A DNA stretch of 64,000 nucleotides, taken from IMG/VR virus record IMGVR_UViG_3300002060_000001, positions 1-64,000 of that record, one strand, 5' to 3'. The notes below the pieces were generated by a model. The model ran no database searches and had not been told where the DNA came from. It was given only the letters and a program-made list of their open reading frames with translations. Both the position numbers and the translations under genes were made by a program. The stretch is from a virus. This document shows, piece after piece, positions 1-64,000 of this stretch (the first letter of the stretch is position 1; the number at the start of each line of letters is the position of its first letter).

Positions 1-376
1 CCTTACCGTGATTTCGCTTTGCCAGATCAGCGGAATATGAGGACGTGATATACTGCAGATGATCGTCACCGCGAGGCCCCCATTCCCAGAGCGGCCAGAA
101 TGTCCCGCACATCATAGATTTCATCATTCCGGGCGGGACGTTGATCAGTAGATTGTCTATGAGGTCATTCGACATAGCCTCAAGATGTTCAGCCATTGCA
201 TCAAGCGCCCATCCAGTGGCTAGGTCTATAGACGGCTCAAGCTGTTCCCAGAATATCTTGATGAAATCCATAAGGCTTTCAGCGCATAGGGACTTTTCAA
301 GCAGATATTCGAACCGCTTGGGGTTGTGAGACGCAAAATCAACAACGTCTTGAGGACTGGGAAGTTCAAACGTCAA
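1..376 (-). CDS. terL: Terminase large subunit, N-terminal part (runs off the left edge)
   Basis: Hand translation of the minus strand from TTG (376-374) gives ...FIKIFWEQLEPSIDLATGWALDAMAEHLEAMSNDLIDNLLINVPPGMMKSMMCGTFWPLWEWG... This is the typical TerL N-terminal/P-loop region. It begins 2 nt after the terS stop. Confidence 0.7.
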   Translation of the reverse strand, partial: MTFELPSPQDVVDFASHNPKRFEYLLEKSLCAESLMDFIKIFWEQLEPSIDLATGWALDAMAEHLEAMSNDLIDNLLINVPPGMMKSMMCGTFWPLWEWGPRGDDHLQYITSSYSADLAKRNHGK

Positions 377-378
377 CG

Positions 379-1017
379 CTATTCCGGCTTATCGGGAAGG
401 CCCGCCTTACGATCATCAACCGCCTTGTTTTCTTCATCCCTGATCTTTCTCATCATTTCAAGATGCTCGCGCTTTTCCTTAGCGCTCATGCTTTCAACAT
501 CAAGGTCAGTGACTTCCTCAACTTTTTGCTCAACTTTCTTTTCGATATGCTGACGACGCTTATATTTTACGGGGTCAAGATTAGTGAGCGCGAACTGAAT
601 ACTGGACGAGTTGCCCTTACCCCCCAGAGCCGTTTTAAGGTTAGCTTTTTCATAGACTTGTTTCAGTCTTGAGCGATGTGCATGCGCTACCCGTAAAAAG
701 GGGGGAAATTCATCAAGCCACTTTTCACCAGTCGACTCGCTAATACCGAGCGCATCACATAGAGCCGCGAACGTCCAGACCGTCCCTTTCTTGATGCCAT
801 TGATACCGCTATCCGCGTCAGTGATTAAGTCCCAAGCCCTCTGAACAATAGCCGGATGGTACTTGTTTGGGCGTCCGCCTGTCGGTCCAGGGATGCCCCC
901 GTTCTCAAGTAGGTTCTTAGCCGCCTTGGCATATTTGGGGTCTTTCATAATATCATAGGCGGGCGGTTTACCCTTAGCCTTACGCTTTTTAGCCTGTGCA
1001 TCACGGTCTATTGTCAC
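379..1017 (-). CDS. terS: Terminase small subunit
   Basis: 212-aa ORF. GGRPNKYHPAIVQRAWDLI...FAALCDALGISESTGEKWL (HTH) is followed by a basic/coiled C-terminus, the classic TerS layout. It lies directly upstream of terL. Confidence 0.7.
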   Translation of the reverse strand: MTIDRDAQAKKRKAKGKPPAYDIMKDPKYAKAAKNLLENGGIPGPTGGRPNKYHPAIVQRAWDLITDADSGINGIKKGTVWTFAALCDALGISESTGEKWLDEFPPFLRVAHAHRSRLKQVYEKANLKTALGGKGNSSSIQFALTNLDPVKYKRRQHIEKKVEQKVEEVTDLDVESMSAKEKREHLEMMRKIRDEENKAVDDRKAGLPDKPE

Positions 1018-1044
1018 TGGGATCTCCTGTTATTCAGGATTTGC

Positions 1045-1275
1045 CTATCGTATTTTTTTGTTGAACGCAATCTCACGCCACCGCTCAATAGCCCCCTCCC
1101 TATAGGGGTCGGGCTCATTCTCGCGTGAGTTCTTATCAATGGGGCCGAATACCGGAACGAGTCTATCGTCCGCCGAGGGGCGTAACCCTAGCCATAATCT
1201 ATCAGATGTATCGTAGCCTAATGCGTAACTGCGCCCCAGTACCGTCACACCCCCGATATACCACCTAATTTTCAT
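1045..1275 (-). CDS. Hypothetical protein (76 aa)
   Basis: Uses the internal ATG at 1275 of the track ORF 1045-1395 (MKIRWYIGG...). The longer form would overlap the upstream gene. No family recognised. Confidence 0.4.
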   Translation of the reverse strand: MKIRWYIGGVTVLGRSYALGYDTSDRLWLGLRPSADDRLVPVFGPIDKNSRENEPDPYREGAIERWREIAFNKKIR

Positions 1276-1330
1276 CGCCGTCCTATTTATTAACAGAACC
1301 TTACGAAAAATAACCGCTGACGCAAGAGGT

Positions 1331-1585
1331 TTAAGGTATGTGATCCCACGGTCTGTTGTTTTCCTGAACCGTAATAGGGCCCAGACCCGCGTCACGCGCT
1401 ATAGCGTCTATCAGGAACCGCCCCCATAGCCTGTTGAGCAGATGAGGGTTCCGGCCACTCTTTTCAAACATCTTGATTGTTTTTGTGTACCGGGCGGGCG
1501 CGTTACGCCAATGCCACCGACAGACATAATCGTCCTTTGCCTTATCGGAACGGTCAGGACAGCCCAGAACCAGACATCTAGGCAT
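1331..1585 (-). CDS. Hypothetical small Cys/His-rich protein
   Basis: 84-aa ORF. The N-terminus CLVLGCPDRSDKAKDDYVCRWHW suggests Zn binding. It overlaps the upstream gene by 8 nt. Confidence 0.45.
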   Translation of the reverse strand: MPRCLVLGCPDRSDKAKDDYVCRWHWRNAPARYTKTIKMFEKSGRNPHLLNRLWGRFLIDAIARDAGLGPITVQENNRPWDHIP

Positions 1586-1943
1586 CTAGGCTTTCACGCC
1601 TCTTGATTGATTCCTGAACCTCATCCGCCTCAAGGGGCGTAAACTGAACCATTACCATGACCCAAATTATATTGTTCTCTTGAGGCATCTCCTTGACCTT
1701 GCCCTTCGTGGCCTGAAACTGAACCCCGTCCCTGATATGATTTAACAGGCTCGGCTCATCGACAAACCCACATGGCTTTAGCGTGAACGTACTGACCTCT
1801 ATAGATTTGAGTCCGTCATCCTGATATACCAAAGCCGCGCCCTCTGGCTCTTTCTCAATATTATCAAGATAGCGCCTCATAACCCGCAGGCTATCGGTCT
1901 TAGACACCAGTTCACAGACATATGTCGGTATCTTAGCCGTCAT
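1578..1943 (-). CDS. Hypothetical protein (121 aa)
   Basis: Internal ATG at 1943 (MTAKIPTYVCEL...) of track ORF 1578-2072. It overlaps the upstream gene end by 11 nt. Confidence 0.45.
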   Translation of the reverse strand: MTAKIPTYVCELVSKTDSLRVMRRYLDNIEKEPEGAALVYQDDGLKSIEVSTFTLKPCGFVDEPSLLNHIRDGVQFQATKGKVKEMPQENNIIWVMVMVQFTPLEADEVQESIKRRESLDA

Positions 1944-2478
1944 TGCGCTTTTTTCTTTCCTGCATGAAATCAACAACGCTTGAGGGCTTATCGCGCGGAT
2001 CAATCCCCAGTTTTTTATAAAGCTGTTCAATGTCAGCCGTCGTAGTGTGTTTTTTAAGGCTCTGACCGACACCGAAAAACATCTTATCCCAGACGCGACG
2101 CCAGTCAGTATCGGGAGACAGGCGTCCCGCGTGTATCAGGGATATAATTTTCTCAACCACATCATGGGCCATTTGGTCATTATCAGCCTTGAACTGATAA
2201 CCGTGATTAGCGGGCCGGAGCGTTTTGATGTCTTTAAATTTGTTTCCAGGCTTGAAAGGATGATCAGGGTCTAGGGCATAAACCATGAGTTCATGCGTTG
2301 CGCCCTCAAATTTAAAATCAGTTTTCATCCCGTGAATGGGTGTCGTGAGGTCATAGAGCCAGAACGTATATTGTGACCATAGAGGGTGAGCCCAAGCGGC
2401 TGTTATGACCCATGTGGCCTGATAGGCTTTATTCAGACGCGGCCCCTCAACATTCTTAAAGACAGTTTCGGTCAACAT
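1933..2478 (-). CDS. Hypothetical protein (181 aa)
   Basis: ATG at 2478 (MLTETVFKNVEG...) sits 1 nt after the stop of the upstream gene (TAAGATG). No family recognised. Confidence 0.5.
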   Translation of the reverse strand: MLTETVFKNVEGPRLNKAYQATWVITAAWAHPLWSQYTFWLYDLTTPIHGMKTDFKFEGATHELMVYALDPDHPFKPGNKFKDIKTLRPANHGYQFKADNDQMAHDVVEKIISLIHAGRLSPDTDWRRVWDKMFFGVGQSLKKHTTTADIEQLYKKLGIDPRDKPSSVVDFMQERKKRNDG

Positions 2479-2479
2479 C

Positions 2480-2755
2480 TTATTTCCTTTCAAGACACGC
2501 GGAACAAATCCAGTAAGGCGCGCCGTCATCCAGATGCTTTTCATCGGGGCCGGGGGCGGGTGATGTTCTTTCCATATAAACCCAGTCATGCGGACACTGT
2601 AACTGCAGGGCGGCTTTCATAATCGCGGGACGGCGGGCCTCCGCAACCATCTCATCAATAGACATTCCATCGGGATTTGTCCTGATTTCCTCATTCTCAA
2701 GGTCTATGCGCTTGTCCCTGATATAACCCAGAGGCATTTTGTTGCCGCTATCCAT
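2480..2755 (-). CDS. Hypothetical protein, possible Zn ribbon
   Basis: 91-aa ORF with CPHD...CSAC cysteine pairs. Same strand as, and tightly packed with, its neighbours. Confidence 0.45.
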   Translation of the reverse strand: MDSGNKMPLGYIRDKRIDLENEEIRTNPDGMSIDEMVAEARRPAIMKAALQLQCPHDWVYMERTSPAPGPDEKHLDDGAPYWICSACLERK

Positions 2756-2885
2756 TGTTCGTCACCCATTTAAAAATAAAATATATTGCGACGCACCATA
2801 TCAAGACTGCCACCGGAATAGCAATTTTGAGTGTTTTCCGAAGTCCCGCGCTTATCTGCGGACGATGATTGTCATTAGCCGACAC
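2748..2885 (-). CDS. Possible 45-aa single-pass membrane peptide
   Basis: Too short for the ORF track. A GTG start 2 nt after the dnaN stop gives VSANDNHRPQISAGLRKTLKIAIPVAVLIWCVAIYFIFKWVTNNG. Its stop overlaps the next ATG. Confidence 0.25.
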   Translation of the reverse strand: MSANDNHRPQISAGLRKTLKIAIPVAVLIWCVAIYFIFKWVTNNG

Positions 2886-2887
2886 CC

Positions 2888-4033
2888 CTAGACCCTCAAC
2901 GGCATGATGACAAAAAGACAGTCCTGATCCTCCTGATCAAGCAACAGGACGGGTGACGCGGGTCCGCTAAAGAACATTTCGGCGTCACGGCTTCCGATAA
3001 GCCCCAGAGCCTCTATCATATATTTTGAGTTCAGGCCTATATCGGTATTCTCACCCCCGAATGATGCCGAGACAACTTCATTCGCCTCACCTGTCTCGGA
3101 TGACCGGACATCTAGGCGAATTTCATCACTCGTGAGGGATAGCTTGATAGAGCGGGCCTTCTCTTTCGTTACCGTCGACACACGATCGATGGCGTCAGAC
3201 AAAATAGGACAATCAACCACTAGACGAGCATTTGAACGCGGGGGGATAACCCGCTCATAGTCAGGGAAAAACCCGTCAATGATTTTAGATGTCAGGGCGG
3301 CACTATGATGCTCAACACAAATCTTAGATTCCGTCACGGACATTTTGACCTGATCAGTGTCAGGGGACGAGTCAATCAAGCGCCTGATTTCCGCCGCCGC
3401 CTTACGGGGAATGATGACCCCCTCCATCCCGTCAGCGCCGTCAGGCAATGACATTGAGGCCTTTGCTAATCTGTGGCCGTCAGTTGCGACACACGTCAGT
3501 TGATCCTCTGTCTGGTGAAAATATATCCCATTCAGATAATAGCGCGTTTCCTCTGTTGAGATTGCGAACCGTGTTTTATCAATGAGGCGTTTCAGATCTC
3601 CCACCGTGAGGGTGAAATCATGCGCCTCACCCGTGTTCGTCATCTTTGGAAAATCGGCCGGCGGCAAGAGCGGTAGTTCAAAATTTGACCGCCCCGCGTT
3701 AATCTTAAGCCTAGCGCCATAAAAATCGCCGTCCTTTGGATTGTTTACCTCAACGCTGATAAGCGCCCCGTTAGGGAGTTTCCGGACAACATCATAGAGC
3801 GTCCGAGCCGGAACCGTGAATGACTTTTCATCCCCCTTGACCTCGATAGACTGAACCTCAAAAGTTTCCGTGATTTCAATATCAAGGTCAGTGGCAGTCA
3901 TAATCATGCTGTTGTCATCCCGCGCCTCAATCAAGACATTGCTCAAAATCGGAATAGTGTTGCGCTTTTCGACAACGCTCTGGGCTAGCTTCAGGGTGTC
4001 CATGAGGACTTTCTTTTCAACTTCGATTTTCAT
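2888..4033 (-). CDS. dnaN: DNA polymerase III beta sliding clamp (bacterial DnaN type)
   Basis: 381 aa, full-length DnaN-like. Diagnostic stretches: VVEKRNTIPILSNVLIEA...MTATDLDIEI...FPKM...RFAISTEETRYYLNGIYF...VATDGHRLA...IDGFFPDYERVIP...PVLL...FVIMPLRV. Confidence 0.95.
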   Translation of the reverse strand: MKIEVEKKVLMDTLKLAQSVVEKRNTIPILSNVLIEARDDNSMIMTATDLDIEITETFEVQSIEVKGDEKSFTVPARTLYDVVRKLPNGALISVEVNNPKDGDFYGARLKINAGRSNFELPLLPPADFPKMTNTGEAHDFTLTVGDLKRLIDKTRFAISTEETRYYLNGIYFHQTEDQLTCVATDGHRLAKASMSLPDGADGMEGVIIPRKAAAEIRRLIDSSPDTDQVKMSVTESKICVEHHSAALTSKIIDGFFPDYERVIPPRSNARLVVDCPILSDAIDRVSTVTKEKARSIKLSLTSDEIRLDVRSSETGEANEVVSASFGGENTDIGLNSKYMIEALGLIGSRDAEMFFSGPASPVLLLDQEDQDCLFVIMPLRV

Positions 4034-4175
4034 TATTCGCTTCCTTGAACGTATTGCGGAACGGGCCGCGGTGATAAAAACTTTTTTACAAACTTATAGT
4101 TACTGCGTGACAGAACAAGAGGGCGGCGCGGGTCTGCCTCCATTTGGGCTATAAGGTTATCTTTAGCGCGAGACA

Positions 4176-4856
4176 TCATAGAAACATATCCGGCTGTTCA
4201 TAGGCCTCCGATACACGCTGACACGCTATATCAAAGAACTTAGGGTCAATCTCAATGCCAGTCGCGGCCCTATTCATCTTTGTGGCCGCGACAAGCGTTG
4301 TTCCGGAACCCATATAGGGGTCAAGAATTGTGTCCTCTTTATCAAGATAGGATAGACACCACTGCATGACGGCTATCGGCTTTTGTGTCGGATGAACGGG
4401 CTTTTCGTTCTGTTCACTGTCCCGCACCATACCGTACCACCGATGATTTAAGCCCCTTATGGCTTTATCAAGATTTGTCCAGGCTAACTCGGCATGACCC
4501 TGATCCATTCGGGTGTTACCGTCAGCCTTAAACCAAACAAACCATGAGCGTGAGTTCGGAAGCTTATCCGCGTAACAGTTACCGCCCCACCAGATATGTT
4601 TATCGGCAAGCGGCAGGAATGGGCGCGGGTCAAAGTCCATATCTCCCGTGTCACCTATCAGTTGATCCTCTGGGCCAAAGTTCCGCTCCCTGACGGCGCT
4701 ATTCTTAGAGCCATGACGGGACGGCTTATAACCATAGCCATACGGTGGGTCCGCCACGATAGCCGTATGACGCGGAAAGTAAGGGTTTTTCACTATCTCA
4801 ACGCTGTCACCCAGAATAAGGCGGGACTTACCTATGATTTCCTCACGGATGATCAT
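4176..4856 (-). CDS. Beta-class N6-adenine/N4-cytosine DNA methyltransferase (CcrM-type fold)
   Basis: Motif IV DPPYG lies near the N-terminus and motif I DPYMGSGTT near the C-terminus. HPTQKPIAVMQWCL is also present. 226 aa. Confidence 0.9.
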   Translation of the reverse strand: MIIREEIIGKSRLILGDSVEIVKNPYFPRHTAIVADPPYGYGYKPSRHGSKNSAVRERNFGPEDQLIGDTGDMDFDPRPFLPLADKHIWWGGNCYADKLPNSRSWFVWFKADGNTRMDQGHAELAWTNLDKAIRGLNHRWYGMVRDSEQNEKPVHPTQKPIAVMQWCLSYLDKEDTILDPYMGSGTTLVAATKMNRAATGIEIDPKFFDIACQRVSEAYEQPDMFL

Positions 4857-5146
4857 GCAAACATATCCGGCGTGTCGGGACAGCGCGGAGCCGCGTCGTC
4901 ATCCGAGTCCTCATGGACAAAAGCCGTGCAAGTTGGTTTCCCGTCTGCGTTATACCGCCATTCCTCTGGATAATCCTCATGCTCAATGCTCTGTAACATC
5001 ATTGTCAGGCCCAGAATGGGACACGGTTCAGCGTCGTCGTCCTGAAAGTCCATTTTCTTACACTTTTCACAGAAAGCGGCCATAAAGATATCGCCTTCCG
5101 TGCCGCTTGACGGCTGATATTTTTTAATCTCATCCATTTTTATCAT
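4853..5146 (-). CDS. Hypothetical acidic Cys-containing protein
   Basis: Start chosen at MIKMDEIKK. The long track form overlaps the upstream gene. Cys pairs CEKC...C...C and an acidic tail. Confidence 0.45.
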   Translation of the reverse strand: MIKMDEIKKYQPSSGTEGDIFMAAFCEKCKKMDFQDDDAEPCPILGLTMMLQSIEHEDYPEEWRYNADGKPTCTAFVHEDSDDDAAPRCPDTPDMFA

Positions 5147-5498
5147 CCAGTTTAGGGTAAAGGTCTCCGCCGACAGGGCCGCGCATAGGCGGTACAGGCG
5201 GAATAGGCGGCGGCTTATCACCTATAAAGCGCAAGCAGACAGAATATTTAGACATCCTTTCTAACTGTTCCCCGCATTGCTTTACCCAGTGCTGATCCGC
5301 GCTTTCTTTGGCTGACGCGACGCAAGTCCTGAACATACGCTCACGGGCAAAGTGATCAATTTCCGTCCTGCATTTGGGTTCCTTAGATGGAAATTGAGGC
5401 GGGCCGCTGATTATAACTGCGGTTGTGGGAATAGCGACAAGGACAGCCCCCACGAATAGCGTCCATTTAAAAACGCGCTTTTTATCAGATGCGTCCAT
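5130..5498 (-). CDS. Hypothetical membrane-anchored protein
   Basis: From ATG at 5498 (MDASDKKRVFKWTLFVGAVLVAIPTTAVII...). One N-terminal TM helix and a Pro-rich C-terminus. Confidence 0.5.
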   Translation of the reverse strand: MDASDKKRVFKWTLFVGAVLVAIPTTAVIISGPPQFPSKEPKCRTEIDHFARERMFRTCVASAKESADQHWVKQCGEQLERMSKYSVCLRFIGDKPPPIPPVPPMRGPVGGDLYPKLDDKNG

Positions 5499-5527
5499 TC
5501 TTTTTCCTTTTGATAGATAGTGAGGCC

Positions 5528-5860
5528 TCACTGCGCGGCCCTTAATATAGTCAGGGCTTTATCCGCTCCGATGAGATTTATCAGGATGTTTAAGTCACGG
5601 TCACGAACCGACATAAGATACATTTCAGTCGGATAAACAGAGCGCGCCCTGTTAGGATTAACACGGATGCAACCCCGCTCTGATAGGGACATAACCAGTC
5701 GGTGAATACCTGACTTTGATGCTAAATTCATAGCATCCCGCATTTCATCATAGCTAGGGCTAAACCTATTCTCGGTGATGAACTTAACTATAAAATCCAT
5801 TAACTCAACTTGATGGGGTGTCATGCCCAGAAGCGGTTGATTTGACATAGCGCCTAACAT
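5528..5860 (-). CDS. LexA-type winged-helix DNA-binding protein lacking the S24 peptidase domain
   Basis: LTPHQVELMDFIVKFITENRFSPSYDEMRDAMNLASKSGIHRLVMSLSERGCIR matches the LexA N-terminal DNA-binding domain pattern. At only 110 aa there is no room for the Ser/Lys autocleavage domain. Confidence 0.6.
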   Translation of the reverse strand: MLGAMSNQPLLGMTPHQVELMDFIVKFITENRFSPSYDEMRDAMNLASKSGIHRLVMSLSERGCIRVNPNRARSVYPTEMYLMSVRDRDLNILINLIGADKALTILRAAQ

Positions 5861-6204
5861 TTGAGGCTATCCGACATCAAGCGAGTCTGCGAGACGTTCA
5901 GGTTATCAAAATAATCGGGATGCCACTGCGCTACCTCACCGACGCGCGTGTTCATCAAATCACTCGCCATGATGACGCCGTGCATAGCCCAACATAACTG
6001 AACATAATAGTGATGAATTGCCGCCTCAAGACGGATGGGTGGGGAGGCCTTGAGGCGGCGAGATAGCGGATTCCTCTGGGACGCAATCCGCTGATCTAAC
6101 TGTTTTTTAAACTCTTTAAAATCTTCCTGACGCCCAGTAAAACCAACGCCTTTGAACTTTTTGAGTGCGTTGATGTCGTCGCCATATGTGTTTGGATTTA
6201 TCAT
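5854..6204 (-). CDS. Hypothetical protein (116 aa)
   Basis: Track ORF, with ATGA-type overlaps at both ends. Confidence 0.5.
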   Translation of the reverse strand: MINPNTYGDDINALKKFKGVGFTGRQEDFKEFKKQLDQRIASQRNPLSRRLKASPPIRLEAAIHHYYVQLCWAMHGVIMASDLMNTRVGEVAQWHPDYFDNLNVSQTRLMSDSLKC

Positions 6205-6353
6205 TTTGATTGCTGTCCCGCCCGATAAGCCGCTTCAAGGGCCGATTTAATGTTCCAGACAGAGACATCATGGAAATCAAGCGAGTCGCTATTGCGCGTC
6301 TCAAGTGTCTCAATATCAAGTTCCTCTTTGGCTATGTCATCTAAAATTTGCAT
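6201..6353 (-). CDS. Hypothetical 50-aa protein
   Basis: Too short for the ORF track. GGAGAT is followed 4 nt later by ATG (6353-6351). Product: MQILDDIAKEELDIETLETRNSDSLDFHDVSVWNIKSALEAAYRAGQQSK. Its stop overlaps the next ATG (ATGA). Confidence 0.6.
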   Translation of the reverse strand: MQILDDIAKEELDIETLETRNSDSLDFHDVSVWNIKSALEAAYRAGQQSK

Positions 6354-6449
6354 CTTGATCTCCTAATCGGTGGACTTCATCGTCCTAAGATAATCACCTT
6401 AAATCATATTCGTGAGCCGCAGTCCAGTGAAATAACAAAAAAATGTTAT
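6354..6449 (-). promoter_or_regulatory. Promoter/leader cassette, copy A
   Basis: Minus-strand read: ATAACATTTTTTTGTTAT-TTCA-CTGGACTGCGG-17 nt-TTTAAG-...-AGGACGATGAAGTCCACC-GATTA-GGAGAT-CAAG-ATG. The same architecture occurs at 18625 and 52367. Confidence 0.6.
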
Positions 6450-6997
6450 TTTAATTTCTTGAGTTCATCAAATGGGCCTTCTTTCGCCCTCTGTGGCGTC
6501 TTTGGGAACCGCCTCTTATGCCATTCTCTGATCTGTCCATAGTTGACTTTACGGCTTATTGCCGCCGCATGACGGCATTGACCCGCGTCAAACATCCCTA
6601 TGTGGCATTCGTCTTTTGTCAGTTTCAGTTGATAGGCCAGAAAGTCATAACAGCGATGACGGGCCGATTGAGTGATAGTCCTGACCGCCAGATTGTCCCT
6701 AACACTTCCGGCATACGCGGGATCAAAAACGGCTTTTTTCCAGAGCGGATCAAAAGCACTATGGGCTATCTGACGCTCTTTCCGTAAAGCGGCATTCGCG
6801 GGACGGCCAAGCGGGCGGCCATTAGATTTATGGCTCCCGACATAGGCCTCACAGTTGTTACAATACCAATAAATCCCATCCTGCAGATCAGCCCGGTGCG
6901 GATATATAACCCGCCCCGTGACCTTACGGGCCTTCTGCGGGCAATGCATACAGATGGGCGCCTGAATGGGTTTCTTTTTGGTCTTTCTCTTAGTCAC
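6446..6997 (-). CDS. Zn-ribbon protein (DUF3268-like pattern)
   Basis: CMHCPQKA...IYPHRADL...YWYCNNCEAYVGSHK...PLGRPANAALRKERQIAHSAFDPLW...ECHIGMFD. I recognise this as the DUF3268-type phage Zn-ribbon family, from memory only. Confidence 0.5.
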   Translation of the reverse strand: MTKRKTKKKPIQAPICMHCPQKARKVTGRVIYPHRADLQDGIYWYCNNCEAYVGSHKSNGRPLGRPANAALRKERQIAHSAFDPLWKKAVFDPAYAGSVRDNLAVRTITQSARHRCYDFLAYQLKLTKDECHIGMFDAGQCRHAAAISRKVNYGQIREWHKRRFPKTPQRAKEGPFDELKKLK

Positions 6998-8111
6998 TCT
7001 TGAGGCTCAAAATTCTATCATATTGAGCCGCGGACTTGTCGGCTAGGAAATTCAATTCCTCACCATAGAGCGCGTCAAAGGCTTTCATTGAGATATTGCG
7101 TTTCCGATAGTCCTCAATGAGTGCGTCCGTGAACTCAACCCATTCCTTATCCGTCATATCGTCAGGATTTTGCGGGAACAGAACCTTATCATTTTTAGAT
7201 TTAGGCTCGTCTTTCGGGGCATCATCAAGAGGCTTACGACCTGTCTTTTTCTCACTGACGGGCTTATCGGCATCTTGGTCCGCCGCATTATCGGGCCTCT
7301 CATCAACCTTTTTTTCAGGCTCACGGCGTTCAGCCCGCCCGTCAATGACATTTCCGGCTGACCCCGCCGCCTTATCCGCCATATGCTGATTTAAGCGGTC
7401 GGCGGGCGTCTGGGCTTGTGTCGCGCTGAAATCGTACATCGTATCGTCACGACTAAAGACGTTCTGAACCTCACTGGATAGCGGGGCAAGTTTTGATGCG
7501 CGGCGGAGCGCCGTCTTGCGCCACATTTCACCCTCATGGGCCTTATTGAACCAAGGGCCGGAACGGGCTTTGACGGCGCTTTTAATGGCTAGGATTTCAT
7601 CCTTACCCATAACATCAAAATATTCACCGCCGTCTGTCGTTTTGACAAGCGCCCACGCACCTATCTTGTCACCGCGATTTTCAAGCGCCTGTTTATGGTG
7701 CAGATAAGTTTCTGTCCCGCGCTGAAAATCAAAATCATCATTCTTACAGATCAATCCAGTCTGAACGTCCTTGACCTCACCAGAATTACGCATCCGCTTG
7801 AGCAGTCCGCCGTACATCGGAATGTAAGTCGCACGGCCCTTAAAGGCTATGATAGCCGCCTCACGCTTACCGTCAGGGAATAGGCCGTCCATAGCGCACT
7901 GACGGAATGCTATCAGAAGTGACTTTTTGCCGTCAGCAGTCTTAAGGCAATCCATCAAATAATTGTCTGACTTAATCGCCCCGTTCATGGTTCGCAGAAA
8001 GCGCTCTGGGTCAACGCTTTCTGGTAAAAAGTCCGCAAGTTGATCCGCCGCGCTCTGAACGACGGGATGAAGGCTTTGCATAACCTTAGTTGAAATTTCA
8101 TTCTTAGCCAT
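6990..8111 (-). CDS. recT: RecT-family single-strand annealing protein with a long C-terminal extension
   Basis: ...AIIAFKGRATYIPMYGGLLKRMRNSGEVKDV...GAWALVKTTDGGEYFDVMGKDEILAI...GPWFNKAHEGEMWRKTALRRASKLAPLS. This is followed by about 130 aa of K/D/E/P-rich tail plus an extra helical domain. Confidence 0.85.
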   Translation of the reverse strand: MAKNEISTKVMQSLHPVVQSAADQLADFLPESVDPERFLRTMNGAIKSDNYLMDCLKTADGKKSLLIAFRQCAMDGLFPDGKREAAIIAFKGRATYIPMYGGLLKRMRNSGEVKDVQTGLICKNDDFDFQRGTETYLHHKQALENRGDKIGAWALVKTTDGGEYFDVMGKDEILAIKSAVKARSGPWFNKAHEGEMWRKTALRRASKLAPLSSEVQNVFSRDDTMYDFSATQAQTPADRLNQHMADKAAGSAGNVIDGRAERREPEKKVDERPDNAADQDADKPVSEKKTGRKPLDDAPKDEPKSKNDKVLFPQNPDDMTDKEWVEFTDALIEDYRKRNISMKAFDALYGEELNFLADKSAAQYDRILSLKSD

Positions 8112-8120
8112 ATTCGCCTC

Positions 8121-8873
8121 CTAAGCGCGGTTGACGAGTTCTTGACTCGCGGTGTGCATGACATCCTCATCAAAGTCTTGATTGAGAACCCACTTGATAT
8201 AGCCGAGATCAACCTCTGACCACTTTTTCCCAAAGTGTTTGCCGAAAGAAACTTTAGGCAGAACGGCGGGCTTACTGCTGATCTCAAGCATTTTTGAAAC
8301 AGACATTCGGGTCAGCATATCCTTAAACAAGTGAGCCGTCAGGACGGCATCCGGTAAAGCCCGATGAAGCTGACTATTAGCAAAGAAAGCCGGCCAGTCC
8401 GTATCTGTTCCGCGATGTAGATTAAGCCAGTAAAATAGCGCCGCGTTCTTATGGCTCGGCGCGTCTGGGAATAACGCAAGCGCAACCCGATAGGTATCAA
8501 TCCACGGCCCGTCAGCCGCCGTCAGTCCCTTGACATATTTTTCATCAAAGCGGCTGTTATGCGCTACATAATACTGTGGCTCCAGACCCAGAGATTTAGA
8601 CACGTTTCTGACCCCCTCATCTGCAGGAGGCGCGTCCTCAAGCATTTCGGGTGTAATGTGATGGATAGCCATAACCTCTGGCGGCATCACGGGATTGACG
8701 GGCTTAATGAGTGTCGAACCCCCATCCATGACCTGTATATCCCCGCGCGCGGGAAGTTCACCGTCTGACATCATGGGGATGAGAACAGGGACGGCTCCGA
8801 ACTCAACAATCTCACTGTCATCGTCCATTCCGTTTGTTTCAGTATCAATGACAAGCGCTTTTAAATTTGACAT
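8121..8873 (-). CDS. DEDDh 3'-5' exonuclease, ExoX-like
   Basis: Exo I motif LVIDTETNG, Exo II HNSRFDEKY, Exo III H..RALPDA. The C-terminal FGKHFGKKWSEVDLGYIKWVL resembles the ExoX C-terminal motif. Confidence 0.8.
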   Translation of the reverse strand: MSNLKALVIDTETNGMDDDSEIVEFGAVPVLIPMMSDGELPARGDIQVMDGGSTLIKPVNPVMPPEVMAIHHITPEMLEDAPPADEGVRNVSKSLGLEPQYYVAHNSRFDEKYVKGLTAADGPWIDTYRVALALFPDAPSHKNAALFYWLNLHRGTDTDWPAFFANSQLHRALPDAVLTAHLFKDMLTRMSVSKMLEISSKPAVLPKVSFGKHFGKKWSEVDLGYIKWVLNQDFDEDVMHTASQELVNRA

Positions 8874-8924
8874 TTTGCTCTCCTAAAAGATTGCCCCGTC
8901 GGGTCATCCGACGAGGCATTATTG

Positions 8925-9992
8925 TTATTCGGCTGTCGGTCTATCCAGACCCAGTACCTCATTGATCTTGACCTCCGGCATATCCTCAAGTTCATCCTGA
9001 TCCATGAGCCGCTTCCGGTAATAATCAGGAAGCCCGACATTCTGCGGCCCCTCAACGTACCCACCGAGATTTTTATCCCAGAGAGAATAACGCGGCCAGT
9101 GACCGTGACCCGCACCCTGATCCAGACACCATTTGATGCGGTCAAGTGCCATACGGTTTTGACGGACGCCCCACCAGATAGCATCATCCGAAATAGCCGC
9201 GATATTGTGAACATGAGAACCCGTCTTTTCCTGTGCGACAAGGAATGAGCTCTTAATCTCACGGCCCAGAACGCGCGCTATAGCCTCAATGGAAATAGCA
9301 AGTTGTTGATGATAGCCGTAATCACCCAGAGAACGGGAAATAGCACCCGATGAGGCATTCGCGACAGCCTTATAATCCCCTAGCATAACATCTGACGGAA
9401 TCACGTCAGGACGGTTTTTAACAAAAATTCCTGTCGCGGGGTCTTGATAAACAATCGTATGCTCAACCAAACCCTCAAGAAGCCCGTCTCGGATGAGCGG
9501 ATCAGTAGCCAGTTCAAGCGCCATATTCTTAAAGACCTCAACGTCCTTTTTGCCGACGATTGTTTTTCCTGCGTCTATCTGGGCCTGTTTCCAGGCTTTC
9601 TTGTATTGCAAAAATGAGCCATGCATATTCTGCTCATCGTCAACATAAGCGCCTTTATGACCCTCATTTGAGTTCCAGTTCTCAAATTCGTGATAGGCAA
9701 ATTGATCATCTGGCAAATCACGTTCAAGTAGGAAAGCATGAACCGCTTTTCCGAACCGCAGCGGCTCTGTTTCCTCTTGAGGTATTCGGTGTGGGTTATG
9801 GACAGAGCGTTCCCAGTATTTAGCCGGACAAGACTGTTGATTTGCCATAAGGCGCAGACCCGTACTTGAGACGGAATGACCTGTAAAAAGGTCAGGATCA
9901 CCATGATAGCGATCAATCGGAACCAGATAGACACCCGGCTCGCTAATTTGCTGTCCGGCCTCTATGGTCCGAACGGAGATATTCTGTGACAT
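8925..9992 (-). CDS. PD-(D/E)XK (RecB/Cas4-like) nuclease
   Basis: The ATG at 9992 has an upstream AAAGGAA; the track ORF uses a TTG at 10028. RPDVIPSDVMLGDYKAV is a D...(D/E)xK core. Its position beside RecT suggests the recombination exonuclease. Confidence 0.65.
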   Translation of the reverse strand: MSQNISVRTIEAGQQISEPGVYLVPIDRYHGDPDLFTGHSVSSTGLRLMANQQSCPAKYWERSVHNPHRIPQEETEPLRFGKAVHAFLLERDLPDDQFAYHEFENWNSNEGHKGAYVDDEQNMHGSFLQYKKAWKQAQIDAGKTIVGKKDVEVFKNMALELATDPLIRDGLLEGLVEHTIVYQDPATGIFVKNRPDVIPSDVMLGDYKAVANASSGAISRSLGDYGYHQQLAISIEAIARVLGREIKSSFLVAQEKTGSHVHNIAAISDDAIWWGVRQNRMALDRIKWCLDQGAGHGHWPRYSLWDKNLGGYVEGPQNVGLPDYYRKRLMDQDELEDMPEVKINEVLGLDRPTAE

Positions 9993-10063
9993 GGATGCGT
10001 TCCTTTTCTGTAGTTTTCGCGTCGCCAAGCATGACCGAAAGGGAAAACAGGGTCAAGGAACAA

Positions 10064-10081
10064 ATCACATTTTTTTGTTAT
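10064..10081 (+). promoter_or_regulatory. Palindrome-family box ATCACA-T6-TGTTAT in the divergent control region
   Basis: Member of the ATAACA-W6-TGTTAT family. It lies in the 10029-10121 gap between divergent operons. TTGACG at 10087-10092 follows. Confidence 0.45.
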
Positions 10082-10121
10082 TCCGATTGACGGGGCTATC
10101 CTTTTATGTAATTTGCGACTT

Positions 10122-10370
10122 ATGAAAACAGCTTATGATCTCTTAGAACGCGCCCGAAAACTGGCTCAAGACCCAGACAGCGGCATAACGATTGCAGACC
10201 TTTCCCGCGAGTCAGGAATCCATGATCCGACACTTCGCAATATGTTGCGCGAGGGACAGAAAAACAGAACACTTGATAATTTGGGCGAACTTGAAAAAGC
10301 CCTTGAAAAACTTGCGCCGGAACAACCGGACAAGGCCGAAGTTCCCGTGAGCGGCGAGAATAAGGACTAA
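10122..10370 (+). CDS. Small HTH-type regulator (putative)
   Basis: ATG at 10122 (MKTAYDLLERARKLAQDPDSGITIADLSRESGIHDPTLRNMLREG...). It is the first gene of the rightward operon. Confidence 0.5.
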   Translation: MKTAYDLLERARKLAQDPDSGITIADLSRESGIHDPTLRNMLREGQKNRTLDNLGELEKALEKLAPEQPDKAEVPVSGENKD

Positions 10371-10399
10371 TAAAACTCCCGCTCTGGAGACCTAAAACA

Positions 10400-10900
10400 A
10401 TGGCAAAATCTGTCGAAAAAGGAGCCGCGTCGTCTAATGCTGTAGATGACGAGACATTCCGCGCATTTGTGCGTTTAGCCGCAGAGGCAAACGAAGTATG
10501 CGAAAAAGCTAATTCAGCTAAAAAACGACTGCGTAAACAAATTAAAGCGGCGGGCATTCAGCTTGGCGACTTTGACGCTGTGATGAAAATGACTGACTGG
10601 GGACGTTCAGAGGTCAGAGAACATTTTGACCGCCGGACACTATACGCCAAATGGCTGAACCTTCCTGTGGGATCACAAGGCGAAATGTTTACAAGCGGGA
10701 GTGAAAACTCTGAAACAGGCGCAGAAACTCAAGGTGATGTCGTCTTTGCGAAAGCTTATCAAGCGGGTGTCATGGGTAAAGCCGCCGACTGCCCAGAGGA
10801 ATACCTTGATCAAAGCACTAAATGGGCCGAGGGCTATAAAGCCGGACAAGACAGTCTGGCTATGGAACTCATCAACAAAAACAAAGCAACGGCAGAATAA
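10400..10900 (+). CDS. Hypothetical protein (166 aa)
   Basis: Track ORF with an SD-like GGAGA 9 nt upstream of the ATG. There is only weak GapR/DUF2312-like resemblance in residues 18-90, which is not enough to call. Confidence 0.5.
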   Translation: MAKSVEKGAASSNAVDDETFRAFVRLAAEANEVCEKANSAKKRLRKQIKAAGIQLGDFDAVMKMTDWGRSEVREHFDRRTLYAKWLNLPVGSQGEMFTSGSENSETGAETQGDVVFAKAYQAGVMGKAADCPEEYLDQSTKWAEGYKAGQDSLAMELINKNKATAE

Positions 10901-11469
10901 TGACTGTCGCTATAGCGCTTGATACATCCTCAAGACGCACTGGCTATGTGAGGGGGCGGACCGATGGTTCCGGCCCCTTAACTATATCACACTTTGGCCT
11001 CAACCGTGAGGACAAGAATGATATCGGTGCAGGGATGGTTGAATTTAGAGAGGCCTTGAGGCCGCGCCTATCGGGTGTTGATATTATTTTCATGGAAAAA
11101 CCCGCGCTGCCCTTTGGAAAGCTGAACTATAACACACTCCGAATCCTATACGGGATTGCCGGAATGGTTGAGGTCATGGCGATCGATATGGGCATCCCGT
11201 GCTTTGATGTTGATAACGGAAAACACAAAAAGCTGATTTACGGTAAGGGTGGGGCTAAACCCGCCAATGCAGAAGAATTGGCCGCCGCTTGGGGTTTTGA
11301 GTGTCAGAATGACGATGAGGCTGACGCCGCCGGAGTATTCCTGCACAGTGTCAAAACCATGTATCCGGCTGACTTTCAACACTGGCTTGACATCAAAACT
11401 AATAGTCCGCGAGTTGATTTCATCAAGAAAGTAAAGGGCGGAAAAAAGGCTCAAAAGGTTCTAATTTAA
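10900..11469 (+). CDS. RuvC-like Holliday junction resolvase
   Basis: IALDTSSRRTGYV (Asp1), IIFMEKP (Glu), NDDEADAAGVFLH (Asp-Asp), 189 aa. Start via TAATG overlap. Confidence 0.7.
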   Translation: MTVAIALDTSSRRTGYVRGRTDGSGPLTISHFGLNREDKNDIGAGMVEFREALRPRLSGVDIIFMEKPALPFGKLNYNTLRILYGIAGMVEVMAIDMGIPCFDVDNGKHKKLIYGKGGAKPANAEELAAAWGFECQNDDEADAAGVFLHSVKTMYPADFQHWLDIKTNSPRVDFIKKVKGGKKAQKVLI

Positions 11470-11539
11470 CGAAACCGTTGCCAGAACAGCTTCTTTAGTC
11501 TAACCCCGCGAATGCGAAAACTAGACAAAAAGGAACAAT

Positions 11540-13021
11540 ATGTCAGGTATGCCCCACTCATTCGGCGTCGAGCAGTCACTGCTAGGCGCTTTAATTTTTG
11601 ACAATCAACAGATTGATCTGGTCGCGGATAAACTCTCCGAGGCCTCTTTTTTTGCCGAACAACATATCATTGTTTGGCGCGCGCTTCAGCAGATACGCCT
11701 TAAGGGCGGGATAGCTGACGCAAACACCCTTCTTGAATTTTTTGAGCGGGAAAATCAGTTAAAGAAAATCGGCGGCGATGAGTACCTAGCCCAGATGGTC
11801 AATAACGCGGCCCTTGAGCCTGAACTTGATGAATACACTGAAATTCTTGTTGACCTTCAACACCGCCGCGCGATGATCCGGATAGGACAGGCGCTTGAGG
11901 CTAGTTCCGTTAAACCTGAAATCGGTCAGGACTCATCCGATATAGCCGTCACGGCCCAGACGGAACTTTCTGCCATAATGATGGGAACAACCGTAAAGCC
12001 GGCCACAAATATCAAAGCCGGAATGAAAAAATATGTTCAAAAAGTCCGCGCGGGCAAAGAGGGAAATGTTGAATCCTGCCTATCGACGGGCTCTGAAGTT
12101 CTTAACCGCAGACTCGGCGGGGGTTTTTATAATTCAGACCTGATCATTCTCGCGGGGCGGCCCTCAATGGGTAAAACGCAACTGGCTCTGACGCTTCTTG
12201 AAAGTATGGCGTCAAGCGAGTCCGTGAAAGAGATTTCACAAGGTAAGAAAGCCCTAGTTCCGTTTTTCAGTCTTGAGATGGATGAGGAAAGTGTGTTCGG
12301 CAGAATGCTGACAACAAATAGTCATAAACGGTTCGGTAAACGGTACTCCTCACGGAAAATGCGCTCATATGACATCCCTGATCAACAGCTTGACGCCATA
12401 GAGGAACATCTTGAGGAATTGAGCGAAACAATGCTCATTGATGATCAGGGCGGGATCAAAATAAGAGATATGGAGGTCAGGTGTCTAAATATAGAACGGA
12501 CACACGGGCGGCCCATTGATGCTATCCTTGTGGATTATCTGCAAATCTTAACCGGAGCGCCCGATGACGTTAAGGCGGGTAAGACAGCAGAGGTCACGGG
12601 TATCTCTGCAGGGCTTAAGCGTCTGGCTAAACGCTTTGATGTCCCCGTTATCGCACTCGCTCAACTTAGCCGCGGTGTTGAAAGCCGTGATGATAAACGT
12701 CCTCAACTTTCAGATCTCCGAGATTCAGGCGCTATTGAGCAAGATGCGGATGTTGTGATGTTTGTCTATCGTGAGGCGTACTATCACGAGCGCGCTGAAC
12801 CAGACAGCTCAAGCGACAAACATCAAGCGTGGTCTGTGAAGCTTGAAAAGATCAGAAACGTGATGACGATCATAACCGCAAAACAGCGTCTCGGCCCCGT
12901 GGGTTCAGATGATATTTTCTGTGATGTATTCACCGGATATGTAGGGGACTGCAGTCCTACAGATATGCACGGCTCCGCCGCTCACAATGATCCCCGATGG
13001 TCTGGAAATAATCAGGCCTAG
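11540..13021 (+). CDS. dnaB: Replicative DNA helicase DnaB
   Basis: Walker A GRPSMGKTQLAL, FFSLEM, Walker B ILVDYLQIL, VIALAQLSRGVESRDDKRPQLSDLRDSGAIEQDADVVMFVYRE. Confidence 0.95.
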   Translation: MSGMPHSFGVEQSLLGALIFDNQQIDLVADKLSEASFFAEQHIIVWRALQQIRLKGGIADANTLLEFFERENQLKKIGGDEYLAQMVNNAALEPELDEYTEILVDLQHRRAMIRIGQALEASSVKPEIGQDSSDIAVTAQTELSAIMMGTTVKPATNIKAGMKKYVQKVRAGKEGNVESCLSTGSEVLNRRLGGGFYNSDLIILAGRPSMGKTQLALTLLESMASSESVKEISQGKKALVPFFSLEMDEESVFGRMLTTNSHKRFGKRYSSRKMRSYDIPDQQLDAIEEHLEELSETMLIDDQGGIKIRDMEVRCLNIERTHGRPIDAILVDYLQILTGAPDDVKAGKTAEVTGISAGLKRLAKRFDVPVIALAQLSRGVESRDDKRPQLSDLRDSGAIEQDADVVMFVYREAYYHERAEPDSSSDKHQAWSVKLEKIRNVMTIITAKQRLGPVGSDDIFCDVFTGYVGDCSPTDMHGSAAHNDPRWSGNNQA

Positions 13022-13154
13022 AAGGCGTTGAGCCCCGAACCTGACGGAACGGGGACTCTGCGAGAACTAAAACGATAAGGAACCGCTTTCGTAATATCCC
13101 TTTCGGGACTGTTACTGACTATCGGGTTTCTAAGGTAAAACAAAGGAAAAAAAC

Positions 13155-13385
13155 ATGAATATGCATCATTTTAACGTAGATATGGCCATAAAACATGGAT
13201 TAGTCATAGCTATCATCCTGCAATACATGAACGATTGTCAGGGAATGAACGGCGGCGAACCCCTATCTTTCAGCTATGATGAGCTCTGTAAAAAATTCTC
13301 ATATATTCCAAAAGGTGAGTTGAAATCCGCCATAACCTATATTTTTCATAAATCTTTAGGCCCAGTTCAGGTTGTTGTAAGATGA
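13155..13385 (+). CDS. Hypothetical protein (76 aa)
   Basis: Track ORF in an AT-rich stretch. Its stop overlaps the next start (ATGA). Confidence 0.45.
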   Translation: MNMHHFNVDMAIKHGLVIAIILQYMNDCQGMNGGEPLSFSYDELCKKFSYIPKGELKSAITYIFHKSLGPVQVVVR

Positions 13386-14317
13386 CTAATAAAACTGAAA
13401 TAGAGGTTGAAAGCCTAGACGAGCCATATGTGACCGTTCCGAACTCTTTTGTCCGTGGATCACTCTCATCAAATGCAAAAATATTGATGATCATGTTGAA
13501 GTCTCACTCTGAAAACTGGGTCTTTAATAAAAAACAAATTGGTAAATCACTTGAATGGGGTGAGGGGAAATTAACAAAGCACATCAAAGAACTTGAGGAC
13601 GCTAATCACCTTCACCGCCGTCAGCCTGTTTCAGAATCGGGCGCTATAATACCCGGTCCGTGGATATGGCAATTAAGCTATCAAGGAAAAGCCGGACGGT
13701 CTGAAAAATCCGCCCCCCCCAAAATCCGAGGGGCGGAAACTCCGAGGGTCGGAAAATCACCCCCCATAAGAAGAAAAAATATTAAGAAGCCAAATTCTAA
13801 GAATAATCCCCCCTCCCCCTTTGATAAATCTTTAGGATCATTTCACTACATGACAGAGGGTGAAAAGTATCCGATTCCCGATGAGTTTTATCCAGGGCGT
13901 GACATCAAAGATTATGCGCTTATAGATTTGAGAATATATCCTCAAGAATACCGAGATATTATTGTTAATTTTTCAGAGTATTGGCGCGATAGGTCTAAAA
14001 ATAAGAATGGTAAAAAGACACCGCGCGGATGGAAAGCTTGTCTCCGAACTTGGTTAAATAAAGAGGCGGTTTCATTAAAAGCTAAGTGGCGGGAACAACC
14101 GTTTGATTATAGGACTAAAGAAGAAGGCGGCGCGGCGGCGGTTCCGGATGACATTCAGGAATATGCCCCAGAATACTGGGAACTTCACGTCCGGCGTTAT
14201 TCTGATCAAGGTGACTGGACAGCCGTCGGGCCTAAGCCGGATGAGGCTGACTGCGTTGCGCCGGATGAAATCTTGCAAAAATATGGTTTTCCGATAAATA
14301 ACGAATCACAGGGGTAG
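13382..14317 (+). CDS. Replication initiator/organiser-like protein (wHTH N-terminus)
   Basis: The N-terminal YVTVPNSFVRGSLSSNAKILMIMLKSH...IGKSLEWGEGKLTKHIKELEDANHL is winged-helix-like. A low-complexity linker follows, and the C-terminal FSEYWRDRSKNKNGKKTPRGWKACLRTWLNKE is typical of phage replication organisers. The gene sits between dnaB and dnaG. Confidence 0.5.
   Translation: MTNKTEIEVESLDEPYVTVPNSFVRGSLSSNAKILMIMLKSHSENWVFNKKQIGKSLEWGEGKLTKHIKELEDANHLHRRQPVSESGAIIPGPWIWQLSYQGKAGRSEKSAPPKIRGAETPRVGKSPPIRRKNIKKPNSKNNPPSPFDKSLGSFHYMTEGEKYPIPDEFYPGRDIKDYALIDLRIYPQEYRDIIVNFSEYWRDRSKNKNGKKTPRGWKACLRTWLNKEAVSLKAKWREQPFDYRTKEEGGAAAVPDDIQEYAPEYWELHVRRYSDQGDWTAVGPKPDEADCVAPDEILQKYGFPINNESQG
13704..13767 (+). 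repeat. Four tandem 16-17-bp A-tract/G-rich repeats followed by an AT-rich tract
   Basis: AAAAATCCGCCCCCCCC / AAAATCCGAGGGGCGG / AAACTCCGAGGGTCGG / AAAATCACCCCCCAT. The two central copies are 14/16 identical. An AT-rich stretch at 13768-13810 follows. Confidence 0.6.
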
Positions 14318-14332
14318 AAAAGGCAAGGCTCT

Positions 14333-14905
14333 ATGAGCCTCTGGACAAATGATGAATTTGCGCTTGCGGTAAAGCTGACAAGTGTTCAAGGCCGCTCCTT
14401 TAGTGAAACCGCTGAAATCCTAACTCGTCACGGGTACAGTCAAAGAACCGTTGATGAAATTAAAGATAAGATAAAAAATGATGCCCCGACATCATGGGCT
14501 TTGATTGAGGAGGCCCGTCAAGCCCGTAAGGCGTCTGAAATATGTGGTGTTGCGGCCCCCGCGCCCAAGCGCCGTATGAAAGACGTCGGAGACGCTTTTG
14601 TAAATTTTATAGCTAGTCTTGAACCGGGTCTTTCAGAAGAAACCGTTTGTTGGCAGTCCCGTCAGGCTAGTTTTGATTGCAATATTACGGACACCCGTGT
14701 CGCGGCAGCGCGCGCCGGATATGTTTTGACCCCCGATGAGATTGAAGGGATTGCATATTATGAGGCTATAGCGAAAGATAAGTGCCTATGGCCTCTTGAT
14801 AATGGAAATGCTTGCGGGTCCGTCCGTGAGGTTGATAAATATTGCGGGGCTCATCATTGCCGCTCTTTGGGTGACTATCAAAGAAAAATGACTTTCACTT
14901 ATTAG
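14333..14905 (+). CDS. gcrA: GcrA-like cell-cycle regulator homologue
   Basis: N-terminal WTNDEFALAVKL...GRSFSETAEIL and C-terminal CLWPLDNGNACGS...YCGAHHC match the GcrA family layout (W-T-x-E...C-x-WP...C-G...C..H). Confidence 0.7.
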   Translation: MSLWTNDEFALAVKLTSVQGRSFSETAEILTRHGYSQRTVDEIKDKIKNDAPTSWALIEEARQARKASEICGVAAPAPKRRMKDVGDAFVNFIASLEPGLSEETVCWQSRQASFDCNITDTRVAAARAGYVLTPDEIEGIAYYEAIAKDKCLWPLDNGNACGSVREVDKYCGAHHCRSLGDYQRKMTFTY

Positions 14906-15569
14906 CGGCCCTTTCTCTCGCCTCATAACGGTTTTTGTCCTTATGGGCCTCTGTTGTTATAGCCCTTAAATTATTCGGCCCCCAGAACTCAATAAGTTCA
15001 AGAACTGGGATGTGACCGAAATCTCTATAAACCCTATAAAGCGGAATGATGTGATCAATTTGATATTGCCCATCAATAAGCTCCTCACCCGTTACTGAAC
15101 AAAATCCATCCTGACGGGTATAGAAAAAACTAGAATATTCATTCGGCGTCGACATAAGCGCGTAAGCCGCGGCGCATGCTTTATGCCAATATCCTGTTTT
15201 TGACTTTCCTGTTCCGTCCCAGTCGGTATGCCAACCCAGATTATAACGCACACCGCCGCACATAGGACATCCGGCCCCGTGACCGCCGTGATTAAATGGT
15301 TTTGGAAACTCCCTAAATAGTATTTTGTCCGGCCTTACAATAAGACCAGGCTCCCCAGTGTCCGGATGGCGCCAAGTGTAGCGGGATTGAGAACGCTTTC
15401 TGGGCCACTCAAATTTAGGCTCAAGTGTTTGCTTCTGCATAAGCGCTTTCATAAGGGCAAAGGCTCGCGCCGGATGACGATGCCAATACCGCTGAACCCG
15501 CAGTGACGGGGTATCAAAAGACATCACGGGGACGTTTTTGACTGCAGGGGGTTGAGTGGGTGATTCCAT
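14895..15569 (-). CDS. HNH endonuclease, inverted inside a plus-strand operon
   Basis: CPMCGG...IDHIIPLYRV...NNLRAITTEAHKDKN is an HNH core. It is the only minus-strand gene between 10122 and 27770. Confidence 0.75.
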   Translation of the reverse strand: MESPTQPPAVKNVPVMSFDTPSLRVQRYWHRHPARAFALMKALMQKQTLEPKFEWPRKRSQSRYTWRHPDTGEPGLIVRPDKILFREFPKPFNHGGHGAGCPMCGGVRYNLGWHTDWDGTGKSKTGYWHKACAAAYALMSTPNEYSSFFYTRQDGFCSVTGEELIDGQYQIDHIIPLYRVYRDFGHIPVLELIEFWGPNNLRAITTEAHKDKNRYEARERAANK

Positions 15570-15622
15570 CTAAATCTTATATCGCGGCAGATTTTTGTTG
15601 CAATGCCTCACGGAGTCGGCTT

Positions 15623-16942
15623 ATGGCTGACGACGCGAAAACTAAATCCATGAAAGGGAAAACCGCTATGAAAGCCGACCAGTCTTATAAAATCGTCAGC
15701 CTTATCGTTGAAAACATCAAAAACATCCGAGCCGTTGAAATTAAACCTGACGGGAATATGGTTGAAATAACGGGCCGTAATGGCGCGGGAAAAACATCAA
15801 TCCTAGATTCCATCTGGTGGGCGCTTGCCGGAAAAGGGCCCATTCAAGGCAAGCCTATCCGTGACGGTCAGGAAAAAGCCACCATTGAACTTAGTCTCGG
15901 CCCCGTCACGGTAACGCGGACGTTTACCGCCACAAAGACAGGCGGATATACGACATCTCTTATTCTTGAGGGTGTGGACGGCATGAAATATGACTCGCCG
16001 CAGTCTATCCTTAACGCGATTGTTGGAGATCTGACGTTTGATCCTCTGGCATTTACGCGGGAAAGCCCCAAGGAACAATTTGCTATGTTGCAAAAGTTCG
16101 TTGAGGGGTATGACTTTGATGACGCGGCCATGCGGCGAAAGAACTTTTACACGGAACGCACCGATGTGAATCGTCAGGCTAAAGCCCTTGAGACTAAAAT
16201 TCAGGGCATACCTGATTTACCAGAGGGTGAGGAAATCCTTGATCTTACGGCCCTGACGGCATCCTATCAAAAAGCTGTAGCGGATCAGCGTGAGGTTGAT
16301 GATAAAACCCGCCGTATCGCGTCTGCCGTTCAGGATATTGAGGACAGAACCTTTAAGGTTGCTCAATTAAAGAAAGAGATTGAAAAGCTTGAGGGTGAAA
16401 TGACGGGCCTTGAACGGATAGCCAAAATGACAGCCCCCGCGCCTATTGATATCGCGTCCATTGAGGCGGATATGGAAAAAGCCCAGTCACAAACTGAACT
16501 GGCGGCTGATCAGCGCCGCAAGAAAGAACAGTCAGCAGAACTGCTTGAGGTTCAATCTAGGTCCGCCGAATTAACGGCTAAAATTGAAACGATCGATGAG
16601 GAGCGTCAGAAAGCCATTCAGGAAAGCAAAATTCCCGTTCAGAACATCACATTCGGATTTGATGAAAAAGACAACGGCATTGTCATGCTTGACGGCGTAC
16701 CTTTTGAACAAGGTTCTGACGCTCAACAGTTGCGGGCCGCCATTGAAATAGCTATAGCGATGAACCCACAATTACGGGTCTGCCGCGTCCGAGACGGCTC
16801 CTTAATTGATGAGGATGGAATGAAAGCCCTTGCGGAATATGCTGAAAAACACGATTTCCAGATTTGGATTGAGCGGGTTGATACATCCGGCAAGTCTGGA
16901 ATTGTTATCGAGGACGGCGCACTGCTTAAACCTGACGCTTAA
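15623..16942 (+). CDS. SMC/SbcC/RecF-like AAA ATPase with a coiled-coil insert
   Basis: Start at ATG 15623, GGAG 7 nt upstream. VENIKNIRAVEI...ITGRNGAGKTSILDSIWWAL (Walker A), a central coiled coil, and C-terminal QLRAAIEIAIAM...VRDGSLIDEDG (signature/Walker B-like). Confidence 0.7.
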   Translation: MADDAKTKSMKGKTAMKADQSYKIVSLIVENIKNIRAVEIKPDGNMVEITGRNGAGKTSILDSIWWALAGKGPIQGKPIRDGQEKATIELSLGPVTVTRTFTATKTGGYTTSLILEGVDGMKYDSPQSILNAIVGDLTFDPLAFTRESPKEQFAMLQKFVEGYDFDDAAMRRKNFYTERTDVNRQAKALETKIQGIPDLPEGEEILDLTALTASYQKAVADQREVDDKTRRIASAVQDIEDRTFKVAQLKKEIEKLEGEMTGLERIAKMTAPAPIDIASIEADMEKAQSQTELAADQRRKKEQSAELLEVQSRSAELTAKIETIDEERQKAIQESKIPVQNITFGFDEKDNGIVMLDGVPFEQGSDAQQLRAAIEIAIAMNPQLRVCRVRDGSLIDEDGMKALAEYAEKHDFQIWIERVDTSGKSGIVIEDGALLKPDA

Positions 16943-16950
16943 GGCTCAAG

Positions 16951-18639
16951 ATGCCTAGATTTGATGACGGGTTTAAAGAACAAATCCGTGATGCGGTCAG
17001 GGTCAGCCAGATAGTTGAAAAACATGTTAAGCTGAAACGGTCAGGCCGAGAACTTGTCGGCCTGTCCCCGTTCACGAATGAAAAAACCCCTAGCTTTTAT
17101 GTAAATGACGCGAAACAGTTCTATCACTGTTTTTCATCTGGGATGCACGGAGATGTGTTTGCCTTTGTGATGGAACTGCAGGGAATGACGTTTCCAGAGT
17201 CGGTTGAGTATCTCGCGGGCATAGCGGGGCTTGAGATGCCGTCCTATACGCCTCAACAGCGTCAACAGGACGACAGACGCAAGCTTTTATTTGCCGCGCT
17301 TAACGATGCACAGGACTTTTTTGTTCACTCATTAAAGAGTGAGGGAGCGGCTATCGCGCGTGAATACTTGGCTCACAGAAAGATTGATGAGGGTTCGGTG
17401 TCTAAATGGGGTCTGGGGTACGCGCCGCTCGTGTCCTCATCCCTGCCAAGCGCCCTAAAGAAACACAAAAAGGATATTTTGATTGAGGCGGGGCTTATCC
17501 GTGAAAACGCGCGCGGAACCTATGGGTTCTATCGTAACCGCCTGACATTCCCGATACGGGACAGGCAGGGCCGCGTCACATCATTCGGCGCCCGTGCGCT
17601 TGAGGATGATCAAAAACCCAAATATGTGAACGGTCAAGAAAGTCCGGTATTTAGTAAATCAAAGAACCTCTATGGCCTTAATGTATCGAGCGCCGCTATT
17701 GGTCTGAACCGTCAGGCGAACGGATTGATTTTGTCAGAGGGCTATCTTGATGTCATAGCCCTAGACCGCGCCGGAATACCACTGGGCGTCGCGCCATTAG
17801 GGACATCCGTGACAGACGATCACCTGACGGAACTCTGGAGATGGGGGCCGGAGCCTATTATTTGTCTTGATGGTGACAAGGCGGGTTATCGTGCTGCGGG
17901 AAAGATTATTGAAAAAACACTTCCCCGAATAGGCGGCGGGCGAACCGTTATGTTCGCAAGACTGCCGTCAGGACAAGACCCTGACGATGTTTTGCGTCAA
18001 GGCGGCCCTGAAGCTCTAAAAGCAATATTAAAATCCCCCGTCCCGATGCCTCGCCTGATATGGGAACGTGAACTTAATGTTGAGAGAACCGACACCCCAG
18101 AGCGGCGCGCGGCTTTTAAGGCGCGGCTTAATGAGCATACGGCGCTCATCAAAGACAAAGACACCGCCCGTCATTATCGGGACGCCTTCTATAGGTGGAC
18201 GCGGGATCACTACAGGCGAGGGCAGAAAAATGCATCCCAGTCACTGCAATCCGGCGGTGTCATAGGTCATAGGGGTCTTGGGATTTTAGTCAGTTGCATT
18301 GACAACCCGGAAATCCTTGAGGAAATTGATGAACAGTTAATCATGGCCGAGTGGTCTCCTGAATGTAAGGCTATTTTTGACCTATTGTTTTCAGCTTATA
18401 TGAACAATCTTGAAATCAATCGTGACGTTATAGTTGATGGACTTCTGGTTGATATGAACACAAACGCGGCTGATATTCTGGAATCATACCCGCGCGGAAA
18501 ACAGATAGAAAAAAACGGACATCAATGGCGTTCAATCATAGATTCTGTTTATCTCTTGCGGAAGGATGAGCATAAACCAAAGACCCTTGCGGACGCTATG
18601 CGGGAACAAGGCATCAGACGCAGAATAACAAAAAAATAA
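16951..18639 (+). CDS. dnaG: DnaG-type primase with a degenerate zinc-binding motif
   Basis: SPFTNEKTPSFYVNDAKQFYHCFSSGMHGDVF aligns to the canonical CPFHNEKTPSF...YHCFGCGAHG. TOPRIM motifs EGYLDVIAL and CLDGDKAGYRAA are present. Confidence 0.9.
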   Translation: MPRFDDGFKEQIRDAVRVSQIVEKHVKLKRSGRELVGLSPFTNEKTPSFYVNDAKQFYHCFSSGMHGDVFAFVMELQGMTFPESVEYLAGIAGLEMPSYTPQQRQQDDRRKLLFAALNDAQDFFVHSLKSEGAAIAREYLAHRKIDEGSVSKWGLGYAPLVSSSLPSALKKHKKDILIEAGLIRENARGTYGFYRNRLTFPIRDRQGRVTSFGARALEDDQKPKYVNGQESPVFSKSKNLYGLNVSSAAIGLNRQANGLILSEGYLDVIALDRAGIPLGVAPLGTSVTDDHLTELWRWGPEPIICLDGDKAGYRAAGKIIEKTLPRIGGGRTVMFARLPSGQDPDDVLRQGGPEALKAILKSPVPMPRLIWERELNVERTDTPERRAAFKARLNEHTALIKDKDTARHYRDAFYRWTRDHYRRGQKNASQSLQSGGVIGHRGLGILVSCIDNPEILEEIDEQLIMAEWSPECKAIFDLLFSAYMNNLEINRDVIVDGLLVDMNTNAADILESYPRGKQIEKNGHQWRSIIDSVYLLRKDEHKPKTLADAMREQGIRRRITKK

Positions 18640-18722
18640 GATTTTACTGGACTGCGGGACATTCGCGTGTATATGGTGAAAATCTATCAGGGCGATGAAG
18701 CCCACCTGATTTGGAGATCAAT
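18625..18722 (+). promoter_or_regulatory. Promoter/leader cassette, copy B
   Basis: ATAACAAAAAAATAAGAT-TTTA-CTGGACTGCGG-16 nt-TATATG-...-AGGGCGATGAAGCCCACC-TGATTT-GGAGAT-CAAT-ATG. Confidence 0.6.
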
Positions 18723-18974
18723 ATGAAAAACTGGACATTCACAACAGATTTCAAACATATCATCAAAGTTTTTGATGAAAACGGTGAATTATGCGCCGAC
18801 TTTTGTCGTGACAGCAAAGAGGATGCATTCCGTCTTTTCGTCTGCGGGATGCATAGGTCTGCGACTATCGGCGGTCAGCGCTTTAGTCTTACTCATAAAA
18901 AAACAGGGGAAAAGATCATAGACGGCGGTTTAATATTCCCTGCGAAAATAGATAAGGTTTTAGGATTGAAATGA
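18723..18974 (+). CDS. Hypothetical protein (83 aa)
   Basis: ATG at 18723, 6 nt after GGAG. The track ORF uses an upstream TTG. First gene after cassette B. Confidence 0.55.
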   Translation: MKNWTFTTDFKHIIKVFDENGELCADFCRDSKEDAFRLFVCGMHRSATIGGQRFSLTHKKTGEKIIDGGLIFPAKIDKVLGLK

Positions 18975-19216
18975 GCATCAAAACAGAAATGACCAAAGAT
19001 GAGTTTCTTGAACTTAGAACATCTTTAGGCCTGACCCGTGAAGAGGCGGCCCTTGTTTTAAATGTCAAGGTAGACACTCTGCGTAAATGGGATGGGAATA
19101 AAGACCGTCATCGGCCTATGGGGCCGCACCCAACTGCAGTTATGTACTTACAGGCTATCGCTAATAATCCTGATTTTATTCCGCCTTTCTGGCCTGAACG
19201 ATTACTGGAGGACTGA
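18971..19216 (+). CDS. XRE-like HTH protein
   Basis: EFLELRTSLGLTREEAALVLNVKVDTLRKWDGN is a classic HTH_XRE pattern. ATGA overlap with the upstream gene. Confidence 0.6.
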   Translation: MSIKTEMTKDEFLELRTSLGLTREEAALVLNVKVDTLRKWDGNKDRHRPMGPHPTAVMYLQAIANNPDFIPPFWPERLLED

Positions 19217-19217
19217 T

Positions 19218-19436
19218 ATGTCAAAAGAACAGCAGGTTTTTCTTAAGGTAAAAGATAGCTCTTCGACAAGAACTGTTGACTGGCCATTTCGTGAAATCCC
19301 TCAAATGGGTGACACGGTTTATGTTTTAGGTGTGGCTTATCGTGTCATCAATCGCGATTTTAGAACTGACGATATCGTTGATGAAGGCGGGGAGCCATCT
19401 GTCCGCATTAATGTCTGGATGGAACCATATAAATGA
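19218..19436 (+). CDS. Hypothetical protein (72 aa)
   Basis: ATG at 19218 with GGAG at 19207-19210 (MSKEQQVFLKV...). The longer track ORF 19092-19436 would overlap the previous gene. Confidence 0.5.
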   Translation: MSKEQQVFLKVKDSSSTRTVDWPFREIPQMGDTVYVLGVAYRVINRDFRTDDIVDEGGEPSVRINVWMEPYK

Positions 19437-21448
19437 AAGTCGGTTCAATATGTTCAGGGATAGAGGCCGCCAGTCAGGCCGCGCCTGATAATTGGGAGTT
19501 TGCCTTTTTTAGTGAAATTGAGAAGTTTCCGTCAGCGGTTCTGGCTCATCACTATCCTGACATCCCTAATCTCGGTGATTTTACAACTATCAAGGCGGGT
19601 GACTGGAAAGATGTCACGCTTCTGTGCGGCGGCCCGCCGTGTCAAACTTTCTCTATTGCGGGAAACCGTGGCGGTCTTAATGATGACCGTGGAAACTTAA
19701 CCCTTGAATACGTGAGGATGATGCATGACTTCGCAGACAATGGACTTATTTGGGGACTCTATGAGAACGTCCCCGGAATCTTGTCAGACAAAACAAATGC
19801 CTTCGGAAGTTTCCTTTCAGGAATTGTCGGTGGAGACGCTCCCTTATGTCCGCCCGACGCCACATGGGGTGAGCTCACAGACGATGACGGACAGCCACTT
19901 GGAACCTTTGGTTGGCAACAGATCAAATGGCCCAGTCAAGGTATGGTTGAGGGGCCACGGGCACGGGCGGCATGGGATGTTCTCGACGCTCAATGGTTCG
20001 GGTTGGCGCAACGACGCAAGCGTGTGTTTGTTGTCATCAGTTTTGCAAAAGACCGTGATCCCGCAAAAGTATTATTTGAGCGGAAAGGCGTGTTTGGGAA
20101 TACTCCGCCGAGCCGAAAAGCGGGACAAAGACTTACCGGAAAACCTATGGAGAGCTCTGGCGACAGTAGTAACAAAATCGGTGTTGATGGGGATAGGGAT
20201 AATGGCGAAAAAGATGAAATCTCAATTATAGACAGGGCCGCCTTTAACCAAGGGGCAAACGCCCTTTATGATCCTAAAATTGAGATAGGTGACTTGATGC
20301 CCGCTCTTGTCGCGCGCGGCCCCCACGCTGTCGGTCATAAAGAACCTGTCGGCGCTAGAATGGTAGCGTTTGGAGAGTATGAAATTGATGAAACAGCCTC
20401 AACTATAAAAGCCAGAGACTATAAAGATGCGACTGACCTTATAGCTTTTTCAGCTAAAGACTATGGCGGTGATGCCACCGAAAACCTAGCGCCGACAATG
20501 CGCGCGGGAAGCCATGATAAAAGTCACGCAAATAGCGGAAACTGGGTTGCTATAGCCGTTCAAGATGGACGTGAGATTGAAAAGAAGCAAAACGGGCTTG
20601 GTGTCAACACAGATAATATTGCCTATACTTTAGATAAAGCCGCAACCCAAGCAGTTGCATTTAAACCATCACATTATACTCGCGGAAAAGATGGTAAACC
20701 GTCAGAGATAACACCCCCCCTGACGGCTGACGCCGATAAAGGAGATCAAGACCCTGTTGTTTTAGCTCCAACACATCAAGAACCTTACACGCTTGAAATT
20801 AGGGGGCGTGATAGTGGCCGAGAACTTGAATATCGTGATGACGGAACGGCTAATTCACTGCGGGCCTCATCTGGCGGACGGGACGGAATGGGTGTCGGTG
20901 CTGTCGCATTTTCTCAAAACCTACGTGATGAAGTTCGACTGCAGGGCGGTGATGGTCAAATAGCGGGAGCGCTATCAGCAAGCCCCGGAATGAAACAGTG
21001 GACTTATATAGCCCAGACAGACAAAAAGCCTGTTTATGAGGTTCATGGGATGGATAGTAGGGTTTCTTTTTTAAGGGATGATTTATGCGGGACTGTCACC
21101 GCCAGATACGGAACAGGCGGAAACAATATTCCTATTACGCTTGACTATACCCCTTACGCAGTCCGGCGTCTGACGCCTGTTGAGTGTGAACGCCTTATGG
21201 GTTTCCCTGATAATTTCACCTTAATTGATTACACGAGCCGCGCGTCAGAGGTAAAGATTGCCGAAGACGTTGAACGGTATGCTATCAGAATGGGGTATGA
21301 TACGCAGGACGAAAATGTCATTCGTATGTTTATGTGTCCTGACGGCCCGCGCTATAAGGCTCTGGGTAACAGTTGGGCCGTTCCTGTTGTTAAATGGATA
21401 TTTGACCGGATAGAGGCGCAAGAATCAGCGCTGCGGGCGGCGGCATGA
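19433..21448 (+). CDS. Giant C5-cytosine DNA methyltransferase with an oversized variable region
   Basis: Motif I SICSGIEA, IV GGPPCQTFSIAG, VI ENVPG, VIII QRRKRVFVV. About 370 aa of variable region follow, then RRLTPVECERLMGFPDNFT and YKALGNSWAVPVVKWI (IX/X). Confidence 0.9.
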   Translation: MKVGSICSGIEAASQAAPDNWEFAFFSEIEKFPSAVLAHHYPDIPNLGDFTTIKAGDWKDVTLLCGGPPCQTFSIAGNRGGLNDDRGNLTLEYVRMMHDFADNGLIWGLYENVPGILSDKTNAFGSFLSGIVGGDAPLCPPDATWGELTDDDGQPLGTFGWQQIKWPSQGMVEGPRARAAWDVLDAQWFGLAQRRKRVFVVISFAKDRDPAKVLFERKGVFGNTPPSRKAGQRLTGKPMESSGDSSNKIGVDGDRDNGEKDEISIIDRAAFNQGANALYDPKIEIGDLMPALVARGPHAVGHKEPVGARMVAFGEYEIDETASTIKARDYKDATDLIAFSAKDYGGDATENLAPTMRAGSHDKSHANSGNWVAIAVQDGREIEKKQNGLGVNTDNIAYTLDKAATQAVAFKPSHYTRGKDGKPSEITPPLTADADKGDQDPVVLAPTHQEPYTLEIRGRDSGRELEYRDDGTANSLRASSGGRDGMGVGAVAFSQNLRDEVRLQGGDGQIAGALSASPGMKQWTYIAQTDKKPVYEVHGMDSRVSFLRDDLCGTVTARYGTGGNNIPITLDYTPYAVRRLTPVECERLMGFPDNFTLIDYTSRASEVKIAEDVERYAIRMGYDTQDENVIRMFMCPDGPRYKALGNSWAVPVVKWIFDRIEAQESALRAAA

Positions 21449-22047
21449 TTTATACAGATTTCAGCAAAATACCGCTCTTTGGTTATAATATGATTATGGC
21501 TGATCCGCCTTGGGAATTTAAACTGCGGTCAGACAAAGGTGAGGATAAAAGCCCTCAAGCACAATATAACTGCATGCCGCTTGATGAAATCTGCTCAATG
21601 AATGTGGCTGATCTGGCGGCGGGGAATTGCCTCTTATGGCTCTGGGTCACGAACCCGATGATTGATCAAGGGCTTGATGTTTTGAGGGCTTGGGGCTTTC
21701 AATTCAAAACGGCCGGCACTTGGGTCAAGATGTCAAAGTCCTGGACCGCCGACGGATGGAAAGACGGCAAAGAGCCTAAATTGAATTTCGGGACAGGTTA
21801 TATTTTGCGTTCAGCAAATGAACCGTTTCTTATCGGGACAATGGGGGATAACGATACAAGCAAATCCGTCCGTTCAGCCATAAGGGGTGCAGTTAGGGAA
21901 CATAGTCGCAAGCCCGATGAGGCGTACCGCGAGGCCGAGCGTCTTTTACCGAGCGCTTATAGGCTTGATATGTTTAGCCGTGAGGAACGGCAGGGATGGG
22001 ATTCTTTTGGTTTTGAAGCAGGGAAGTTCAATGAAAAAATGCAATAA
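21445..22047 (+). CDS. MT-A70 family N6-adenine methyltransferase
   Basis: IMADPPWEF catalytic motif and CLLWLWVTNPM...WGFQFKT...HSRKPDE. 200 aa. Confidence 0.85.
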   Translation: MIYTDFSKIPLFGYNMIMADPPWEFKLRSDKGEDKSPQAQYNCMPLDEICSMNVADLAAGNCLLWLWVTNPMIDQGLDVLRAWGFQFKTAGTWVKMSKSWTADGWKDGKEPKLNFGTGYILRSANEPFLIGTMGDNDTSKSVRSAIRGAVREHSRKPDEAYREAERLLPSAYRLDMFSREERQGWDSFGFEAGKFNEKMQ

Positions 22048-22612
22048 ATGCGGGGTAGAAAAGCCTAACACTTCAGAGTTTTTTGCAAAAAACAAAACTT
22101 GTGTTGGGGGGCTAACAAGCACTTGCAAAAAATGCATTAATTACAGAACAAGCCAGTGGAAAAAAGAAAACAAAATTAAAATTACTGACTCTGAAGACTA
22201 TCATAAAAAAGCAAGAGAAAGAACCCAAAGACGGACAAAATGGTTAGCTGAAAATGAACCTATCGTCTATCAAGCGAAGGCATTACTGACCTCTCTGGGA
22301 GATCGCTGTAATAAAAACAATTTATTCCGTGATGATGTTTTTAAAACAAGAAAATATATTGCCGAATGGCTTGAGCGACAACCTAACTGTGAGTGCTGTA
22401 ACGTAAAGTTCAGCATAGGAAAAAAAGACAAAGGCAGGGCCCTTGATTCATCTCCCAGTTTAGACCGTTTCAATTTAAAGATAGGATACACTAAGGAAAA
22501 CACAAAACTGATATGTTGGCGCTGCAATAATATCAAAAGGAACTACACCCAACACGACCTCAAGCTAGTAGCGGAATGGATGGATAAGGTGGAGATTATT
22601 GATGAAAAATAA
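22031..22612 (+). CDS. HNH / endonuclease VII-like (His-Me finger) nuclease
   Basis: ATG at 22031 with a GGGAAG SD. N-terminal CNKCG...CKKC Zn finger; C-terminal CECC...SPSLDRFNLKIGYTKENTKLICWRCNNIKRN. Markedly AT-rich. Confidence 0.65.
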   Translation: MKKCNKCGVEKPNTSEFFAKNKTCVGGLTSTCKKCINYRTSQWKKENKIKITDSEDYHKKARERTQRRTKWLAENEPIVYQAKALLTSLGDRCNKNNLFRDDVFKTRKYIAEWLERQPNCECCNVKFSIGKKDKGRALDSSPSLDRFNLKIGYTKENTKLICWRCNNIKRNYTQHDLKLVAEWMDKVEIIDEK

Positions 22613-22967
22613 TCTTTCTAAGCGTGAATCTCTTAAAATATGGCACGAGGTCACAACTCATATCGTCAAAGAAAAAATAATCGATTTAAGTAATCGGCAG
22701 CTTTTTATTATTCTGGAAATCTATCTCTTTGACGGGCCGCATACGATTAAATCTCTGTCAGCATCAATGAACACTAGCAAGGCGGTTGTCGTGAGGGCTG
22801 TCGATACGTTGAGCCAAATAAACTTTTTAAAGAGACGGCCAGACCCTCGTGACAGGAGATCTGTTTTAATCGTGAGAACCGCGCAAGGATCAATTTATGT
22901 GAACTCACTTGGCGACCTCATATCTCAAAAAATGAACCTTAAAGATGATGAAAAGGGACAGCTATGA
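22602..22967 (+). CDS. MarR-family winged-helix regulator
   Basis: LSNRQLFIILEIY...HTIKSLSASMNTSKAVVVRAVDTLSQINFLKRRPDPRDRRSVLIVRTAQG is the MarR hallmark. Confidence 0.75.
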   Translation: MKNNLSKRESLKIWHEVTTHIVKEKIIDLSNRQLFIILEIYLFDGPHTIKSLSASMNTSKAVVVRAVDTLSQINFLKRRPDPRDRRSVLIVRTAQGSIYVNSLGDLISQKMNLKDDEKGQL

Positions 22968-23299
22968 CGATTACATATGATCCTAAAAAATGGACAGGGC
23001 GTTCTTGTCAGCGCTTTTTCCCTGTCCGGTTTAGAATAGGATTTGATCATCTGACCTTTTGTTATGGTCTGTTTTTCAGCGCCTTTCCCCGCCGGCGGGA
23101 TGAGATCAGAATAGGTGAACATATATTCAAATTCAGGATTAGAATTTTAATTAAAAAACCCGTCTGGCTTGTGATGAAATATGTTGAGGGTGACACTAAC
23201 GGCGGCGCCTATCAGGCCATTATAGACATTCCCGACACCATAAGAACATGGCGGGCTCACCGTTATCTCCGCAAACAATGGAAAAGAAAGGGTTTGTAA
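22964..23299 (+). CDS. Hypothetical basic protein (111 aa)
   Basis: ATGA overlap with the marR-like stop. The next ATG lies 2 nt after its own stop. Rich in R/K/F. No family recognised. Confidence 0.45.
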   Translation: MTITYDPKKWTGRSCQRFFPVRFRIGFDHLTFCYGLFFSAFPRRRDEIRIGEHIFKFRIRILIKKPVWLVMKYVEGDTNGGAYQAIIDIPDTIRTWRAHRYLRKQWKRKGL

Positions 23300-23300
23300 A

Positions 23301-24962
23301 ATGGCCGAAAGTGAATTGATTAAAAAACACCCCGTTCCCGATGAGGCTCTTGACGGCGATATCATAATCCTAGCCAAAAAAGGCGCGGGAAAGACTGTCA
23401 CGGGCAAGAACATCGTTGAGGATTTATTGTCTCAAGGTGAACAGGTTGTCGTCATAGACCCTCTATCTGTCTGGTGGGGGCTGAAATCAAGCCCTGACGG
23501 TAAATCTGACGGATTTCCGATAGCTATATTCGGCGGCCCGCGTGGTGACGTACCGCTAAACCTAGACGCCGCTATCCCTTTAGCGAAAACGCTTGTCAAA
23601 AATAACCTTCCGGCGGTCATTGATTTGTCTGAATGGCTTGAGGAGGATCAGTCCTCATTCCTATCAGGGTTCTTGTCTGAAATCTATCAGGGCAATAAAA
23701 AGCCGATATGGATAGTTCTTGAGGAGGCGCATGAGTTTGCGCCCCAGACGGCAAATAGCGGTCAACAACATGCCTGTCTGGCTATGGTTCGCCGGATAGC
23801 CAAAGGCGGACGGTCAAAAGGCATTCGTCTCATAGCTATTACGCAACGGAACGCTGAATTGCACAAATCAATCGTCAGCGGCGCGAGTACCGTCATCGCA
23901 ATGAAAACAACCGCCCCGCTTGATCAAGCCCCCATCCTGACGTGGTTCAAGGGTAACGGGGACAAAGAGTTCTCGGCTAAGGTCAAAGACGGTCTGGGTA
24001 AACTTAAACGAGGCGAGGCCTTTATAGGCGCTGCGGATCAGGACTTTTTTGAGAAGGTTCAGTTTCCCCTTAACGGTACGTTTGACAGTTCATCAACCCC
24101 CAAGCGTGGCGAGACGCGCGATGAGCCCACGACACTGGCTAAGATTGACCTGACGGACATCAAAGAGGCTTTAAAGCCCAAAGAGGAACCCAAGCCTGAA
24201 AAGACCGTCAGCGCGGGTTCAGCATCGGCCTCGCAGTTGAAAGCTGAATATGAACGCGGAAAGTCTGACGCCGAGGCCGCGTCTAAACAGGACATTCGTG
24301 TCGGAAAAGATATAGCCTTTCAAAGAGGCCGTGCGTTCGGCCATAAGGAGTGCCTTGAAAATTTAAAGGTTCTGACGGATGAGCCTCAACCTTATTCCCC
24401 TTATGATAGTGAGGAGATCACCTCTCCCATCATTTATGGTGAGATTAAAACTGGAACTGTTATGGTTTCAGATGAAATTATGGGTCTGACGGTTGATGTC
24501 AAAACCTTTGATAAGAAAGTCCCAACATCAAACAGTAAAAAGAACGTATTGGTCCGGGCCGCGGAACGGGTCTATCCTGCTAAACTTACATGGTCAGCGT
24601 TATGCGCGACGGACGGGCGGAAATCACGCGGCGGACATTTTAACGGACTTAAAAAGAAAGCGCTCGATAGCGGACTGATACGGGATGAGGGCGGCCTTGT
24701 CGTCCTGACTTATAATCCACTGCCCCCCGGCGCAGAAAATCGGCCGGCGGCTGATCTGCTTGAGGAAAAACTCCCGCAACCCGCCCGAAAGATGTTCAGC
24801 GCTATCAGGCGTCATCCTCAACGTACTTGGGAGGAGATAGCCGAAATATTAGAGGTTCAGCCTCGCGGCGGACACTGGAATAGCGGACGCGCCGTTTTAA
24901 GAAACAGCAATCTTATAGATGAGAGAGGAAATTCTGTTCAAATACATCCAGATTTGACTTGA
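23301..24962 (+). CDS. HerA/FtsK-superfamily (DUF87-like) P-loop ATPase fused to two C-terminal wHTH-like repeats
   Basis: Walker A AKKGAGKTVTG, VVVIDPLSVWWGL, Walker B IWIVLEEAHEFAP, GGRSKGIRLIAITQRN. The C-terminus carries two similar modules with RGGHFNG and RGGHWNSG. Confidence 0.7.
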   Translation: MAESELIKKHPVPDEALDGDIIILAKKGAGKTVTGKNIVEDLLSQGEQVVVIDPLSVWWGLKSSPDGKSDGFPIAIFGGPRGDVPLNLDAAIPLAKTLVKNNLPAVIDLSEWLEEDQSSFLSGFLSEIYQGNKKPIWIVLEEAHEFAPQTANSGQQHACLAMVRRIAKGGRSKGIRLIAITQRNAELHKSIVSGASTVIAMKTTAPLDQAPILTWFKGNGDKEFSAKVKDGLGKLKRGEAFIGAADQDFFEKVQFPLNGTFDSSSTPKRGETRDEPTTLAKIDLTDIKEALKPKEEPKPEKTVSAGSASASQLKAEYERGKSDAEAASKQDIRVGKDIAFQRGRAFGHKECLENLKVLTDEPQPYSPYDSEEITSPIIYGEIKTGTVMVSDEIMGLTVDVKTFDKKVPTSNSKKNVLVRAAERVYPAKLTWSALCATDGRKSRGGHFNGLKKKALDSGLIRDEGGLVVLTYNPLPPGAENRPAADLLEEKLPQPARKMFSAIRRHPQRTWEEIAEILEVQPRGGHWNSGRAVLRNSNLIDERGNSVQIHPDLT

Positions 24963-24964
24963 GA

Positions 24965-24982
24965 ATAACAATAAATTGTTAT
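24965..24982 (+). promoter_or_regulatory. Near-perfect 18-bp palindrome ATAACAATAAATTGTTAT
   Basis: TTGACT at 24953-24958 lies 17 nt upstream of TGTTAT, and TATAAT overlaps at 24979-24984. The box sits 38 nt upstream of the ATG at 25021. Confidence 0.55.
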
Positions 24983-25020
24983 AATGCCGAACTGCGAAAA
25001 CTAAAATTAAAGGAACTCAT

Positions 25021-25470
25021 ATGTCAGAATATGACGCTCACGCGACCGCTAAGACGGGCGAAACCACATTCACACTTCAAGCCGGAGACCCTTACGCTCA
25101 TGTTCTTACAGAGCTCTGGGCCGCGCTTATGGGTGACAATAAACCCATTATATCTGCTAGGTTTGGGGCAATAAGTCAGGCCCATAGCACTGAAATTGCA
25201 TCAGGAAATTCTTTCGGGAATGTTCAGACTGAAAAAGGTAAGGTCAAACTTGCTTATGAAACAGCCGAGCGGATGCGTGAACAGCGCCATGTAATTGATA
25301 ACCCTGAAAACAATGACCCCCCCAACATCAATGAGCGTTTGCTGTTCTCTCTTAGGGAAATCCTTGATCACGTAACTGACGGCGGGACAGAGGACGAAAA
25401 GCTTTTCAGTGATAAGGAGCGCGATATGGTTAAGCGCGCCCGCAAAACTGTTCTTGACGCAGAAGGGTAG
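25021..25470 (+). CDS. Hypothetical protein (149 aa)
   Basis: Track ORF with an AAAGGAAC SD-like sequence upstream. Confidence 0.5.
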   Translation: MSEYDAHATAKTGETTFTLQAGDPYAHVLTELWAALMGDNKPIISARFGAISQAHSTEIASGNSFGNVQTEKGKVKLAYETAERMREQRHVIDNPENNDPPNINERLLFSLREILDHVTDGGTEDEKLFSDKERDMVKRARKTVLDAEG

Positions 25471-25476
25471 GGCGTC

Positions 25477-25818
25477 ATGGTCGCTATAAATTTCACTAAA
25501 TTCGTTGATAAAGTTGAGGCCCGCGAAAAGCGGATGACTATAAGAAAAACTGCGCGCGGAAAGGTTGGGGATAAGGTTCAGCTATATACAGGCATGAGAA
25601 CATCTAACTGCCGTAAATTGATTAAAGATGACCCTGTTTTGACAGATATTTTTCCTATTGAAATTAACTCAAATGGGACGTTTTATAATCACCCGATAGA
25701 ATATCTTTATCAAAAAGACGGATTCCGTGATTTAGCTGATTTCCTAAACTTCTTCAATAAAACCTATGGACTGCCGTTCAGCGGCTTTGTTCATATTTGG
25801 GAGTGGGAGGGCGCATAA
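25477..25818 (+). CDS. ASCH/PUA-like domain protein (putative)
   Basis: FVDKVEAREKRMTIRKTARGKVGDKVQLYTGMR... fits the ASCH beta-barrel pattern (K-x-T-I-R then G-D...LY). Recognised by eye only. Confidence 0.5.
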   Translation: MVAINFTKFVDKVEAREKRMTIRKTARGKVGDKVQLYTGMRTSNCRKLIKDDPVLTDIFPIEINSNGTFYNHPIEYLYQKDGFRDLADFLNFFNKTYGLPFSGFVHIWEWEGA

Positions 25819-25819
25819 A

Positions 25820-26959
25820 ATGGGATTGCAGTGGTCTCCACAACAGCGTGAGGCGCTTGATCAAGTCGGTGACTGGCTTGAGCGGGCCGTCAAGGTCAAG
25901 AATTTTCAGAACAGTGATGTTCCTCAAGTTTTCTATCTGGGCGGCTATGCGGGAACAGGTAAATCAACCCTAGCCCGTTATCTGGCTGACAAACGCAAGA
26001 CTGTCTATGGCGCCTATACGGGCAAGGCCGCCGTCGTAATGCAAAAGTCAGGATGTGACGGGGCAAGCACACTTCATTCAACGATTTACAACGCCAAGCG
26101 TGACGGAATGACGGGGAAATATCGCTTTGTCTTTAACCATGATGGGCCGTGTAAATATTGTGATGTCATTGTCGTTGATGAAGTTTCAATGGTGGGTGAT
26201 AAAATCGGCTCTGACCTATTGAAATATAACAAGCCTGTTCTTGTTCTGGGTGATCCCGCGCAGCTTCCACCTATTAAATCCGGTGGATTCTTTACCGCCC
26301 GTGACCCTGATTTGATGCTTACTGAAATTCACCGTCAGGCTGAAAACAATCCTATCATCCGTCTGGCGGCTGAAGTGCGCGCGGGCGGCATCCCGACATA
26401 CGGTTCTTACGGACTGTCTGCCGTCATAGATACCGCTGAAATCACATCAAAAATGATCCTTGATGCTGATCAGGTTCTTGTCGGGCGCAACCGGACACGG
26501 GAACAATACAATGAACGCATCCGTGAACTCAAAAAGATAGAGCCGAAACTGCCGATTGTCGGTGATAGGCTTGTCTGTCTTAGGAATGATCACAATTTAG
26601 GAATATTCAACGGCGGAATATATAGAGTTGAAAAACTTGAGACGCCAGATGAGCCGCGCGACAAAGAACGGTGCGTTCGCCTTATCGTCCGTTCAGAGGA
26701 CTTTCCTGACGCTGATTTCGTTGATGTGACTGTTCGCAAGGAGTTTTTCACGGGCGGTCATCAGGACATATTCTGGAAAGAACTCATGGGACAACAGCAG
26801 TTCACATTCGGATATGCGCTGACGGTTCACAAAAGTCAGGGTTCACAATGGGATAATGTTGTCTTGTTTGATCAGTCTAAAGCTTTCGGGGATGAATGGT
26901 CTCGGTGGCTTTATACCGGAATAACACGCGCCGCTGAAAGGATCACAATAGTTCGATGA
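25820..26959 (+). CDS. RecD/Dda-like SF1 helicase
   Basis: Start at ATG 25820. Walker A GGYAGTGKSTL, Walker B VIVVDEVSMV, LVLGDPAQLPP, YALTVHKSQGSQWDNVVL. Confidence 0.85.
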   Translation: MGLQWSPQQREALDQVGDWLERAVKVKNFQNSDVPQVFYLGGYAGTGKSTLARYLADKRKTVYGAYTGKAAVVMQKSGCDGASTLHSTIYNAKRDGMTGKYRFVFNHDGPCKYCDVIVVDEVSMVGDKIGSDLLKYNKPVLVLGDPAQLPPIKSGGFFTARDPDLMLTEIHRQAENNPIIRLAAEVRAGGIPTYGSYGLSAVIDTAEITSKMILDADQVLVGRNRTREQYNERIRELKKIEPKLPIVGDRLVCLRNDHNLGIFNGGIYRVEKLETPDEPRDKERCVRLIVRSEDFPDADFVDVTVRKEFFTGGHQDIFWKELMGQQQFTFGYALTVHKSQGSQWDNVVLFDQSKAFGDEWSRWLYTGITRAAERITIVR

Positions 26960-27417
26960 TGTATTTACACTGCCCAGTAACAGACTGGCTTGAAATTAGA
27001 ACATCCCTTGAAGCCGGATTCGGAATGGAATTGCGCGACGGGTACTGGGATGATCAGGACTGGCTTGATGTCTATTTGTGGTGCGAGGGAGATCTGATTA
27101 AGGGCGGCGTGATAATGCTCAACACCCCCTATGGTGTCAGGCTGTTATCTAAAATCTGGGTTGAGCCTAAATTCAGAGGGACGGGTGTCGCCTCAAAGAT
27201 GTGGGCATTTATTGAAAAAGAATATGCGGAGTTTTTCTGGCGGTCACTCAAAGCAAATGAATGTGTCCCCTGGTATCTAAAAAACGCCACTAAGCATATT
27301 GAATACAGAGATCGTTATATCTATTTCAAATATGTCGAAAAAAACACCATTAAAGATTGTTACGAATTGGCTGTTTGGGCTTTTAACTTACCCTTTGATT
27401 TTGTGAGGACGGGATGA
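26956..27417 (+). CDS. GNAT-like acetyltransferase (putative)
   Basis: IWVEPKFRGTGVASKMWAFIEKE matches GNAT motif A (R-x-x-G-x-A acetyl-CoA loop). 153 aa. ATGA overlap with the helicase gene. Confidence 0.5.
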   Translation: MMYLHCPVTDWLEIRTSLEAGFGMELRDGYWDDQDWLDVYLWCEGDLIKGGVIMLNTPYGVRLLSKIWVEPKFRGTGVASKMWAFIEKEYAEFFWRSLKANECVPWYLKNATKHIEYRDRYIYFKYVEKNTIKDCYELAVWAFNLPFDFVRTG

Positions 27418-27770
27418 AACCCATTGTTATTATTGAAAGCCCCTATGCGGGGAATGTTGAATTGAACGTCCGCTATGCCCGCGCGGCCATGCGGGACAGC
27501 CTTATGAAAGGGGAAGCCCCTTTTGCGTCTCATCTGCTCTATACTCAAGAGGGCGTCCTTGATGACACCATTCCAGAGCAACGGACGCGCGGTATCGAGG
27601 CGGGGCTTGAGTTCACGCGAGTCGCGGACAGGGTTGCGGTTTACTGTGATCTAGGCGTCAGTGAGGGGATGAAGCTCGGCATCGATCGTCACGAAAAAAA
27701 CGGGACACCCGTTGAATTACGGTATGTCCCTGATTTTGAAACCTCAATAATGGATACGACGAACGATTAG
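27414..27770 (+). CDS. DUF4406 / nucleoside 2-deoxyribosyltransferase-like protein
   Basis: MKPIVIIESPYAGNVELNVRYARAAMRDSLMKGEAPFASHLLYTQ...GIEAG...VYCDLGVSEGMKLGI. This is a family pattern recalled from phage genomes. Confidence 0.55.
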   Translation: MKPIVIIESPYAGNVELNVRYARAAMRDSLMKGEAPFASHLLYTQEGVLDDTIPEQRTRGIEAGLEFTRVADRVAVYCDLGVSEGMKLGIDRHEKNGTPVELRYVPDFETSIMDTTND

Positions 27771-28450
27771 CGTGGCGTTATCGGTGATGTCACAGGGTAT
27801 GATTTACCGTCATACCAGTTCAAGTCAGCGCACCCAGACCGGACAAGCCATTGATTGAGGTTATGTCCGTTTTTCCAAACAATAACCAACGGACGCCCGA
27901 ACTTACCGGACTCATCCGCGAGGGTCTGGATAACAACCTCTGAACCGCCATATTTCAGCCAGTCCATAGGTATTTTCTGGATGTTCTCAAGATCACCGTC
28001 ACGGGGAACGAGTTCGTGATACATGACTTTTCTAGGGTAAAGTGTCGGATTTCCGCCTAGCCATGAGATCATTAAATCACGGCATTTAAAGCCTTGTGCG
28101 ACGTGTTCAGTGTCTATGGGCCGTCCGCGAAACTTCTTACTTCGGCTGCGCTTAATCTCATAAGCGTTTGTTCTGGCAAGCCTGACATTGATGTCCCGAC
28201 GCCAAAAATTGAAACCCAGATCAATGTCTATGTTCAGGGTGTCGGAATCATAGACCTGTTTAATAACGCCCCGATAAGTATAGATAGGCGTATGAATGGC
28301 CGCCGGATCACCCTCAAGGACAGACTGATAGTTTTCCTGCGGAATGGTTTGCGCGGATGCCGCGCTTGCCAGTGAAAAGACCGTGACGAATGCAAAAAGG
28401 ACGCCGATAAAGGCGCCCGTCAGATAGTGTTTAAGGTTCTGGTATTTCAT
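27767..28450 (-). CDS. Secreted staphylococcal-nuclease (SNase/thermonuclease)-like protein
   Basis: Start at ATG 28450 with a GGGAG SD. The signal peptide is MKYQNLKHYLTGAFIGVLFAFVTVFSLASAASAQ. VIKQVYDSDTLNIDI...INVRLARTNAYEIK is the SNase OB-fold motif. Confidence 0.6.
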   Translation of the reverse strand: MKYQNLKHYLTGAFIGVLFAFVTVFSLASAASAQTIPQENYQSVLEGDPAAIHTPIYTYRGVIKQVYDSDTLNIDIDLGFNFWRRDINVRLARTNAYEIKRSRSKKFRGRPIDTEHVAQGFKCRDLMISWLGGNPTLYPRKVMYHELVPRDGDLENIQKIPMDWLKYGGSEVVIQTLADESGKFGRPLVIVWKNGHNLNQWLVRSGCADLNWYDGKSYPVTSPITPR

Positions 28451-28880
28451 TTTTAGGTACTCCCGGTGCGTTAGGGTTAGCGGCATCAAGCCCTTTTTGA
28501 GTTTGAACCTGTCCGTCTTTCATTCCCAGATACCAATTTACGAGCTCTGTATATAACAGGCGTAGGTCATGGTATTGAGCGGACCAGTTGATAGCAACGC
28601 CAACGGACTCAATTCCCTCAATGTCGTCACTTCCGTCATCCTCAAGATATTCTTCAGAGAGAATAGCAACTTTGCGGGGAAACTTAGGCGGCAAGTCCTC
28701 AAGCGGCTGAATGACTGTTCTGCCGGGGAGATACTCTTTTTCAACAACGGTTTTGGTTTCGGTCTGAATAACCGTTTCCGGAACCTTGTTGTTATTTTTG
28801 GATTTTCCCAACCCTAGCGTTCCGCAAGAGGCGCTTGCCCCCGCGAACAATACAACGATTGCCGTTCTCATCTGTCGCAT
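28431..28880 (-). CDS. Outer-membrane lipoprotein, o-spanin candidate
   Basis: The signal and lipobox-like sequence VVLFAGASASC, and a start embedded in the 3' end of the preceding gene in another frame (89-nt overlap), give an overlapped spanin architecture. Confidence 0.5.
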   Translation of the reverse strand: MRQMRTAIVVLFAGASASCGTLGLGKSKNNNKVPETVIQTETKTVVEKEYLPGRTVIQPLEDLPPKFPRKVAILSEEYLEDDGSDDIEGIESVGVAINWSAQYHDLRLLYTELVNWYLGMKDGQVQTQKGLDAANPNAPGVPKNEIPEP

Positions 28881-29343
28881 TTTTCAACATCTCCTCAAAT
28901 TCATCTTTCAGATCATCAAAAGCGTCTGAATTGTTACTGCGTCCGGCGTTGATGGCGTTTATAGCCGTCTGGGTTGCCTGACGAGCGGCCCTTGTGTTCT
29001 CGCGCTCTGCCTTAAGAGCCTCTATGTGAGCCTTGTTTCTGGTGTCCTCAAGGCCCGTCAGACGGCGGTTCTCTTTTGAAACAGTTTCATTCGTCGCGCG
29101 ACAAGCGCTTAACGTAGATTTAAGGTTAGCCTCACTTTTGATAAAAGCATTGATGCGGGTCTGCATCTCCGCAACCTCAACGTCCCGCGATGAGACGCCT
29201 TTGTCATATTTGACGCTTCCATAGATAAAGCCGCCGATGATAAGCCCGACGGGCAAAAGTATTCCCGTAAGACCAACGGCGGCCTGCTGACGGCCCGATA
29301 GGCCGCCCATAACACCAGTTATAAGGGGGATTAAACCAAACAT
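28792..29343 (-). CDS. i-spanin candidate (N-terminal TM plus coiled coil)
   Basis: MFGLIPLITGVMGG...LLPVGLIIGGFIYG TM segment followed by a long helical/charged periplasmic part. Confidence 0.5.
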   Translation of the reverse strand: MFGLIPLITGVMGGLSGRQQAAVGLTGILLPVGLIIGGFIYGSVKYDKGVSSRDVEVAEMQTRINAFIKSEANLKSTLSACRATNETVSKENRRLTGLEDTRNKAHIEALKAERENTRAARQATQTAINAINAGRSNNSDAFDDLKDEFEEMLKNATDENGNRCIVRGGKRLLRNARVGKIQK

Positions 29344-29346
29344 GAT

Positions 29347-29511
29347 TTATTTGTGAAGTTGATGGTTGTTCCCATCTGTATTCCCACCGCCGCCAGAGCC
29401 AGAGCCCGAACCTGTACTGCGGCGCGATTTACTGGCTTTTATACGGCTATAAATGAAAGCCCCGAACAAGGCTAAAGCAAAAATAGGGATTAAAATTTCC
29501 AAGATTTCCAT
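29347..29511 (-). CDS. 54-aa single-TM peptide (holin/antiholin-like candidate)
   Basis: Too short for the ORF track. TTAGGAGATAGTC precedes the ATG. Product: MEILEILIPIFALALFGAFIYSRIKASKSRRSTGSGSGSGGGGNTDGNNHQLHK. Confidence 0.5.
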   Translation of the reverse strand: MEILEILIPIFALALFGAFIYSRIKASKSRRSTGSGSGSGGGGNTDGNNHQLHK

Positions 29512-29551
29512 GACTATCTCCTAAAATGGAAACTAGCCTTTAGCATAAAAC

Positions 29552-30343
29552 CTATTCTGTGTCTGCATCTATGATTCTAAGCCATAACTGACCCGCATCC
29601 GCGACAGGCGCGTAACGCTCATAAAACGGTCTATAATTTATCCTAGACCGCGTGACCATGACAGTTTTGCCGTCCCAGTCCCCAACAAGAGGGCATCCCA
29701 GTGTGTCTTTCGGCCAGTTTCCAGGATGCATTTGAATATAGGTGAACCCCGGAACCTTTAGCAATTCCATAATCCCGTACTTATGCCAGTTCCCGTCACG
29801 GAAATAGCGCGCGTGTTCATTGATAGCGCGCTGTCGGTCATGTTGTGTTGAGACTTGATATAGGCCGGCGGGGATAGCGGTCTTTCCGTAAATCTTAACC
29901 GCGTCAGGATTGTCGGGGTTACACATCCACGCAATTTCATCAAAGTTTGAATGATCATCCTTGAGATATGGCAATCTCGTGACATCCTCACAAATATAAC
30001 AAACGTGATCCCCCGCCTCTGTCGTGATTTCACCTATCTGTCCGGCGCTTGTTTGCAAAAGACCCCTTTTTAGGATCAGGAGCATTCTCATCTGGGATTG
30101 ATTAGCCATAGGTTTGTCTCTCATATTTGACGTTTTATTGTCGACAACCGATTTTGTGACTATCTCATTGTCCTCAATGGGCATTAAATCGTTCGTTATC
30201 GGTGAAATCCCGTCCGTCTGTGCGTTTTCTGCGGTTTTTGATACCACGGGTGCGGCGGACGGGGTTTCAATGGTTTTTGTGGGCACTTTACTGCGGCTTG
30301 CCGCCAAGGCGATTGCGCGCGCGATATTGGCCCAGAACTTCAT
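29552..30343 (-). CDS. DUF5675-like C-terminal domain protein (candidate cell-wall-acting enzyme)
   Basis: GKTAIPAGLYQV...ELLKVPGFTYIQMHPGNWPKDTLGCPLVG resembles the DUF5675 core (GKTAIPAG.Y...VPGF..I.IH.GN...T.GCI.VG). Confidence 0.5.
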   Translation of the reverse strand: MKFWANIARAIALAASRSKVPTKTIETPSAAPVVSKTAENAQTDGISPITNDLMPIEDNEIVTKSVVDNKTSNMRDKPMANQSQMRMLLILKRGLLQTSAGQIGEITTEAGDHVCYICEDVTRLPYLKDDHSNFDEIAWMCNPDNPDAVKIYGKTAIPAGLYQVSTQHDRQRAINEHARYFRDGNWHKYGIMELLKVPGFTYIQMHPGNWPKDTLGCPLVGDWDGKTVMVTRSRINYRPFYERYAPVADAGQLWLRIIDADTE

Positions 30344-30648
30344 TATCCGGCATCCGGTCTGAATAGCGGCTCTTGAACCATGATCACAACCGTCATCGGG
30401 TCAGTGTCATAGTCTGGTCCACACTCGGTTGTTGATGGATCTCCGTCATACGCGACATTGAGATTACGGGCCTCAAGGCGTCCCGTTCCTATCATGGCGT
30501 CGCGGGCGTCACAATTTGGTTGATAGCGCAGAATAGCCGTTTCGGCCTCATCTGTTGTTTCCTCAAGCCTAATTCCCGTCGGCTCTGGATAGCCCGCTTC
30601 CGTCAGGGTTGTCTTGATAAGACGAATGTCTTCATCTGTTAATTTCAT
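30343..30648 (-). CDS. Hypothetical acidic protein (101 aa)
   Basis: Track ORF with a strong SD TTTTAGGAGAC upstream. Confidence 0.5.
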   Translation of the reverse strand: MKLTDEDIRLIKTTLTEAGYPEPTGIRLEETTDEAETAILRYQPNCDARDAMIGTGRLEARNLNVAYDGDPSTTECGPDYDTDPMTVVIMVQEPLFRPDAG

Positions 30649-30683
30649 AATGGTCTCCTAAAATTAGCCTAAACGGCTCACTT

Positions 30684-30712
30684 TCTTAAACGGGAGACCC
30701 GCAATCTGTCAA
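30684..30712 (-). promoter_or_regulatory. Sigma70-like promoter candidate
   Basis: Minus-strand TTGACA (30712-30707), a 17-nt spacer, then TTAAGA (30689-30684), about 35 nt upstream of the ATG at 30648. Confidence 0.3.
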
Positions 30713-31101
30713 TTTTCAGCCAATGAGGCAAATGCACAGAAGTGAGGACGTTCTTGATGAGGCCATTCCAGAAGCGCGAGCTCAAGGTTAAGAGCAATAA
30801 TTTTTCCACCGCCACCGATAATAGAAACATTTGTCAGGTACTTACCCTCACCCGTCCGCAACGCATCCGCCGCCCAGTCGATAGGCTTATTGTGAATATG
30901 CTTAACTCCTTGGGGGATAAGAGACGCCAGACTTGTCCCGACCATAGAGCTCTCATCGCGGTTTGTGAGACGACAAAACCCTAAAGAGACACACCCTATC
31001 TTGTTGTCGGCGTCAATATGAATGACAGCCACATCCTCTGAAGCCAGAACAGCCGCGCCCAGTGATGCTCTAATTAAACCCCCGATATGTGGATCACTCA
31101 T
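30709..31101 (-). CDS. Stand-alone PAS-like domain protein (putative)
   Basis: AVLASEDVAVIHIDADNKIGCVSLGFCRLTNRDESSMVGTSLASLIPQGVKHIH... follows the PAS N-cap/beta-sheet pattern. 130 aa. Recognised by eye only. Confidence 0.35.
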   Translation of the reverse strand: MSDPHIGGLIRASLGAAVLASEDVAVIHIDADNKIGCVSLGFCRLTNRDESSMVGTSLASLIPQGVKHIHNKPIDWAADALRTGEGKYLTNVSIIGGGGKIIALNLELALLEWPHQERPHFCAFASLAEN

Positions 31102-31104
31102 AGC

Positions 31105-31536
31105 CTAGTCTCCTGTAGATGATTTCGGCGGGGCTTTTCTAACCGCCGTTGCGCCCGAATACATTTCAAGTCTGGCTTCAGCGCGCGCTAACTTTTCCGT
31201 AAGGTCAAGAACCTTAGCGCTTAATTCTTGAATTTTCGTTTCGAAGGCGTCCCACTTTTCCTTATTTTCAGTCTCAAGTTTTTCACGAACGTCATCCCGC
31301 TCTTCTTTCATTCGCTCGGCATCATTACGAGCCGGAATAACCATTCCGCGAAAAGTGAAAGCCACGCTTGATATAATGGCCGCAACAGCCAAAAGAACCG
31401 CACCCCCTGGGCCTTGTAAAACACCTGCTAACTCACCGAGATTTCCCGTTCTCTCAAGCAATAAAGTAACGATAGCCGTTACGCCGACGCCCCCGCCGAG
31501 AACTAGACTTCCGTTTCCTTTATTTTGATCGCTCAT
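31105..31536 (-). CDS. Two-TM membrane protein with a C-terminal coiled coil (holin-like candidate)
   Basis: Two hydrophobic segments, GGGVGVTAIVTLLL and AVLLAVAAIISSVAFTF, are followed by a charged helical tail. Confidence 0.4.
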   Translation of the reverse strand: MSDQNKGNGSLVLGGGVGVTAIVTLLLERTGNLGELAGVLQGPGGAVLLAVAAIISSVAFTFRGMVIPARNDAERMKEERDDVREKLETENKEKWDAFETKIQELSAKVLDLTEKLARAEARLEMYSGATAVRKAPPKSSTGD

Positions 31537-31603
31537 TTGAATCTCCAGCCCTTATAAAAATTTATACCCAATTCCCTGTTGCATAAAATTATTTCGTGTC
31601 AAA

Positions 31604-31630
31604 TAAAAAACCCCGCACAAAGGCGGGGCT
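31604..31630 (-). terminator. Rho-independent terminator
   Basis: Minus-strand CCCCGC-CTTTGT-GCGGGG followed by TTTTTTATTT, located 23 nt after the stop of 31653-31970. Confidence 0.7.
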
Positions 31631-31652
31631 TGAAATAAAATATCCTATGTAT

Positions 31653-31970
31653 TTATCCTGCAGGGTCAGGGGCCGGGCTTTGTTCCGGAGCGCTTAATTC
31701 TTGAAGCCGGATATTTTTTTCTGAAAACTTTTTCCCTAGAGTAAACTCAACAACCTGAACCGATTGAGAGAGTTCTTTAACCAAAGGAAGGCTTGGATCA
31801 AGTTGTGAAACTGCATATTTTGCCTCATCAAGACCGGCTTGAACCTTACTTATAATTTCACCGACAATAGGAATCATCATTTCCAAATCGGCCTTTTCTG
31901 TTTCCGAATTACGGCTGTCTATACTGACTTTTGCCGCATCAACTTTTTTCTGAATATCAGTCTTTGCCAT
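31653..31970 (-). CDS. Hypothetical protein (105 aa)
   Basis: Track ORF, helical and acidic, followed by a terminator. Confidence 0.5.
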   Translation of the reverse strand: MAKTDIQKKVDAAKVSIDSRNSETEKADLEMMIPIVGEIISKVQAGLDEAKYAVSQLDPSLPLVKELSQSVQVVEFTLGKKFSEKNIRLQELSAPEQSPAPDPAG

Positions 31971-31981
31971 TTGGCTCTCTC

Positions 31982-32299
31982 CTATTTTGGTTTTTTTGGG
32001 AATACCACGTCACTTGGATTATCACAAGATTTTGTTATATCGCGCAAAGTGTTACGATATTGATCGCGCCCCGCAAGCTGTTCTTTCGTTTTTCTGGCCC
32101 TATAGCTCACGTTATCCCAATAGTCTGTTTGAGCTAAAAGTTTTTTCGCTTTGGCCTTTATATCATTCGGGGTGACTTCAGCCGAATGTGACTCGCGAGC
32201 CTTTTCTGTTCTGCAAACATCACATCCATTTTTGCGGATGGTAAAGCTTGGCCTTTCTCTATCGCATTTAGGGCATTTTTTAATTTTATGTTTTGCCAT
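31982..32299 (-). CDS. Tail-fibre assembly chaperone-like protein with an N-terminal Zn ribbon
   Basis: CPKCDRE...CDVC is followed by QTDYWDNVSYRARKTKEQLAGRDQYRNTLRDITKSCDNPSDVVFPKKP. This matches the usual chaperone motif (dW...W..YR..LRDIt....P). It lies just downstream of the fibre gene. Confidence 0.55.
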   Translation of the reverse strand: MAKHKIKKCPKCDRERPSFTIRKNGCDVCRTEKARESHSAEVTPNDIKAKAKKLLAQTDYWDNVSYRARKTKEQLAGRDQYRNTLRDITKSCDNPSDVVFPKKPK

Positions 32300-32307
32300 A
32301 ATATTTC

Positions 32308-35300
32308 CTATTTAGGAATAACTTGAATCTTAGCCAATTCCCCATTTGGGGTGGCTGATCTAGTTCCTGATTGAGATTGCTCTTGATATACAACCTTATT
32401 TAAATCAGTGATGTCATTTCCATTATCTTCCTCAAGCCCAAAGCAGCCGAGAGACGCGCTATTTCTTATCGTTCCTGTCCATGTTTTAGAAACAAGCAAA
32501 ACATTTGAAAAGCTATATTGCTGATTTCCCTCACCGTGATTAGGATTTATCCCTAACTGAAAATGAGAGATATTGGTTGTTCCGCCATCAACCCAAGATG
32601 TCCCATCGTGAAACCAGACTCTTACGTTTATTGATCCGAAATATTCAAATGGGCCGCCGCCGCCACCGCCGAAAGGATCACCTTCACTAAATCCAAAAAT
32701 ATCAATATTTCCGCTACCATAAAACTTATAAACATCATTAGAAGCAGCGCTTGTGTTCGCCTTGGCAACCATATGATCTGGCCCCGCAGGAGATGTTGCG
32801 TTTGTGCTTTCCGTGACATTTGTCGGCGTTCCGGGGGACGTTATTTTTAAATCTGCGGTAAATCCGCTCAATGTTTTGTTGATGGCTCTAAGAACATAGC
32901 TCTCTCCAGAGGCTAAATTATCTAACCCCTCGGTGAAAAAGACGACATCATAATCACCAAGATCGAATCCGAAATTGATAGCCGTTCCGTCTGTTTCATA
33001 GAAAAACTCTGACCTTAAGGCCACCTGCCAAAGCGCATTAGATGGGCCGACAAAAATCCCCGCCTGTGCCTCAAGGGTAACATTCGCGCGGATTCTATCC
33101 CCCGTAACCTCAAGTGCGTTTCTATATCCGCCATCAGCAGGAACATATATTGCAAAAAGATCAGCCCCGAATGTTACAGATGAATATTCGACACCCGCAT
33201 TATCAAACGCCTCCATAGAGAAAAAGGCATCCGTTGACCCGACCCCAACTTCTCTAAAGAAACGAGCATATGACCCGTCTGGATTTATAACCACATCCCT
33301 TAATTCCGTGAGGCGCGATGTGGATAATCCGCTTTCGATCTTTAAAGATACCGTGTCAACTTGTCCGCCCACTTCTTGACGTATTACCTCAAAACCCCAC
33401 CTGATAAATTTAATTCCAGGACGGACGGCGATTAGGGCGCTCCCAAGCGCTTCTATCTCTTGAGAGGCTGATCCTGTTGATGTCGAAATAATACTGCCGA
33501 AAAACATTCTTCCGCCAACTGTCGCATAATTTCCATCAAGGGCTATACCGACGATTTGGCACAAAACATTTCCATCTGCCGGAAGCTGATTAACGATAAA
33601 GTCCGCCCGCGCATAAAATGCACTGTCTGGCGATACAGGAAAGACGCCTTTTTGATAACAAGTCGCGGATTGCGTTCTGCGCCAGACCCTACCGTTTGTT
33701 GCATCTTGTATAAAATCACCGCTATTAGCATCTGGCACAGTCGTGGGCGATCCGCCGTTAACATAAGTCCAATCTTCGGGAAATCTGAATGTTGACGGAA
33801 GCGTGTCATACATTCTGGCGTTAAGATTATTATACTGTGAAACACGCGAAGTGGTCTCATCCGAAAGGGATTGAGTTAATGCTGTCACGCTAGTTTCAGA
33901 TGCCGATATTCTTCCCTCAATATCTTCTATTGTTGGGATTAACTGGACACTCTCAATTTCATACCAATCTGGGCCACCCGACCAATTATAGAATGACATT
34001 GTTGCAAATTTTGTCCCCGCCGTAGGGATATAAATATATTCATCTTCTTCAATAGATGAGCCGGGGAACACCCCGTTGCTGACCATATCTTTTATAGAAC
34101 TTCTGCCTTGATGATACGAAAAATCCCCTAAGCCAACATGCGTGAAACCACTTCCAAGAGATGAGTTTCTTTCCTGCATTCTAACATAAAGCCCTACCGG
34201 ATTTGCAGTCGATGCCTTATGTCTAACTATAATTTTATATTTTAATTTATCATCAATCGGGATAGCGGGAAAACCGTAAGCAACATTTGTGTCAGGCGCG
34301 CCCCTTATTCCTAGAGTTCCTGTAGGAGAAAGATATATTTGACTTCTATTATTAATGCTTTCGACGCCCTCTATACCTGCAGGCTTGCCATCTTCAGCAA
34401 TTTCAGAAAAATTCCAATTATATAGAACCTGACTAGAGGCGCCTGAAATCGTATCAAATCTTGTCCGCAAAGAATCTGTATCTGATATTCTGGCTGATTG
34501 TTCATCCGCGACTGCAACCAAAGATGATTGAGCCAAAGCGTTCGCCTCAAAAGCGTCTGTGACATCTGTCATCAACCATTCGCTAATAAGAACTTCTGCG
34601 TCATTTGTTGATCCGGCTAGACATTTTAGCGCAGGACGAAAAAATTCACCTAAAACGGCTGTCGCGGATAAATCCCAAACACCCGCATCATGTTCAAAAA
34701 CACCCAAAGACGTACCTACGAAATTTGCTAATCCGAACCCAACCCTGCCTCCTGCGCTAGAATAATCACCATTATATCTATTGCCAATAAATTCAATTAT
34801 AGCGTCTCCGTTCTGACTAAGCTTTACGACCTTGCCTTTTATTTTAACGGATATTTTTCTTGTTTGACTGGATTGAATGTAATTTTCAGGAGCATCTGCT
34901 CTATATAAATTTGCCCCGCCGCCGCCGAGAGGCCCAAGGGCTCTCCATGCGTTCCCGATATCTGGATCAACGACAAACTGTGATTGAGGAGGCTCCCAAA
35001 AAACAGGATCATAAAACACTCTGGAATGACCCAAATCGCCTTGAGCGTTTTGAATATTAGCGGTTAATTTTGTATCTAAAGATGATCTGGCACTAGCGGC
35101 GTCAGCCTCAACCGTATCAACCCTACTATTGCTTGCCTTTGTCGAAATATCAGATTCGGCGGTTGTCACGCGAACCTCAAGATTTTGTAAATCCGTTACA
35201 TTGGCTTTCCCTGTTTCAACATTCGCCACACGGCTATCAAGAGCCGTGAAGTTTGTTTCATTTGTTCCTATCCGGCCATCAAGGGCAGTTATATCCGCAA

Positions 35301-38300
35301 CCCTAAGAGCATTATCCGCCGCCTGAACTTGCTGTAAAGTTGTTAAACTACCATCAATATCTTGTAGCCTTATAAGTCCAGACGAATAATCTAAATCCCA
35401 GTTATATAATCTAACTTCACCGCCATCAGCTATGGCCGACCCTCTTAAGACTTCCACGCCGAATCTTAAATATTTCATATCTGGCTTGGCTAGTTTTAGC
35501 GCCGCCATATTAGCGGGTGTAAGATAAAGCTTTAATTGAAAAGGCCCAACACTGGGCTGTATTACTCTGGCCCGAACATCATATCCGGCCATGAATATAC
35601 GTCCGGCTATTACGGAGCCAGTTTCATCAATAGCTATACCCATTATTTGGCAATACGCACTCCCCGGAACCTCTCCGTTTGTCGGAACGCTAACAACTTC
35701 ACCATTAAATGAAACTGATACTGGCTGATCTTCCGAGAAAGGAATTATCCGCTTTTCATATACCGTGCCCGTGTCATATGTCCCCGCATGATCGCCATAG
35801 TTTGTATTTGTGAGGTTGAAATCCCAATCGTTTCCGATGTCTGTCCCGTCTTGATTTCCCCATTCTTCACGAATGAGAAAGTCAGTCGGGCCGCGGTTTC
35901 CAATTCTAACACTAAGACTGCCTATGGCCTGTGATCTTGTTAATGCCTCTGTAGATATGGCGCTATCAACGTAAGTTATGTTTGCCTTACCGCTTATGTC
36001 CGTTTCTAAAGTTCCGACACGGCTATCAATAGAGGTGATATTTCCCTGCGCTGTAGTGATGTCTGATTGCGCCGCAGAGATTAAACCATTTGCTGTATTT
36101 ATTTGCGCTTGAAGGTTTGCTGAAGCTGCAGATAAATTTTGTTGAGTTTGGGTTTCAAGCGCCGTGAGATCGCTATCTATCTGGGCTAAGTTAGCCGTCA
36201 AAGTAATTAAATTTTGTTCTGACTGCGTGATGGCTGTCTGGGCCGCAGGGTCTAAGTCCTGAAGGCTTAGGGGCCGCCCTATAGTTCTATCCCACAAAGG
36301 GCTTGCTAAATTACTAGGCAAAACAGTAATGGCCGCCGGATTAGATGACCTAACATCCATATATGCTGTTCTTACAAAATAAGAACCCGCATCTGTAATA
36401 ATCTGTTCACGCCTAGATGATTGACCTATTAAAACAGCCCCCGGAATATCCGTCGGAACCCCTTTAAATATTTCATATTTAAATGGTCTGACATCCGCCG
36501 GAATATCCCACTGAAGCCAGGTTTGCATAGATTCGTTGTCCGATTGAACAGTTAGGTTAGTAACCTCTGGAAGCGCTTGCGTGCCCGCAACAAGAGAGAA
36601 TGACTGCTCTGTCCATCCACCCGTTCTATTCAAACTATCAACAGGGCGAACTCTGACGTTTAGATCACCAGATGAAATAGCAACAAAGTCACGTCCATTT
36701 TCATCATTTCCATCAAGCCGGGTGTAACCTTCCGAATCCTCACTTCTGACCTCAACGTCATATCTTGAAACTCTCGGATCAGGCGAAAGACCCCAACTTA
36801 TCCGCACTGACGGGACACTGCTATCGCCGTCAATCTTTTGAAACTCAAGAATAGAGATTGACCCGTCTGGAACTTCCACAAGCGCACCTGACGGCAAATC
36901 TGTATATGTTTCGGGTTCAATATTTATATCAAGTTCAACGCGCGCATAACTGTTTGGATCGTGAGACTCTGCGCGCAAGAGACTTCCCATTTCGCGGTCA
37001 TCTGCCCCCTGAACACGGAATTGACGCAAGGAAATCTGATCACTTTCAAGTCCCCATATGCCATCAACGACAGGAACAGCGCTTAAGGGACTGTCGACTG
37101 ACAAAACGCTATGATGATCTTCACCATCAACCTGAACAACCGTGTTCCCCGTTACGGTTCTTATTTCCGTCGAACCGTCAGGCATAATGACATTGATTGT
37201 GAAAGTTGCTCCCGTTGTCGTGACAACACGGTCAAGAGTTAAGGATGTGGTTGTTGCGGCGGCCAAGCGTCCGCCCATACTATTAACTGTATAGCGATCA
37301 TCGTGAACCTTTACGATACGCCCGACACCCGTGAAATCTTGATCAGGTCCGACAGGGATATTAGCGTTACGGCCTTTAGAAGCTTGATCTTCAAGTTCCC
37401 ACCGAGCCATACGGACAGCCTGACCGACAGAGGGAGCGCCCCAAGCGGTGACTTCCTTTGTCTCAAATCCTATTTTCTGAATGAGATCATTGTCAGGCTC
37501 AATGTGAGGCGTCAAATTATACCCGTCCTCAATATTATTCCACCAGACGATAACTGCACTAAACTGATCCGCCGACTCTTTCTCATCATATGAGATTCTA
37601 TCCTCACCAGTGTTTGCCGGAACAATAATAGGTTTATTTTCATCAAGTTCAGGGCGATCCTGCGTAACGGTCAGGCCGTCACTTCCCCAGAAAACCGCAC
37701 CGCGAAATACTGACGCAACCATATTGAAAAGCTTAATCGCTTGAGCTCTTGTTTGAATAACAGCCGAAAGGCGATAGCGGGCTTCCATTCCGCCCTTGCC
37801 GTCAGGAACTTGTTCAGCGCAATATTTTGACGCCTCATAGAAAGACCAAGGATCAACGCGGCCCTGCGTAAGCTGTCCGGCCCCATAAAAATCATTCGTC
37901 GCTAAGTCATAAAGACACCACGCGGGGCAGTCAGAATATACAGTCTTGAATGTCCCGTCCCACTGGCCCGTATAGGTACGCGCGACAGGGTCAAAGTTCG
38001 TCGGAACTTTAATGTGAACGCCGCGCCAGTGATAAGAGCGCTTTTTAACCTGACTGCCAAGCTGTTTAAGATTAACCGTCAGTCCGACGTGAGCAACGCC
38101 GGGCCAGTTCAGTTTGACATCCGTGACCTCTGTCACGAAATCAAGATAGGTATCGTCTTGAATATTGGCCGCAGGAGTGTCGCCTGAATTTCGCGTGACA
38201 CGAATATCCCAAGGAGCACCGCCTGCCGGAAGGTTTACCGCATAGTCTCTCTGATAAGCAGATGTGCATTTCCCGCTAAAATAAGCATTACGCGCGCCCG

Positions 38301-39372
38301 TAAAAATACTGGTATAACCGCCACCATCTGACTGAAGTTCAATATCGCATTCGACTTGATGATATTTCAGATCTCCGTTTGTGGCATCTTGTTTATATAG
38401 AGACTGCAAGCGAAGTGTTACGCGCGCGCTATCTGTGTCCTCATCTGTAATTGTGTGAACAATGGGGCCACCCGCTTGACTGATTTGGATGCCCTTATTG
38501 ATTGTCGCCTCTTGACCCGGAAAACCCTCAATATAGGACTGGTTCTCGTCACCGTTTCTGACATCAATGGCAAAGCCCGGAAAGTTTAGGGAGCCATCAT
38601 CATTTTGAACAGCCGTTCCGTCAAGCGCAACGGATTTAAGACCGTCCACAAGACCCTCATTGTGTCCGACGCCGATAACCTCGATAGTTCTGACAATAGC
38701 GTTTGACTGCAGTGTGTTGGGGTCTTCTTGAGCCGCGCGCGCTTGCCCGCCGCCGCTTTTACCGCCTTTGTTTAAAGAGGCCCATCCCTCTGTCCAGTAA
38801 CGCCGCCCGCCGGGGCCAACATCATAGCCGTCTGTTCCATTGCCAGTACCGAAGCCGCTGACAGGTTGATCAACTATTTGAACACCTGACGAAACAACAA
38901 CGGAACCCGTCACGACTTCCCCGTAAATTACAGGGCCGACGTGACCTTGAGCAATACGGTTGGCGGCACGGTCAGCAATAGCAGAAGCGCGCTCATCTGT
39001 GGATTCCCTGTCATTAGGGTCAGGCGCATCTGGAACAGGAATAGCGAGCGCAATCGTGACCGCGGCGGCTGAAACAACAAGGGCCCCGATAAGGATAGCC
39101 GCGCCGATTTCAATACCTGCAACAGAACCCACGGGGCCGATGTGCATTGTGTCCGCCCGCCCGAACGGAAAACGGAAAGTCCGGATGTCAGCCGGACGAG
39201 TACGCCCCTTGCGAGACGTGAAAAACTCCCACCGACCTGTCTTGAGACGATAGTTAAACATCGGAAAATTCGCCTGTAGGGCGCGGACCGCCTCTGCGGG
39301 GGATTTAACGTCAAACTTATGAGTTTTCCCAAACTCTTTCGCTAAAGCGCCATATAATCGGATGGTTTTCAA
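32308..39372 (-). CDS. Central tail fibre / host-specificity protein: gpI-like N-terminus fused to a gpJ-like core and a long modular C-terminal fibre
   Basis: 2354 aa. The N-terminal MKTIRLYGALAKEFGKTHKFDVKSPAEAVRALQANFP is gpI-like. QGHVGPVIYG and NDFYGAGQ...YCAEQVPDGKGGMEARYRLSAVI...LFNMVASVFRGAVFW are gpJ-like. The C-terminal approximately 1350 aa contain coiled coils and repeated beta-sandwich modules. Confidence 0.9.
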   Translation of the reverse strand: MKTIRLYGALAKEFGKTHKFDVKSPAEAVRALQANFPMFNYRLKTGRWEFFTSRKGRTRPADIRTFRFPFGRADTMHIGPVGSVAGIEIGAAILIGALVVSAAAVTIALAIPVPDAPDPNDRESTDERASAIADRAANRIAQGHVGPVIYGEVVTGSVVVSSGVQIVDQPVSGFGTGNGTDGYDVGPGGRRYWTEGWASLNKGGKSGGGQARAAQEDPNTLQSNAIVRTIEVIGVGHNEGLVDGLKSVALDGTAVQNDDGSLNFPGFAIDVRNGDENQSYIEGFPGQEATINKGIQISQAGGPIVHTITDEDTDSARVTLRLQSLYKQDATNGDLKYHQVECDIELQSDGGGYTSIFTGARNAYFSGKCTSAYQRDYAVNLPAGGAPWDIRVTRNSGDTPAANIQDDTYLDFVTEVTDVKLNWPGVAHVGLTVNLKQLGSQVKKRSYHWRGVHIKVPTNFDPVARTYTGQWDGTFKTVYSDCPAWCLYDLATNDFYGAGQLTQGRVDPWSFYEASKYCAEQVPDGKGGMEARYRLSAVIQTRAQAIKLFNMVASVFRGAVFWGSDGLTVTQDRPELDENKPIIVPANTGEDRISYDEKESADQFSAVIVWWNNIEDGYNLTPHIEPDNDLIQKIGFETKEVTAWGAPSVGQAVRMARWELEDQASKGRNANIPVGPDQDFTGVGRIVKVHDDRYTVNSMGGRLAAATTTSLTLDRVVTTTGATFTINVIMPDGSTEIRTVTGNTVVQVDGEDHHSVLSVDSPLSAVPVVDGIWGLESDQISLRQFRVQGADDREMGSLLRAESHDPNSYARVELDINIEPETYTDLPSGALVEVPDGSISILEFQKIDGDSSVPSVRISWGLSPDPRVSRYDVEVRSEDSEGYTRLDGNDENGRDFVAISSGDLNVRVRPVDSLNRTGGWTEQSFSLVAGTQALPEVTNLTVQSDNESMQTWLQWDIPADVRPFKYEIFKGVPTDIPGAVLIGQSSRREQIITDAGSYFVRTAYMDVRSSNPAAITVLPSNLASPLWDRTIGRPLSLQDLDPAAQTAITQSEQNLITLTANLAQIDSDLTALETQTQQNLSAASANLQAQINTANGLISAAQSDITTAQGNITSIDSRVGTLETDISGKANITYVDSAISTEALTRSQAIGSLSVRIGNRGPTDFLIREEWGNQDGTDIGNDWDFNLTNTNYGDHAGTYDTGTVYEKRIIPFSEDQPVSVSFNGEVVSVPTNGEVPGSAYCQIMGIAIDETGSVIAGRIFMAGYDVRARVIQPSVGPFQLKLYLTPANMAALKLAKPDMKYLRFGVEVLRGSAIADGGEVRLYNWDLDYSSGLIRLQDIDGSLTTLQQVQAADNALRVADITALDGRIGTNETNFTALDSRVANVETGKANVTDLQNLEVRVTTAESDISTKASNSRVDTVEADAASARSSLDTKLTANIQNAQGDLGHSRVFYDPVFWEPPQSQFVVDPDIGNAWRALGPLGGGGANLYRADAPENYIQSSQTRKISVKIKGKVVKLSQNGDAIIEFIGNRYNGDYSSAGGRVGFGLANFVGTSLGVFEHDAGVWDLSATAVLGEFFRPALKCLAGSTNDAEVLISEWLMTDVTDAFEANALAQSSLVAVADEQSARISDTDSLRTRFDTISGASSQVLYNWNFSEIAEDGKPAGIEGVESINNRSQIYLSPTGTLGIRGAPDTNVAYGFPAIPIDDKLKYKIIVRHKASTANPVGLYVRMQERNSSLGSGFTHVGLGDFSYHQGRSSIKDMVSNGVFPGSSIEEDEYIYIPTAGTKFATMSFYNWSGGPDWYEIESVQLIPTIEDIEGRISASETSVTALTQSLSDETTSRVSQYNNLNARMYDTLPSTFRFPEDWTYVNGGSPTTVPDANSGDFIQDATNGRVWRRTQSATCYQKGVFPVSPDSAFYARADFIVNQLPADGNVLCQIVGIALDGNYATVGGRMFFGSIISTSTGSASQEIEALGSALIAVRPGIKFIRWGFEVIRQEVGGQVDTVSLKIESGLSTSRLTELRDVVINPDGSYARFFREVGVGSTDAFFSMEAFDNAGVEYSSVTFGADLFAIYVPADGGYRNALEVTGDRIRANVTLEAQAGIFVGPSNALWQVALRSEFFYETDGTAINFGFDLGDYDVVFFTEGLDNLASGESYVLRAINKTLSGFTADLKITSPGTPTNVTESTNATSPAGPDHMVAKANTSAASNDVYKFYGSGNIDIFGFSEGDPFGGGGGGPFEYFGSINVRVWFHDGTSWVDGGTTNISHFQLGINPNHGEGNQQYSFSNVLLVSKTWTGTIRNSASLGCFGLEEDNGNDITDLNKVVYQEQSQSGTRSATPNGELAKIQVIPK

Positions 39373-39449
39373 AGTATAGCTCCAAGGCTCATCACAGTTG
39401 ATGAGTTTATCCTGTAGCGTAAACCGTTAATCGCGGCAATGCAGGGATG

Positions 39450-40262
39450 TTAAAGATGAATAATAGACGAATGACTAGGATCAGGACGAACAAATATAGG
39501 GTCATATTTAAGCCACCTATGAATTGTTTCAATTTTAGCCTTTGACCTTGGGGCATAGGGTTCACGGGCTGTCGGGTGATGATAAAACAAATCATTCCCC
39601 TCATAGACCCCCGCGTGATTGTGAGTTTCAGAGCGTATTTTAAAAAGAACACCGTCCCCCCGTTGAACATCCGCAGCGTCAACGCGCCGGAATCCTGCTT
39701 TCTCAAATCCCTCAAGATATAGATTTTGATTGAGTTTTTTTCCCCACCATTCCCAGTCACGGACAAATTGAGCAATAAGGTAGCGATAGCCGTCTGTTTT
39801 AAGATACCAGTCCCTAATCCCCTCATAGCAGTCCGTTATCCCGTGTTGAAAGCCGCGGTCTATCAGGTCAGGGCGTTCAAGTTGATCCCCCCATAGCGCA
39901 ACCCGTGACGCGGCCCTGCGATAAACACCCAGAACGCCGAACGGGACATCCATATCAATTTGCGACTGCATATCGGGCGCGGACGGACAGAAGGGCGCGT
40001 CGGGGTGGCTATGAATAAGCGCATCAATCTCGTCATTCATCATTAAGCGCTGAAATGTCTCTTTGTCAGGAATAGCCACCTTTTTGGGGTCAAGGAATCC
40101 GCCCTCACCGTCAGGAACGCGGGACGCTATATTCTCAAGCGGGATATAACGATTTCCTGATATGACGCCGATTGACTCTTCCGGGTATCGTTCAACGGCA
40201 TCACGCCGGATAGCGTCCTCAATTTCGCGTGGCATGAGGTCAGTGCGCTTGATAAGCCTCAT
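39450..40262 (-). CDS. Tail tip protein K-like (JAB/MPN plus NlpC/P60)
   Basis: JAMM motif ALIHSHPDAPFCPSAPDM, then the NlpC/P60 Cys motif GITDCYEGIRDWY and HNHAGVY. Confidence 0.85.
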   Translation of the reverse strand: MRLIKRTDLMPREIEDAIRRDAVERYPEESIGVISGNRYIPLENIASRVPDGEGGFLDPKKVAIPDKETFQRLMMNDEIDALIHSHPDAPFCPSAPDMQSQIDMDVPFGVLGVYRRAASRVALWGDQLERPDLIDRGFQHGITDCYEGIRDWYLKTDGYRYLIAQFVRDWEWWGKKLNQNLYLEGFEKAGFRRVDAADVQRGDGVLFKIRSETHNHAGVYEGNDLFYHHPTAREPYAPRSKAKIETIHRWLKYDPIFVRPDPSHSSIIHL

Positions 40263-41014
40263 TAGCGTAACCGGACGCGCTCAAGCCCTGGAAAGGCCAG
40301 AAACGGCAGAACAGCATTCTGCCCGAACCTATCTTTGCAATTACGCAAGAAAAATCCGCATCTATCCTCTGATTTGGCCGTGACGACATTGCCCTCAACA
40401 TCAAAATAATCTGTTCCGGCATAAGGACAGGAGACTTTCTCATAATTGAAGCTATCCGTAGCCGCGTTATAGGTTCTATAGGTGTGCTGACAATTTTCAC
40501 GGATAAGCACAATACGGGGAATTTTAGAGTTCGGGCGATCGATGGGCGTTCTCAATTCCCACTGAATGACCTCAACGCCCTCAATCTCACCCTCAAGGGA
40601 TATTCTGTTGACCTCATAATAATCAATGGGTTCATGCTGATTCCCGTCCGCGTCAGGGTTTGGGGTTGTCCCATCGGCAAGGAAATCAAGATAAACCGCA
40701 TAGGTCTGAATACGCTTAAACGGTGCGCGCCTGAACCCATCACAAGACTGGACAAATGGGGTGAAAACACGATTGACGTTAGCGACGCCCCATAGGGGCC
40801 GCGGCAATGTTGTCCCGCCTTGTTTCCATCCGGATGTCTTTAGGGGCCAAGGTGAATAAACATTTCCGTCAAAACTGACGCTTTGTGCGCCCTCATCACC
40901 CAGATAGAGACGGACATATCCTTGATTCCATTGAGTTAGGTCAATTTCATAAAGCGTGATGTCCTCACCTAAGTCTAGGCTCTGAACGTGTTCTCTGATA
41001 GGCGGATGTGGCAT
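40262..41014 (-). CDS. Minor tail protein L-like
   Basis: Position between M-like and K-like genes. ITLYEIDLT...VRLY and a C-terminal four-Cys cluster (ENCQH, SCPY, RCGFFLRNC) as in Fe-S-binding gpL. Confidence 0.7.
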   Translation of the reverse strand: MPHPPIREHVQSLDLGEDITLYEIDLTQWNQGYVRLYLGDEGAQSVSFDGNVYSPWPLKTSGWKQGGTTLPRPLWGVANVNRVFTPFVQSCDGFRRAPFKRIQTYAVYLDFLADGTTPNPDADGNQHEPIDYYEVNRISLEGEIEGVEVIQWELRTPIDRPNSKIPRIVLIRENCQHTYRTYNAATDSFNYEKVSCPYAGTDYFDVEGNVVTAKSEDRCGFFLRNCKDRFGQNAVLPFLAFPGLERVRLR

Positions 41015-41371
41015 TTAAGACCCATTTCGGAAATCTTGACCCATTTGAACCTGAACTGATCCGGTGTCGAATGAATCCTCTGGATAATCAATTCCCAGAG
41101 TAGAGCCGATGACACGGAATTTCAATGGGGCTGTTTTCCCCGGCGGCGTCCAGTTCACAGCCCCTCCCGCAAGGGTATCAAAAAAGTCCTCAATTATATT
41201 GGTTTGATCCCACGTCAGTTGGTTCCACGTCCAGACCCAAGTCTGTTTTTTGGCGTTCTGACCCTTTGACCCTGTCGCGGCATAGCGTTCCGCATAACGA
41301 AATTCCTTTAGCCCCAAGTCTTTAACAAGACGAGCGGATGAAAGTTGAATATCTGGAAATGCTATAGCCAT
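41015..41371 (-). CDS. Minor tail protein M-like
   Basis: 118 aa, directly after the tape measure. The call is mainly positional. Confidence 0.5.
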   Translation of the reverse strand: MAIAFPDIQLSSARLVKDLGLKEFRYAERYAATGSKGQNAKKQTWVWTWNQLTWDQTNIIEDFFDTLAGGAVNWTPPGKTAPLKFRVIGSTLGIDYPEDSFDTGSVQVQMGQDFRNGS

Positions 41372-44300
41372 TAGCCTGTCTTTCCGAATTTAGTGTCAAG
41401 GAAACCATTAGGCCGTGACTCGCGTTTCATCAATTCCATCACCATACCCTCAACCGCGGCCTTACCGAGATCACGGGCGTTTTCTCTTGTTGAGCCTTCC
41501 GGAACCGAAATATGAACACCGCCAAAGTGATAATTCGCGCCCGATGACCCATTTCCGTTCGCGGCGCGGCGCGGCGGCGCGGTAGTACGTGACGGCCCGC
41601 TAGGCATACCGCCGTTACGGAATTGAGGAAGTTCACCGTGTTGGTTCAAATACTCAAGGATAGGCAAGTTACGGCGCGTTGAGTCGGCGTTGACGATATA
41701 TTCACCGCGCGAGATACGAATAAGGTTTGCGTCCTCACGGGGGCCGCCGACACCGCCCATAAGACCGGGTGCTCCCTCTGGGACAGGAAGGCCGCCGTCT
41801 CTGAAGTTAGCCCCTCTGATAGTTGAGAAAATAGACGCCGCACTGGCCGCCACGCGCGCGTACTCAACAAGATTAAGCGGAAACCCTAATTCATTAGCCC
41901 GCGCCAAGCCTTGCGCGATACTGACCGTCGCTTGAGCAACCGCAAACGCCTTTTGTGTCGCAAGCATGATTTTATAGATGCCTGACTGCTCACCCGCGCT
42001 GTCACGCAGTACGCCGGCGATTGAACCAAATATATCACTCGTCGCGCCTAACTGTATTTGTAAGCCGTCAAGCAAGATATTATTCTGATCCTTGATTGAT
42101 TGATCAAGAATAGCTTTTTTGCGTTCCGCGAACTCAATCTCGGTTAATTCCTCTGCCTCACGGGCCTGACGAATAAGTTCAAGACGTTCTTGTGTCTGTT
42201 GACGGATGCGTTCATTTTCATCACCGACGCCGAGTTCATTGGCCCCGAAGCCGAAAAGAGTTTGACTAGAACCATCATCCGTCCCGCCGCCCTCTTGCTG
42301 ACGAAGCTGTTGCTCTGTCCGTCGACGGCGCTGTTCTGCCTCACTCAAGCCAAGCTGATCGCCGCCGTCAGAATTTAACTGACGATCAAGAGACAGAATA
42401 TCATCACCGAACTGACTGTTTTGAAGTTCACGATTATATTGCGCTAAGGTCAGCTTACCCTCTTGATAGAGTGCAATAAGCGAACGCATATCCGCCTTAG
42501 CCTCTTCTGCAGGATCATGGGCCGCGCGCATAATACGGTTGCGGCGCTCCATTTCATCATTGAGTTCAACAGACGCCCGAACCCATCCGAGTTCAGTGTC
42601 CGTCAATTCACGCTCAAGCTGATTTTGAAGTCTCAATATTTCAGTCGCAACCCGTGCCTCTGTCCCTATTTTGGATAACAGGAACGACTCGTCATCAAGC
42701 GCATCAAGGCGATCATTGATGATCCGGCTGTCCCTGACGGCTTGCTGTTCCTCAATAAGTGCGCGGATGCGGTTTCTCTGGGGCGCTGATAGACCTAAAA
42801 GCGCCTCCCGTTCGGCATCATAGATAGCGGCCAGAATTTCCGCCTCACGGCCATTCTCGCCCAGAAGCTTTGTCTCTTGTTGAATATCCGAGATACGCTG
42901 AATCTGTGCTTGATTGTCGTTTGCCACTTGTTGAAGCCTCAATTCAGCATCAACACGATTTTTCTCATCTGCTGTGAGCTCACGTTCAAGCTTACTGGCA
43001 AACTCGCGAACGCCATTAGCCCGTTCCTGCGCGGCCTCATTAAGACCTATGGCCGCCGTCAGTCCCTTGAGGGACGCAAGTTCTGTTTCAAAATCGCGCG
43101 CAAGGGAGGGTACGGTTCCGCCTCCGCCGCCGCCAGAACCGCTGTCGTCAGCAGTTGCGCTTAACCCGGCCTCAATTCTTTTCAGCGCCTCTTTCTGTCT
43201 CAAAAGCCTGTCATTCGCCTCAAGTTCCTCAACATTGATTTTCGATAATAACTGAAACCGCTCAAGTTGCTTTTTGCTAAGACCCTCTTCGGCCTTTGAT
43301 AAATCTCTCAAGCTTTGAAGTTCATCGTCAAAGGCTTTCTGAAGTTCCTGATCAGAGCGTTGTTCAAAAATCTGTAGGTTTCCGAGTTCACCGAATTGAG
43401 TGCTTGTCCGGCTAGGGGTTCGTCTGCCCGTGTCCTTGAGGGTATTTATCCCTGCCTCTTTTGCAAGATCACCCGCTGTGCGTCTATTGAGTTCAGCCTG
43501 TTCAATTTGAGCAGACAGAACATCCTTATAGGATTTCAGCAATTCTTTATTTTTGCTGATACGCCCTTTAATTGAATTTATCTCGATAAGAGCCGCATCC
43601 TGCGCCGCCGGCCCGATATCCTCAAGACCCTCTTTGTATTCTTTGACTCGCTTATTAAGGAGACTTTGGTCTTTCTCGATACGGGCTGTTGTCGCGCTAT
43701 ATCCCGCGATAGCTTTATCAGCCTCACCCAGAAAGTCAGGGATCTCCTCTGTTTCTTTTCTTAAGAGGAAAAACGCCGCCGCCATAGCCGTTATGGCAAT
43801 TCCGACAGGATTGACCGCCAGAGCCAATAAGGCCGCCCCCAGACCGCGAGCCGCAACCCCCGCGCCTATCATGGCGACACTGCTTAATCTCAACATAGCT
43901 GTCTTTGCAAAGAACGCTTTCGTGCTTGCGATAGTTGTTGCCAGTAAGGTACTTTGCGCCGCCGCCGTTATGGCAATTTGAGCCGTATAGGCCACAAGGC
44001 CGATGACAAAGATGTCTATATTTTCAGCCGCAAAACGGAACGCCCCCGCTATACCATTGAATATATCCGTCAGGGCATCCGTAACGCCCGCTTCACCGAC
44101 AGCCAGAACAAGACCCTGAATTGCTGACTTAGCGGCCAGAATAGCGCCGTTCAGGTTGTCATCCATAGTATTGGCAACACGTTCGGCAGTGCCGGCCGCA
44201 TTATCAAGCTCCCTCGTCATATCCTGAATGTCAGGGATAGCTTTAGAAAGAACGTCAAAGGCGGGTCCGCCACGCTGACCAAATGCCTCAAGGGCTTGTC

Positions 44301-45114
44301 CTGTTGTGATTCCGCCTTTCTCAAGCGCCTCAAGAGCGCCCGCCAGACCGACGCTTGAAATCTTAACGTCATCAACACTGACGCCCAGTTCATTAAGGAT
44401 GTCTCGCGTTGCCTTTGTGGGACTCTCAAGTTCAGCCAGAACGCGGTTCAGGCCCGTACCCGCCCGGCTTCCCTGCAGACCCGCGTTTGATAGCGCGCCG
44501 ATAGCGGCTGTTGTTTCCTCAATGCTGACGCCCAATCCTGACGCAATAGGGGCCGCGAACGATAGCGCGTTCCCTAATTGCGCGACGGATGTGTTACTGC
44601 TATTTGCCGCCAAAGCCAAAACGTCAACGACTCGCCCCGTTTCCGCAACCTCAAGACCAAATCCCTGCAGGGCGTTTGACGCAATATCAGCCGCCCGCCC
44701 TAGTCCGAGTCCGCCCGCTTGCGCGAGTTGAAGCGTCCCATCGATCGTCCCCAGAACCTCATTAGCGTTAAAGCCCGCGCGCGCAAGAAAGGTCATCCCC
44801 TCGGCGGCCTGTTTAGCGCTAAAGCGTGTCGTCGTACCCAGTGACTGGGCGCGTTTTTGCAATAATGAAAACTCTTTGTCAGTCGCGCGAGATACCGCTC
44901 GGACGGTTGACATCTCTTGACTGAAATCTGCAAGCAGACCAATGCCGCGCCCGATACCCGCCCCGATAGCGGCGCCGCCGAATAATCCTAGAAGAAGCCC
45001 TTGTGTTTTTTTGCCCTCGGAACGTATTCCCCGAAGTTCACCCTTAATGCGCCGTGAGCCGGACACGACGTTAGCGGGATTAAGCCTGACATCAATGGGA
45101 TATGTAGCGGCCAC
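41371..45114 (-). CDS. Tail tape measure protein
   Basis: 1247 aa. Contains the motif AAKQAAEGMTFLARAGFNANEVLGTIDGTLQLAQAGGLGLGRAADIASNALQGFGL, TM-like Ala/Gly stretches and long coiled coils. Confidence 0.9.
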   Translation of the reverse strand: MAATYPIDVRLNPANVVSGSRRIKGELRGIRSEGKKTQGLLLGLFGGAAIGAGIGRGIGLLADFSQEMSTVRAVSRATDKEFSLLQKRAQSLGTTTRFSAKQAAEGMTFLARAGFNANEVLGTIDGTLQLAQAGGLGLGRAADIASNALQGFGLEVAETGRVVDVLALAANSSNTSVAQLGNALSFAAPIASGLGVSIEETTAAIGALSNAGLQGSRAGTGLNRVLAELESPTKATRDILNELGVSVDDVKISSVGLAGALEALEKGGITTGQALEAFGQRGGPAFDVLSKAIPDIQDMTRELDNAAGTAERVANTMDDNLNGAILAAKSAIQGLVLAVGEAGVTDALTDIFNGIAGAFRFAAENIDIFVIGLVAYTAQIAITAAAQSTLLATTIASTKAFFAKTAMLRLSSVAMIGAGVAARGLGAALLALAVNPVGIAITAMAAAFFLLRKETEEIPDFLGEADKAIAGYSATTARIEKDQSLLNKRVKEYKEGLEDIGPAAQDAALIEINSIKGRISKNKELLKSYKDVLSAQIEQAELNRRTAGDLAKEAGINTLKDTGRRTPSRTSTQFGELGNLQIFEQRSDQELQKAFDDELQSLRDLSKAEEGLSKKQLERFQLLSKINVEELEANDRLLRQKEALKRIEAGLSATADDSGSGGGGGGTVPSLARDFETELASLKGLTAAIGLNEAAQERANGVREFASKLERELTADEKNRVDAELRLQQVANDNQAQIQRISDIQQETKLLGENGREAEILAAIYDAEREALLGLSAPQRNRIRALIEEQQAVRDSRIINDRLDALDDESFLLSKIGTEARVATEILRLQNQLERELTDTELGWVRASVELNDEMERRNRIMRAAHDPAEEAKADMRSLIALYQEGKLTLAQYNRELQNSQFGDDILSLDRQLNSDGGDQLGLSEAEQRRRRTEQQLRQQEGGGTDDGSSQTLFGFGANELGVGDENERIRQQTQERLELIRQAREAEELTEIEFAERKKAILDQSIKDQNNILLDGLQIQLGATSDIFGSIAGVLRDSAGEQSGIYKIMLATQKAFAVAQATVSIAQGLARANELGFPLNLVEYARVAASAASIFSTIRGANFRDGGLPVPEGAPGLMGGVGGPREDANLIRISRGEYIVNADSTRRNLPILEYLNQHGELPQFRNGGMPSGPSRTTAPPRRAANGNGSSGANYHFGGVHISVPEGSTRENARDLGKAAVEGMVMELMKRESRPNGFLDTKFGKTG

Positions 45115-45130
45115 GGGGGTCTCCGGTTAT

Positions 45131-45981
45131 TTAAGACCCACCCCCTGTAACACGGGTTTGCGCTGTGCGATAGGCCGCATCAACGTCTCTTATACATTCC
45201 CAGAATAGGGGCCATATTTCCTCAAGGTGTCCCCGTTGAACGAACCACTGACGCGCTACTGACCATCTGACATCACCATCCGGTGAACGATCTGACGTTA
45301 AATCCCAGTAAGCATCAAGGATAAATTGAGCGCCGTCAGGCATATCGGGCGGATTGTCGAACCAGTGCCCCTCTTTTCTGGTCCGACCTTTTTTTTCACC
45401 CTGTTCAACGCTATAGCCCTCTTTTTGGTACTTAGCCTGCCAGGTTATGACGGCTGCGAGGACTTTCCCAACGTCTGACCCTCTTCAACATCCTCATCTT
45501 GATCTTCGTTCTCAAGTTCAATGAGGTCATCCATAGTTAGGCCACCATCCTCATTTTCATCCTCATCAAGACCCATGACAAAATTATCCGGATCATTAAG
45601 CCAAGCCATAAGGCGGTCAAAAATCCAGTGAGGAATAGACTGCAGGAACTTAAGAGCGCGAGTGCTATTGAACTCAATGGGCTTGCCCTTTGTGTCCGTC
45701 ATGTTCTCATCCCAACCGACAAGACAATAGCGCGCAACAAGAAGCTGATTTTGCTGACGTAACGCCTTAATGGACTTGACGGTTGTTGTGCGGCTTGACG
45801 AGCGGTTCTTACGAGCCTTTTTACTGGATAGCTTTAAGAGGGCCGCGGCATAGTCTTTGTTGTCCTCTGTAGCGGGGCGGAAGTGGCACGTCGGCTGTGT
45901 CAGCAATTCGCTGAACGTGTAGGGCTTGGTCGATTTACTATCAACGGCAAGGTCTGCGGAAAGATGGTCAAACATTGACAT
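45131..45981 (-). CDS. Tail assembly chaperone GT-like fusion made by -1 programmed frameshift (about 283 aa)
   Basis: The -1 frame is open from just upstream of the slippery heptamer at 45469-45463 down to the stop at 45131. It contains track ORF 45131-45343. Synteny is lambda-like: V, G, GT, H. Confidence 0.7.
45445..45981 (-). CDS. Tail assembly chaperone G-like (zero-frame product)
   Basis: 178-aa acidic ORF between the tail tube and tape measure genes. It ends ...TLGKSSQPS just after the slippery site. Confidence 0.75.
   Translation of the reverse strand: MSMFDHLSADLAVDSKSTKPYTFSELLTQPTCHFRPATEDNKDYAAALLKLSSKKARKNRSSSRTTTVKSIKALRQQNQLLVARYCLVGWDENMTDTKGKPIEFNSTRALKFLQSIPHWIFDRLMAWLNDPDNFVMGLDEDENEDGGLTMDDLIELENEDQDEDVEEGQTLGKSSQPS
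45463..45469 (-). promoter_or_regulatory. Slippery heptamer G GGA AAG (-1 frameshift site)
   Basis: Minus strand ...ACG TTG GGA AAG TCC... After a -1 slip it reads GGG AAA GTC CTC GCA ... The heptamer is identical to the lambda G/GT one. Confidence 0.75.
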
Positions 45982-46017
45982 AACGGGGTCTCCATAATTT
46001 TATAATGACCCCTATTT

Positions 46018-46035
46018 GTCTTATTTTTTTGTTAT
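46018..46035 (-). promoter_or_regulatory. Palindrome-family box (minus strand ATAACAAAAAAATAAGAC)
   Basis: 17/18 identical to the box of cassette B. It lies 36 nt upstream of the ATG at 45981. Confidence 0.45.
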
Positions 46036-46043
46036 GCACAACC

Positions 46044-46088
46044 CCAAAGAAAAACCCGCCTTGGCTCTGTGAGGAAACAAGACGGGCT
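46044..46088 (-). terminator. Strand-specific rho-independent terminator after the tail tube gene
   Basis: Minus-strand GCCCGTCTTG-14-nt loop-CAAGGCGGGT then TTTTTCTTT. The two G-U pairs make the stem stable only in the minus-strand RNA. Confidence 0.65.
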
Positions 46089-46163
46089 TTCCCGCTCAAT
46101 ACCCGGTGAAACTTACGTCACACCATCCGTTGAGCTCTCTCCGTGGGTTATGCTATATCCCTA

Positions 46164-47660
46164 CTATGAACAGGGGCGTGGTGGCAAGACCGGAAACATT
46201 GAAATTTCAATGCTTGTCCCGTCAATGTCATCATGGAACGCCGAACCCGTTGAATTGATGGTGACACTTTCGTTTTCAGGCCAAGCGCGATCTCCGCCCT
46301 CAAGGGTCATCTGTGGAACATGGAAATAAATCCCGCCGTCATCATTCCAGAATGGCAGACGTAGACTGACGGGCTTGTCACACCGGATGCGCTCAATAAC
46401 ATCACCGTCCGTAAATAGCGCCGTTGCCTCTGTCGTGACCGCAAGATCACTAAGGTTCAGTTGAGCGGCTTTGATTTGTCCCAGAACCTTACGGGCCGAG
46501 ATACCGTTTGAAATCGTCAATGACAGGCTATCAAAGTCCGTCATCAAGCCCGACTCATCAATATCATCAATAGACAGGCGGATCAGGTCAGTGGATGTGC
46601 TGTATTCCTGCGTCGCGTTATAGGGCGCGGCGTCACTTTCGCCGGCGGCCTGTGTCGTTGATGGGTTGTTTGTGATAGAGCCAATAAAGCCGAATGACAC
46701 CTCAACAAAGCCGTCCTTTTGAACATCGAGGCTAAGAGCGTCACAAGCGTTATCGAGGGCATATTCGTGAATGGTTGGGTTTCCATTCTCAAATACTGTC
46801 TTGAGGCCGAACATATAGTAGCGGCGTAAGAAGTTGGCGTGGTCGACAGAATAGTTACGGATGTAAGGGCCGAAAAGAATATCAACCGATATTCCTGCGC
46901 CCGTTTCAGCCGTATAGGGCTGATCACGTTTAGCGAGGGTCAACTTATTGGTTGCGATAGCCGTGATCTGTGCAAAGCCCTTGTTTTCATCCTCATTGAA
47001 TGAATTAACGTCATCAACGCCACCGATATAGATGAACTGACCGACAACCAGACCCAAGGCCGAGAGGTCAAGAGCAGTTGATGTGAGGTTTTGATCAGCG
47101 TCAATCTGTAAATCACCCGAAGCGCCTCTGACACCCGCGATATAGATTTCAGCGCGTCGATTAGAGGCCACGGACTCAACCGTCATATTAGGAAGCGTGA
47201 TAGATGTCGCGCCGCCCGCAACAGCGCCGCCGAGAATACGGTGTCCGTTGTTTGACTGGGTTTTAAAGCCCTTGATGCCGATAATGGTTTGACCGTTGAT
47301 CATCTGGGATGCTGAACCCGCAGGAATTGCCGGAACCGTTACGCCCGTGCCTGTCGCGGCTGTTGAGACGAAATATGACGGACCCGCCGCCAAGCCCATA
47401 ACAAAGCCCTGGCTGAATTGAAGTGTGCTATCAAAATCAAGCGGCGCCGTAAATTCAACCGTACTGTCAACGGACTGTGTTTTTTTCTTACGCATATTAC
47501 GGTTACGGCTGATCCGTGTCGGCTCACTTTTGGTAAACGTGTTACCGAAAGATGAAATCTCTGAACGCTCAACGATACGCCAGTCGGGGGTTGCGGGGAG
47601 TGTTCCGGTGAAACCTGTCTGAACTGCATATGTCAGTTCGCTATTGTTTGTATCGGCCAT
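46164..47660 (-). CDS. Major tail (tube) protein, large form
   Basis: 498 aa. It sits immediately upstream of the G/GT chaperones and is followed by a terminator, as expected for a highly expressed gene. The call is mainly positional. Confidence 0.55.
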   Translation of the reverse strand: MADTNNSELTYAVQTGFTGTLPATPDWRIVERSEISSFGNTFTKSEPTRISRNRNMRKKKTQSVDSTVEFTAPLDFDSTLQFSQGFVMGLAAGPSYFVSTAATGTGVTVPAIPAGSASQMINGQTIIGIKGFKTQSNNGHRILGGAVAGGATSITLPNMTVESVASNRRAEIYIAGVRGASGDLQIDADQNLTSTALDLSALGLVVGQFIYIGGVDDVNSFNEDENKGFAQITAIATNKLTLAKRDQPYTAETGAGISVDILFGPYIRNYSVDHANFLRRYYMFGLKTVFENGNPTIHEYALDNACDALSLDVQKDGFVEVSFGFIGSITNNPSTTQAAGESDAAPYNATQEYSTSTDLIRLSIDDIDESGLMTDFDSLSLTISNGISARKVLGQIKAAQLNLSDLAVTTEATALFTDGDVIERIRCDKPVSLRLPFWNDDGGIYFHVPQMTLEGGDRAWPENESVTINSTGSAFHDDIDGTSIEISMFPVLPPRPCS

Positions 47661-47681
47661 TGGCTTTCCTTTCGGGGTTCC

Positions 47682-48104
47682 TTATTTGATTTCCCTGTAT
47701 ACGAAAAAGGCGTCAGTTAGCAAGACCTTATAGCGACCCTTGTTATCCTTACCTGTTTCGCGCGTGTGAACTGCTGAAAAACGACACCCAAAACCCTCAA
47801 GTGAGCGGCCTTCAAACATATTTTCAATGATAGTTGAAACCTCATCACCGCGTTCCGTACCCTCATCGGGCGGCAGATGTGTCCGGACAATGATATGACC
47901 GACACGCTCATAGCGGTTCATGCCCGCGCCTCTTAGGCCTATCAGGCGTCCCGGCGAGTGTTGAATGATAAGCTGACACCATTCTTTCTCTTTGATCATA
48001 GGTTCCGTGGAATTATCCGGCAGGACGTATTTTAAGCCGTCTGGGATCTCCTTTTCAAAGCGCGCACAAATTGCCTCTTTGAAATCATTTTTGTGATTAC
48101 TCAT
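47682..48104 (-). CDS. Tail terminator / completion protein (positional)
   Basis: 140 aa between the gp10-like gene and the tube gene. Confidence 0.4.
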   Translation of the reverse strand: MSNHKNDFKEAICARFEKEIPDGLKYVLPDNSTEPMIKEKEWCQLIIQHSPGRLIGLRGAGMNRYERVGHIIVRTHLPPDEGTERGDEVSTIIENMFEGRSLEGFGCRFSAVHTRETGKDNKGRYKVLLTDAFFVYREIK

Positions 48105-48105
48105 G

Positions 48106-48510
48106 CTATATCCCCGAACTTCGCTTACTTATAGCGGTATTAATCGCCAGTTGAACAAATCCCGCCGGAGCCTGTGGGCTATGGCCGTCATTGAGTCTGC
48201 CTATATACGGAACATTGTTTGAAATATAGAATGGCCCGTGATCAGCGCGGTAAGACACCGCTAACCTAAAGAGCTCACCTTGATTCTGTGAAGCCCGTCC
48301 GGCTGACGCCCCCGCAGATGGTTCAACGATAGATAGGTTTTCACGATAAGGGGCGTTTATTTTGGGAACATAGTTCGCGCGCGCCCATCCGAGGTCTATC
48401 GGTGTAAATTCGATAAGCGTTGCCTGAATTTCAAGCGCCAACTTACCTATTTCCCGACCGACAAACTCGTCCATATCGTCAATGACAATTTCAAGTTTGT
48501 CGGTCGGCAT
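48106..48510 (-). CDS. HK97 gp10-like head-tail joining protein
   Basis: FVGREIGKLALEIQATLIEFTPIDLGWARANYVP resembles the gp10-family P-V-D-T-G-x-L-R motif region. Confidence 0.5.
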   Translation of the reverse strand: MPTDKLEIVIDDMDEFVGREIGKLALEIQATLIEFTPIDLGWARANYVPKINAPYRENLSIVEPSAGASAGRASQNQGELFRLAVSYRADHGPFYISNNVPYIGRLNDGHSPQAPAGFVQLAINTAISKRSSGI

Positions 48511-48524
48511 AGTCTAATAGGCGC

Positions 48525-49082
48525 TTATGCGCCTTCAGCGTCGTCTTGAGCCGCGTCAGCGTTTTCAGCTAAATCAGAAGCGGGGTTAAGAACGTCTTCC
48601 ACATCACCGACATCTGTCTCATCAACGGTTTGCGTTTCTGCGGTGTCAACCTCATCCGCGCCCGTTTCGGCGTTATTGGCTGTTTCGTCAACCTGTTCAG
48701 CCGTTTCTTCAACGTCAGTGTCATCATCCTCACTGCCTGAACCGTCAGCATCAGCCGCCGCAACAAGGTCAGCAAGTTTAGCCTGTAGGGTTTCAACCCT
48801 CATAGACTTTGTGGCCTTACCGCCGAGTTCTTTGATTTTAGCAATCAAATCCTCTTTCTCGTCCGCTTTAGGCGCTACGTCGACGGGCTGATACTCGTCT
48901 TTATATTCTGCGCGGCCAGAGGCCCAGAGGCGACGGCGAAACGGCTCTTCTGTGATTTTATGATCAATAACTTCACCTTTATGAATAACGGTGTCGTTTG
49001 TGTGGATAGGGCGTAGGGCCGCTACGATAGGACGTTTGTCATCATAGTCGCGGCGATCTCTAATACGGTTTTTACGTGGCAT
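48525..49082 (-). CDS. Hypothetical head-associated protein with a HeH/SAP-like motif and an extremely acidic tail
   Basis: LIAKIKELGGKATKSMRVETLQAKLADL is a Rho-N/HeH-like helix pair. The last approximately 75 aa are D/E/T/A-rich with no K or R. Confidence 0.5.
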   Translation of the reverse strand: MPRKNRIRDRRDYDDKRPIVAALRPIHTNDTVIHKGEVIDHKITEEPFRRRLWASGRAEYKDEYQPVDVAPKADEKEDLIAKIKELGGKATKSMRVETLQAKLADLVAAADADGSGSEDDDTDVEETAEQVDETANNAETGADEVDTAETQTVDETDVGDVEDVLNPASDLAENADAAQDDAEGA

Positions 49083-49104
49083 TTTAGTTCTCCAGTTTGG
49101 GTTT

Positions 49105-49138
49105 AAAAAAAGCCCCGCCAGAATGCACGGGCGAGGCT
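49105..49138 (-). terminator. Rho-independent terminator after the major capsid gene
   Basis: Minus-strand AGCCTCGCC-loop-GGCGGGGCT followed by TTTTTTTAAA. Confidence 0.65.
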
Positions 49139-49166
49139 AAAAGTCAATTCTCTCTAAATTAGCGCC

Positions 49167-50171
49167 TTAGAGGGTTCCGGTCGCGTTAAAGAACACGCCC
49201 AGTTCAGCGGACACAAGCTTTTGAGCATATGCATCATCAATGATCTTGAAGTCTGTCAATTCAAGATTAGCGCGGTGTTTACGCATCCGCATACCCGCCT
49301 CTGAATAAACTTTCCAAGTAAAGTTATAGCCTGACGCCGCAACGCGCTTGCCCGGACGGGGCGGCGTGTGGGTCAAGAGACAACCGTTGTTCATAATGAA
49401 ATCGTTGCTGATTTCAGCCGCGCCCTCATTAGCACTATTCTCAACCGCAAAGCCGACGTGAATTTCATCGACTTCAAAGAGAGACTTAAGGTGATCCATT
49501 GTGACCTTGGCGGGTCCGGATGTCTGACCATGATCAACACGGTCAACGATTTCCGGATGCTCAAGCAGAACGTCCTTCGTGTCCCAGTCAATGGTCATTG
49601 TGTTCAACAGAATACCAGTGCGGCGCAGAACGTCCTTACGGGCTTTCTTTACGTCCTTGATAGGCGTCGAGGCGTCATCTGACCAACGGCGGAACTGACC
49701 CGCCGCAGGAGCCGTGCCGACACCCGCATAGTTGTGTTGCCAGACACCCGGCTTAAAGAAACCGTCATTGAATGAGCGTTCGCGGCGTAACTTGGCTTGT
49801 AACCAGAGGAAATGCGTCGCGTCCATGTTCCAATCAAGGAGTTCATCCATATCAACGTCATCCTCATCCGTAAGACCCGTCATAAGGGCGTAGATTTCGA
49901 GCAAGAATGGGACTTTGTTATAATCAAAGCCGGCGATAGTCGGTGCGGCTCCGCGCGCGCGTTTCGCCATATGGATGCGGTTCATTTCACCGAGCGGGAT
50001 TTCATAATAGAAATCTGTCGATTTGCTTACGCCGACAGGACGGAACACTTTGTCCGCAATAAAAGCGTTATCGCTCTGGTTATAGGCCAGAAGGATATTA
50101 GTCAGAGCCTTATCGGTGTGGCGATTTGTGCGAATCGCTACCGGCGAGGCTGTCTTTTTGAGGTTAAACAT
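49167..50171 (-). CDS. Major capsid protein (lambda gpE-like family)
   Basis: 334 aa. It follows a decoration-like gene and precedes the connector genes. The N-terminal LLAYNQSDNAFIADKVFRPVGVSKSTDFYYEIP pattern is typical of the gpE-like family. Confidence 0.75.
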   Translation of the reverse strand: MFNLKKTASPVAIRTNRHTDKALTNILLAYNQSDNAFIADKVFRPVGVSKSTDFYYEIPLGEMNRIHMAKRARGAAPTIAGFDYNKVPFLLEIYALMTGLTDEDDVDMDELLDWNMDATHFLWLQAKLRRERSFNDGFFKPGVWQHNYAGVGTAPAAGQFRRWSDDASTPIKDVKKARKDVLRRTGILLNTMTIDWDTKDVLLEHPEIVDRVDHGQTSGPAKVTMDHLKSLFEVDEIHVGFAVENSANEGAAEISNDFIMNNGCLLTHTPPRPGKRVAASGYNFTWKVYSEAGMRMRKHRANLELTDFKIIDDAYAQKLVSAELGVFFNATGTL

Positions 50172-50211
50172 GTGTCGTCCTTTCGTTTAACGGTTTCGGT
50201 TCAGCTTCGCC

Positions 50212-50592
50212 TTAAGCGACTGTGCCGCGTGGGAAGAATTGAATGGCGATATATTCGTCAACCGCGTCAGCCGTTGTCAGCGCAGTACCGACAATGTTTT
50301 GACCCGTTGTTGCATTAACGAATTTACCGTTTGCGTCAGTTGTCACATCACCAAGCGAAACTGCCGCGCCGGCCTTAACGGCCACAATAGCGCCATTAGG
50401 AATAGCGCCCTGAATAGCCTCACCGACAAATGTCGCGGGGGCCATAGTGATGAAATTAGGAACGGTATTCGCGGCGGCGGGTGTCACCTGTGCGGATGCG
50501 TTCATTGTAACAGCGATACCACGATCCAAGTCTGCGGCTGCTGAATAAACCGTAACACTGACGGCCTTATCGTAATTGGCTTTATGGCTCAT
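50212..50592 (-). CDS. Head decoration protein (DUF2190-like)
   Basis: 126 aa, Ala/Gly/Val-rich beta protein directly upstream of the capsid gene. Confidence 0.55.
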   Translation of the reverse strand: MSHKANYDKAVSVTVYSAAADLDRGIAVTMNASAQVTPAAANTVPNFITMAPATFVGEAIQGAIPNGAIVAVKAGAAVSLGDVTTDANGKFVNATTGQNIVGTALTTADAVDEYIAIQFFPRGTVA

Positions 50593-50660
50593 GGTTAGCT
50601 CCTGTTTTGCCTTTTAAGTTAATCCCCCGCCGAATGACGGGGAACTGGGGGGGTTAGTGT

Positions 50661-51905
50661 TTACTCGTCGTCCGCAATGGTTCCGAGTGTTTGGGCGTAA
50701 AGTTCACGCCCTGCTTCTGTTTTCAAGACCTCAAGATAGCCGATTTCCTCGGTTGTCTTGTGTTCAGCCGCGTAAGCCTTAGCCATTTTCTCGATTTTAT
50801 CGGAAGCATCTTCGGCGTCGGCTTTACTGACGCGGCCTGACGGTTCGTAATCGTCTGAATTCGCGCCATTGGCGGCCTCAAGCATTTCAAATGCCTGTTT
50901 GCGGATGTCTTTGTCCTCAATAGCATCAAGAGCGCCGACAACAGCTTTGCGAACTTCAGGCTTGCCCGGAAGCTTATCAAGACGATCAGCCATTTTCTCA
51001 ATGCGCGCGTTTGTTGCCGCGGCCTTGTCGATTTTGGCGTTTTTCTCAAGTGTTTTCATCCGCTTTGCCATTGCGACAAGCGCCGGATCAGCAGACTTAC
51101 GAATTTCAATCCCGTCAATTACGTGAATAACTGGGTCTGTTTCGTTCGCCTTAGAGATAGCCGCGTCACGGTCATCACTATCAAGAGCAAGGAAAGTGTC
51201 TTGATCATCCGCCTCAAGCGTATCGTAATGCGCTTTTTGAATGGCGGACAGGCCGATAATGGACTCGGCCTTTGCAAGCCGCTTAGTCATTTCCTCTGAC
51301 TCTTTCTTGTTTTTCTTTTTCTTGTCATCGTCATCCGGATAGTCGGCTTTTTGAATGGCAAGAGCGCCTTCCTCTGGCAATAGGCCAACAACGTCAAGCG
51401 CGATAGCCGCCTTTCGGATAGCCGCGTGATCGTCGTCACCCCAGTCCTTGGCGTCATCCGTGCCGAATTTGGCAATCAGACCCACTAGGCCAGCGGTCGT
51501 TAAAAGTAGTGATTTTTTCAAAACCATTGGTTTATCTCCATTTGGGTTAAGCGATTTGGTAACGCCTTCAATGTCATGCCTGTGACTTAAAGCGTCGCCA
51601 ATTGCAAGTGTGCCATCTTCTTTGATTATCCAGGGGTGAGCGTGGCCGTCCTCATCCCCTTCTCCTCGTACCCAACTGGTCATTCCACCAGTCAGATGAT
51701 TTCCGTCCCAGTCAATCATATCAATGATATGAGCATGACCGTCATGGGATGTTGTCATTCTTACGTTTTTGCCAATAACTCTGCTCTTTTTGGGGTCGTG
51801 GCGTTTCATAATTGTTGCTGTCGCGCCCGGTTGAGCGGGGCGGTCAACCGCGCTGATCTCGGAGATCTTAATAACTTTCAAATGACGCTTTACACCTTTA
51901 GGCAC
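50661..51905 (-). CDS. Scaffolding-type protein with a His-rich N-terminal region
   Basis: 414 aa. ISEISAVDRPAQPGA motif, two DGHAH repeats, then a long charged coiled-coil C-terminal half. It lies between the protease-like and decoration genes. Confidence 0.5.
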   Translation of the reverse strand: MPKGVKRHLKVIKISEISAVDRPAQPGATATIMKRHDPKKSRVIGKNVRMTTSHDGHAHIIDMIDWDGNHLTGGMTSWVRGEGDEDGHAHPWIIKEDGTLAIGDALSHRHDIEGVTKSLNPNGDKPMVLKKSLLLTTAGLVGLIAKFGTDDAKDWGDDDHAAIRKAAIALDVVGLLPEEGALAIQKADYPDDDDKKKKNKKESEEMTKRLAKAESIIGLSAIQKAHYDTLEADDQDTFLALDSDDRDAAISKANETDPVIHVIDGIEIRKSADPALVAMAKRMKTLEKNAKIDKAAATNARIEKMADRLDKLPGKPEVRKAVVGALDAIEDKDIRKQAFEMLEAANGANSDDYEPSGRVSKADAEDASDKIEKMAKAYAAEHKTTEEIGYLEVLKTEAGRELYAQTLGTIADDE

Positions 51906-52317
51906 TGGCTATCTCCTCAACGTCAATTTCAGAGCCGCCGATACTAAAGCCCGTATAGGTTCCGTCTTTGAACTTCTGCAGGACATCATCTTTTTCAGGT
52001 TTGAACCCTACAAGCAGTCCCGTCCGGTTAGTGTCAATGCCGAGAGATTTTGCAATCTCTGTCGTAAGTGGGAATAAGAACGGATAGCCACCGACTCTAT
52101 CCTCACCGTGATCCCCCTGTCCGTGCATATCCCACGCTTGATTGCTATTCTCACTGAAATCAAGCGCAGCCTTGAGCATAGTCCCCTCTGGAATGTGATC
52201 ATCCTGAAGGTCAAAATGGGGTTCGCCGTTTTCTTTACAGACAATCGCAAAGCCAAACACAACGCCCAGTTCCTCACTGACTTTCAGTATTTGTGATGTC
52301 GCAAGCTGTTTTGTCAC
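51898..52317 (-). CDS. XkdF-like putative prohead serine protease domain protein
   Basis: GTG start. EELGVVFGFAIVCKENGEPHFDLQDDHIPEGTMLKAALDF...DMHGQGD...GFSIGG resembles the XkdF / Peptidase_S78_2 pattern. Confidence 0.55.
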   Translation of the reverse strand: MTKQLATSQILKVSEELGVVFGFAIVCKENGEPHFDLQDDHIPEGTMLKAALDFSENSNQAWDMHGQGDHGEDRVGGYPFLFPLTTEIAKSLGIDTNRTGLLVGFKPEKDDVLQKFKDGTYTGFSIGGSEIDVEEIASA

Positions 52318-52366
52318 TAAAAAACTCCTATTAAAATCGCTGTTGCATAGGTTTTAAGTCTTAGCA

Positions 52367-52463
52367 ATCGTATTTTTCTGTTATTTTTCTCTGGACTGCG
52401 GTGTTTTTCCATGATTTATAGGTATTGTCTTAGGGCGATGAAGCCCACCTAGCGGAGATGACA
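52367..52463 (+). promoter_or_regulatory. Promoter/leader cassette, copy C
   Basis: ATCGTATTTTTCTGTTAT-TTTTCT-CTGGACTGCGG-17 nt-TTTATA-...-AGGGCGATGAAGCCCACC-TAGC-GGAGAT-GACA-ATG. Confidence 0.6.
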
Positions 52464-52799
52464 ATGACTAAAAACTACATGAAACAATTTTCAGATTTTG
52501 ATAACGCGGATGTTTTTGAGACTATTCTTGAGGGTTTAAAGCCTCACGGCTTTGATGACGGCTCATGGCGTAACGACTCATGCCCAAGCGTAGGGCGTGA
52601 AATTAAGGACGGTGATTATATCTCTGTCTTTGTTGATTACAAAAACCCAGACCTAGCAGAGTTTCCAGAGGACAGAAAAAGCGGTCAAATGAAAGTCATC
52701 ACTATTTATTCCCAAGTCGATGACACAACTTTTCAAACTGACGACACTGCAGAAGCCGTTTCAAAGGCTATTGAAATCTTTACAAGTCAGTCAGCGTAA
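52464..52799 (+). CDS. Hypothetical acidic protein (111 aa)
   Basis: ATG at 52464 chosen by analogy with cassettes A and B (GGAGAT, 4 nt, ATG). The track ORF starts 6 nt earlier. Confidence 0.55.
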   Translation: MTKNYMKQFSDFDNADVFETILEGLKPHGFDDGSWRNDSCPSVGREIKDGDYISVFVDYKNPDLAEFPEDRKSGQMKVITIYSQVDDTTFQTDDTAEAVSKAIEIFTSQSA

Positions 52800-53065
52800 T
52801 GTCAGAGGTCAAGATACTCGGCAAAGCTTTCGCCGCCGTCCTCAAGGAATGGCTGACGGATGAGCAGTTTCAGGAAATGAAAGACTGGAACGGTCAGAAC
52901 AGAGACAACCCGTGTTGTGCGTCCCATGATTACTGTGACGCTAATATTGCTATGCACGAGGCTTTTCTGAAAACAGGGATAGCGAAAACAGAGGATGAGA
53001 TATTTAACAATATCACACTCTGGAACGGGGCATGGGCTCACGCGCGTCAGGAGGGTTTGATATGA
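52799..53065 (+). CDS. Hypothetical protein (88 aa)
   Basis: TAATG overlap with the upstream gene. Contains the motif CCASHDYCDANIAMHEAF. Confidence 0.5.
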   Translation: MSEVKILGKAFAAVLKEWLTDEQFQEMKDWNGQNRDNPCCASHDYCDANIAMHEAFLKTGIAKTEDEIFNNITLWNGAWAHARQEGLI

Positions 53066-53316
53066 TACCACCTGACCGCAATGAAACTGACATCCTCAAA
53101 ATGCGGTCTTACTTTTACGCCAAGATGCGGGAAAAGGATGACCCAGAGCGGAGCCGACGGATTTGGAATATCCAGAAAATACGGTGGAACCGCATAACCG
53201 ATAATGGGCGAAAGATGCCTCATTATGGGCTTCCTAAACAGGAAGTCAGAACCGTGACTAAGACCGTTGAGAGACTTAAAATCATCGTCCGTCACATTGA
53301 AATACGCGAGAATTAA
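53062..53316 (+). CDS. Hypothetical basic protein (84 aa)
   Basis: ATG at 53062 with an ATGA overlap (MIPPDRNETDILK...). Confidence 0.45.
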   Translation: MIPPDRNETDILKMRSYFYAKMREKDDPERSRRIWNIQKIRWNRITDNGRKMPHYGLPKQEVRTVTKTVERLKIIVRHIEIREN

Positions 53317-53329
53317 ACAGGAGACACTT

Positions 53330-53734
53330 ATGTCAAAACACGCACCACGAAAGCCTGACCCTATTGATGTTCATGTGGGAACACAAATCAGGCTCCGCCG
53401 TCAGGCATTAAAGATGAGCCAAGAAAAATTAGGGGACGCTTTAGGCATCACCTTTCAACAGGTTCAAAAATATGAGCGCGGGGACAACCGAGTCAGCGCA
53501 AGCCGTCTGCACAAGACAGCCGCCACCTTGAGAACGCCCGTTCAGGATTTCTTTCCTGCAGATAACGGGGAACAGAAAGCGCCCGCTAAACAAGCCGTTG
53601 CTATTCAGGATTTCATTTCAAGCACTAACGGCGTTAAGTTCGCAGAGGCTCTGTCAAAGATACCCCGTCGGATGGAAACTGAACTCTTAGCCCTCATCCG
53701 CGTGATGGGTAAATCTAAGCAACCTGTAGCATGA
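53330..53734 (+). CDS. XRE-family HTH transcriptional regulator (alphaproteobacterial type)
   Basis: ATG at 53330, 6 nt after GGAG. DVHVGTQIRLRRQALKMSQEKLGDALGITFQQVQKYERGDNRVSASRL is the conserved alpha-type XRE core. Confidence 0.8.
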   Translation: MSKHAPRKPDPIDVHVGTQIRLRRQALKMSQEKLGDALGITFQQVQKYERGDNRVSASRLHKTAATLRTPVQDFFPADNGEQKAPAKQAVAIQDFISSTNGVKFAEALSKIPRRMETELLALIRVMGKSKQPVA

Positions 53735-53916
53735 AACTGACAAACATCCGTCCGCTTGGGCGGTTTGTGAATCCCGAAACAGGGCGGCCAGTCAACGTCA
53801 AGAAAGGGCGTCGGGTTGGGCGCTCTGTTGACATTCGGTTTTATCTTTATCGAGGTAAGCGACAAATCATAAATGACGCTGAATTTTATCGTGACTGGAA
53901 ACGCCATGATGCCTGA
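53731..53916 (+). CDS. Hypothetical basic protein (61 aa)
   Basis: Track ORF with an ATGA overlap. Confidence 0.4.
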   Translation: MKLTNIRPLGRFVNPETGRPVNVKKGRRVGRSVDIRFYLYRGKRQIINDAEFYRDWKRHDA

Positions 53917-53969
53917 ACAAAAAGCCGCCTATGTGAACTCTCAAGCTGTCTGCGTTATAGGTGAGTAAA

Positions 53970-54152
53970 ATGAATCCTAAACACGATAAGCACATCACTT
54001 TAGTCTTAACGGCTGAAGAGGCGCGTTCTGTTCAGGCCGCTTGCGCTTCCCAGATTGTAAAAAATCCAAAGTCACCTATGCTGCCTAAATGGATAGGCTT
54101 GACCAATAAAATCAAGTCTCAAATTGCTCAACATGAAAGGGTAAAAAGATGA
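53970..54152 (+). CDS. Hypothetical protein (60 aa)
   Basis: ATG at 53970, 5 nt after AGGTGAG. The track ORF uses the GTG at 53961. Confidence 0.45.
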   Translation: MNPKHDKHITLVLTAEEARSVQAACASQIVKNPKSPMLPKWIGLTNKIKSQIAQHERVKR

Positions 54153-54334
54153 CAGAACCAACACCAGAGCAGAGGTTCAGCGGCATAAAGGGCGCTATCA
54201 TCAATGCCAATAAGAGCGCGAACCGGATTGAGTTCGACGGACCTAACTTTCAAACAGAGGTCACTGATCTGGCGTCTCGCCTTGAACTTATTGCCGGACA
54301 CCTAAGAACCTTAGCAAAAGACACTAGCGCGTAA
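54149..54334 (+). CDS. Hypothetical protein (61 aa)
   Basis: Track ORF with an ATGA overlap. Confidence 0.45.
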   Translation: MTEPTPEQRFSGIKGAIINANKSANRIEFDGPNFQTEVTDLASRLELIAGHLRTLAKDTSA

Positions 54335-54348
54335 CAATAAATTGTTAT
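54331..54348 (+). promoter_or_regulatory. Palindrome-family box GTAACAATAAATTGTTAT upstream of ssb
   Basis: 17/18 identical to the box at 24965. It lies 37 nt upstream of the ssb ATG. Confidence 0.5.
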
Positions 54349-54385
54349 AGCAAGACAAAATAACGAGCCAAATACAGGAGACCTC

Positions 54386-54877
54386 ATGGCCGGATCACTC
54401 AACAAAGTTCAACTTATCGGCAATCTGGGTAAAGACCCAGAGGTCAGATCATTCGATAACGGCGGGAAAATCTGTAACTTTTCTATCGCTACGTCAGAAA
54501 CATGGAAAGATAAGCAGACGGGAGATAAAAAAGAGCGCACCGAATGGCATAACATCACCATCACGGGTGACGGGCTTGTCGGGGTCTGTGAGCGTTACCT
54601 GAAAAAAGGCTCTAAGGTCTATATTGAGGGCAAGATGAAAACCCGCAAATGGCAAGACCGTGACGGTAACGATCGATGGACAACGGAAGTTGTTGTCGGA
54701 TTCGGCGGTCAAATGCTCATGCTTGGCGGAAATGACAGTTCCGGCGGCGGCAATCGTCAGGGTCAGCGCTCAAGTGATTATAACCAAGGCTATAGCGGCG
54801 ACGGGAATAATAACGGTGGCGGAAATCAGGGCGGGGCCAGTCAGGACTTTGACCTTGATGACGAAATTCCATTCTAG
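54386..54877 (+). CDS. ssb: Single-stranded DNA-binding protein
   Basis: [17 protein letters not shown]...TEWHNI OB fold, a Gly/Asn/Gln-rich linker and the canonical C-terminal tip DLDDEIPF. Confidence 0.95.
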
Positions 54878-54886
54878 GAGGTAAAT

Positions 54887-55054
54887 ATGGAATCTATACT
54901 ATCAAAAATATCACGGGAATTACGTGACGCCTTTACGGGCGGTTCAGACCGAAACACTGATAAGGAGCGCGCCCGCACCATTCGGGAACTCACGGATTAT
55001 ATCGGAAGGCTTGAGACTAGAATAAAGAAGCTTGAGGACAAAGATCAGGCTTAA
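54887..55054 (+). CDS. Hypothetical 55-aa coiled-coil protein
   Basis: Too short for the ORF track. AGGAGG is followed 5 nt later by the ATG. Product: MESILSKISRELRDAFTGGSDRNTDKERARTIRELTDYIGRLETRIKKLEDKDQA. Confidence 0.55.
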   Translation: MESILSKISRELRDAFTGGSDRNTDKERARTIRELTDYIGRLETRIKKLEDKDQA

Positions 55055-55080
55055 CTCTATAGACTATATTATAGTAAGAT

Positions 55081-55106
55081 AGGCGGGGAAAGCCCCGCCT
55101 TTTTTA
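55081..55106 (+). terminator. Rho-independent terminator
   Basis: GGCGGGG-AAAG-CCCCGCC followed by TTTTTTATT. Confidence 0.8.
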
Positions 55107-55364
55107 TTGCTCGGCTTGATACTTTAAGGCCGCTATCGCCTGATCAATCGCTATGTCTATATGACATTGACCGTGATGATTAAGCGTCCGGAACTCTTTA
55201 GTGTGGGTTTCAGGAAACGGCTCACGGATATGAGCGGCCTCCCGCGTTGCCCCGTACCCCCTGACGCCTGGTTTCAGTTTACCAGTCGGGAAATAACAGG
55301 AATCTATCTTAGCGTGATGTAGGACACGCGCGAGCCTCAAGACCCGCTTATCGTTCCTATCCAT
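55104..55364 (-). CDS. Hypothetical protein (86 aa)
   Basis: Track ORF, His-rich. Confidence 0.45.
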   Translation of the reverse strand: MDRNDKRVLRLARVLHHAKIDSCYFPTGKLKPGVRGYGATREAAHIREPFPETHTKEFRTLNHHGQCHIDIAIDQAIAALKYQAEQ

Positions 55365-55366
55365 GA

Positions 55367-55759
55367 CTAAGCGACCTTAGTGACGAATTTAGACACCGCG
55401 TAAAACTCTTGAGCCCAGTCCGGCCCCATATATTCCGCAACCTCAAGCCAGTAATGTTTTTGATCAACTGGCATTGTCCCTGTCTCATTTGTTGAACCCA
55501 TAGAGTTCATTATGAGTCGAGCAAGAGCCCGTGGATGAATAACTCCTTGATGAGTTGTCCTTAAGGCTCTTAAGGCATCGTTTTTATCTTTTTCAGACAT
55601 ATCTTGCAGGTCAGGAATATCGTTCTCTGTCGGACAGCTATCCTGCCAATCCTTAAACGCCTCAAGCATATCAAGATGATTTTGTTGTTCGATGTTTTTG
55701 TAATGATCTGAACTTGCGTCCATAAAATCTGTGGGCTTACCGCCCTTATATTTAAGCAT
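55367..55759 (-). CDS. Hypothetical protein (130 aa)
   Basis: Track ORF. The SD-like ATAGGAGCC ends 4 nt upstream of the ATG. Confidence 0.5.
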   Translation of the reverse strand: MLKYKGGKPTDFMDASSDHYKNIEQQNHLDMLEAFKDWQDSCPTENDIPDLQDMSEKDKNDALRALRTTHQGVIHPRALARLIMNSMGSTNETGTMPVDQKHYWLEVAEYMGPDWAQEFYAVSKFVTKVA

Positions 55760-55847
55760 CTAAGGCTCCTATAGGTATCGTTAAAGGTAAGCGCGATTTA
55801 ACCCGCGCATTGACAACCAAGCGGATTTGATGTCAGCAGTCAAGATG

Positions 55848-55865
55848 ATTACATTTTATTGTTAT
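55848..55865 (+). promoter_or_regulatory. Palindrome-family box ATTACATTTTATTGTTAT
   Basis: In the divergent gap 55760-55863, with TTGACA at 55810-55815 upstream. It overlaps the first ATG of the ParB-methyltransferase ORF. Confidence 0.4.
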
Positions 55866-57123
55866 GAAAGGACACCGGATGTCTAAAGAATGGCCCGCCG
55901 CTAAGATTTACAAACGAAAGCTATCGAGCCTCACGGGCTATGAGCGCAATTCCCGAACTCACTCTGACGCGCAGATTGAACAGCTTATGGCGTCAATCAA
56001 AGAGTGGGGGTGGACAATGCCCATATTGATTGATGAGAACAATATGATCATAGCGGTTCACGGGCGCGCGCAAGCCGCAGAAAGGCTTGGGATTGAAACC
56101 GTCCCCGTGATGATAGCCAAAGGATGGTCTGACGCTCAAAAGCGGGCCTATGTGATAGCTGATAACAAACTCGCCCTGAACGCCGGATGGGATGAGGATA
56201 TTTTGTCAGAGGAAATGGCCGCCCTTGAGGATATGGACTTTGACGTTGACCTTCTGGGTTTTGATGATCTTGAAATGTCAGGCCTAAGCCCTCAAGGCCC
56301 AGAGGAACCCGAAAAGGAAGCCCCTGAATATCAGGAAAAAGCCATAACGGTTCTGGGTGAAATTTGGGAATGCGGCCGGCACCGGGTGATGTGCGGTGAC
56401 GGGACAAGCGAAGAGGATCTCCTGAAATTGCTCAACGGGGCTGACGTTGATTGCCTCTATACGGACCCACCCTATGGAATATCTATTGTCAGCGGCGGCG
56501 GTAAGGTTGGAGGCGGCGGCCCTTTCGGCGGTATCAAAAAGGGAAAAGTTGGCGGCGCTAATATTGTCGAGTCATCAAACTTTGCACCCGTGATGGGTGA
56601 CGGCTCTATAGATGTAGCGGTTGCGGCGATTGAACTTATCAAGAAAATTGATCCCGCGGTTCAAATTATCTGGGGCGGGAACTATTACGCTAATCATCTT
56701 GAGAACTCATCCTGTTGGATTGTCTGGGATAAACAGAACACGGGAAATTTCGCTGACTGTGAACTCGCGTGGACAAATCAAAAGACTGCTGTCCGTAAAT
56801 TCGCCCATATGTGGAACGGAATGCTCAAGGCATCCGAGCGGGGCGTCAAGCGCGTTCACCCCACCCAGAAGCCTATAGCGCTTGCGGAATGGTGTCTTGA
56901 GCAATATGCGGGCCAATGTGAGACGGTTCTTGACCTCTTTACGGGTTCCGGCTCAACACTTTTGGGATGCGAGTCAGCCGATAAGCGCGGTTATATGATG
57001 GAACTGTCCCCTAACTATATCGATATCATCGTGAAACGGTGGCAGGACTATACGGGTCAGAAAGCCGTTCTCGCGGGTACTGACAAAACCTTTAATCAGA
57101 TTGAAAAAGAGCGCGCGGAATAA
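55864..57123 (+). CDS. ParB-like nuclease domain fused to a beta-class N6/N4 DNA methyltransferase
   Basis: The N-terminal YERNSRTHSDAQIEQLMASIKEWGWTMPILIDE...HGRAQAAERLGIETVPV is ParB/Srx-like. TDPPYG, HPTQKPIALAEWCL and DLFTGSGST are methyltransferase motifs. An alternative start at 55879 follows AAAGGA. Confidence 0.9.
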   Translation: MKGHRMSKEWPAAKIYKRKLSSLTGYERNSRTHSDAQIEQLMASIKEWGWTMPILIDENNMIIAVHGRAQAAERLGIETVPVMIAKGWSDAQKRAYVIADNKLALNAGWDEDILSEEMAALEDMDFDVDLLGFDDLEMSGLSPQGPEEPEKEAPEYQEKAITVLGEIWECGRHRVMCGDGTSEEDLLKLLNGADVDCLYTDPPYGISIVSGGGKVGGGGPFGGIKKGKVGGANIVESSNFAPVMGDGSIDVAVAAIELIKKIDPAVQIIWGGNYYANHLENSSCWIVWDKQNTGNFADCELAWTNQKTAVRKFAHMWNGMLKASERGVKRVHPTQKPIALAEWCLEQYAGQCETVLDLFTGSGSTLLGCESADKRGYMMELSPNYIDIIVKRWQDYTGQKAVLAGTDKTFNQIEKERAE

Positions 57124-57126
57124 ACG

Positions 57127-57144
57127 ATTGCAAAAAAATGTTAT
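57127..57144 (+). promoter_or_regulatory. Palindrome-family box ATTGCAAAAAAATGTTAT
   Basis: It lies just after the ParB-methyltransferase stop and before the terminator. No plus-strand gene follows. Confidence 0.35.
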
Positions 57145-57216
57145 TGCGATATATCTGAAATTCCCATCAAGATAATCTAAGCAGCGCCCCTGTCCGGATT
57201 ATTCGGGAAAACGAAA

Positions 57217-57250
57217 GGGTCAGACGTTCATTCCCCGTCTGACCCTTTTT
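57217..57250. terminator. Bidirectional rho-independent terminator
   Basis: GGGTCAGACG-9-nt loop-CGTCTGACCC, flanked by ACGAAA upstream and TTTTTCT downstream, between convergent genes. Confidence 0.8.
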
Positions 57251-57691
57251 CTATGGATCATTGGCCGGCGGGTTGTTCTGAATAGGCTTTGTCTGCATAT
57301 TAGCCGCGCGCGCGTGATCACGTCCGTCCCTGATAGCCTGTTCTGTTTCCGCAGAAAGCGGCGCCGCCGTTGAGGCGAAAGCCAGTGATAATTCACGTTC
57401 AAAGAATATTCCAGGCGTGGGCCTGACTCGTCCGATAAAGTTACCGTTTGAGGATGAGCGCTCACCCGTCCCCGTGAACTCGGCCTCATAGTTGTTGGTC
57501 AGCGTTATCGTGAGGGCATCCTGTCCCGCCCCGATTGTCTGCTGACCGCCCGCCGTGATGATGGTGTCAAAGACTATGCCCTCTTCTGAAGCCTCAATCG
57601 TGCGGATTTCCGTCCGCACGAGCGGGACATCTAGGACATTAGCGTCAAAGATTACAAGGCGCTCTATCCAGTCGACTGACTGAACAAACAC
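57251..57691 (-). CDS. Hypothetical virion-associated protein (146 aa)
   Basis: Track ORF, last gene of the fibre-like cluster. Confidence 0.45.
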   Translation of the reverse strand: MFVQSVDWIERLVIFDANVLDVPLVRTEIRTIEASEEGIVFDTIITAGGQQTIGAGQDALTITLTNNYEAEFTGTGERSSSNGNFIGRVRPTPGIFFERELSLAFASTAAPLSAETEQAIRDGRDHARAANMQTKPIQNNPPANDP

Positions 57692-57693
57692 AT

Positions 57694-59136
57694 CTATGCA
57701 TCCGAGTTACGGATAGCCGAGGCCGAGATACCAGAGCCGCCGATTGTGCCGGGAACGTCAAAAGGAACAATATTCGCACCGCCGTTACGCAGACGTGACA
57801 GAACAAAAATCGGAACCGTCTGAATGATCGTCGTTGAAACAGTACCGCTTGTGGCGGCTGTTTCATCAATGAATGGAACAAACGCATTATCCGCAGCCGT
57901 ATAGTTCTGACCTAGTGTTCCCGTGAGGGTAAAGGTTGAACCGCTAAAGCTTGAGTAAGGAATAGCGTCATAAGACGTTCCGTTCCAGACGCGCACAATA
58001 CCGCTGACTGGGTGATCTGCCCCGATAGGGGTTGTGACAACAAGAGTACCGTTTCCGGCATTGTTACCCGCCGCAAGTGCAAACTCATCAACCTGAATAG
58101 GTCCGCCTAAAGTTGCTGTCCGGAAAATACCAACGCGGTCTCCAGAAACAACACCCGTCATGCTGACCGGAACTGTATTCGGCGGTGTCTGGGCTTGGTT
58201 CGAGTCATCACGTCCGATAAAGTTCTGTGCAAACTCGGCGTCAAAGCCCGTAAAATAAACGCCCTGCGCGCCCGTGATGTTACCGCCCGCGAATGTCGCA
58301 AGGGGTGAACCCGGAATAGGTGTATAGAGCGGGTCAGCGAGACGATAGAACTGTCCAGGCTCCCCATCAATAACAAGAGCAGAGCCGTCACGGTTAGCGT
58401 ATTGTAGGGCTTGATAAACCTCAATAGGCGTCCGGCTATTGGCAACCGCAACCCGAATATCATAGTTTTGAGGTCCGTTTCCGTTATTGGCGTCGGAACT
58501 AAAGTTTCCTGACGTGATAGTCAGGTCAGCAAGGATGAGGGCATAAGCCGCCGCTTGAGCGGCATCAACATTCGCGTCATTACCTGGCCCCAAGAAGACG
58601 GTTGTTTCGCCGCCCGCTGATACGTTGACCGCAAGGTCTGAATAAACATTTCCGAGCCCACGAGTGAAGAACCGGATGTCACCCCCCGCAATATCAGCAC
58701 CGCCCGTGCGAACAAGAACTAGGAATGAAAGACTGTCTGTGACGGTATTCCCTGACGGGACAGGTAGATCAACGCGCGTTCCGCCCTGATCCATATAAAC
58801 GTCAGCCACAAAAGGTTGAACAAGGAACTGGAGGTCAATACCGGAATAACGGGTATCGCCGCCGTCCTGCGTAATAGAACCGCCTGTAATGAACTGCGCG
58901 GAAGCCGCATCAATGTTCAGCCCGTTAATAAACGTGATAGCTGTATCGGTCTGACGTGTCGCTAGGTTGGGTTGTAGGATGTCATTGATGTCATCCCCGA
59001 CGGCTGTCGGATCGTCCGCTAGGTCTTGAATGGCCCGATAGGCTTGCATGAGTGTGTAGCGCGTCGCACCACTCGTGTGACGCAAATCATATGCGGCGCC
59101 GTTTTTTGTGATACTGAAATCGTCAAAGAAAGCCAT
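57694..59136 (-). CDS. Fibre/structural-like protein (480 aa)
   Basis: Gly/Thr/Asn/Ala-rich beta-type composition. Adjacent to the beta-helix protein. No family recognised. Confidence 0.5.
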   Translation of the reverse strand: MAFFDDFSITKNGAAYDLRHTSGATRYTLMQAYRAIQDLADDPTAVGDDINDILQPNLATRQTDTAITFINGLNIDAASAQFITGGSITQDGGDTRYSGIDLQFLVQPFVADVYMDQGGTRVDLPVPSGNTVTDSLSFLVLVRTGGADIAGGDIRFFTRGLGNVYSDLAVNVSAGGETTVFLGPGNDANVDAAQAAAYALILADLTITSGNFSSDANNGNGPQNYDIRVAVANSRTPIEVYQALQYANRDGSALVIDGEPGQFYRLADPLYTPIPGSPLATFAGGNITGAQGVYFTGFDAEFAQNFIGRDDSNQAQTPPNTVPVSMTGVVSGDRVGIFRTATLGGPIQVDEFALAAGNNAGNGTLVVTTPIGADHPVSGIVRVWNGTSYDAIPYSSFSGSTFTLTGTLGQNYTAADNAFVPFIDETAATSGTVSTTIIQTVPIFVLSRLRNGGANIVPFDVPGTIGGSGISASAIRNSDA

Positions 59137-59210
59137 TTTGAACCCTTATATTGGAAATGCTGTTCTTTTGCCCGTAACAGATAGAAAAACATTCCACAAG
59201 CGGCCCTGCG

Positions 59211-61820
59211 CTATTCATCTAAAATTTGATTTACGCTTCCCGTGAAACCCGTGGCTAAAAGGGTCACAACATTCTCAACCGTTTGATAGTAAGGCGGGGA
59301 ACTTGAGTTCCGGACACGATATAGCATTTCCATATCGCCCTCATAATTCAGAGAAAAGACAAACGGGTCTGTTGTCGCAATACCGTTAAATATTACATCC
59401 CCCGCCGTATATGTCCCGACAGTCTCATTAGCCCTGACCATAACCTGACTGCCGCTGATCACATTCGTCAACGTGAAATCAACCTGATCAATCGGGTAAA
59501 GATTGGCCGTCTGATCCGCTAGGGTTGTGTCCGTATAGATGACAAACGCCTGCATATTTGTCTGTGTACCCGTGGCGGTGATACGGTATTTCAACCGAAT
59601 ACCGTCAACCATATTTGTTATTCCGGTTCTGGTTGAGGGGTCACGGACATCAAGCCAAGTCCCGTTATATCCTGATCCGGTGTCATACTGCATTTCAACC
59701 GTCACGTTCGCGCCCCATTGATCAGTCCCGTCCGCGACTGTTGTTGTGGCTCTGGCTAAGGTTGGGGCCGTATTACGGAAAGCCGTATGACCCAAGGCCA
59801 CATAGGGCATCTCAATGATGAACTGATCACCGGACACCATATCAACGTCACCGTCTTTCGTGAACTTAGGATTTCCCGACACAATCTCAATGGGCCTATC
59901 CTCACTGCCGGGACACATACTGCAGAAGAAATAACCCCTTGTGTCCGACTCAAAAATATCACCCGTATTAGAGCCCGCCGTTCCCACAAGGTCAGTTTCC
60001 AAGCCTGTCGTTGAGCCTAGATTTCCTGATCCGCCATGAAGCCCTCGGAAAGTTGTATCAATGCCGTCAGGTTCAATCTCGCCATTATACTCACCTGAAC
60101 AATTTTGAACTAAGACGTTTTTACAAGTTCCACTGGCGACAAAGACAAATTCATTCGACGTCCCTCTATTCTGCCAACACCTTGAAATGGTGATGTTTGA
60201 ACAAAGCCCCGACACACTAGCAAACTCTTCCCCTTGAGTTCCGGCTTGACCCTCATTATCAAACTTATCATCAATGAAGTGAAATCCCCGAACCTCAACA
60301 TTAGAAACGTCCGTGATAACAACCTTACTGTCATCCGGAACCGAGCCTTGTAAAACTTCCCATCCCGTAACTTTAATATTATTAGAACCGGACGTAATGA
60401 ACATCTGGTCATTGTTGGCGACAGAGCCGTCTAAGTTTCTCTGTGTCTTGAGAAGTTTAATATCGCCGTTAAATGATGCATTGATATAAAACTGTGTCCC
60501 GATGACGACAAAATCATAGAATGTAAAATTGCTGACCCTTAGAAGTTCCGCTTCCTCAAGGTTGGTTGCTGAAATTTGAATACACCGCTTATAGTCAACA
60601 TTAAGAGAGGTCTGGCCACCGAACTGTGTTGTTTCCGCAGCGTTGTGCAGAGACATCACCAGACAGTCACGAATGTCTGCCCCGCTAACAAGGTCAACGA
60701 TAGGGGGGACGGAACGAGAGTCGCTTCGAGTGTTTCCCTCAATTTCATTGACCCAGATGCAATGATCATATGTCACGCGGGACAGCGCTCCATAGACCCC
60801 GAAATTCAGGTTAGCCGCGCAATAAGAGGCTTGAAAGATGCCGCCAAGGTTATCTTCGAAATAGGCCGAACCCATAGACACACCATGAAAATAACAGTCC
60901 CCGCCGTTTACCGTCTCTAATTCATATTTACCTGTTCCGCCCGCGACCCATGATGACGCGCCCGTGGGAAATAGCGTTGTGGTTGATGTTGCGAAATGAA
61001 CCATAGGCACTCTAATCCGCGCCCCGCTAGGCGGGATGAACCCGTTTGTTCCGTTTCCGAATAACAGTGAGTTTGACCCATAGGCTTGCTCAAATCCAAA
61101 GCCCGCTATACCAGAGCCTAAAGTTGACAGTCCGTTGACGGAGTTTTGTCTCGCATTGGCAAATTCTTGAAAGACCCCAGTTTCAAGAACGTCTGCCCCG
61201 TTAGCCTGTCCGTTCCATGACTTTTGATAATCTGGGCCGCTATTGTCCTGAAGGGTATGAAGTTCGATTGCGTCATTATTTGCCAGTGATCCCGTCAAGA
61301 ACCTCACAACCATATAGCCCGAAGTGACATCTCCGACGACTTCCGTAATCCGGCCATGAACATCATTGTCACTTGTTTTAAACACCCAGTCACCGACAGC
61401 GGGCGCTACCCCAGAGCCGTTATCATAATTTATACGCCGGCCTGTCTCGACCCATACGCCGCTAAAAACGTCAGCGTCTATAGGTGAGGGTGAAAAGTAA
61501 GATGAACAGTCAAAGGTCTGATTTGCGTTTCCGTTACTTGTCGTGGGAAACTCCCACCAACCTAAAGAGGTTCTAAAAACACCCGCGCCGTTGACGTTTA
61601 TTTCCTCATTCTGCTCACCCGCCCAGACAATAGGGTTCGTGGCATTCTCACCATCAAGAAACAGTTCGCCGTCATTGATGCTAACTTGACCGATAAGCTT
61701 AGTGGGGGACTGGCTGACCGTCAGAACAGCGCCCCCATTGATAGTGATATTTTGACCGTTATTCAGCCCGGCCTCAACCGCTGTCATATTAGCGCTACTG
61801 GTTATCGTTTGGTTTGCCAT
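59211..61820 (-). CDS. Right-handed beta-helix (pectate-lyase-fold-like) tailspike / polysaccharide depolymerase candidate
   Basis: 869 aa with many short repeats of the type N-I-x-V/I-x-G / C-x-N-V-x-V-x-N-C (NITINGG, NIKVTGW, NVEVRGF, NITISRC, NVLVQNC). Asn/Gly/Thr-rich. Confidence 0.6.
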   Translation of the reverse strand: MANQTITSSANMTAVEAGLNNGQNITINGGAVLTVSQSPTKLIGQVSINDGELFLDGENATNPIVWAGEQNEEINVNGAGVFRTSLGWWEFPTTSNGNANQTFDCSSYFSPSPIDADVFSGVWVETGRRINYDNGSGVAPAVGDWVFKTSDNDVHGRITEVVGDVTSGYMVVRFLTGSLANNDAIELHTLQDNSGPDYQKSWNGQANGADVLETGVFQEFANARQNSVNGLSTLGSGIAGFGFEQAYGSNSLLFGNGTNGFIPPSGARIRVPMVHFATSTTTLFPTGASSWVAGGTGKYELETVNGGDCYFHGVSMGSAYFEDNLGGIFQASYCAANLNFGVYGALSRVTYDHCIWVNEIEGNTRSDSRSVPPIVDLVSGADIRDCLVMSLHNAAETTQFGGQTSLNVDYKRCIQISATNLEEAELLRVSNFTFYDFVVIGTQFYINASFNGDIKLLKTQRNLDGSVANNDQMFITSGSNNIKVTGWEVLQGSVPDDSKVVITDVSNVEVRGFHFIDDKFDNEGQAGTQGEEFASVSGLCSNITISRCWQNRGTSNEFVFVASGTCKNVLVQNCSGEYNGEIEPDGIDTTFRGLHGGSGNLGSTTGLETDLVGTAGSNTGDIFESDTRGYFFCSMCPGSEDRPIEIVSGNPKFTKDGDVDMVSGDQFIIEMPYVALGHTAFRNTAPTLARATTTVADGTDQWGANVTVEMQYDTGSGYNGTWLDVRDPSTRTGITNMVDGIRLKYRITATGTQTNMQAFVIYTDTTLADQTANLYPIDQVDFTLTNVISGSQVMVRANETVGTYTAGDVIFNGIATTDPFVFSLNYEGDMEMLYRVRNSSSPPYYQTVENVVTLLATGFTGSVNQILDE

Positions 61821-62069
61821 TTAATCAGAGCCCTTTACATGATAGCAATTTTCTCTTTCGCAGACTCTGATTTGTTCCACAACCCTAGTGCGATAACCGC
61901 TTTCTTGAGTTACATAGCGCTCGGATTTTCTTATTCGATAGATATGAGCGGGCGCGGGCTCTTTAAGATAATTCGTGCCGCAAATTGAACAGGCATCACA
62001 GACGGCGGGTTCCTTTGGGCCTGTCCAGACCTGTTCACCGCATTTGCAGATATATTCCTTATCATCCAT
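61821..62069 (-). CDS. Small Zn-ribbon protein (82 aa)
   Basis: Start via TAATG overlap (MDDKEYICKCGEQ...CDACSICG...). The stop abuts the next ATG. Confidence 0.5.
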   Translation of the reverse strand: MDDKEYICKCGEQVWTGPKEPAVCDACSICGTNYLKEPAPAHIYRIRKSERYVTQESGYRTRVVEQIRVCERENCYHVKGSD

Positions 62070-62569
62070 TATCCATACACCAGTTCTGTTCTGTCCGGCC
62101 ATGCTGCGTCAAGGTCATCCTTAGTGGGGTTGTTGCCGATTGATGCCCTTTGGGCTTGTGACGTGAGGCGAACTTGTCTTTCAACTTTCCAGTCATCCCC
62201 GTCATCCCAACCGAAATAAAAATATGTTGGGTCTGTCTCATCAAGTAGATCAGGCCGCGGCAAGAATCCCCCCGATACCGTGAGGGTCAGGTAATCTTCT
62301 TGAGCGCTTAAAGCCAATGATGCCCCGCCCTCTGTCCGCAACAGGCCGTCTTGTCCATTTGTCCCGAATAGCAATGACGGGATCTGTGCGCCCGTAACGT
62401 CACCCGTGCCTGACCCGCCGCCGATTATACTGCCGGGCAGGATTTGAGCATAGAACGTAGGGATAAGCTGAACCTCAACGGTCATCTGGGCCGCAGGGTC
62501 AAGCGTCAGATCTCCCGCAACCGCGCTATAGAGGAACGCGGAAACGCTATATGTGGGTAAAAGCTTCAT
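62069..62569 (-). CDS. Hypothetical structural protein (166 aa)
   Basis: Track ORF, tightly packed in the cluster. Confidence 0.45.
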   Translation of the reverse strand: MKLLPTYSVSAFLYSAVAGDLTLDPAAQMTVEVQLIPTFYAQILPGSIIGGGSGTGDVTGAQIPSLLFGTNGQDGLLRTEGGASLALSAQEDYLTLTVSGGFLPRPDLLDETDPTYFYFGWDDGDDWKVERQVRLTSQAQRASIGNNPTKDDLDAAWPDRTELVYG

Positions 62570-62905
62570 CTATGTACCGCCGCCCGTCGGCCCCCAGATG
62601 ATTTCAAATTCTGTTGTGTCTGTTGATATGACCGTGCCTTCAGGCGCGGGAGCCGTGAACTCAATATCAATGAAAGCGCGTCCGACGGGCCATTCACTGG
62701 TATCACCGGACTTGATGCGGCACTTACGTTGTGCGGCGTCTATCCATTCAAACGTCAGATCATCAATGAGGGCATATTGATCATCCCTAACTTGTGATGC
62801 GCCTGTCCATCCCGTTAAGTCACCGACTTCCTGACCGTCATAGCGTTTGACCGTAACCTGTCCTGAAAAATCGAATGTATCGCCGCGCTTGAATTTAAGT
62901 TTCAT
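62570..62905 (-). CDS. BppU-N/Ig-like adaptor domain protein (putative)
   Basis: KFKRGDTFDFSGQVT...LTGWTGASQVRD...FEW...VGRAFIDIEFT follows the beta-sandwich pattern of baseplate upper protein N-domains. Confidence 0.4.
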   Translation of the reverse strand: MKLKFKRGDTFDFSGQVTVKRYDGQEVGDLTGWTGASQVRDDQYALIDDLTFEWIDAAQRKCRIKSGDTSEWPVGRAFIDIEFTAPAPEGTVISTDTTEFEIIWGPTGGGT

Positions 62906-62960
62906 AACCGCCTCCTGTTGTTTCTGTATTCAACAGAAGGCGCTTTGTAAATGCAGAGCC

Positions 62961-63164
62961 TTAAGCCGCCCGCATCCGGATAGAGCCGTCAGGGCGATAG
63001 TTGACGTTCCGTCCCATAGATTTAGTAAATGACTTTTTTCCGCCAACTATAGTCATAAGAGCCTGACCGCCGCCCTTGCCGTTTTCAAAGTAATCATAAA
63101 TCGCATCAATGTCTTTATCAGAAAGCCTTGTGGCGTTAGCGTCTTTTAGGGTTGTTCTCGGCAT
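62961..63164 (-). CDS. Hypothetical protein (67 aa)
   Basis: ATG at 63164 after AAAGGAAC (MPRTTLKDANATRL...). The track ORF starts 30 nt earlier. Confidence 0.45.
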   Translation of the reverse strand: MPRTTLKDANATRLSDKDIDAIYDYFENGKGGGQALMTIVGGKKSFTKSMGRNVNYRPDGSIRMRAA

Positions 63165-63187
63165 TTTAGGTTCCTTTCGACTGGACA

Positions 63188-63205
63188 ATAACAATTTATT
63201 GTGAT
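63188..63205 (-). promoter_or_regulatory. Palindrome-family box (minus strand ATCACAATAAATTGTTAT)
   Basis: 23 nt upstream of the ATG at 63164. Near-identical to the boxes at 24965 and 54331. Confidence 0.5.
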
Positions 63206-63320
63206 TATGGTCTATCGGGCGGTCAGGTTCTCGTCAAGACCCCCTCAAATAACTTACACGAGGCGCTCTATAGTCACACTGAACGCGCGTCAGCCCGCGT
63301 GATCAGACGTATAGATAGAA

Positions 63321-63358
63321 AACCCCGTCCTTGCCCCACATGATGACGGGGTTTTTTA
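63321..63358. terminator. Hairpin terminator, usable in both orientations
   Basis: AACCCCGTC-15-nt loop-GACGGGGTT followed by TTTTTATT on the plus strand. AGAAAA upstream gives a U-tract on the minus strand. Confidence 0.6.
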
Positions 63359-63407
63359 TTCGCAGGATTTGACCGTGTTTTGATGCTCTATGGGATGTCC
63401 ATTGAAT

Positions 63408-63458
63408 TTATGCACAAATGCGGGGGTTTTATGCACAGAACGGCCCGTTTTATGCACT
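63408..63458 (+). repeat. Three DnaA-box-like direct repeats at exact 21-bp spacing
   Basis: TTATGCACA at 63408-63416, TTATGCACA at 63429-63437 and TTATGCACT at 63450-63458. They are flanked by GATGTCCA at 63394-63401 and 63462-63469. Confidence 0.7.
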
Positions 63459-63483
63459 TTCGATGTCCACTAAGATTTAACCG

Positions 63484-64000
63484 CTATTTGATCCTAAGCG
63501 TCCTGATACAACGGCAGTTGATCACATTACCCGCAACGGCTGACTTATCCCCCGGATAGAATATCGTCCCAAGGCTGTTTTCCCACGGCTCACCGTGAGC
63601 CCGCTTTGTCTTATGAAGCTCTTGATGGGGGTCACGCTGACGCCCGTCCTGTCCGGTCAACCACTGATAGACAATATCATCCTCATTGACGGCCCCGCTT
63701 AAAATCGCCTCATCGATCGCATTATTTTGACCATCATGAACCGCGTGTAACGCCTCCGTGCGCGCAATGGTGACGGCCCTATAGGCGAGTGAACGCTGAC
63801 GATAGCGCTCAACCATGTTTTCTATCTCGGCTGACGTGAGGGTCTTTTCACCCCGCAGGGCGCGCCTGATCGTTCTGTCAAAGCGTTTATCGCGCAATTT
63901 ACGGGTCAGGGCCTCCCGTTGAGCGCGAGTCGGTACGTCATCGGCCCCTATGCGCTGCAACAGCTTACGGTAATTTTGAACCGCCAGTTGTTGATGTTCT
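63484..64000 (-). CDS. Phage Mu F / SPP1 gp7-like head morphogenesis protein, C-terminal part (ORF open to the right edge)
   Basis: ...RTEALHAVHDGQ...WLTGQDGRQRDPHQELHKTKRAHGEPW...YPGDKSAVAGNVINCRCI is the MuF C-terminal motif. The frame stays open through 63961-64000. Confidence 0.8.
   Translation of the reverse strand, partial: EHQQLAVQNYRKLLQRIGADDVPTRAQREALTRKLRDKRFDRTIRRALRGEKTLTSAEIENMVERYRQRSLAYRAVTIARTEALHAVHDGQNNAIDEAILSGAVNEDDIVYQWLTGQDGRQRDPHQELHKTKRAHGEPWENSLGTIFYPGDKSAVAGNVINCRCIRTLRIK

Follow-up and report, generated by a model that had tools for sequence, protein, structure and literature searches.

Why should a phage that encodes a bacterial-type sliding clamp (DnaN), a replicative helicase (DnaB), a primase (DnaG) and SSB, but seemingly no DNA polymerase, carry a clamp of its own, and whose polymerase would that clamp serve? 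The question arose from a stretch of 64,000 nt (here called the window), which comprises bases 1 to 64000 of the 71,330-bp record IMGVR_UViG_3300002060_000001. The first 49 bases of the record are identical to its last 49 bases, which closes the 71.3-kb genome into a circle, and CheckV rated its completeness at 100%. The phage is an uncultured, marine, siphovirus-like virus with a complete genome. The 7.3 kb beyond the window contain a dozen or so small ORFs in addition to MuF, a Mu-type portal and the greater part of TerL, in agreement with the first-pass annotation, which had assigned the unseen remainder to the rest of terL, the portal and the start of MuF. On the circularised genome, TerL is a 502-aa ORF that spans the junction.

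DnaN, DnaB, DnaG and SSB were found where the first-pass annotation had placed them, with strong Pfam scores, and the RecD-like helicase, the RuvC-like resolvase, RecT and the exonucleases that it had named were present as well (Table 1). Domain sets were full: the N- and C-terminal domains of DnaB, the zinc ribbon, core and Toprim domains of DnaG, and the OB fold and acidic tip of SSB. The canonical DDEIPF tip was borne out, the SSB gene itself lying outside the range (2888-18639) that had been given for the replisome set. The recombination genes also include an endonuclease VII-like resolvase, and the likely partner of RecT is the PDDEXK-type exonuclease. The family matched by the RNase_T/DnaQ-type exonuclease, PHROG 192, is labelled "DNA polymerase exonuclease subunit." Compared with the chromosomal proteins of six Caulobacterales/Hyphomonadaceae genomes, phage DnaB was 37-41% identical, DnaG 40-45% and SSB 52-57%. 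A 190-aa ORF (14333-14905) was considered as a GcrA candidate and rejected, as it had no match to PF07750 (six frames, E ≤ 10) and no Pfam hit.

Table 1. Features of the phage genome that bear on replication, recombination and the clamp.
Feature	Coordinates	Strand	Evidence and remarks
terL, 5' part	1..376	-	Terminase_6C domain; remainder of the gene lies across the junction, as far as genome position 70149
dnaN, full-length bacterial-type beta sliding clamp, 381 aa	2888..4033	-	Three Pfam clamp domains; PHROG 947
N6/N4 DNA methyltransferase, 226 aa	4176..4856	-	Pfam N6_N4_Mtase; C-terminal tail YEQPDMFL
RecT single-strand annealing protein	6990..8111	-	PF03837, E 1.6e-32
RNase_T/DnaQ-type 3'-5' exonuclease, 250 aa	8121..8873	-	PF00929, E 2e-13; PHROG 192, E 5e-44
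PDDEXK-type exonuclease (DUF3799)	8925..10028	-	PF12684, E 4e-19
RuvC-like Holliday junction resolvase	10900..11469	+	PHROG 159, E 4.6e-15
DnaB replicative helicase, 493 aa	11540..13021	+	PF00772 and PF03796 (DnaB, DnaB_C), E 5e-69
DnaD-like initiator/helicase-loader candidate	13382..14317	+	PHROG 186 and PHROG 428
AAA_23/SMC_N-type (SbcC- or RecF-like) ATPase, 460 aa	15560..16942	+	Pfam; PHROG 1499, E 4e-83
DnaG primase, 562 aa	16951..18639	+	Zinc ribbon, DNAG_N, Toprim
RecD-like SF1 helicase	25766..26959	+	AAA_30 and UvrD_C_2
SSB, acidic tip DDEIPF	54386..54877	+	PF00436, E 7e-34; translation ends ...DLDDEIPF
Virion protein, 869 aa, predicted tailspike-like parallel beta-helix	59211..61820	-	Structure model and Foldseek

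The entire record was searched in six frames with HMMs of described families. At E ≤ 10, it returned no match to PF00476 (PolA), PF00136 (PolB), PF07733 (PolC/DnaE), PF03175 (protein-primed PolB), PF09250 (PrimPol), PF00817 (Y family), PF13177 (clamp loader) or PF02739 (5'-3' exonuclease). The same method recovered DnaN of the record itself, T7 PolA and T4 PolB, and PF13177 was recovered in 14 of 14 control genomes. The lack of a family A, B or C polymerase, first noticed in the window, therefore holds for the complete genome, including the 7.3 kb outside the window.

The clamp protein matched PF00712, PF02767 and PF02768 above the curated cut-offs over residues 1-380 (E 1e-30 to 5e-38). Its best solved match was the Caulobacter clamp 5wce (E 1e-100), and it aligned end to end with solved clamps. 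The hydrophobic pocket for partners, between domains II and III, is invariant relative to the E. coli and alphaproteobacterial clamps at R164, Y165, L167, T184, G186, H187, R188, L189, P257, R261, V262, N335, Y338, V375, M377, P378 and R380. These residues correspond in E. coli to R152, Y153, L155, T172, G174, H175, R176, L177, P242, R246, V247, N320, Y323, V360, M362, P363 and R365 (numbering from general knowledge of this clamp and from PMC11139829). The protein ends in MPLRV, which fits the M-P-x-R tail. In length class, three-domain organisation, pocket and C-terminal motif, it resembles the Caulobacterales (5wce/6izo) and E. coli (1mmi) clamps. It differs from cellular clamps in being virus-encoded and only 43-55% identical to them, in lying beside neither dnaA nor recF, and in carrying short insertions within domain I and at residues 224-225; insertions specific to the phage lineage occupy residues 68-70 and approximately 98-107. 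Residues 160-310 were also matched by PHROG 3007/12598, which is labelled RusA-like and comprises half-size "mini beta-clamp" phage proteins. Compared with these, the clamp studied here has three domains and ring-forming ends and should, judging from its sequence, act as a true clamp rather than as a pocket-only mimic. It is predicted to form a head-to-tail homodimer ring that a DnaX complex could load onto primed DNA. A clamp loader is absent from the genome, so the host would have to provide this step.

Phage DnaN was 51-55% identical to the chromosomal DnaN of Hellea, Robiginitomaculum, Litorimonas and Fretibacter. In the tree, it nested in the Hellea/Robiginitomaculum/Litorimonas clade (SH-aLRT 96), which itself sits within a Caulobacterales-type clade (SH-aLRT 99). 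By this placement, the clamp was captured from the marine Hellea/Litorimonas/Robiginitomaculum lineage of the Alphaproteobacteria. The captured clamp has diverged at phage rates, yet the pocket to which Pol III alpha, epsilon, delta and further clients bind has retained all its residues. The stem branch of the phage clamps is long, at 0.83 changes per site, which could mean an altered specificity. A capture from this source also yields a host prediction for an uncultured group of marine phages, namely the Hellea/Litorimonas/Robiginitomaculum group of stalked marine Alphaproteobacteria. The position of dnaN is kept in two further related phages (67% and 43% identity), and its dN/dS of 0.15-0.18 equals that of the neighboring genes. 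Thus, dnaN is a conserved core gene under purifying selection in three related phages.

A complete genome with no polymerase, a full-length clamp with an intact pocket and a canonical SSB tip together mean that the phage almost certainly depends on its host for both the Pol III core and the clamp loader. In the hybrid replisome that we propose, the phage encodes DnaB, DnaG, SSB with its acidic recruiting tip, the full-length clamp and the recombination set, along with a DnaD-like initiator candidate, which would be the origin-binding component. For the catalytic core of Pol III, the DnaX clamp loader and the enzymes of Okazaki-fragment maturation, it would rely on the host, because the closed genome has no such genes. 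The clamp itself would most likely be an ordinary one: the host loader would place it on phage primer ends, and the loaded clamp would tether the host polymerase. A clamp of its own would increase or safeguard the supply of clamps during rapid replication and recombination-dependent replication of the phage, and phage enzymes, the neighboring methyltransferase among them, could dock on it. The supply rationale is one that we infer, because a clamp with a host-identical pocket gives no obvious selective advantage. Taken as a whole, with the phage clamp working as an ordinary clamp alongside the host polymerase and loader, this hybrid replisome is probably the right explanation.

The proposed arrangement extends a familiar one. 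Phage lambda and Bacillus phage SPP1 combine a phage initiator, loader, helicase and SSB with the host primase, Pol III, clamp and clamp loader. As in these phages, origin recognition and the helicase would be phage functions here, and the polymerase and clamp loader host functions. Unlike lambda and SPP1, the present phage adds a primase and a clamp, so that its borrowing would be confined to the catalytic core, the clamp loader and the maturation enzymes. The first-pass annotation had suggested that the phage captures host Pol III through its clamp and SSB tip. The absence of a polymerase, the intact pocket and the canonical tip uphold the dependence on host Pol III. The idea of a capture specific to phage DNA did not survive, because clamps do not distinguish between DNA molecules, a point also made in PMC4889955.

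We also evaluated how common a clamp without a polymerase is. DnaN was found in 175 of 50,697 phage records, so a phage-encoded DnaN is indeed uncommon, yet it is well documented (PHROG 947). The layout had further been called an unusual division of labor. This description does not fit: PolA, PolB and PolC were absent from all 18 other cultured DnaN-bearing phages (35-80 kb, from six host phyla or classes), and stand-alone PolIII-beta in polymerase-less phages has been described (Kazlauskas, Krupovic and Venclovas 2016, PMC4889955). More generally, about half of the phages larger than 40 kb have no DNA polymerase (PMC11348598). With a complete genome, no family A, B or C polymerase and no clamp loader, the present phage belongs with the stand-alone viral PolIII-beta carriers as defined in PMC4889955. 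A clamp without a polymerase is a documented, recurrent phage pattern and not an oddity, and our main finding is an ordinary one, a further well-resolved example of something already published. The case is useful, as what stand-alone viral clamps do is a question acknowledged to be open (PMC4889955). A donor lineage that can be named, a pocket frozen amid drift and the status of dnaN as a core gene in three relatives argue for a real, host-compatible function.

Among the stand-alone DnaN phages in PHROG 947 are Rhizobium phage 16-3 (p081), RR1-A, Aurantimonas phage AmM-1 and Salinibacter phage M1EM-1. The present phage shares with the 16-3 type a full-length three-domain clamp in an early replication/recombination region, a genome in the 35- to 80-kb range and the lack of PolA, PolB, PolC and a clamp loader. 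Unlike that of 16-3, its clamp falls outside the 16-3 clade in the tree, as an independent capture from another host lineage, and its bacterial-type set is fuller (DnaB, DnaG and SSB) than in the region of 16-3 that was read.

Alternatively, the clamp could be kept mainly as a dock for phage enzymes. The clearest candidate is the adjacent methyltransferase, whose QPDMF tail would anchor it behind the fork, such that new phage DNA would be methylated as it is made. In the present phage, the methyltransferase gene is found two genes upstream of dnaN, and the same holds in the 67%-identity relative. Its tail extends beyond the catalytic core in an alignment to solved methyltransferases. QPDMF matches Q-x-x-[LM]-[FL] at the extreme C-terminus, outside the fold; positions 1, 4 and 5 fit the clamp motif Q-phi-x-[LM]-[FL], whose alternative form is Q-phi-x-[LM]-x-[FL], whereas position 2 is a proline instead of the usual aliphatic residue. 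Clamp-binding-type motifs were present in the last 35 residues of 108 of the 120 methyltransferase homologues, as opposed to 4.1 ± 1.9 in shuffled tails, and Q-x-D-[LM]-F was present in 79 (117 of the tails were distinct, the flanks of the motif varying); since the homologues are related, part of this conservation is by descent. In structural models, methyltransferase residues 219-225 docked in the canonical clamp pocket, contacting T184, G186, H187, L189, P257, Y259, V262, N335 and V375-R380, with an ipSAE of 0.63 as opposed to 0.01 for the best of three controls. Of 80 solved complexes, 58 came up to the ipSAE mark used, as did 2 of 110 mismatched pairs, and the runs shared at least 89% of contacts with a partner pLDDT of at least 52. 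This pass may nonetheless reflect memory of solved clamp-peptide complexes. The same pocket receives the known clients Pol II (QLGLF) and Pol IV (QLVLGL), through C-terminal motifs, and Pol III alpha (QADMF), through an internal one (PMC11139829); no DNA methyltransferase is among the beta-clamp partners given there.

Another possible use of such a dock is late transcription coupled to replication, as with gp45 of T4 and MuC of phage Mu. The operon that holds dnaN continues into terS and terL, and late transcription in phage Mu makes use of the clamp (PMC12867686). Several observations weigh against the dock as the main reason for keeping the clamp. The strict QL[SD]LF motif, proposed at the outset as a mark of clamp binding, occurred in no phage protein, and the relaxed motif produced the neighboring methyltransferase as the one candidate client. 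Three phage contigs carry homologous tailed methyltransferases with no DnaN within 10 kb; the motif, if real, would therefore work with host clamps and leave the phage clamp unexplained. The third of the three related phages keeps DnaN without this methyltransferase beside it. We thus regard a clamp kept mainly for docking as unlikely. A separate and tentative suggestion is that small orphan phage N6/N4 methyltransferases form an unlisted class of beta-clamp clients that dock through a Q-x-D-[LM]-F tail and methylate at the fork. If so, they would be a bacterial-virus counterpart of the eukaryotic DNMT1-PCNA pairing, which serves here as an analogy. Binding of the tail would add a new client type to the bacterial clamp hub and would suggest a simple way in which phage DNA could be shielded from restriction as it is replicated. 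A methyltransferase paired with a phage-owned, host-derived clamp could also help explain why clamps are retained in polymerase-less phages.

The phage clamp could also take the place of a host clamp put out of action during infection, its divergence making it insensitive to the disabling agent. That agent could be a host-shutoff inhibitor of the phage, comparable to Gp168 of Staphylococcus phage Twort, or a clamp-targeting toxin or defense of the host. Additional copies of dnaN make cells resistant to griselimycin, and DnaN is the target of the Caulobacter toxin SocB. The long stem and the lineage-specific insertions around a frozen pocket would suit such a role, and phage proteins that inhibit clamps exist (PMC8565349). 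However, the phage genome yielded no identifiable gene for an inhibitor or toxin, and RecT, the exonucleases and DnaB are as diverged as dnaN among the related phages. Because the divergence of the clamp matches that of other early genes, its long branch needs no special acceleration. Replacement of a disabled host clamp is accordingly improbable, and the hybrid replisome remains our preferred reading.

A polymerase of a novel or very divergent family might have been missed among the hypothetical proteins or on an unrecorded part of the genome; divergent phage PolAs overlooked in routine annotation have been recognized by structure prediction (PMC11348598). All ORFs of at least 300 aa were examined, and a family or fold was assigned to each except two, of 414 and 480 aa. 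The largest unannotated ORF (869 aa) had no Pfam, PHROG or PDB sequence match. Its alignment-based model (pLDDT 91.8) gave phage tailspikes as the best Foldseek matches (4ru5 and 4y9v, probability 1.0), and on the basis of this predicted beta-helix fold, it was excluded as a hidden polymerase. The 480-aa ORF (57694-59136) lies beside it in the virion module, is rich in Gly, Thr, Ala and Ser and has few charged residues; it was called structural from position and composition. The 414-aa ORF, directly upstream of the major head gene, matches only PHROGs of unknown function and has a His-rich N-terminal domain followed by a charged helical tail, a composition from which it was called scaffold-like. 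In a related 70-kb phage, 52 kb carry the same gene set and no polymerase family. With a self-closing genome rated complete and not even weak matches at E ≤ 10, a missed polymerase is very improbable.

Finally, the clear cellular origin of the clamp would also suit a functionless passenger gene acquired from the host, but this is hardly credible given its low dN/dS, its intact reading frame and invariant pocket, its conserved position in three phages with only 40-50% identity between their shared genes, and the recurrence of clamps among many unrelated polymerase-less phages.

The record is a single virus contig of 71,330 bases, and the window covers bases 1 to 64,000. The contig opens and closes with the same 49 bases, the identity going no further, as is characteristic of an assembly closed into a circle. 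IMG/VR classifies the record under direct terminal repeats, with a CheckV completeness of 100. The unique circle of 71,281 bp is ~95% coding and, by simple greedy calling, has roughly 100 ORFs. No tRNAs were found in the genome, and when 18 kb was compared with cultured phages by megablast, no near-identical one was returned. The first-pass annotation had correctly guessed that terL, the portal, and MuF filled the remainder: the 7.3 kb beyond the window hold MuF, a Mu-type portal, a series of small ORFs, and TerL (502 aa), which runs across the circular junction.

The proposed replisome accessory set (DnaN, DnaB, DnaG, and an SSB with a DDEIPF tip) was borne out by Pfam domains, and the RecD-like helicase and the RuvC-like, RecT, and exonuclease functions were all found. 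The DnaB, DnaG, and SSB of the phage are clearly bacterial in type, with 37 to 41%, 40 to 45%, and 52 to 57% identity, respectively, to their chromosomal counterparts in six Caulobacterales/Hyphomonadaceae genomes. The dnaN gene is grouped with recombination genes, as it also does in RHph phages and in 16-3, a Rhizobium phage with a stand-alone DnaN.

Features of the phage genome, with positions in the record
Feature	Position	Strand	Assignment or evidence
dnaN	2888-4033	-	Three Pfam beta-clamp domains, E 1e-30 to 5e-38, covering residues 1-380
DNA methyltransferase (MTase)	4176-4856	-	N6/N4
RecT	6990-8111
RNase_T/DnaQ-type exonuclease	8121-8873
PDDEXK exonuclease	8925-10028
RuvC-like resolvase	10900-11469
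DnaB	11540-13021	+	Pfam DnaB N and C domains
DnaD-like initiator/loader	13382-14317
190-aa ORF	14333-14905	+	See text
224-aa ORF	14895-15569	-	Weak HNH_4 match, E 0.009
DnaG	16951-18639	+	Pfam zinc ribbon, primase core, and Toprim domains
DNA methyltransferase	19433-21448		Multi-module C5
DNA methyltransferase	21445-22047		MT-A70
Endonuclease VII-like protein	21887-22612
RecD-like SF1 helicase	25766-26959
101-aa ORF	30343-30648	-	Lysis/tail region
414-aa protein	50661-51905	-	PHROG families of unknown function
SSB	54386-54877	+	Pfam OB fold; C-terminal end DLDDEIPF
DNA methyltransferase	55864-57123		ParB-fused N6/N4
480-aa protein	57694-59136	-	Judged structural
869-aa ORF	59211-61820	-	Tailspike-like model
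2354-aa protein			J-type central tail fiber
553-aa protein			FtsK/HerA-like ATPase

Two further ORFs lie among the replication genes. The 224-aa ORF runs antisense to the plus-strand replication operon that surrounds it and may represent a homing endonuclease that has entered between replication genes. The 190-aa ORF directly follows the initiator gene and has a helix-turn-helix-looking N terminus, a Cys/His-rich C-terminal region, and the end QRKMTF-TY, of which QRKMTF was considered as a candidate clamp motif. We took this protein to resemble GcrA, but the GcrA HMM gave no match and the assignment was rejected.

A six-frame HMM search of the entire record (E <= 10) gave no match to PolA, PolB, PolC/DnaE, protein-primed PolB, PrimPol, or Y-family polymerases, and none to the DnaX/HolB clamp-loader family or Pol I-type 5'-3' exonucleases. 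The dnaN of the same record, T7 gene 5, and T4 gene 43, used as positive controls, were all recovered by this procedure. The absence of a polymerase, first noted for the window, thus extends to the complete record.

All ORFs of at least 300 residues were examined, and a family or fold was assigned to most of them. The 414-aa protein encoded immediately upstream of the major head gene matched only PHROG families of unknown function. With repeated DGHAH-type histidine clusters in its N-terminal domain and a helical, very acidic and basic C-terminal half, it reads as scaffold-like by composition, with a possible metal-binding head. The largest orphan, the 869-aa ORF, had no sequence-level match, the PDB sequence search included. 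Its single-sequence AlphaFold model was unusable (pLDDT 35.5); a model from an alignment of 25 homologues reached a pLDDT of 91.8 and a pTM of 0.87, and its best PDB matches were phage tailspikes and depolymerases (4ru5 and 4y9v, probability 1.0). The 480-aa protein, also without a match in the PDB sequence search, was judged structural from position and composition only. An ESM Atlas look-up gave no usable lead for either the 869-aa or the 480-aa protein.

The phage clamp itself looks functional from its sequence. When it is aligned with the E. coli clamp and eight clamps of Alphaproteobacteria, all residues lining the partner pocket between domains II and III are invariant, as is the C-terminal M-P-L-R-V, whereas overall identity is only 34 to 55%. 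The closest non-self match, at 67% identity, was a protein encoded on another, syntenic phage contig. Between these two clamps dN/dS was 0.15 to 0.18, with dS near saturation, and was indistinguishable from the values for RecT, the exonucleases, and the MTase.

A third relative, a 70,123-bp ENA scaffold of which 52 kb was walked, keeps the clamp in position. On one side it reads DnaB, then divergent PDDEXK exonuclease, RNase_T exonuclease, RecT, small genes, DnaN, small genes, terS, and TerL; on the other it reads DnaB, initiator, DnaG, MT-A70, and RecD-like helicase, in the order seen in the window. No polymerase family was found among the called genes of the 52 kb. The scaffold clamp is 43% identical to that of the window, with the pocket motifs kept. 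Xenologous replacement was rejected as the source of this distance, since other early genes are equally diverged (RecT, 44%; RNase_T exonuclease, 39%; PDDEXK exonuclease, 49%; DnaB, 53%), as is the portal (49%). The kept position and the equal divergence of neighboring genes therefore indicate that the clamp is an old, vertically inherited core gene of the phage group rather than a recent passenger.

All remaining top matches to the clamp (51 to 55% identity) were chromosomal DnaN proteins of marine Hellea, Robiginitomaculum, Litorimonas, Fretibacter, and Maricaulaceae. Among species-representative genomes only Alphaproteobacteria were returned, at 43 to 50%, and a single-protein scan of IMG/VR gave no DnaN relatives. 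A maximum likelihood tree of 51 sequences, rooted on E. coli, was built by quick search with SH-aLRT as the only measure of support. In it the two phage clamps paired (support 100); their stem is long, at 0.83 changes per site, and the pair falls inside an 11-member clade with marine Hellea/Robiginitomaculum/Litorimonas-type genera (support 96), itself inside an 18-member Caulobacterales-type clade (support 99). This nesting identifies the clamp as a capture from the probable host lineage. Clamps of the 16-3 type and other phage clamps fell elsewhere, on long branches and with unsure placement; the window clamp thus differs from the 16-3 group in being a separate capture.

We also evaluated how common a clamp without a polymerase is in phages. 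By tblastn, a clamp was found in 175 of 50,697 phage records, some of them fragments or bacterial contigs, with hosts including Arthrobacter, Ralstonia, Mycobacterium, Cellulophaga, Rhizobium, Salinibacter, Microcystis, Paracoccus, Caulobacter, and Thermus. Eighteen DnaN-bearing complete genomes of 35 to 80 kb were picked from across this list, and none had a PolA, PolB, or PolC match (E <= 0.001). Of phages larger than 40 kb, just over half have a DNA polymerase (PMC11348598). Kazlauskas et al. ask what stand-alone clamps do, viral and cellular DNA being indistinguishable to clamps (PMC4889955). Searching the literature for DnaN or sliding clamps by name as phage-encoded proteins gave no paper. 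Dependence on a host polymerase, as first proposed, stands, but given the 18 genomes and this precedent the division of labor is not the unusual one it was taken for: the phage is a further case of an already known kind. PHROG 3007 and 12598, labeled "RusA-like Holliday junction resolvase," match clamp residues 160 to 310 in domains II and III; this name is probably a misannotation of half-size clamp homologues from phages. A match in Burkholderia phage BcepC6B bears the same label.

The first-pass annotation had suggested a search of phage proteins for QL[SD]LF. Across ~100 ORFs, strict QL[SD]LF, QLxLF, and variants gave 0 matches, and relaxed clamp motifs occurred at or below chance overall. 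A single unsupported match, QEPLF, lies ten residues from the C terminus of the 101-aa ORF. The MTase, whose gene lies two genes upstream of dnaN, has the C-terminal end YEQPDMFL, which reads YEQRDLFL in the 67% relative. E. coli Pol III alpha has QADMF as its internal clamp motif, and a review gives the consensus Q-phi-x-[LM]-[FL] (PMC11139829). The MTase has Pro instead of phi at position 2 and was for this reason missed by the initial patterns. Homology to solved beta-class methyltransferases ends at residue 216 to 218, which puts the motif in a tail outside the fold. Such a motif is present in the last 35 residues of 108 of 120 homologues (P0161-P0280), a family of small phage methyltransferases that are related to one another, compared with 4.1 +/- 1.9 for shuffled tails. 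Q-x-D-[LM]-F was found in 79 of the 120, and 36 carry two motifs, with flanks that differ in sequence and length. The second, Q-E-x-[FLM]-x-L, often follows the Q-x-D-[LM]-F tail; both resemble beta-clamp-binding motifs.

The modeled MTase-clamp complex had an interface score (ipSAE) of 0.63 (0.58 to 0.68 in three runs), as opposed to 0.01 for the best of three controls. Among solved complexes 58 of 80 reached the ipSAE mark, as did 2 of 110 mismatched pairs. At least 89% of contacts were common to the runs, with a partner pLDDT of at least 52. MTase residues 219 to 225 were placed against clamp residues 184, 186-187, 189, 257, 259, 262, 335, 359, 361, 375, and 377-380, the canonical pocket. 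The model and its controls support the predicted binding of the tail to the clamp, although, many clamp-peptide complexes being solved, the pass may reflect likeness rather than binding. The Pro at position 2 and the kinship among the homologues are further caveats. The review PMC11139829 makes no mention of a methyltransferase among clamp partners, and none was found in our literature search. DnaN as a general companion of the tailed MTase was rejected, as on three phage contigs the 10 kb around homologous MTases contained no DnaN; a functional tail would therefore work with host clamps too. The tail alone does not explain the presence of a phage clamp.

Origin recognition, helicase, primase, SSB, and clamp are thus all phage-encoded functions; the genome has no gene for a polymerase, a clamp loader, or FEN. 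On standard replisome knowledge, the initiator would open the origin, phage DnaB and DnaG would build the fork, and the SSB tip would recruit host partners; the host DnaX complex would load clamps and the host Pol III core would synthesize DNA. Because its pocket is host-identical, the phage clamp should be loadable by the host loader and able to bind host alpha and epsilon. A hybrid replisome of phage clamp with host Pol III and loader is, in our judgment, a likely overall explanation. Clamps would be consumed at each Okazaki fragment and each recombination-primed end, and the most likely benefit of an own clamp would be supply.

The four DNA methyltransferases of different classes (see table) point to heavy investment in anti-restriction methylation. 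Two features of the ENA scaffold, both at L107:13626-19993, are absent from the window genome: an 860-aa TerL with an intein carrying a LAGLIDADG endonuclease and, between TerL and portal, a 1149-aa ORF without a Pfam or PHROG match. The 869-aa tailspike-like protein and its 480-aa neighbor are 73 to 74% identical to their counterparts on the scaffold (L105:10001-14123), whereas portal, MuF, RecT, DnaB, and DnaN are only 39 to 53% identical between the two phages. This suggests that a host-recognition module was recently exchanged or is under strong constraint.

Follow-up and report, generated by a model that had tools for sequence, protein, structure and literature searches.

Small genes in an uncultivated clade of phages are preceded by a composite cassette whose most conserved part is an 18-nt element, nearly invariant in sequence and predicted to fold into a small hairpin at a short, steady distance upstream of the ribosome-binding site of whatever gene lies behind it. 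We find this cassette three times in a 64,000-nt stretch of one such phage (hereafter the window) and again in its relatives. On sequence comparison, the larger result appears to be this 18-nt, ribosome-binding-site-linked and sequence-invariant hairpin in cassettes laid out like the promoter-early stem-loop (PeSL) cassettes of T4-type phages; the compensatory base-pair change to which the initial annotation drew attention in one copy is, taken alone, a small, suggestive observation.

Three cassettes in one phage genome

The window covers about 90% of a phage genome of ~71.4 kb, which is found in several ENA metagenome assemblies, its cassettes identical there. Besides RecT and an exonuclease encoded next to it (Table 1), the genome encodes DnaB, DnaG, a tail tube protein and a GpJ-like tail protein; a phage RNA polymerase was sought among its proteins and none was found, and searches of the window returned no tRNA and no Rfam match at the gathering threshold. 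Near and distant DNA searches of GenBank phages recovered no relative. The best GenBank phage match of the primase, Caulobacter phage Sansa (42%), lies outside the clade described below, and the closest cellular relatives of the primase are in Hyphomonadaceae-type Alphaproteobacteria; the host group is probably alphaproteobacterial. DNA methyltransferases are numerous (N6_N4, a 671-aa C5 enzyme, MT-A70 and a ParB_N-N6_N4 fusion), which suggests heavy investment against restriction. A 166-aa protein encoded at 10400-10900 (+) resembles ribosome modulation factor at a level below threshold (PF04957; E=7e-5, 23.3 bits where the cut-off is 27.9), and the same weak match is present in the relatives L180 and L182.

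Re-reading the coordinates confirmed that the hairpin is GGAC-GATGAA-GTCC in copy A and GGGC-GATGAA-GCCC in copies B and C. The initial annotation also described a double change at partner bases, and this too is borne out: within the 18-nt block copy A differs from copies B and C solely by G>A at 6383 and C>T at 6374, which are stem partners, with the loop, the 5' A and the 3' ACC the same in all three. The 14-nt pattern GGRCGATGAAGYCC occurs three times in the window against 0.11 expected from shuffles, and a search of the window with the 18-mer at up to three mismatches gave no copy beyond A, B and C (three in 64 kb). A weak covariance-model match at 55727-55750 (-), AAGGGC-GGTAA-GCCC-ACA (14 bits, E=0.16), lies inside a 130-aa ORF (55367-55759), three codons past its ATG; it may be a degenerate hairpin of this family or a chance match, and was excluded from the copies.

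Copy A was correctly placed between a DUF3268 zinc-finger gene (6446-6997) and a 50-aa ORF, but that ORF, taken at first to be unannotated, is a clear member of DUF6900. Cassette A heads a leftward run that includes a LexA-type HTH protein (5528-5860), methylases and a sliding clamp. Cassette B lies directly after the DnaG primase gene, with small genes and methylases downstream, and cassette C lies in a divergent region adjoining the structural genes, with small genes, an HTH_3 protein (53267-53734) and SSB behind it.

All three cassettes share a box, CTGGACTGCGG, 30-31 nt upstream of the 18-nt element, and have GGAG and an ATG downstream; the box has three exact copies in the window, none of them outside the cassettes (Table 1). 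Judged by SD spacing, ATG 18723 and ATG 52464 are the true starts of the genes behind cassettes B and C. An internal promoter had been proposed at cassette A, and this is plausible as a prediction from sigma70-like hexamers, the choice of which is ambiguous: relatives carry, for example, TTGCAA-17-TATAAA, and the window offers CTGGAC or TTCACT-17-TATGAT. CTGGAC (6422-6427), within the cassette A box, aligns with the -35 hexamer TTGnnn of the relatives. The -10 of cassette A could be TATGAT (6403-6408), which the promoter scan pairs with TTCACT (6426-6431) at 17-nt spacing, or ATTTAA (6399-6404) if CTGGAC is the -35.

The stop codons of the DUF3268 gene (6446-6448) and the primase gene (18637-18639) fall within A/T palindromes, as stop codons do in relatives. 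These palindromes form a family, TAAC-W8-GTTA / CTTA-W7-TAAG, with about nine intergenic sites, and two of them (24966-24981 and 54332-54347) are identical 16-bp perfect palindromes, TAACAATAAATTGTTA. Most homologous cassettes have a related palindrome within the promoter or ahead of it, preceding the -35 or overlapping the -10, with the central A/T tract in either orientation. From its sequence, the palindrome looks like the operator of a dimeric phage regulator.

Table 1. Positions of the cassette parts and neighbouring features; window coordinates unless a locus is named
Feature	Position	Strand	Remarks
18-nt element, copy A	6369-6386	-	A(6386) GGAC(6385-6382) GATGAA(6381-6376) GTCC(6375-6372) ACC(6371-6369); stem-loop 6372-6385
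18-nt element, copy B	18689-18706	+	A GGGC GATGAA GCCC ACC; stem-loop 18690-18703
18-nt element, copy C	52432-52449	+	A GGGC GATGAA GCCC ACC; stem-loop 52433-52446
Cassette A, A/T palindrome TAACATTTTTTTGTTA	6433-6448	-	head of cassette; holds the DUF3268 TAA stop
Cassette A, box CTGGACTGCGG	6417-6427	-	exact repeat
Cassette A, candidate -10	6399-6408	-	consensus matches only
Cassette A, SD AGGAG and ATG of DUF6900 gene	6351-6364	-	SD 6360-6364; ATG 6351-6353
DUF6900 gene, 50 aa	6201-6353	-	first behind cassette A; PF21841, E=1e-26; called gene in public contigs
RecT	6990-8111	-	Pfam on called gene
RNase_T-type exonuclease	8121-8873	-	Pfam on called gene
Cassette B	18626-18725	+	covariance-model score 35.1 bits
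Cassette B, TAACAAAAAAATAAG	18626-18640	+	holds the primase stop
Cassette B, box CTGGACTGCGG	18647-18657	+	
Cassette B, stem, GGAG and ATG	18690-18693 / 18700-18703; 18713-18716; 18723	+	
83-aa ORFan	18723-18974	+	behind cassette B, in variable slot
81-aa HTH gene	18971-19216	+	clade-conserved; right edge of variable slot
Cassette C	52370-52466	+	covariance-model score 35.4 bits
Cassette C, T-tract plus GTTA	52370-52383	+	
Cassette C, box CTGGACTGCGG	52391-52401	+	
Cassette C, stem, GGAG and ATG	52433-52436 / 52443-52446; 52454-52457; 52464	+	
111-aa gene	52464-52799	+	behind cassette C; called gene in public contigs
A/T palindrome sites	6433-6448, 18626-18640, ~10069-10081, 24966-24981, 46020-46034, 52370-52383, 54332-54347		
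Methyltransferases	4176-4856, 19433-21448, ~21445-22050, 55864-57123		~21445-22050 inferred from L093 gene call
Host-gene element	L209 6466-6483; L230 771-788; L236 ~3495-3512	+; +; -	

Homologous copies and what they conserve

The primase clade (49-79% identity) supplied loci from ten more phage genomes. A DNA scan yielded L020, whose counterpart of the 414-aa neighbour of cassette C is 45% identical and which carries, at the equivalent position, an 18-mer identical to that of cassette C. In scans of IMG/VR, the box plus loop gave no match; AGGNCGATGAAGNCCACC gave 86, all of them chance coding matches except L020; and with the inner stem bases free there were at least 116 matches, among which, of those listed, only L020 was genuine. 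A covariance model built from 13 copies found seven additional copies outside the training set, for a total of 20 copies in 11 phage genomes. All 20 are oriented with the downstream gene and are followed by an SD and a start codon, at two to three copies per genome region seen, and the hairpin behind the primase gene is present in all ten genomes where that position was available.

The conserved island is exactly 18 nt long, with entropy of at most 0.9 bit against 1.5-2.0 bits in the flanks, and its consensus, A-GGGC-rATGAa-GCCC-ACC, is almost invariant across phages that are 45-79% identical in protein. Among the 20 phage copies, 3 of 160 stem cells are changed, namely the two partner bases of copy A and, in L181, a C>T at the 3' end of the stem that gives G.U, against 15 of 120 loop cells, or roughly six times the stem rate per site. 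The loop variants are GATGAA, AATGAC, AATGAA, AGTGAA, AATAGA, AATCGA and GAAGGA; the 5' A is changed in three of 20 copies and the ACC in two of 60 cells. The copy behind RecT in L180, at the position equivalent to copy A, has GGGC/GCCC, and the state of copy A is therefore derived; the step to GGAC/GTCC takes two transitions, for which a route through a G.U intermediate is possible.

In the initial annotation the paired change was read as selection on structure rather than on primary sequence, a claim that is reasonable, though statistically thin, in its first half only. Uncompensated stem changes at a frequency like that of changes in the loop or flanks were not found: pairing is intact at 80 of 80 stem pairs in an alignment of 20 copies, 19 from the 11 phage genomes plus a host-gene copy described below. 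Under a simple substitution model a single stem change retains pairing with a probability of 0.17-0.33, and two random changes in the block strike one pair and keep it paired in 1.1-1.4% of cases. In a shuffle control 31 of 500 replicates did as well as the observed covariation, a modest result because only two stem-change events are available. The G.U wobble of L181 would read as a C-A mismatch on the opposite strand. These data favour a hairpin in the sense-strand RNA, on the thin basis of two events. The contrast with primary sequence, on the other hand, does not hold: 18 of 20 copies have one and the same stem sequence, with a near-invariant A and ACC on either side, and primary sequence is constrained at least as strongly as structure.

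Folding and linkage to the ribosome-binding site

The hairpin is present in both the minimum free energy and the centroid folds of all eight leaders (8/8), with the SD mostly unpaired. Its predicted energy is about -6.3 kcal/mol for copy A and -8.4 kcal/mol for the GGGC type, and a 4-bp stem in this range (-6 to -8 kcal/mol) would be a weak one. In all 20 copies, 5-9 nt separate the end of the stem from the SD; the interval between the best -10 hexamer and the stem, usually 8-17 nt, is far more variable, the choice of hexamer being ambiguous. On the predicted -10 spacing, most copies would have their stem at about +2 to +11.

Three relatives vary the distance or the association between promoter and hairpin. 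L096, a 58% relative, shares the promoter of cassette B and then has ~200 nt of GC-rich sequence before the hairpin. This segment (L096 11893-12100) ends in CATCATTTTT, has a fold z-score of only -1.5 and no Rfam match (none at E<=1 in L096 11700-12300); candidate readings are a leader RNA, an attenuator and an inserted element. In L180 a 55-nt insertion (~11722-11775) between promoter and hairpin is predicted to form a very stable separate hairpin, and the whole leader folds at -41 kcal/mol (z=-3.5) with the small hairpin unaffected next to the SD; going by its predicted fold, the insertion may be a small palindromic mobile element. In L087, also a 58% relative, the promoter equivalent to that of cassette C (4740-4810, -) keeps the T-tract and TTGGAC without the hairpin, which makes the hairpin a module that can be separated from the rest of the cassette. 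Near this hairpin-less promoter lies an inserted HNH-like gene.

Other roles for the hairpin were considered and set aside. An N4-like hairpin promoter was rejected, since the search for a phage RNA polymerase came back empty and good predicted promoters of the sigma70 type lie upstream. An intrinsic terminator was likewise rejected, as the stem has only 4 bp and what comes after it, ACC and then A-rich sequence, contains no T-run; a terminator scan of 5800-7000 returned no sites. The 5' flank of the hairpin pairs only weakly, and not consistently, with the region of the start codon, at a mean of -4.2 kcal/mol where shuffles give -3.2.

A slot for small genes behind the cassette

By tblastn, the gene order at cassette B is primase, cassette, variable ORFan or ORFans, the conserved 81-aa HTH gene and a methylase. 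The HTH gene has matches in eight of nine relatives at 37-76% identity, and in L096 the hairpin stands immediately before it. The first gene behind the cassette, by contrast, is unrelated in almost every one of the ten genomes compared at the post-primase position. In L176, a 79% relative, the only gene that differs from the window is the one directly behind the cassette. The first ORFs behind all 20 hairpins are mutually unrelated bar three exceptions: an orthologous pair in L178 and L184; the 83-aa gene behind cassette B, which matches a gene of L097 at a different cassette (40%); and the 111-aa gene behind cassette C, which matches the post-primase gene of L183 (43%). The product of the 83-aa gene otherwise matched only itself among 5.8 billion proteins. 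On these comparisons, the hairpin cassette marks a slot in which small genes are swapped between phages. RecT and the exonuclease could make use of the short homology that the cassettes provide, and recombination may occur at the cassette itself rather than merely next to it.

A host gene with the same leader

A scan of genomes gave 69 matches to the element, of which ~60 are antisense to a conserved coding motif of RND/CzcA efflux pumps and have no bearing on the element. The string AGGGCGATGAAGCCCACC-N-GGAG is common in bacterial genomes (L185-L253) as such RND/CzcA-type antisense, and is a trap for pattern searches. One alphaproteobacterial chromosomal gene, present in three metagenome-assembled genomes (MAGs), has the leader AGGGCGATGACGCCCACC-yGAT-GGAGG-ATG. 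It encodes a secreted protein of ~170 aa in Hyphomicrobium-like MAGs and lies beside an Rrf2-like regulator, assigned only from the N-terminus of the divergent gene's product, as read. The leader is conserved where the upstream DNA has diverged, and the three MAGs count as a single independent case. We take this leader sequence as a hint of a host factor.

How the element may work

We favour, at a probability of roughly one half, a reading in which the element acts at the RNA level as a leader hairpin that standardises or protects the context of the 5' end or ribosome-binding site and is read by a factor, within a cassette that marks a slot for ORFans. The phage carries, in three places, a composite and putatively regulatory cassette for early genes that has been kept across the uncultivated clade and runs from an A/T palindrome, often with the upstream stop, through a predicted host sigma70-type promoter and the 18-nt element to the SD and ATG. 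In the sense-strand mRNA the element would form a small GC hairpin 5-9 nt upstream of the ribosome-binding site, most likely giving the message a fixed, protected 5' context that stabilises or insulates it, and the hairpin would probably also be the site of a sequence-reading factor, whatever small gene sits behind. The argument for such a factor is that a pure stabiliser should tolerate any stable stem, yet the stem is near-invariant, so that something reads its sequence. The cassette marks a slot of ORFan exchange among phages and may, through its conserved sequence, promote that exchange, and the GGAC/GTCC of copy A is a derived, pair-preserving variant reachable through G.U. A bolder form of the same idea is offered only tentatively, and we think it rather unlikely as a whole: the hairpin and its ACC would be an undescribed RNA recognition motif, bound by an alphaproteobacterial host factor or a conserved phage protein, that provides a standard context for early expression and is at the same time the crossover point of a RecT-driven, integron-like ORFan slot.

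The same conservation could arise on DNA. GGGC and GCCC would then be duplex half-sites, 10 bp apart centre to centre, for a phage repressor such as the 81-aa HTH protein, and a repressor seated at about +4 to +25 would shut off or autoregulate the early promoters. Both arms are invariant and the centre is more variable, as in many dimeric operators; the element lies just downstream of the predicted -10 in most copies; and the conserved gene behind cassette B, of XRE-type HTH and found in eight of nine relatives, is in the same operon, with further HTH genes in the operons of cassettes A and C. The site is nevertheless asymmetric, with A at its 5' and ACC at its 3' side and a loop that is purine-rich on the sense strand, and it has one orientation relative to the gene in all 20 copies, although orientation could be inherited with the cassette. 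The two stem changes leave the RNA paired, and one of them, the G.U, breaks the dyad in DNA; the spacing of the element is tied to the SD, not to the promoter, and is kept behind insertions of 55-200 nt. With the true palindromes at ~9 intergenic sites as the better operator candidate, we consider this explanation unlikely, though still a serious rival. Nor does it seem probable, and we would rate the chance as slim, that the hairpin is a specific RNA-protein switch, that is, a nut/boxB-like antitermination site or a translational operator, in which a phage or host RNA-binding protein would bind the hairpin plus ACC so as to alter RNA polymerase, or the access of ribosomes, on early transcripts. 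Such a switch would fit a small GC stem whose loop is purine-rich, placed right after predicted early promoters in two to three copies per genome, and it would fit the conservation of sequence along with structure; loops also tend to agree within a genome (AATAGA and AATCGA in L097, AATGAA and AATGAC in L181, GATGAA three times in the window), and the single host gene with the same hairpin-ACC-SD-ATG leader hints at a host factor. There is, however, no conserved boxA-like flank, the stem and loop sizes are unlike those of boxB, and it is the loop, usually the surface that proteins contact, that varies most. Read by eye, the small proteins encoded immediately after the three window cassettes have no arginine-rich N-like segment, and the host occurrence is one independent case against ~2 chance matches expected for the pattern.

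It is also improbable that pairing is under no selection at all, the change in copy A having come about by chance or by templating on a quasi-palindrome and the 18-mer being kept uniform as a linker, mainly by frequent recombination among cassettes and among phages. Only one compensatory event and one wobble are on record, and inverted repeats are known substrates of templated double mutations. The cassettes coincide with gene replacement in a phage that encodes RecT, and T4 deletion endpoints at GGGC/GCCC repeats were noted by Arbiol et al. (2010; PMC2839356). Homogenisation by recombination should, however, carry the flanks along, yet conservation stops at the edges of the 18 nt; the 18-mer is identical between phages that are 45% identical in the neighbouring protein; and none of 160 stem positions is disrupted, with the loop variable. 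Highly improbable in our view, finally, is a mimic of the tRNA acceptor, at which RNase P would cleave just 5' of the stem so that the mature mRNA begins with the hairpin. The determinants of RNase P are G+1:C+72, A73, C74 and C75, and the invariant G at the start of the stem and C at its end, followed by A-C-C, fit them; such cleavage would also explain a hairpin that works both beside the promoter and behind long inserts. Against it, the stem is only 4 bp long, RNase P needs neither the conserved inner pairs nor the loop, L097 has ACT and ACA instead of ACC, and the base at -1 is usually A.

Comparison with known elements

Among known elements the closest analogue is the PeSL cassette of T4-type phages (Arbiol et al. 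2010, PMC2839356; Comeau et al. 2014, PMC4122927). Each of the two is a composite that recurs between genes, with an upstream stop in an AT-rich tract, sigma70-like -35 and -10 hexamers, predicted ones in the window, and a G...C stem-loop followed by an SD and ATG, and one PeSL subclass has its stem-loop downstream of the -10. In both, ORFans are inserted or replaced between related phages and the stem-loop consensus is specific to the lineage. PeSLs belong to T4-like myoviruses, with dozens of copies in hyperplastic regions, whereas here the phage is of another type, probably infects another host group and has three copies in 64 kb. Recombination between PeSL cassettes, in addition, yields mini-circles. 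Unlike a PeSL, the window stem-loop has 4 bp, lacks a T-run and is not terminator-like; its hairpin is fixed relative to the SD, near-invariant across deep divergence and followed by a conserved 3' ACC. The likeness is one of layout and of ORFan association.

A second parallel is with the start-associated sequences (SAS/ESAS) of Cluster K mycobacteriophages (Pope et al. 2011, PMC3203893). Both these and the window element are short and asymmetric, have GGG...CCC ends, occur in a single orientation, are conserved across subclusters or the clade, and stand immediately upstream of the start codons of non-structural genes from unrelated families; for both, the role is thought to be translational. 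The SAS, a 13-bp GGGATAGGAGCCC present in 11-19 copies, contains the SD and lies 3-7 bp from the start codon, whereas the window element differs in sequence, stops 5-9 nt short of the SD, lies behind a predicted promoter and is a predicted hairpin whose stem changes preserve pairing.

Two classical RNA elements share single features. The boxB of phage lambda, a 15-nt element behind boxA, has a 5-bp stem capped by a GNRA-like pentaloop and is recognised by the arginine-rich N protein. Like the window element, it is a small GC stem with a purine-rich loop after early promoters, in few copies that differ by a base or two. The copies of the window clade, however, have a 4-bp stem and a 6-nt loop in 20 of 20 cases, and upstream of their 5' A no CGCTCTTA-like boxA is conserved, the alignment columns there being at 1.5-2.0 bits (20 copies). 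Stabilisers of the ompA type, in turn, work through structure with little sequence constraint. They are hairpins near the 5' end of the mRNA, as the window element is predicted to be in most copies, and likewise lie upstream of a strong ribosome-binding site, but the window element is sequence-invariant and stays by the SD even far from the predicted 5' end.

Conclusions

If the reading of a leader hairpin within a PeSL-like cassette is true, cassettes of promoter and stem-loop with swappable small genes would not be restricted to T4-like phages, and would instead be a recurrent solution across unrelated phage lineages. The clade would, in addition, provide a compact 18-nt leader element that is far better conserved than the proteins around it, and the variable slot behind it a concrete case of ORFan exchange in which the donor and recipient positions are identified.

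Follow-up and report, generated by a model that had tools for sequence, protein, structure and literature searches.

A hairpin-ACC-ribosome-site leader shared by three operons of an uncultured marine phage: a candidate RNA operator of an Aca-like circuit

Why should the same short leader precede three operons whose first genes encode unrelated proteins? The question arises from a 64,000-nucleotide stretch of viral DNA (IMG/VR record IMGVR_UViG_3300002060_000001, positions 1 to 64,000; referred to here as the window), in which a first-pass annotation had described a three-copy promoter/leader cassette. All three copies (A, B, and C) were recovered where that annotation had placed them and in the same orientations. 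The GGAGAT-N4-ATG that it had reported was indeed found 3' of the hairpin in each copy. Likewise, a Pfam comparison confirmed that the first open reading frames (ORFs) behind the copies (50, 83, and 111 amino acids [aa]) are mutually unrelated, with a DUF6900 match for the first and no match for the other two. The parts of the three copies, together with the neighboring features considered below, are as follows.

18690..18706, plus strand: copy B hairpin GGGC-GATGAA-GCCC with 3' ACC, the reference copy (covariance model, 44.5 bits)
18647..18657, plus strand: copy B CTGGACTGCGG box, a putative -35 element (TGGACT) with TATATG 16 nt on; presumed promoter role
18624..18643, plus strand: copy B AT-rich box AATAACAAAAAAATAAGATT, a half palindrome, UP-element-like
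18713..18725, plus strand: copy B Shine-Dalgarno (SD) sequence GGAG (18713-18716) and ATG (18723-18725) of the 83-aa ORF (18723-18974)
18971..19216, plus strand: second gene of operon B, encoding an 81-aa MqsA/Aca3-like XRE-family HTH protein, the candidate hairpin partner
6369..6385, minus strand: copy A hairpin GGAC-GATGAA-GTCC with ACC, G-C replaced by A-U at pair 3 (42.3 bits)
6417..6427, minus strand: copy A CTGGACTGCGG box, exact match
6432..6449, no strand assigned: ATAACA-N6-TGTTAT, a perfect palindrome lying upstream of copy A and one site of a 12-site motif
6351..6364, minus strand: copy A SD sequence AGGAG (6364-6360) and ATG (6353-6351) of the 50-aa ORF (6353-6201; DUF6900, E = 1e-26)
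52433..52449, plus strand: copy C hairpin GGGC-GATGAA-GCCC with ACC (43.2 bits)
52391..52401, plus strand: copy C CTGGACTGCGG box, exact match
52454..52466, plus strand: copy C SD sequence GGAG (52454-52457) and ATG (52464-52466) of the 111-aa ORF (to 52799)
55081-55100: strong terminator just after the end of operon C (55054), from a terminator scan
5528..5860, minus strand: 110-aa LexA_DNA_bind-domain protein of operon A (E = 1.4e-13), an alternative candidate regulator
53267..53734, plus strand: 155-aa HTH_3 protein of operon C (E = 1.3e-11), an alternative candidate regulator

The window contains three exact CTGGACTGCGG sites, those listed above, and four sites when one mismatch is allowed (0.68 expected; none of 100 shuffles gave four). 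Three exact sites were also found for AGGRCGATGAAGYCCACC, and no further site appeared in the window even with three mismatches allowed (0.18 expected; none of 100 shuffles gave three). A covariance model built on 23 hairpin copies recovered exactly the three copies, at 42 to 44 bits, the next-best match in the window scoring 11.9 bits (E = 0.39). The conserved core reads GGGC-RRNGAM-GCCC plus ACC, followed by 2 to 8 nt, the SD sequence, and ATG. As the first-pass annotation had described, the stem is GGAC/GTCC in copy A and GGGC/GCCC in copies B and C. Because the ortholog of copy A in a related phage (L502, position 147, minus strand) also has GGGC/GCCC, the copy A change is a true double, pair-preserving substitution. 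Copies A and B are not at strand switches; copy A lies inside a same-strand run after a DUF3268 gene and copy B inside a same-strand run after the primase gene, and only copy C occupies a divergent intergenic region. In copy B, the hairpin is included in the minimum-free-energy fold.

The proposal that promoter and hairpin form one cassette held for the hairpin-SD-ATG part but not for the promoter box, which differs among relatives. The CTGGACTGCGG box is confined to the window phage and its closest relative (L176, CTGGACTGGG; L072, TTGGACATCCGG), while other relatives carry an identical hairpin with quite different promoters (TTGAAA, TTGCAA, TTGGAC, and others). Judged from these alignments, the conserved core is the hairpin and not the promoter. 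A simple sigma-70 consensus scan found only copy A to be promoter-like (TTCACT-17-TATGAT, 6431-6403, overlapping its CTGGACTGCGG box), so the -35/-10 assignments and transcription start sites of the copies are treated as predicted. The AT-rich box, which had been counted among the shared parts, is a full palindrome in copy A but not in copies B and C. It belongs to a motif separate from the hairpin, with 12 sites in the window at up to 2 mismatches (2.05 expected; none of 100 shuffles gave 12). L176 and L178 keep the copy B box at the site orthologous to it, and relatives have CTTA-W6/7-TAAG at this position. Two other promoter types were considered and rejected: a sigma-54 or ECF-type promoter at CTGGACTGCGG, for which spacing and partner elements misfit by eye, and a phage RNA polymerase promoter starting GGG, for which the 869-aa and 480-aa orphan proteins gave no Pfam, PHROG, or PDB match. 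These two orphans resemble Gly/Thr/Asn-rich fiber proteins.

Relatives of the window phage were retrieved with an alignment of primases; a single primase protein used as the locus query found nothing. Orthologs of copy B follow the primase gene in L176, L178, L179, L422, L501, L502, and L503, and the ortholog of copy C (L072, position 9153) lies in the same divergent gap, adjoining an XkdF-like protease gene. L072, L179, L501, L502, and L503 all carry the 17-mer GGGCGATGAAGCCCACC unchanged. Relatives with primases no more than 54 to 58% identical retain it at orthologous sites; in L179 and L501 to L503, where the primases are 54 to 57% identical to that of the window, the -35/-10 regions have diverged. 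The distance from the hairpin end to the ATG was 16 to 23 nt in every copy examined. In L178 and L502, structured inserts of 50 to 200 nt separate promoter and hairpin and leave the hairpin-SD-ATG spacing unchanged, and promoter-less copies occur between genes within operons (L298 copy 2; L531 at 2973, directly before an HTH gene). Because the distance to the ATG is fixed, inserts are tolerated, and internal copies lack a promoter, the hairpin appears to be coupled to the ribosome site and not to the promoter. The earlier claim that the conservation is regulatory agrees with its strand specificity and its tie to the starts of translation units; the hairpin is kept in related phages, with compensatory change in the wider family.

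This geometry also bears on the first-pass comparison with lambdoid nut boxA/boxB, according to which an N-type antiterminator would bind the hairpin. As in the boxB elements of lambda nutL and nutR, recognized by N, a short G/C stem with a purine-rich loop follows soon after predicted early promoters and is the same within a phage but variable between phages. However, no boxA-like sequence is conserved on either side of the hairpin. None of the ten columns 5' of it is conserved across the 23 copies or among orthologs, and since these bases differ between copies and phages, there is no boxA. The position of the hairpin is set by the SD sequence and start codon and not by terminators, and dedicated hairpins before single internal genes (L298, L531) are unlike a nut arrangement. 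Operon C runs up to one strong terminator (55081-55100), with no strong internal terminator before it in a crude scan whose counts were near shuffle expectation. Furthermore, in a scan limited to Pfam-recognizable domains, no known antiterminator domain was found in the ORFs scanned, and none of the first genes behind the three copies showed an RNA-binding or N-like domain. The nut analogy is not supported, and we regard antitermination at this site as extremely improbable. An outer helix GGUG/CACC around the hairpin, which is not kept in relatives, was also discarded, as was an upstream ORF or start codon (AUG/GUG) in the loop, given the loops of L422 (AAUAGA/AAUCGA) and L298 (AACGAC/AAGGAC) and in-frame stops that are not conserved.

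Across 42 copies, 168 of 168 pair cells are paired. The stem is invariant in close copies, with one compensatory event in 42 copies. Distant copies have GGGCC/GGCCC, GGGGC/GCCCC, GGAGC/GCUCC, and GGAUC/GAUCC stems, and there are wobble stems (GGGU/GCCC, GGCC/GGUC); the covariation in distant copies comes from a scan that required pairing. Loops of 3, 4, or 6 nt occur in distant copies, always with ACC and an SD sequence behind them. The 3' flank is ACC in distant copies and GCC in some closer ones, and the base after ACC can be A, U, G, or C. The element can thus be described as a 4- to 5-bp G/C stem beginning with GG, a loop of 3 to 6 nt, and a near-invariant single-stranded ACC tail, with the SD sequence 2 to 8 nt on. 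Within each phage, the loop variant is uniform (GAUGAA in the window, AAUAGA/AAUCGA in L422, AANGAC in L298).

The same bases could act as DNA, that is, as a purely double-stranded operator GGGC-N6-GCCC at about +5 to +20, at which a dimeric repressor would block RNA polymerase without any role for RNA. As in phage 434 operators, 10 bp separate the half-site centers; in close copies the outer 4+4 bases are fixed while the center (RRNGAM) varies, and an HTH gene is linked. In addition, these half-sites, GGGC(C)/G(G)CCC, recur in many related modules within the -35/-10 spacer, there as an inverted repeat that is not transcribed. Such an operator would not, however, account for half-site spacings of 3 to 6 nt across the family, for G.U-type stems, which do not form palindromes in DNA (in L266, in L531, and in the L509 spacer), or for a one-sided conserved flank, with 3' ACC but no 5' GGT. 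Promoter-distant copies retain their SD spacing, and the stem of copy A remains paired despite its double change. A DNA-only operator is, in our view, quite unlikely.

The element is most likely a cis-acting stem-loop at the 5' end of three predicted early-operon mRNAs. A translational operator beside the SD sequence or a 5' stabilizer stem had been named in the first-pass annotation as the alternative to nut, and it is this class that the evidence favors. It is well known that 5'-terminal stem-loops stabilize mRNA, for example in the leaders of ompA and of T7 gene 10. Here, a protein-independent stabilizer or insulator would shield early mRNAs from 5'-end-dependent attack by RNase E/RppH or RNase J, the unstructured ACC and the CA-rich linker would keep the SD sequence accessible, and the HTH gene would be linked by co-inheritance only. 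Consistent with this, the hairpin starts near the predicted 5' end (9 to 25 nt past the best -10 candidates), it is the sole stable local structure in the predicted leaders, the linker between hairpin and SD sequence is G-poor, and several contigs have the hairpin without a nearby HTH gene. However, a stabilizer needs structure and not sequence, yet all 17 nt are identical where promoter bases have diverged (primases about 55% identical), and ACC is kept even where stem and loop have changed. Copies deep within transcripts (L178, L502, L298 copy 2, L531) would not cap a 5' end unless the RNA were processed, and the predicted folding energies are ordinary (z-scores of -0.45 to -1.74). A stabilizer acting alone therefore seems unlikely.

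The distribution of the leader raises the possibility of a host partner. The same leader was found in about 13 marine phage contig groups without detectable proteins shared with the window, and in all, dozens of marine phage contigs besides the window carry the hairpin, mostly a short way upstream of a gene for a small DNA-binding regulator. A hairpin-like leader also stands before a small secreted-protein gene on the chromosome of an alphaproteobacterial MAG (L415), and four hairpin variants precede tandem small genes in a GC-rich contig (L266); neither has an HTH gene nearby, which hints at a factor that is not phage encoded. Such a host factor, be it an RNA-binding protein, the ribosome, or RNase P with a tRNA-acceptor-like minihelix ending in ACC(A) as its target, would mark early mRNAs in many phages of one host clade. 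The sequences indeed have a helix followed by A-CC and often then by A, and a helix with A-CC(A) resembles the acceptor end of tRNA. However, a scan of genome contigs was dominated by chance coding matches, with one plausible host example among the matches listed. The base after ACC varies, a stem of 4 bp suits RNase P poorly as a substrate, and the uniform variant of each phage fits a phage-specific partner better. We consider recognition by a host factor improbable. It is very unlikely that no phage protein reads the leader at all and that the minihelix (G/C helix, discriminator A, CC, often A), recognized by the core machinery of marine Alphaproteobacteria (for example, RNase P processing or a dedicated route of ribosome loading), was adopted for high early expression by a large number of unrelated phages and by a few genes of the host.

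In IMG/VR, an exact search combining the -35 box with GATGAAG returned 58 loci, every one a chance or coding match. Searched by itself, the 17-mer had at least 117 matches, nearly all of them within high-GC genes; among the matches listed, only L072 and L126 were real. In agreement with the statement that no described element has this sequence, a 42-nt consensus compared by blastn with 50,697 cultured-phage records gave chance matches only, a full-text literature search for the sequence returned only unrelated papers, and Rfam gave no match at gathering score in the whole window, its E-value mode yielding meaningless subthreshold matches.

A phage-encoded partner is suggested by gene order. 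In operon B, the 83-aa ORF is followed by the HTH gene, and this order recurs in relatives and in five unrelated contigs. All eight relatives covering the site have an HTH homolog 40 to 1,000 nt past the hairpin, as do five otherwise unrelated contigs. When loci were retrieved by an HTH sub-alignment alone, 21 of 30 IMG/VR loci had a covariance model match, all on the HTH strand and all upstream, and a looser scan of these loci found the hairpin in about 24 of 29. By comparison, 1.38 Mb of other phage loci yielded no match outside close relatives. No HTH homolog was present within the 1- to 3-kb flanks of the hairpin in L126, L250, L278, L288, and L298. The association could be mere co-inheritance of the leader with its operon. 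The loop sequence did not track the HTH clades, and a search for covariation between HTH recognition helix and loop showed no pattern. Moreover, two more DNA-binding proteins of hairpin-led operons in the window, the LexA-domain protein of operon A and the 155-aa HTH_3 protein of operon C (57% identical to a homolog in L072), are equally placed as partners.

The 81-aa protein matches HTH_3 with an E value of 0.003, under the Pfam cutoff. The best PDB sequence matches of its family profile were MqsA (3FMY; 1e-7) and Aca3 (9VT3; 5e-6), with PDB Aca2 chains at E = 0.15 to 1.3, and TIGR03830 matches 12 of 12 family members, every one below the cutoff. A clade comprising L284, L253, and L181 is 43% identical to Aca3 across 37 aa, as seen in the L284 homolog. 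The window protein gave no pairwise BLAST match to Aca3, compared as a 41-residue N-terminal fragment (9VT3 residues 12 to 52), and is linked to the family only via L261 and L275 (31 to 38% identity). PF08965 (DUF1870, Aca2) did not match the window protein at an E value of ≤0.1; the L181 homolog matched at E = 0.03 (14.9 bits versus a cutoff of 23.8). Unlike MqsA, the protein lacks a zinc-ribbon domain, and there is no gene for an MqsR-like toxin here.

We predict, with moderate confidence, that the hairpin is a 5'-untranslated region (5'-UTR) RNA operator of a negative-feedback circuit whose regulator is the MqsA/Aca3-like HTH protein encoded at 18971-19216, serving different phages as a common switch of early genes. 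Host RNA polymerase would transcribe all three operons early in infection, and the HTH protein would build up. It would then bind the hairpin on each leader, and perhaps also duplex DNA at about +5 to +20, occluding the adjacent ribosome-binding site so that all hairpin-led operons would be throttled in translation together. Both RNA binding by the HTH protein and repression as the direction of regulation are what we infer from these arrangements.

Aca2, and for RNA binding only Aca1, act in this way on anti-CRISPR operons (Birkholz et al. 2024, Nature, as given in PMC13551039; Feussner et al. 2026, PMC13551039). RNA binding by Aca1 gave no translational silencing in reporters, and RNA motifs were reported for Aca1, Aca2, Aca10, and Aca12 only, other aca operons having insufficient covariation signal (PMC13551039). 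The acr-aca operons have a promoter inverted repeat, an RNA motif at the start of the 5'-UTR, and several operons per regulator; transcription starts about 10 to 15 nt past the inverted repeat, and the position of the start codon is fixed (PMC13551039). The closest structure to Aca3 is MqsA, and Aca3 represses the promoter of its own operon (PMC9410906).

The window resembles the Aca2 and Aca1 systems in that small variable genes are followed by a small HTH gene within the same operon, the hairpin is at the predicted 5'-UTR start, adjoining the ribosome site at a fixed distance from the start codon, additional copies stand before neighboring operons and between genes, and motif variants are lineage specific. 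A promoter inverted repeat is present in related modules (L284, L253, L275, L298, L505-L531) though not in the window: GGGCC-N3-GGCCC lies just before the -10 element in many of them, while the window promoters have no GC-rich inverted repeat and the AT palindrome of copy A sits upstream of the -35 element. In contrast to Aca2, the window HTH protein is not of the DUF1870 (PF08965) family, one 14-nt hairpin with an ACC tail takes the place of two hairpins, and the operons of this marine phage of about 64 kb hold genes for replication, recombination, and methyltransferases. The first ORFs match DUF6900 or lack a Pfam match and have no known function, and no known acr gene was recognized. Farther along operons A and B are DNA methyltransferase genes, and past the operon C terminator is a gene for a ParB-like methyltransferase (55864-57123). 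Short motifs repeated right before several translation starts are also known from the SAS/ESAS of Cluster K mycobacteriophages, and a promoter-plus-stem-loop unit repeated over a phage genome from the T4-type PeSL. However, both have other sequences and occur in other host groups, without a link to an HTH gene; the SAS includes the SD sequence itself, and the PeSL stem-loop precedes the promoter.

If the predicted circuit is correct, a further HTH lineage (MqsA/Aca3-like) would join Aca2 and Aca1 in using an RNA hairpin of the 5'-UTR, and dual-layer control would extend beyond anti-CRISPR operons. In an uncultured marine phage family, it would then coordinate early operons for replication, recombination, and methylases as a small regulon. 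If the protein-independent or the host-factor reading is true instead, the element would be a widely shared leader that secures early phage expression. The motif of hairpin, ACC, and SD sequence, short and of high specificity, is a compact candidate part for translational control, and it marks early or anti-defense-type operons and small genes of unknown function in marine viral metagenomes.

The element that the first-pass annotation described as a promoter/leader cassette in three copies lies at the positions originally assigned, and the copies can be aligned across ~95 nt. The CTGGACTGCGG box occurs exactly three times in the window (four matches with at most one mismatch, compared with 0.68 expected; 0 of 100 shuffles reached four). 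AGGRCGATGAAGYCCACC also occurs three times, with no additional match in the window even when three mismatches were allowed. A scan of the 64-kb window with a covariance model built from 23 copies scored the three at 42 to 44 bits and everything else at 12 bits or less. In every copy, GGAGAT-N4-ATG comes next and leads into a short ORF; the encoded proteins (50, 83, and 111 aa) are mutually unrelated, as had been proposed. Copies A and B lie within same-strand gene runs, while copy C occupies a divergent gap with a head-protease gene on one side and a rightward operon on the other. The hairpin has a GGAC/GTCC stem in copy A versus GGGC/GCCC in copies B and C.

6449-6351, minus strand, leader copy A
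6201-6353, minus strand, 50-aa DUF6900 protein (E = 1e-26), first gene behind copy A
18625-18725, plus strand, leader copy B
52367-52466, plus strand, leader copy C
55081-55100, plus strand, strong intrinsic terminator, AGGCGGGG-AAAG-CCCCGCCT and then TTTTTATT, ending operon C behind a 55-aa ORF that ends at 55054

The function of the conserved DUF6900 family is unknown, and the gene takes the position held by anti-defense genes in acr-aca operons.

The spacing of CTGGACTGCGG to TG-n-TTTAAG, TG-n-TTTATA, or TATATG suits an extended −10 promoter in which TGGACT would be the −35, in line with the promoter originally suggested. The only call that a consensus scan made there was a different, overlapping promoter in copy A; transcription starts at the copies are therefore predicted only. 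In a comparison of relatives, CTGGACTGCGG itself appeared in the window alone and near-forms of it in the related contigs L176 and L072; judged from this comparison, the box is lineage specific. The AT-rich box assigned to the same cassette, ATAACA-N6-TGTTAT, is a perfect palindrome in copy A but not in copies B and C, and among the leader copies the full site is found in copy A only. This 18-bp palindrome has 12 window sites at ≤2 mismatches (against an expected 2.05; none of 100 shuffles gave as many as 12), located mostly between genes or at gene edges (6432-6449, 10064-10081, 24965-24982, 32021-32038, 54331-54348, 55848-55865, 57127-57144, 63188-63205, and four weaker sites). It is a motif separate from the hairpin leader. 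Relatives carry CTTA-W6/7-TAAG at the corresponding places. The AT-rich box probably serves a different regulator as its operator or acts as an UP-like element, and the set of sites possibly represents operators of the LexA-domain or HTH_3 protein.

The window (G+C, ~48%) carries the following genes in addition to those for a major head protein, a LexA-domain protein, and an XRE-family protein.

2888-4033, minus strand, DNA polymerase III beta sliding clamp
4176-4856, 19433-21448, 21445-22047, and 55864-57123, DNA methyltransferase genes (at least four)
6990-8111, minus strand, RecT-like gene, 70% identical to an L178 gene annotated as RecT (Pfam)
11540-13021, plus strand, DnaB-like helicase
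16951-18639, plus strand, full-length DnaG-type primase, closest to Hyphomonadaceae DnaG
23301-24962, 553-aa ORF with weak terminase/FtsK-like P-loop matches only
46164-47660, 498-aa product matching a PHROG minor tail protein family
54386-54877, plus strand, SSB
57694-59136, minus strand, 480-aa ORF
59211-61820, minus strand, 869-aa ORF

The bacterial-type replication set (beta clamp, DnaB, DnaG, SSB, and RecT) is unusually complete. The nearest cellular relatives of the primase are the alphaproteobacterial DnaG proteins of Litorimonas, Henriciella, and Hyphomonas. The capsid protein shares just 31 to 35% identity with counterparts from Rhizobium, Pseudomonas, and Roseobacter phages, and no cultured phage is close to the window at the DNA level. 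Neither tRNAs nor Rfam families were found in the window, nor was there a recognizable candidate for the large terminase or portal. The 869- and 480-aa ORFs had no Pfam or PHROG match and no significant PDB sequence match, and they are nearly without phage homologs; their Gly-, Thr-, Asn-, and Ser-rich composition suggests fiber or beta-helix receptor-binding proteins.

Eight related contigs of 13 to 70 kb were recovered through the primase (L072, L176, L178 [= L421], L179, L422, L501, L502, and L503). All eight carry the hairpin at orthologous sites: at site A in L502, at site B in every relative covering that site, and at site C in L072. The 17-mer GGGCGATGAAGCCCACC is identical in L072, L179, L501, L502, and L503, and the primases of L179 and L501 to L503 are just 54 to 57% identical to that of the window. 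Loops vary in other relatives (AGUGAA in L176, AAUGAC in L178, and AAUAGA/AAUCGA in L422, the last with an AC tail). At site B of L178 (11880-12100) and L502 (about 11700-11776), a GC-rich, apparently structured insert of 50 to 200 nt, which could be a small RNA or attenuator, separates the promoter-like region from the hairpin, while the hairpin-SD-ATG spacing is unchanged. The L178 insert has a terminator-like end (CCGG..CCGG and then a T run). The promoter-like boxes beside the unchanged 17-mer differ among relatives (TTGAAA, TTGCAA, TTGGAC, and others), which argues against the earlier view of a promoter-leader cassette selected as a unit. A constant 17-mer next to changed promoter boxes, with spacing intact despite the inserts, indicates that what is under selection is the hairpin together with its placement with respect to the ribosome-binding site. 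Five relatives have a fourth hairpin-led unit (L179 12192, L501 18475, L502 18716, L503 13129, and L422 17961, all on the minus strand), in which two ~80-aa genes directly follow the lysis/lysozyme cluster and a CTTATAAAAATAAG palindrome covers the −10; this unit is entirely absent from the window.

Outside these relatives, a degenerate pattern scan of metagenome contigs, with chance matches in coding sequence filtered out before counting, identified at least about 13 further phage-like contig groups with the same leader, several of them from marine samples (TARA, seawater time series). These groups share no detectable proteins with the window. Their common layout is a −35/−10-like pair, 9 to 15 nt, GGGC-AAUGAA-GCCC-ACC, a CA-rich linker of 2 to 8 nt, an SD, and an ATG that begins 16 to 23 nt past the hairpin end throughout. 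Some contigs carry several copies, including four within 1.9 kb in L298, one of which is promoter-less. Nothing similar was found in 50,697 cultured-phage records, Rfam, or the searchable literature, in agreement with the initial statement that no described element of this sequence was known.

All-against-all comparison of the ORFs of unrelated hairpin contigs yielded one recurrent family, a 58- to 88-aa helix-turn-helix (HTH) protein. In the window, the family is represented by the product of the second operon B gene (18971-19216), and members lie downstream of the hairpin in every relative covering site B and in five unrelated contigs (L181, L253, L261, L275, and L284). Pfam matches were weak (HTH_3, Xre-like, MqsA, and Aca2/YdiL) and almost all below cutoff, with HTH_3 just above it for L261 and L275. 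Against solved structures, the family profile matched MqsA (1e-7), Aca3 (5e-6), HigA-2, and Aca1. One clade is 43% identical to Aca3 across 37 residues; the window protein showed no pairwise similarity to a 41-residue Aca3 fragment. When 30 IMG/VR loci were retrieved by the HTH protein alone and then searched with the RNA model, 21 had a match, which always preceded the HTH gene on that gene's own strand. A looser scan for hairpin, ACC, SD, and ATG was positive in about 24 of the 29 loci with sufficient upstream sequence. The background set, 1.38 Mb of phage loci that were related through the primase but not otherwise, gave no match outside close relatives.

Among the close copies, 168 of 168 pair cells are paired and the stem is constant except for a pair-preserving double change in copy A, the one compensatory event. 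For two random substitutions in the 17-mer, we put the probability of hitting paired positions and staying complementary at ~1%. Taken alone, this invariant stem resembles a dimeric operator with fixed half-sites, as a purely DNA-level operator would have. However, stems in the loci retrieved by protein include GGGCC/GGCCC, GGGGC/GCCCC, GGAGC/GCUCC, and GGAUC/GAUCC as well as the wobble forms GGGU/GCCC and GGCC/GGUC, and their loops shrink to 3 to 4 nt, while ACC stays as a single-stranded tail and the distance to the SD is kept. The anticipated stem covariation is thus seen as pair-preserving variants in distant copies, although these give a biased test because the scans that found them required pairing, and close copies contribute only the single event. 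Because half-site spacing is variable, G·U pairs occur, the conserved flank is one-sided, and some copies are far from any promoter, we favor an RNA hairpin, and an operator acting solely as DNA appears improbable. DNA binding may accompany it elsewhere in the family: in many promoters, a second GC-rich inverted repeat, GGGC(C)-N3-5-G(G)CCC, precedes the hairpin and ends right at the −10 (TATAWT; L284, L253, L275, L223, L298, L505 to L509, L521 to L524, L530, and L531). Its half-sites are the same as the hairpin stem, and it is likely a DNA operator of the same HTH protein.

In acr-aca operons, an inverted repeat spans the promoter, transcription starts 10 to 15 nt later, the 5′ UTR begins with an RNA motif, and the position of the start codon is fixed; a single Aca protein controls several operons (PMC13551039). 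The HTH of Aca2 binds promoter DNA and 5′-UTR hairpins, blocking the ribosome-binding site, and Aca1 binds one 5′-UTR stem-loop (PMC13551039). MqsA is the closest structure to Aca3, which acts as a repressor of its own promoter (PMC9410906). The predicted layout of the hairpin-led operons is that of acr-aca operons, which leads us to read the window hairpin as an operator at the RNA level, part of an Aca-like feedback loop that would be run by the HTH protein gp18971-19216 and would act on three early operons, a reading to which we give an even chance. Unlike acr-aca operons, however, the window lacks a GC-rich promoter repeat. Also against the Aca-like reading, the hairpin-led operons encode two more DNA-binding proteins (LexA-like gp5528-5860 and HTH_3 protein gp53267-53734), and several hairpin contigs have no HTH in the short sequence at hand. 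Furthermore, hairpin-like leaders occur in two loci with no HTH nearby. One is L266 (metagenome contig Ga0063455_100007205, 2.3 kb), where a hairpin variant precedes each of four tandem paralogous small genes (MTIKTNVKAGG...). In the other, L415 (762-808) of an uncultured alphaproteobacterial MAG (CAVSCT010000014.1), a GGGCGAUGACGCCC-ACC leader heads a tandem row of three small secreted-protein genes on the bacterial chromosome. The hairpin element may therefore also exist outside phage/HTH contexts. A stabilizer or insulator that works independently of any protein is a rather unlikely alternative to the Aca-like loop, and recognition of the hairpin by a host factor is less likely still. The resemblance to lambdoid nut boxA/boxB sites noted in the first-pass annotation found little support: with boxA absent, the spacing fixed relative to the SD, and no indication that terminators are overridden, a nut/boxB site is very improbable. 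Overall, the leader hairpin is a real, strongly selected, and previously undescribed element, for which a mechanism of known type, an HTH autoregulator acting with a 5′-UTR RNA motif, is plausible.
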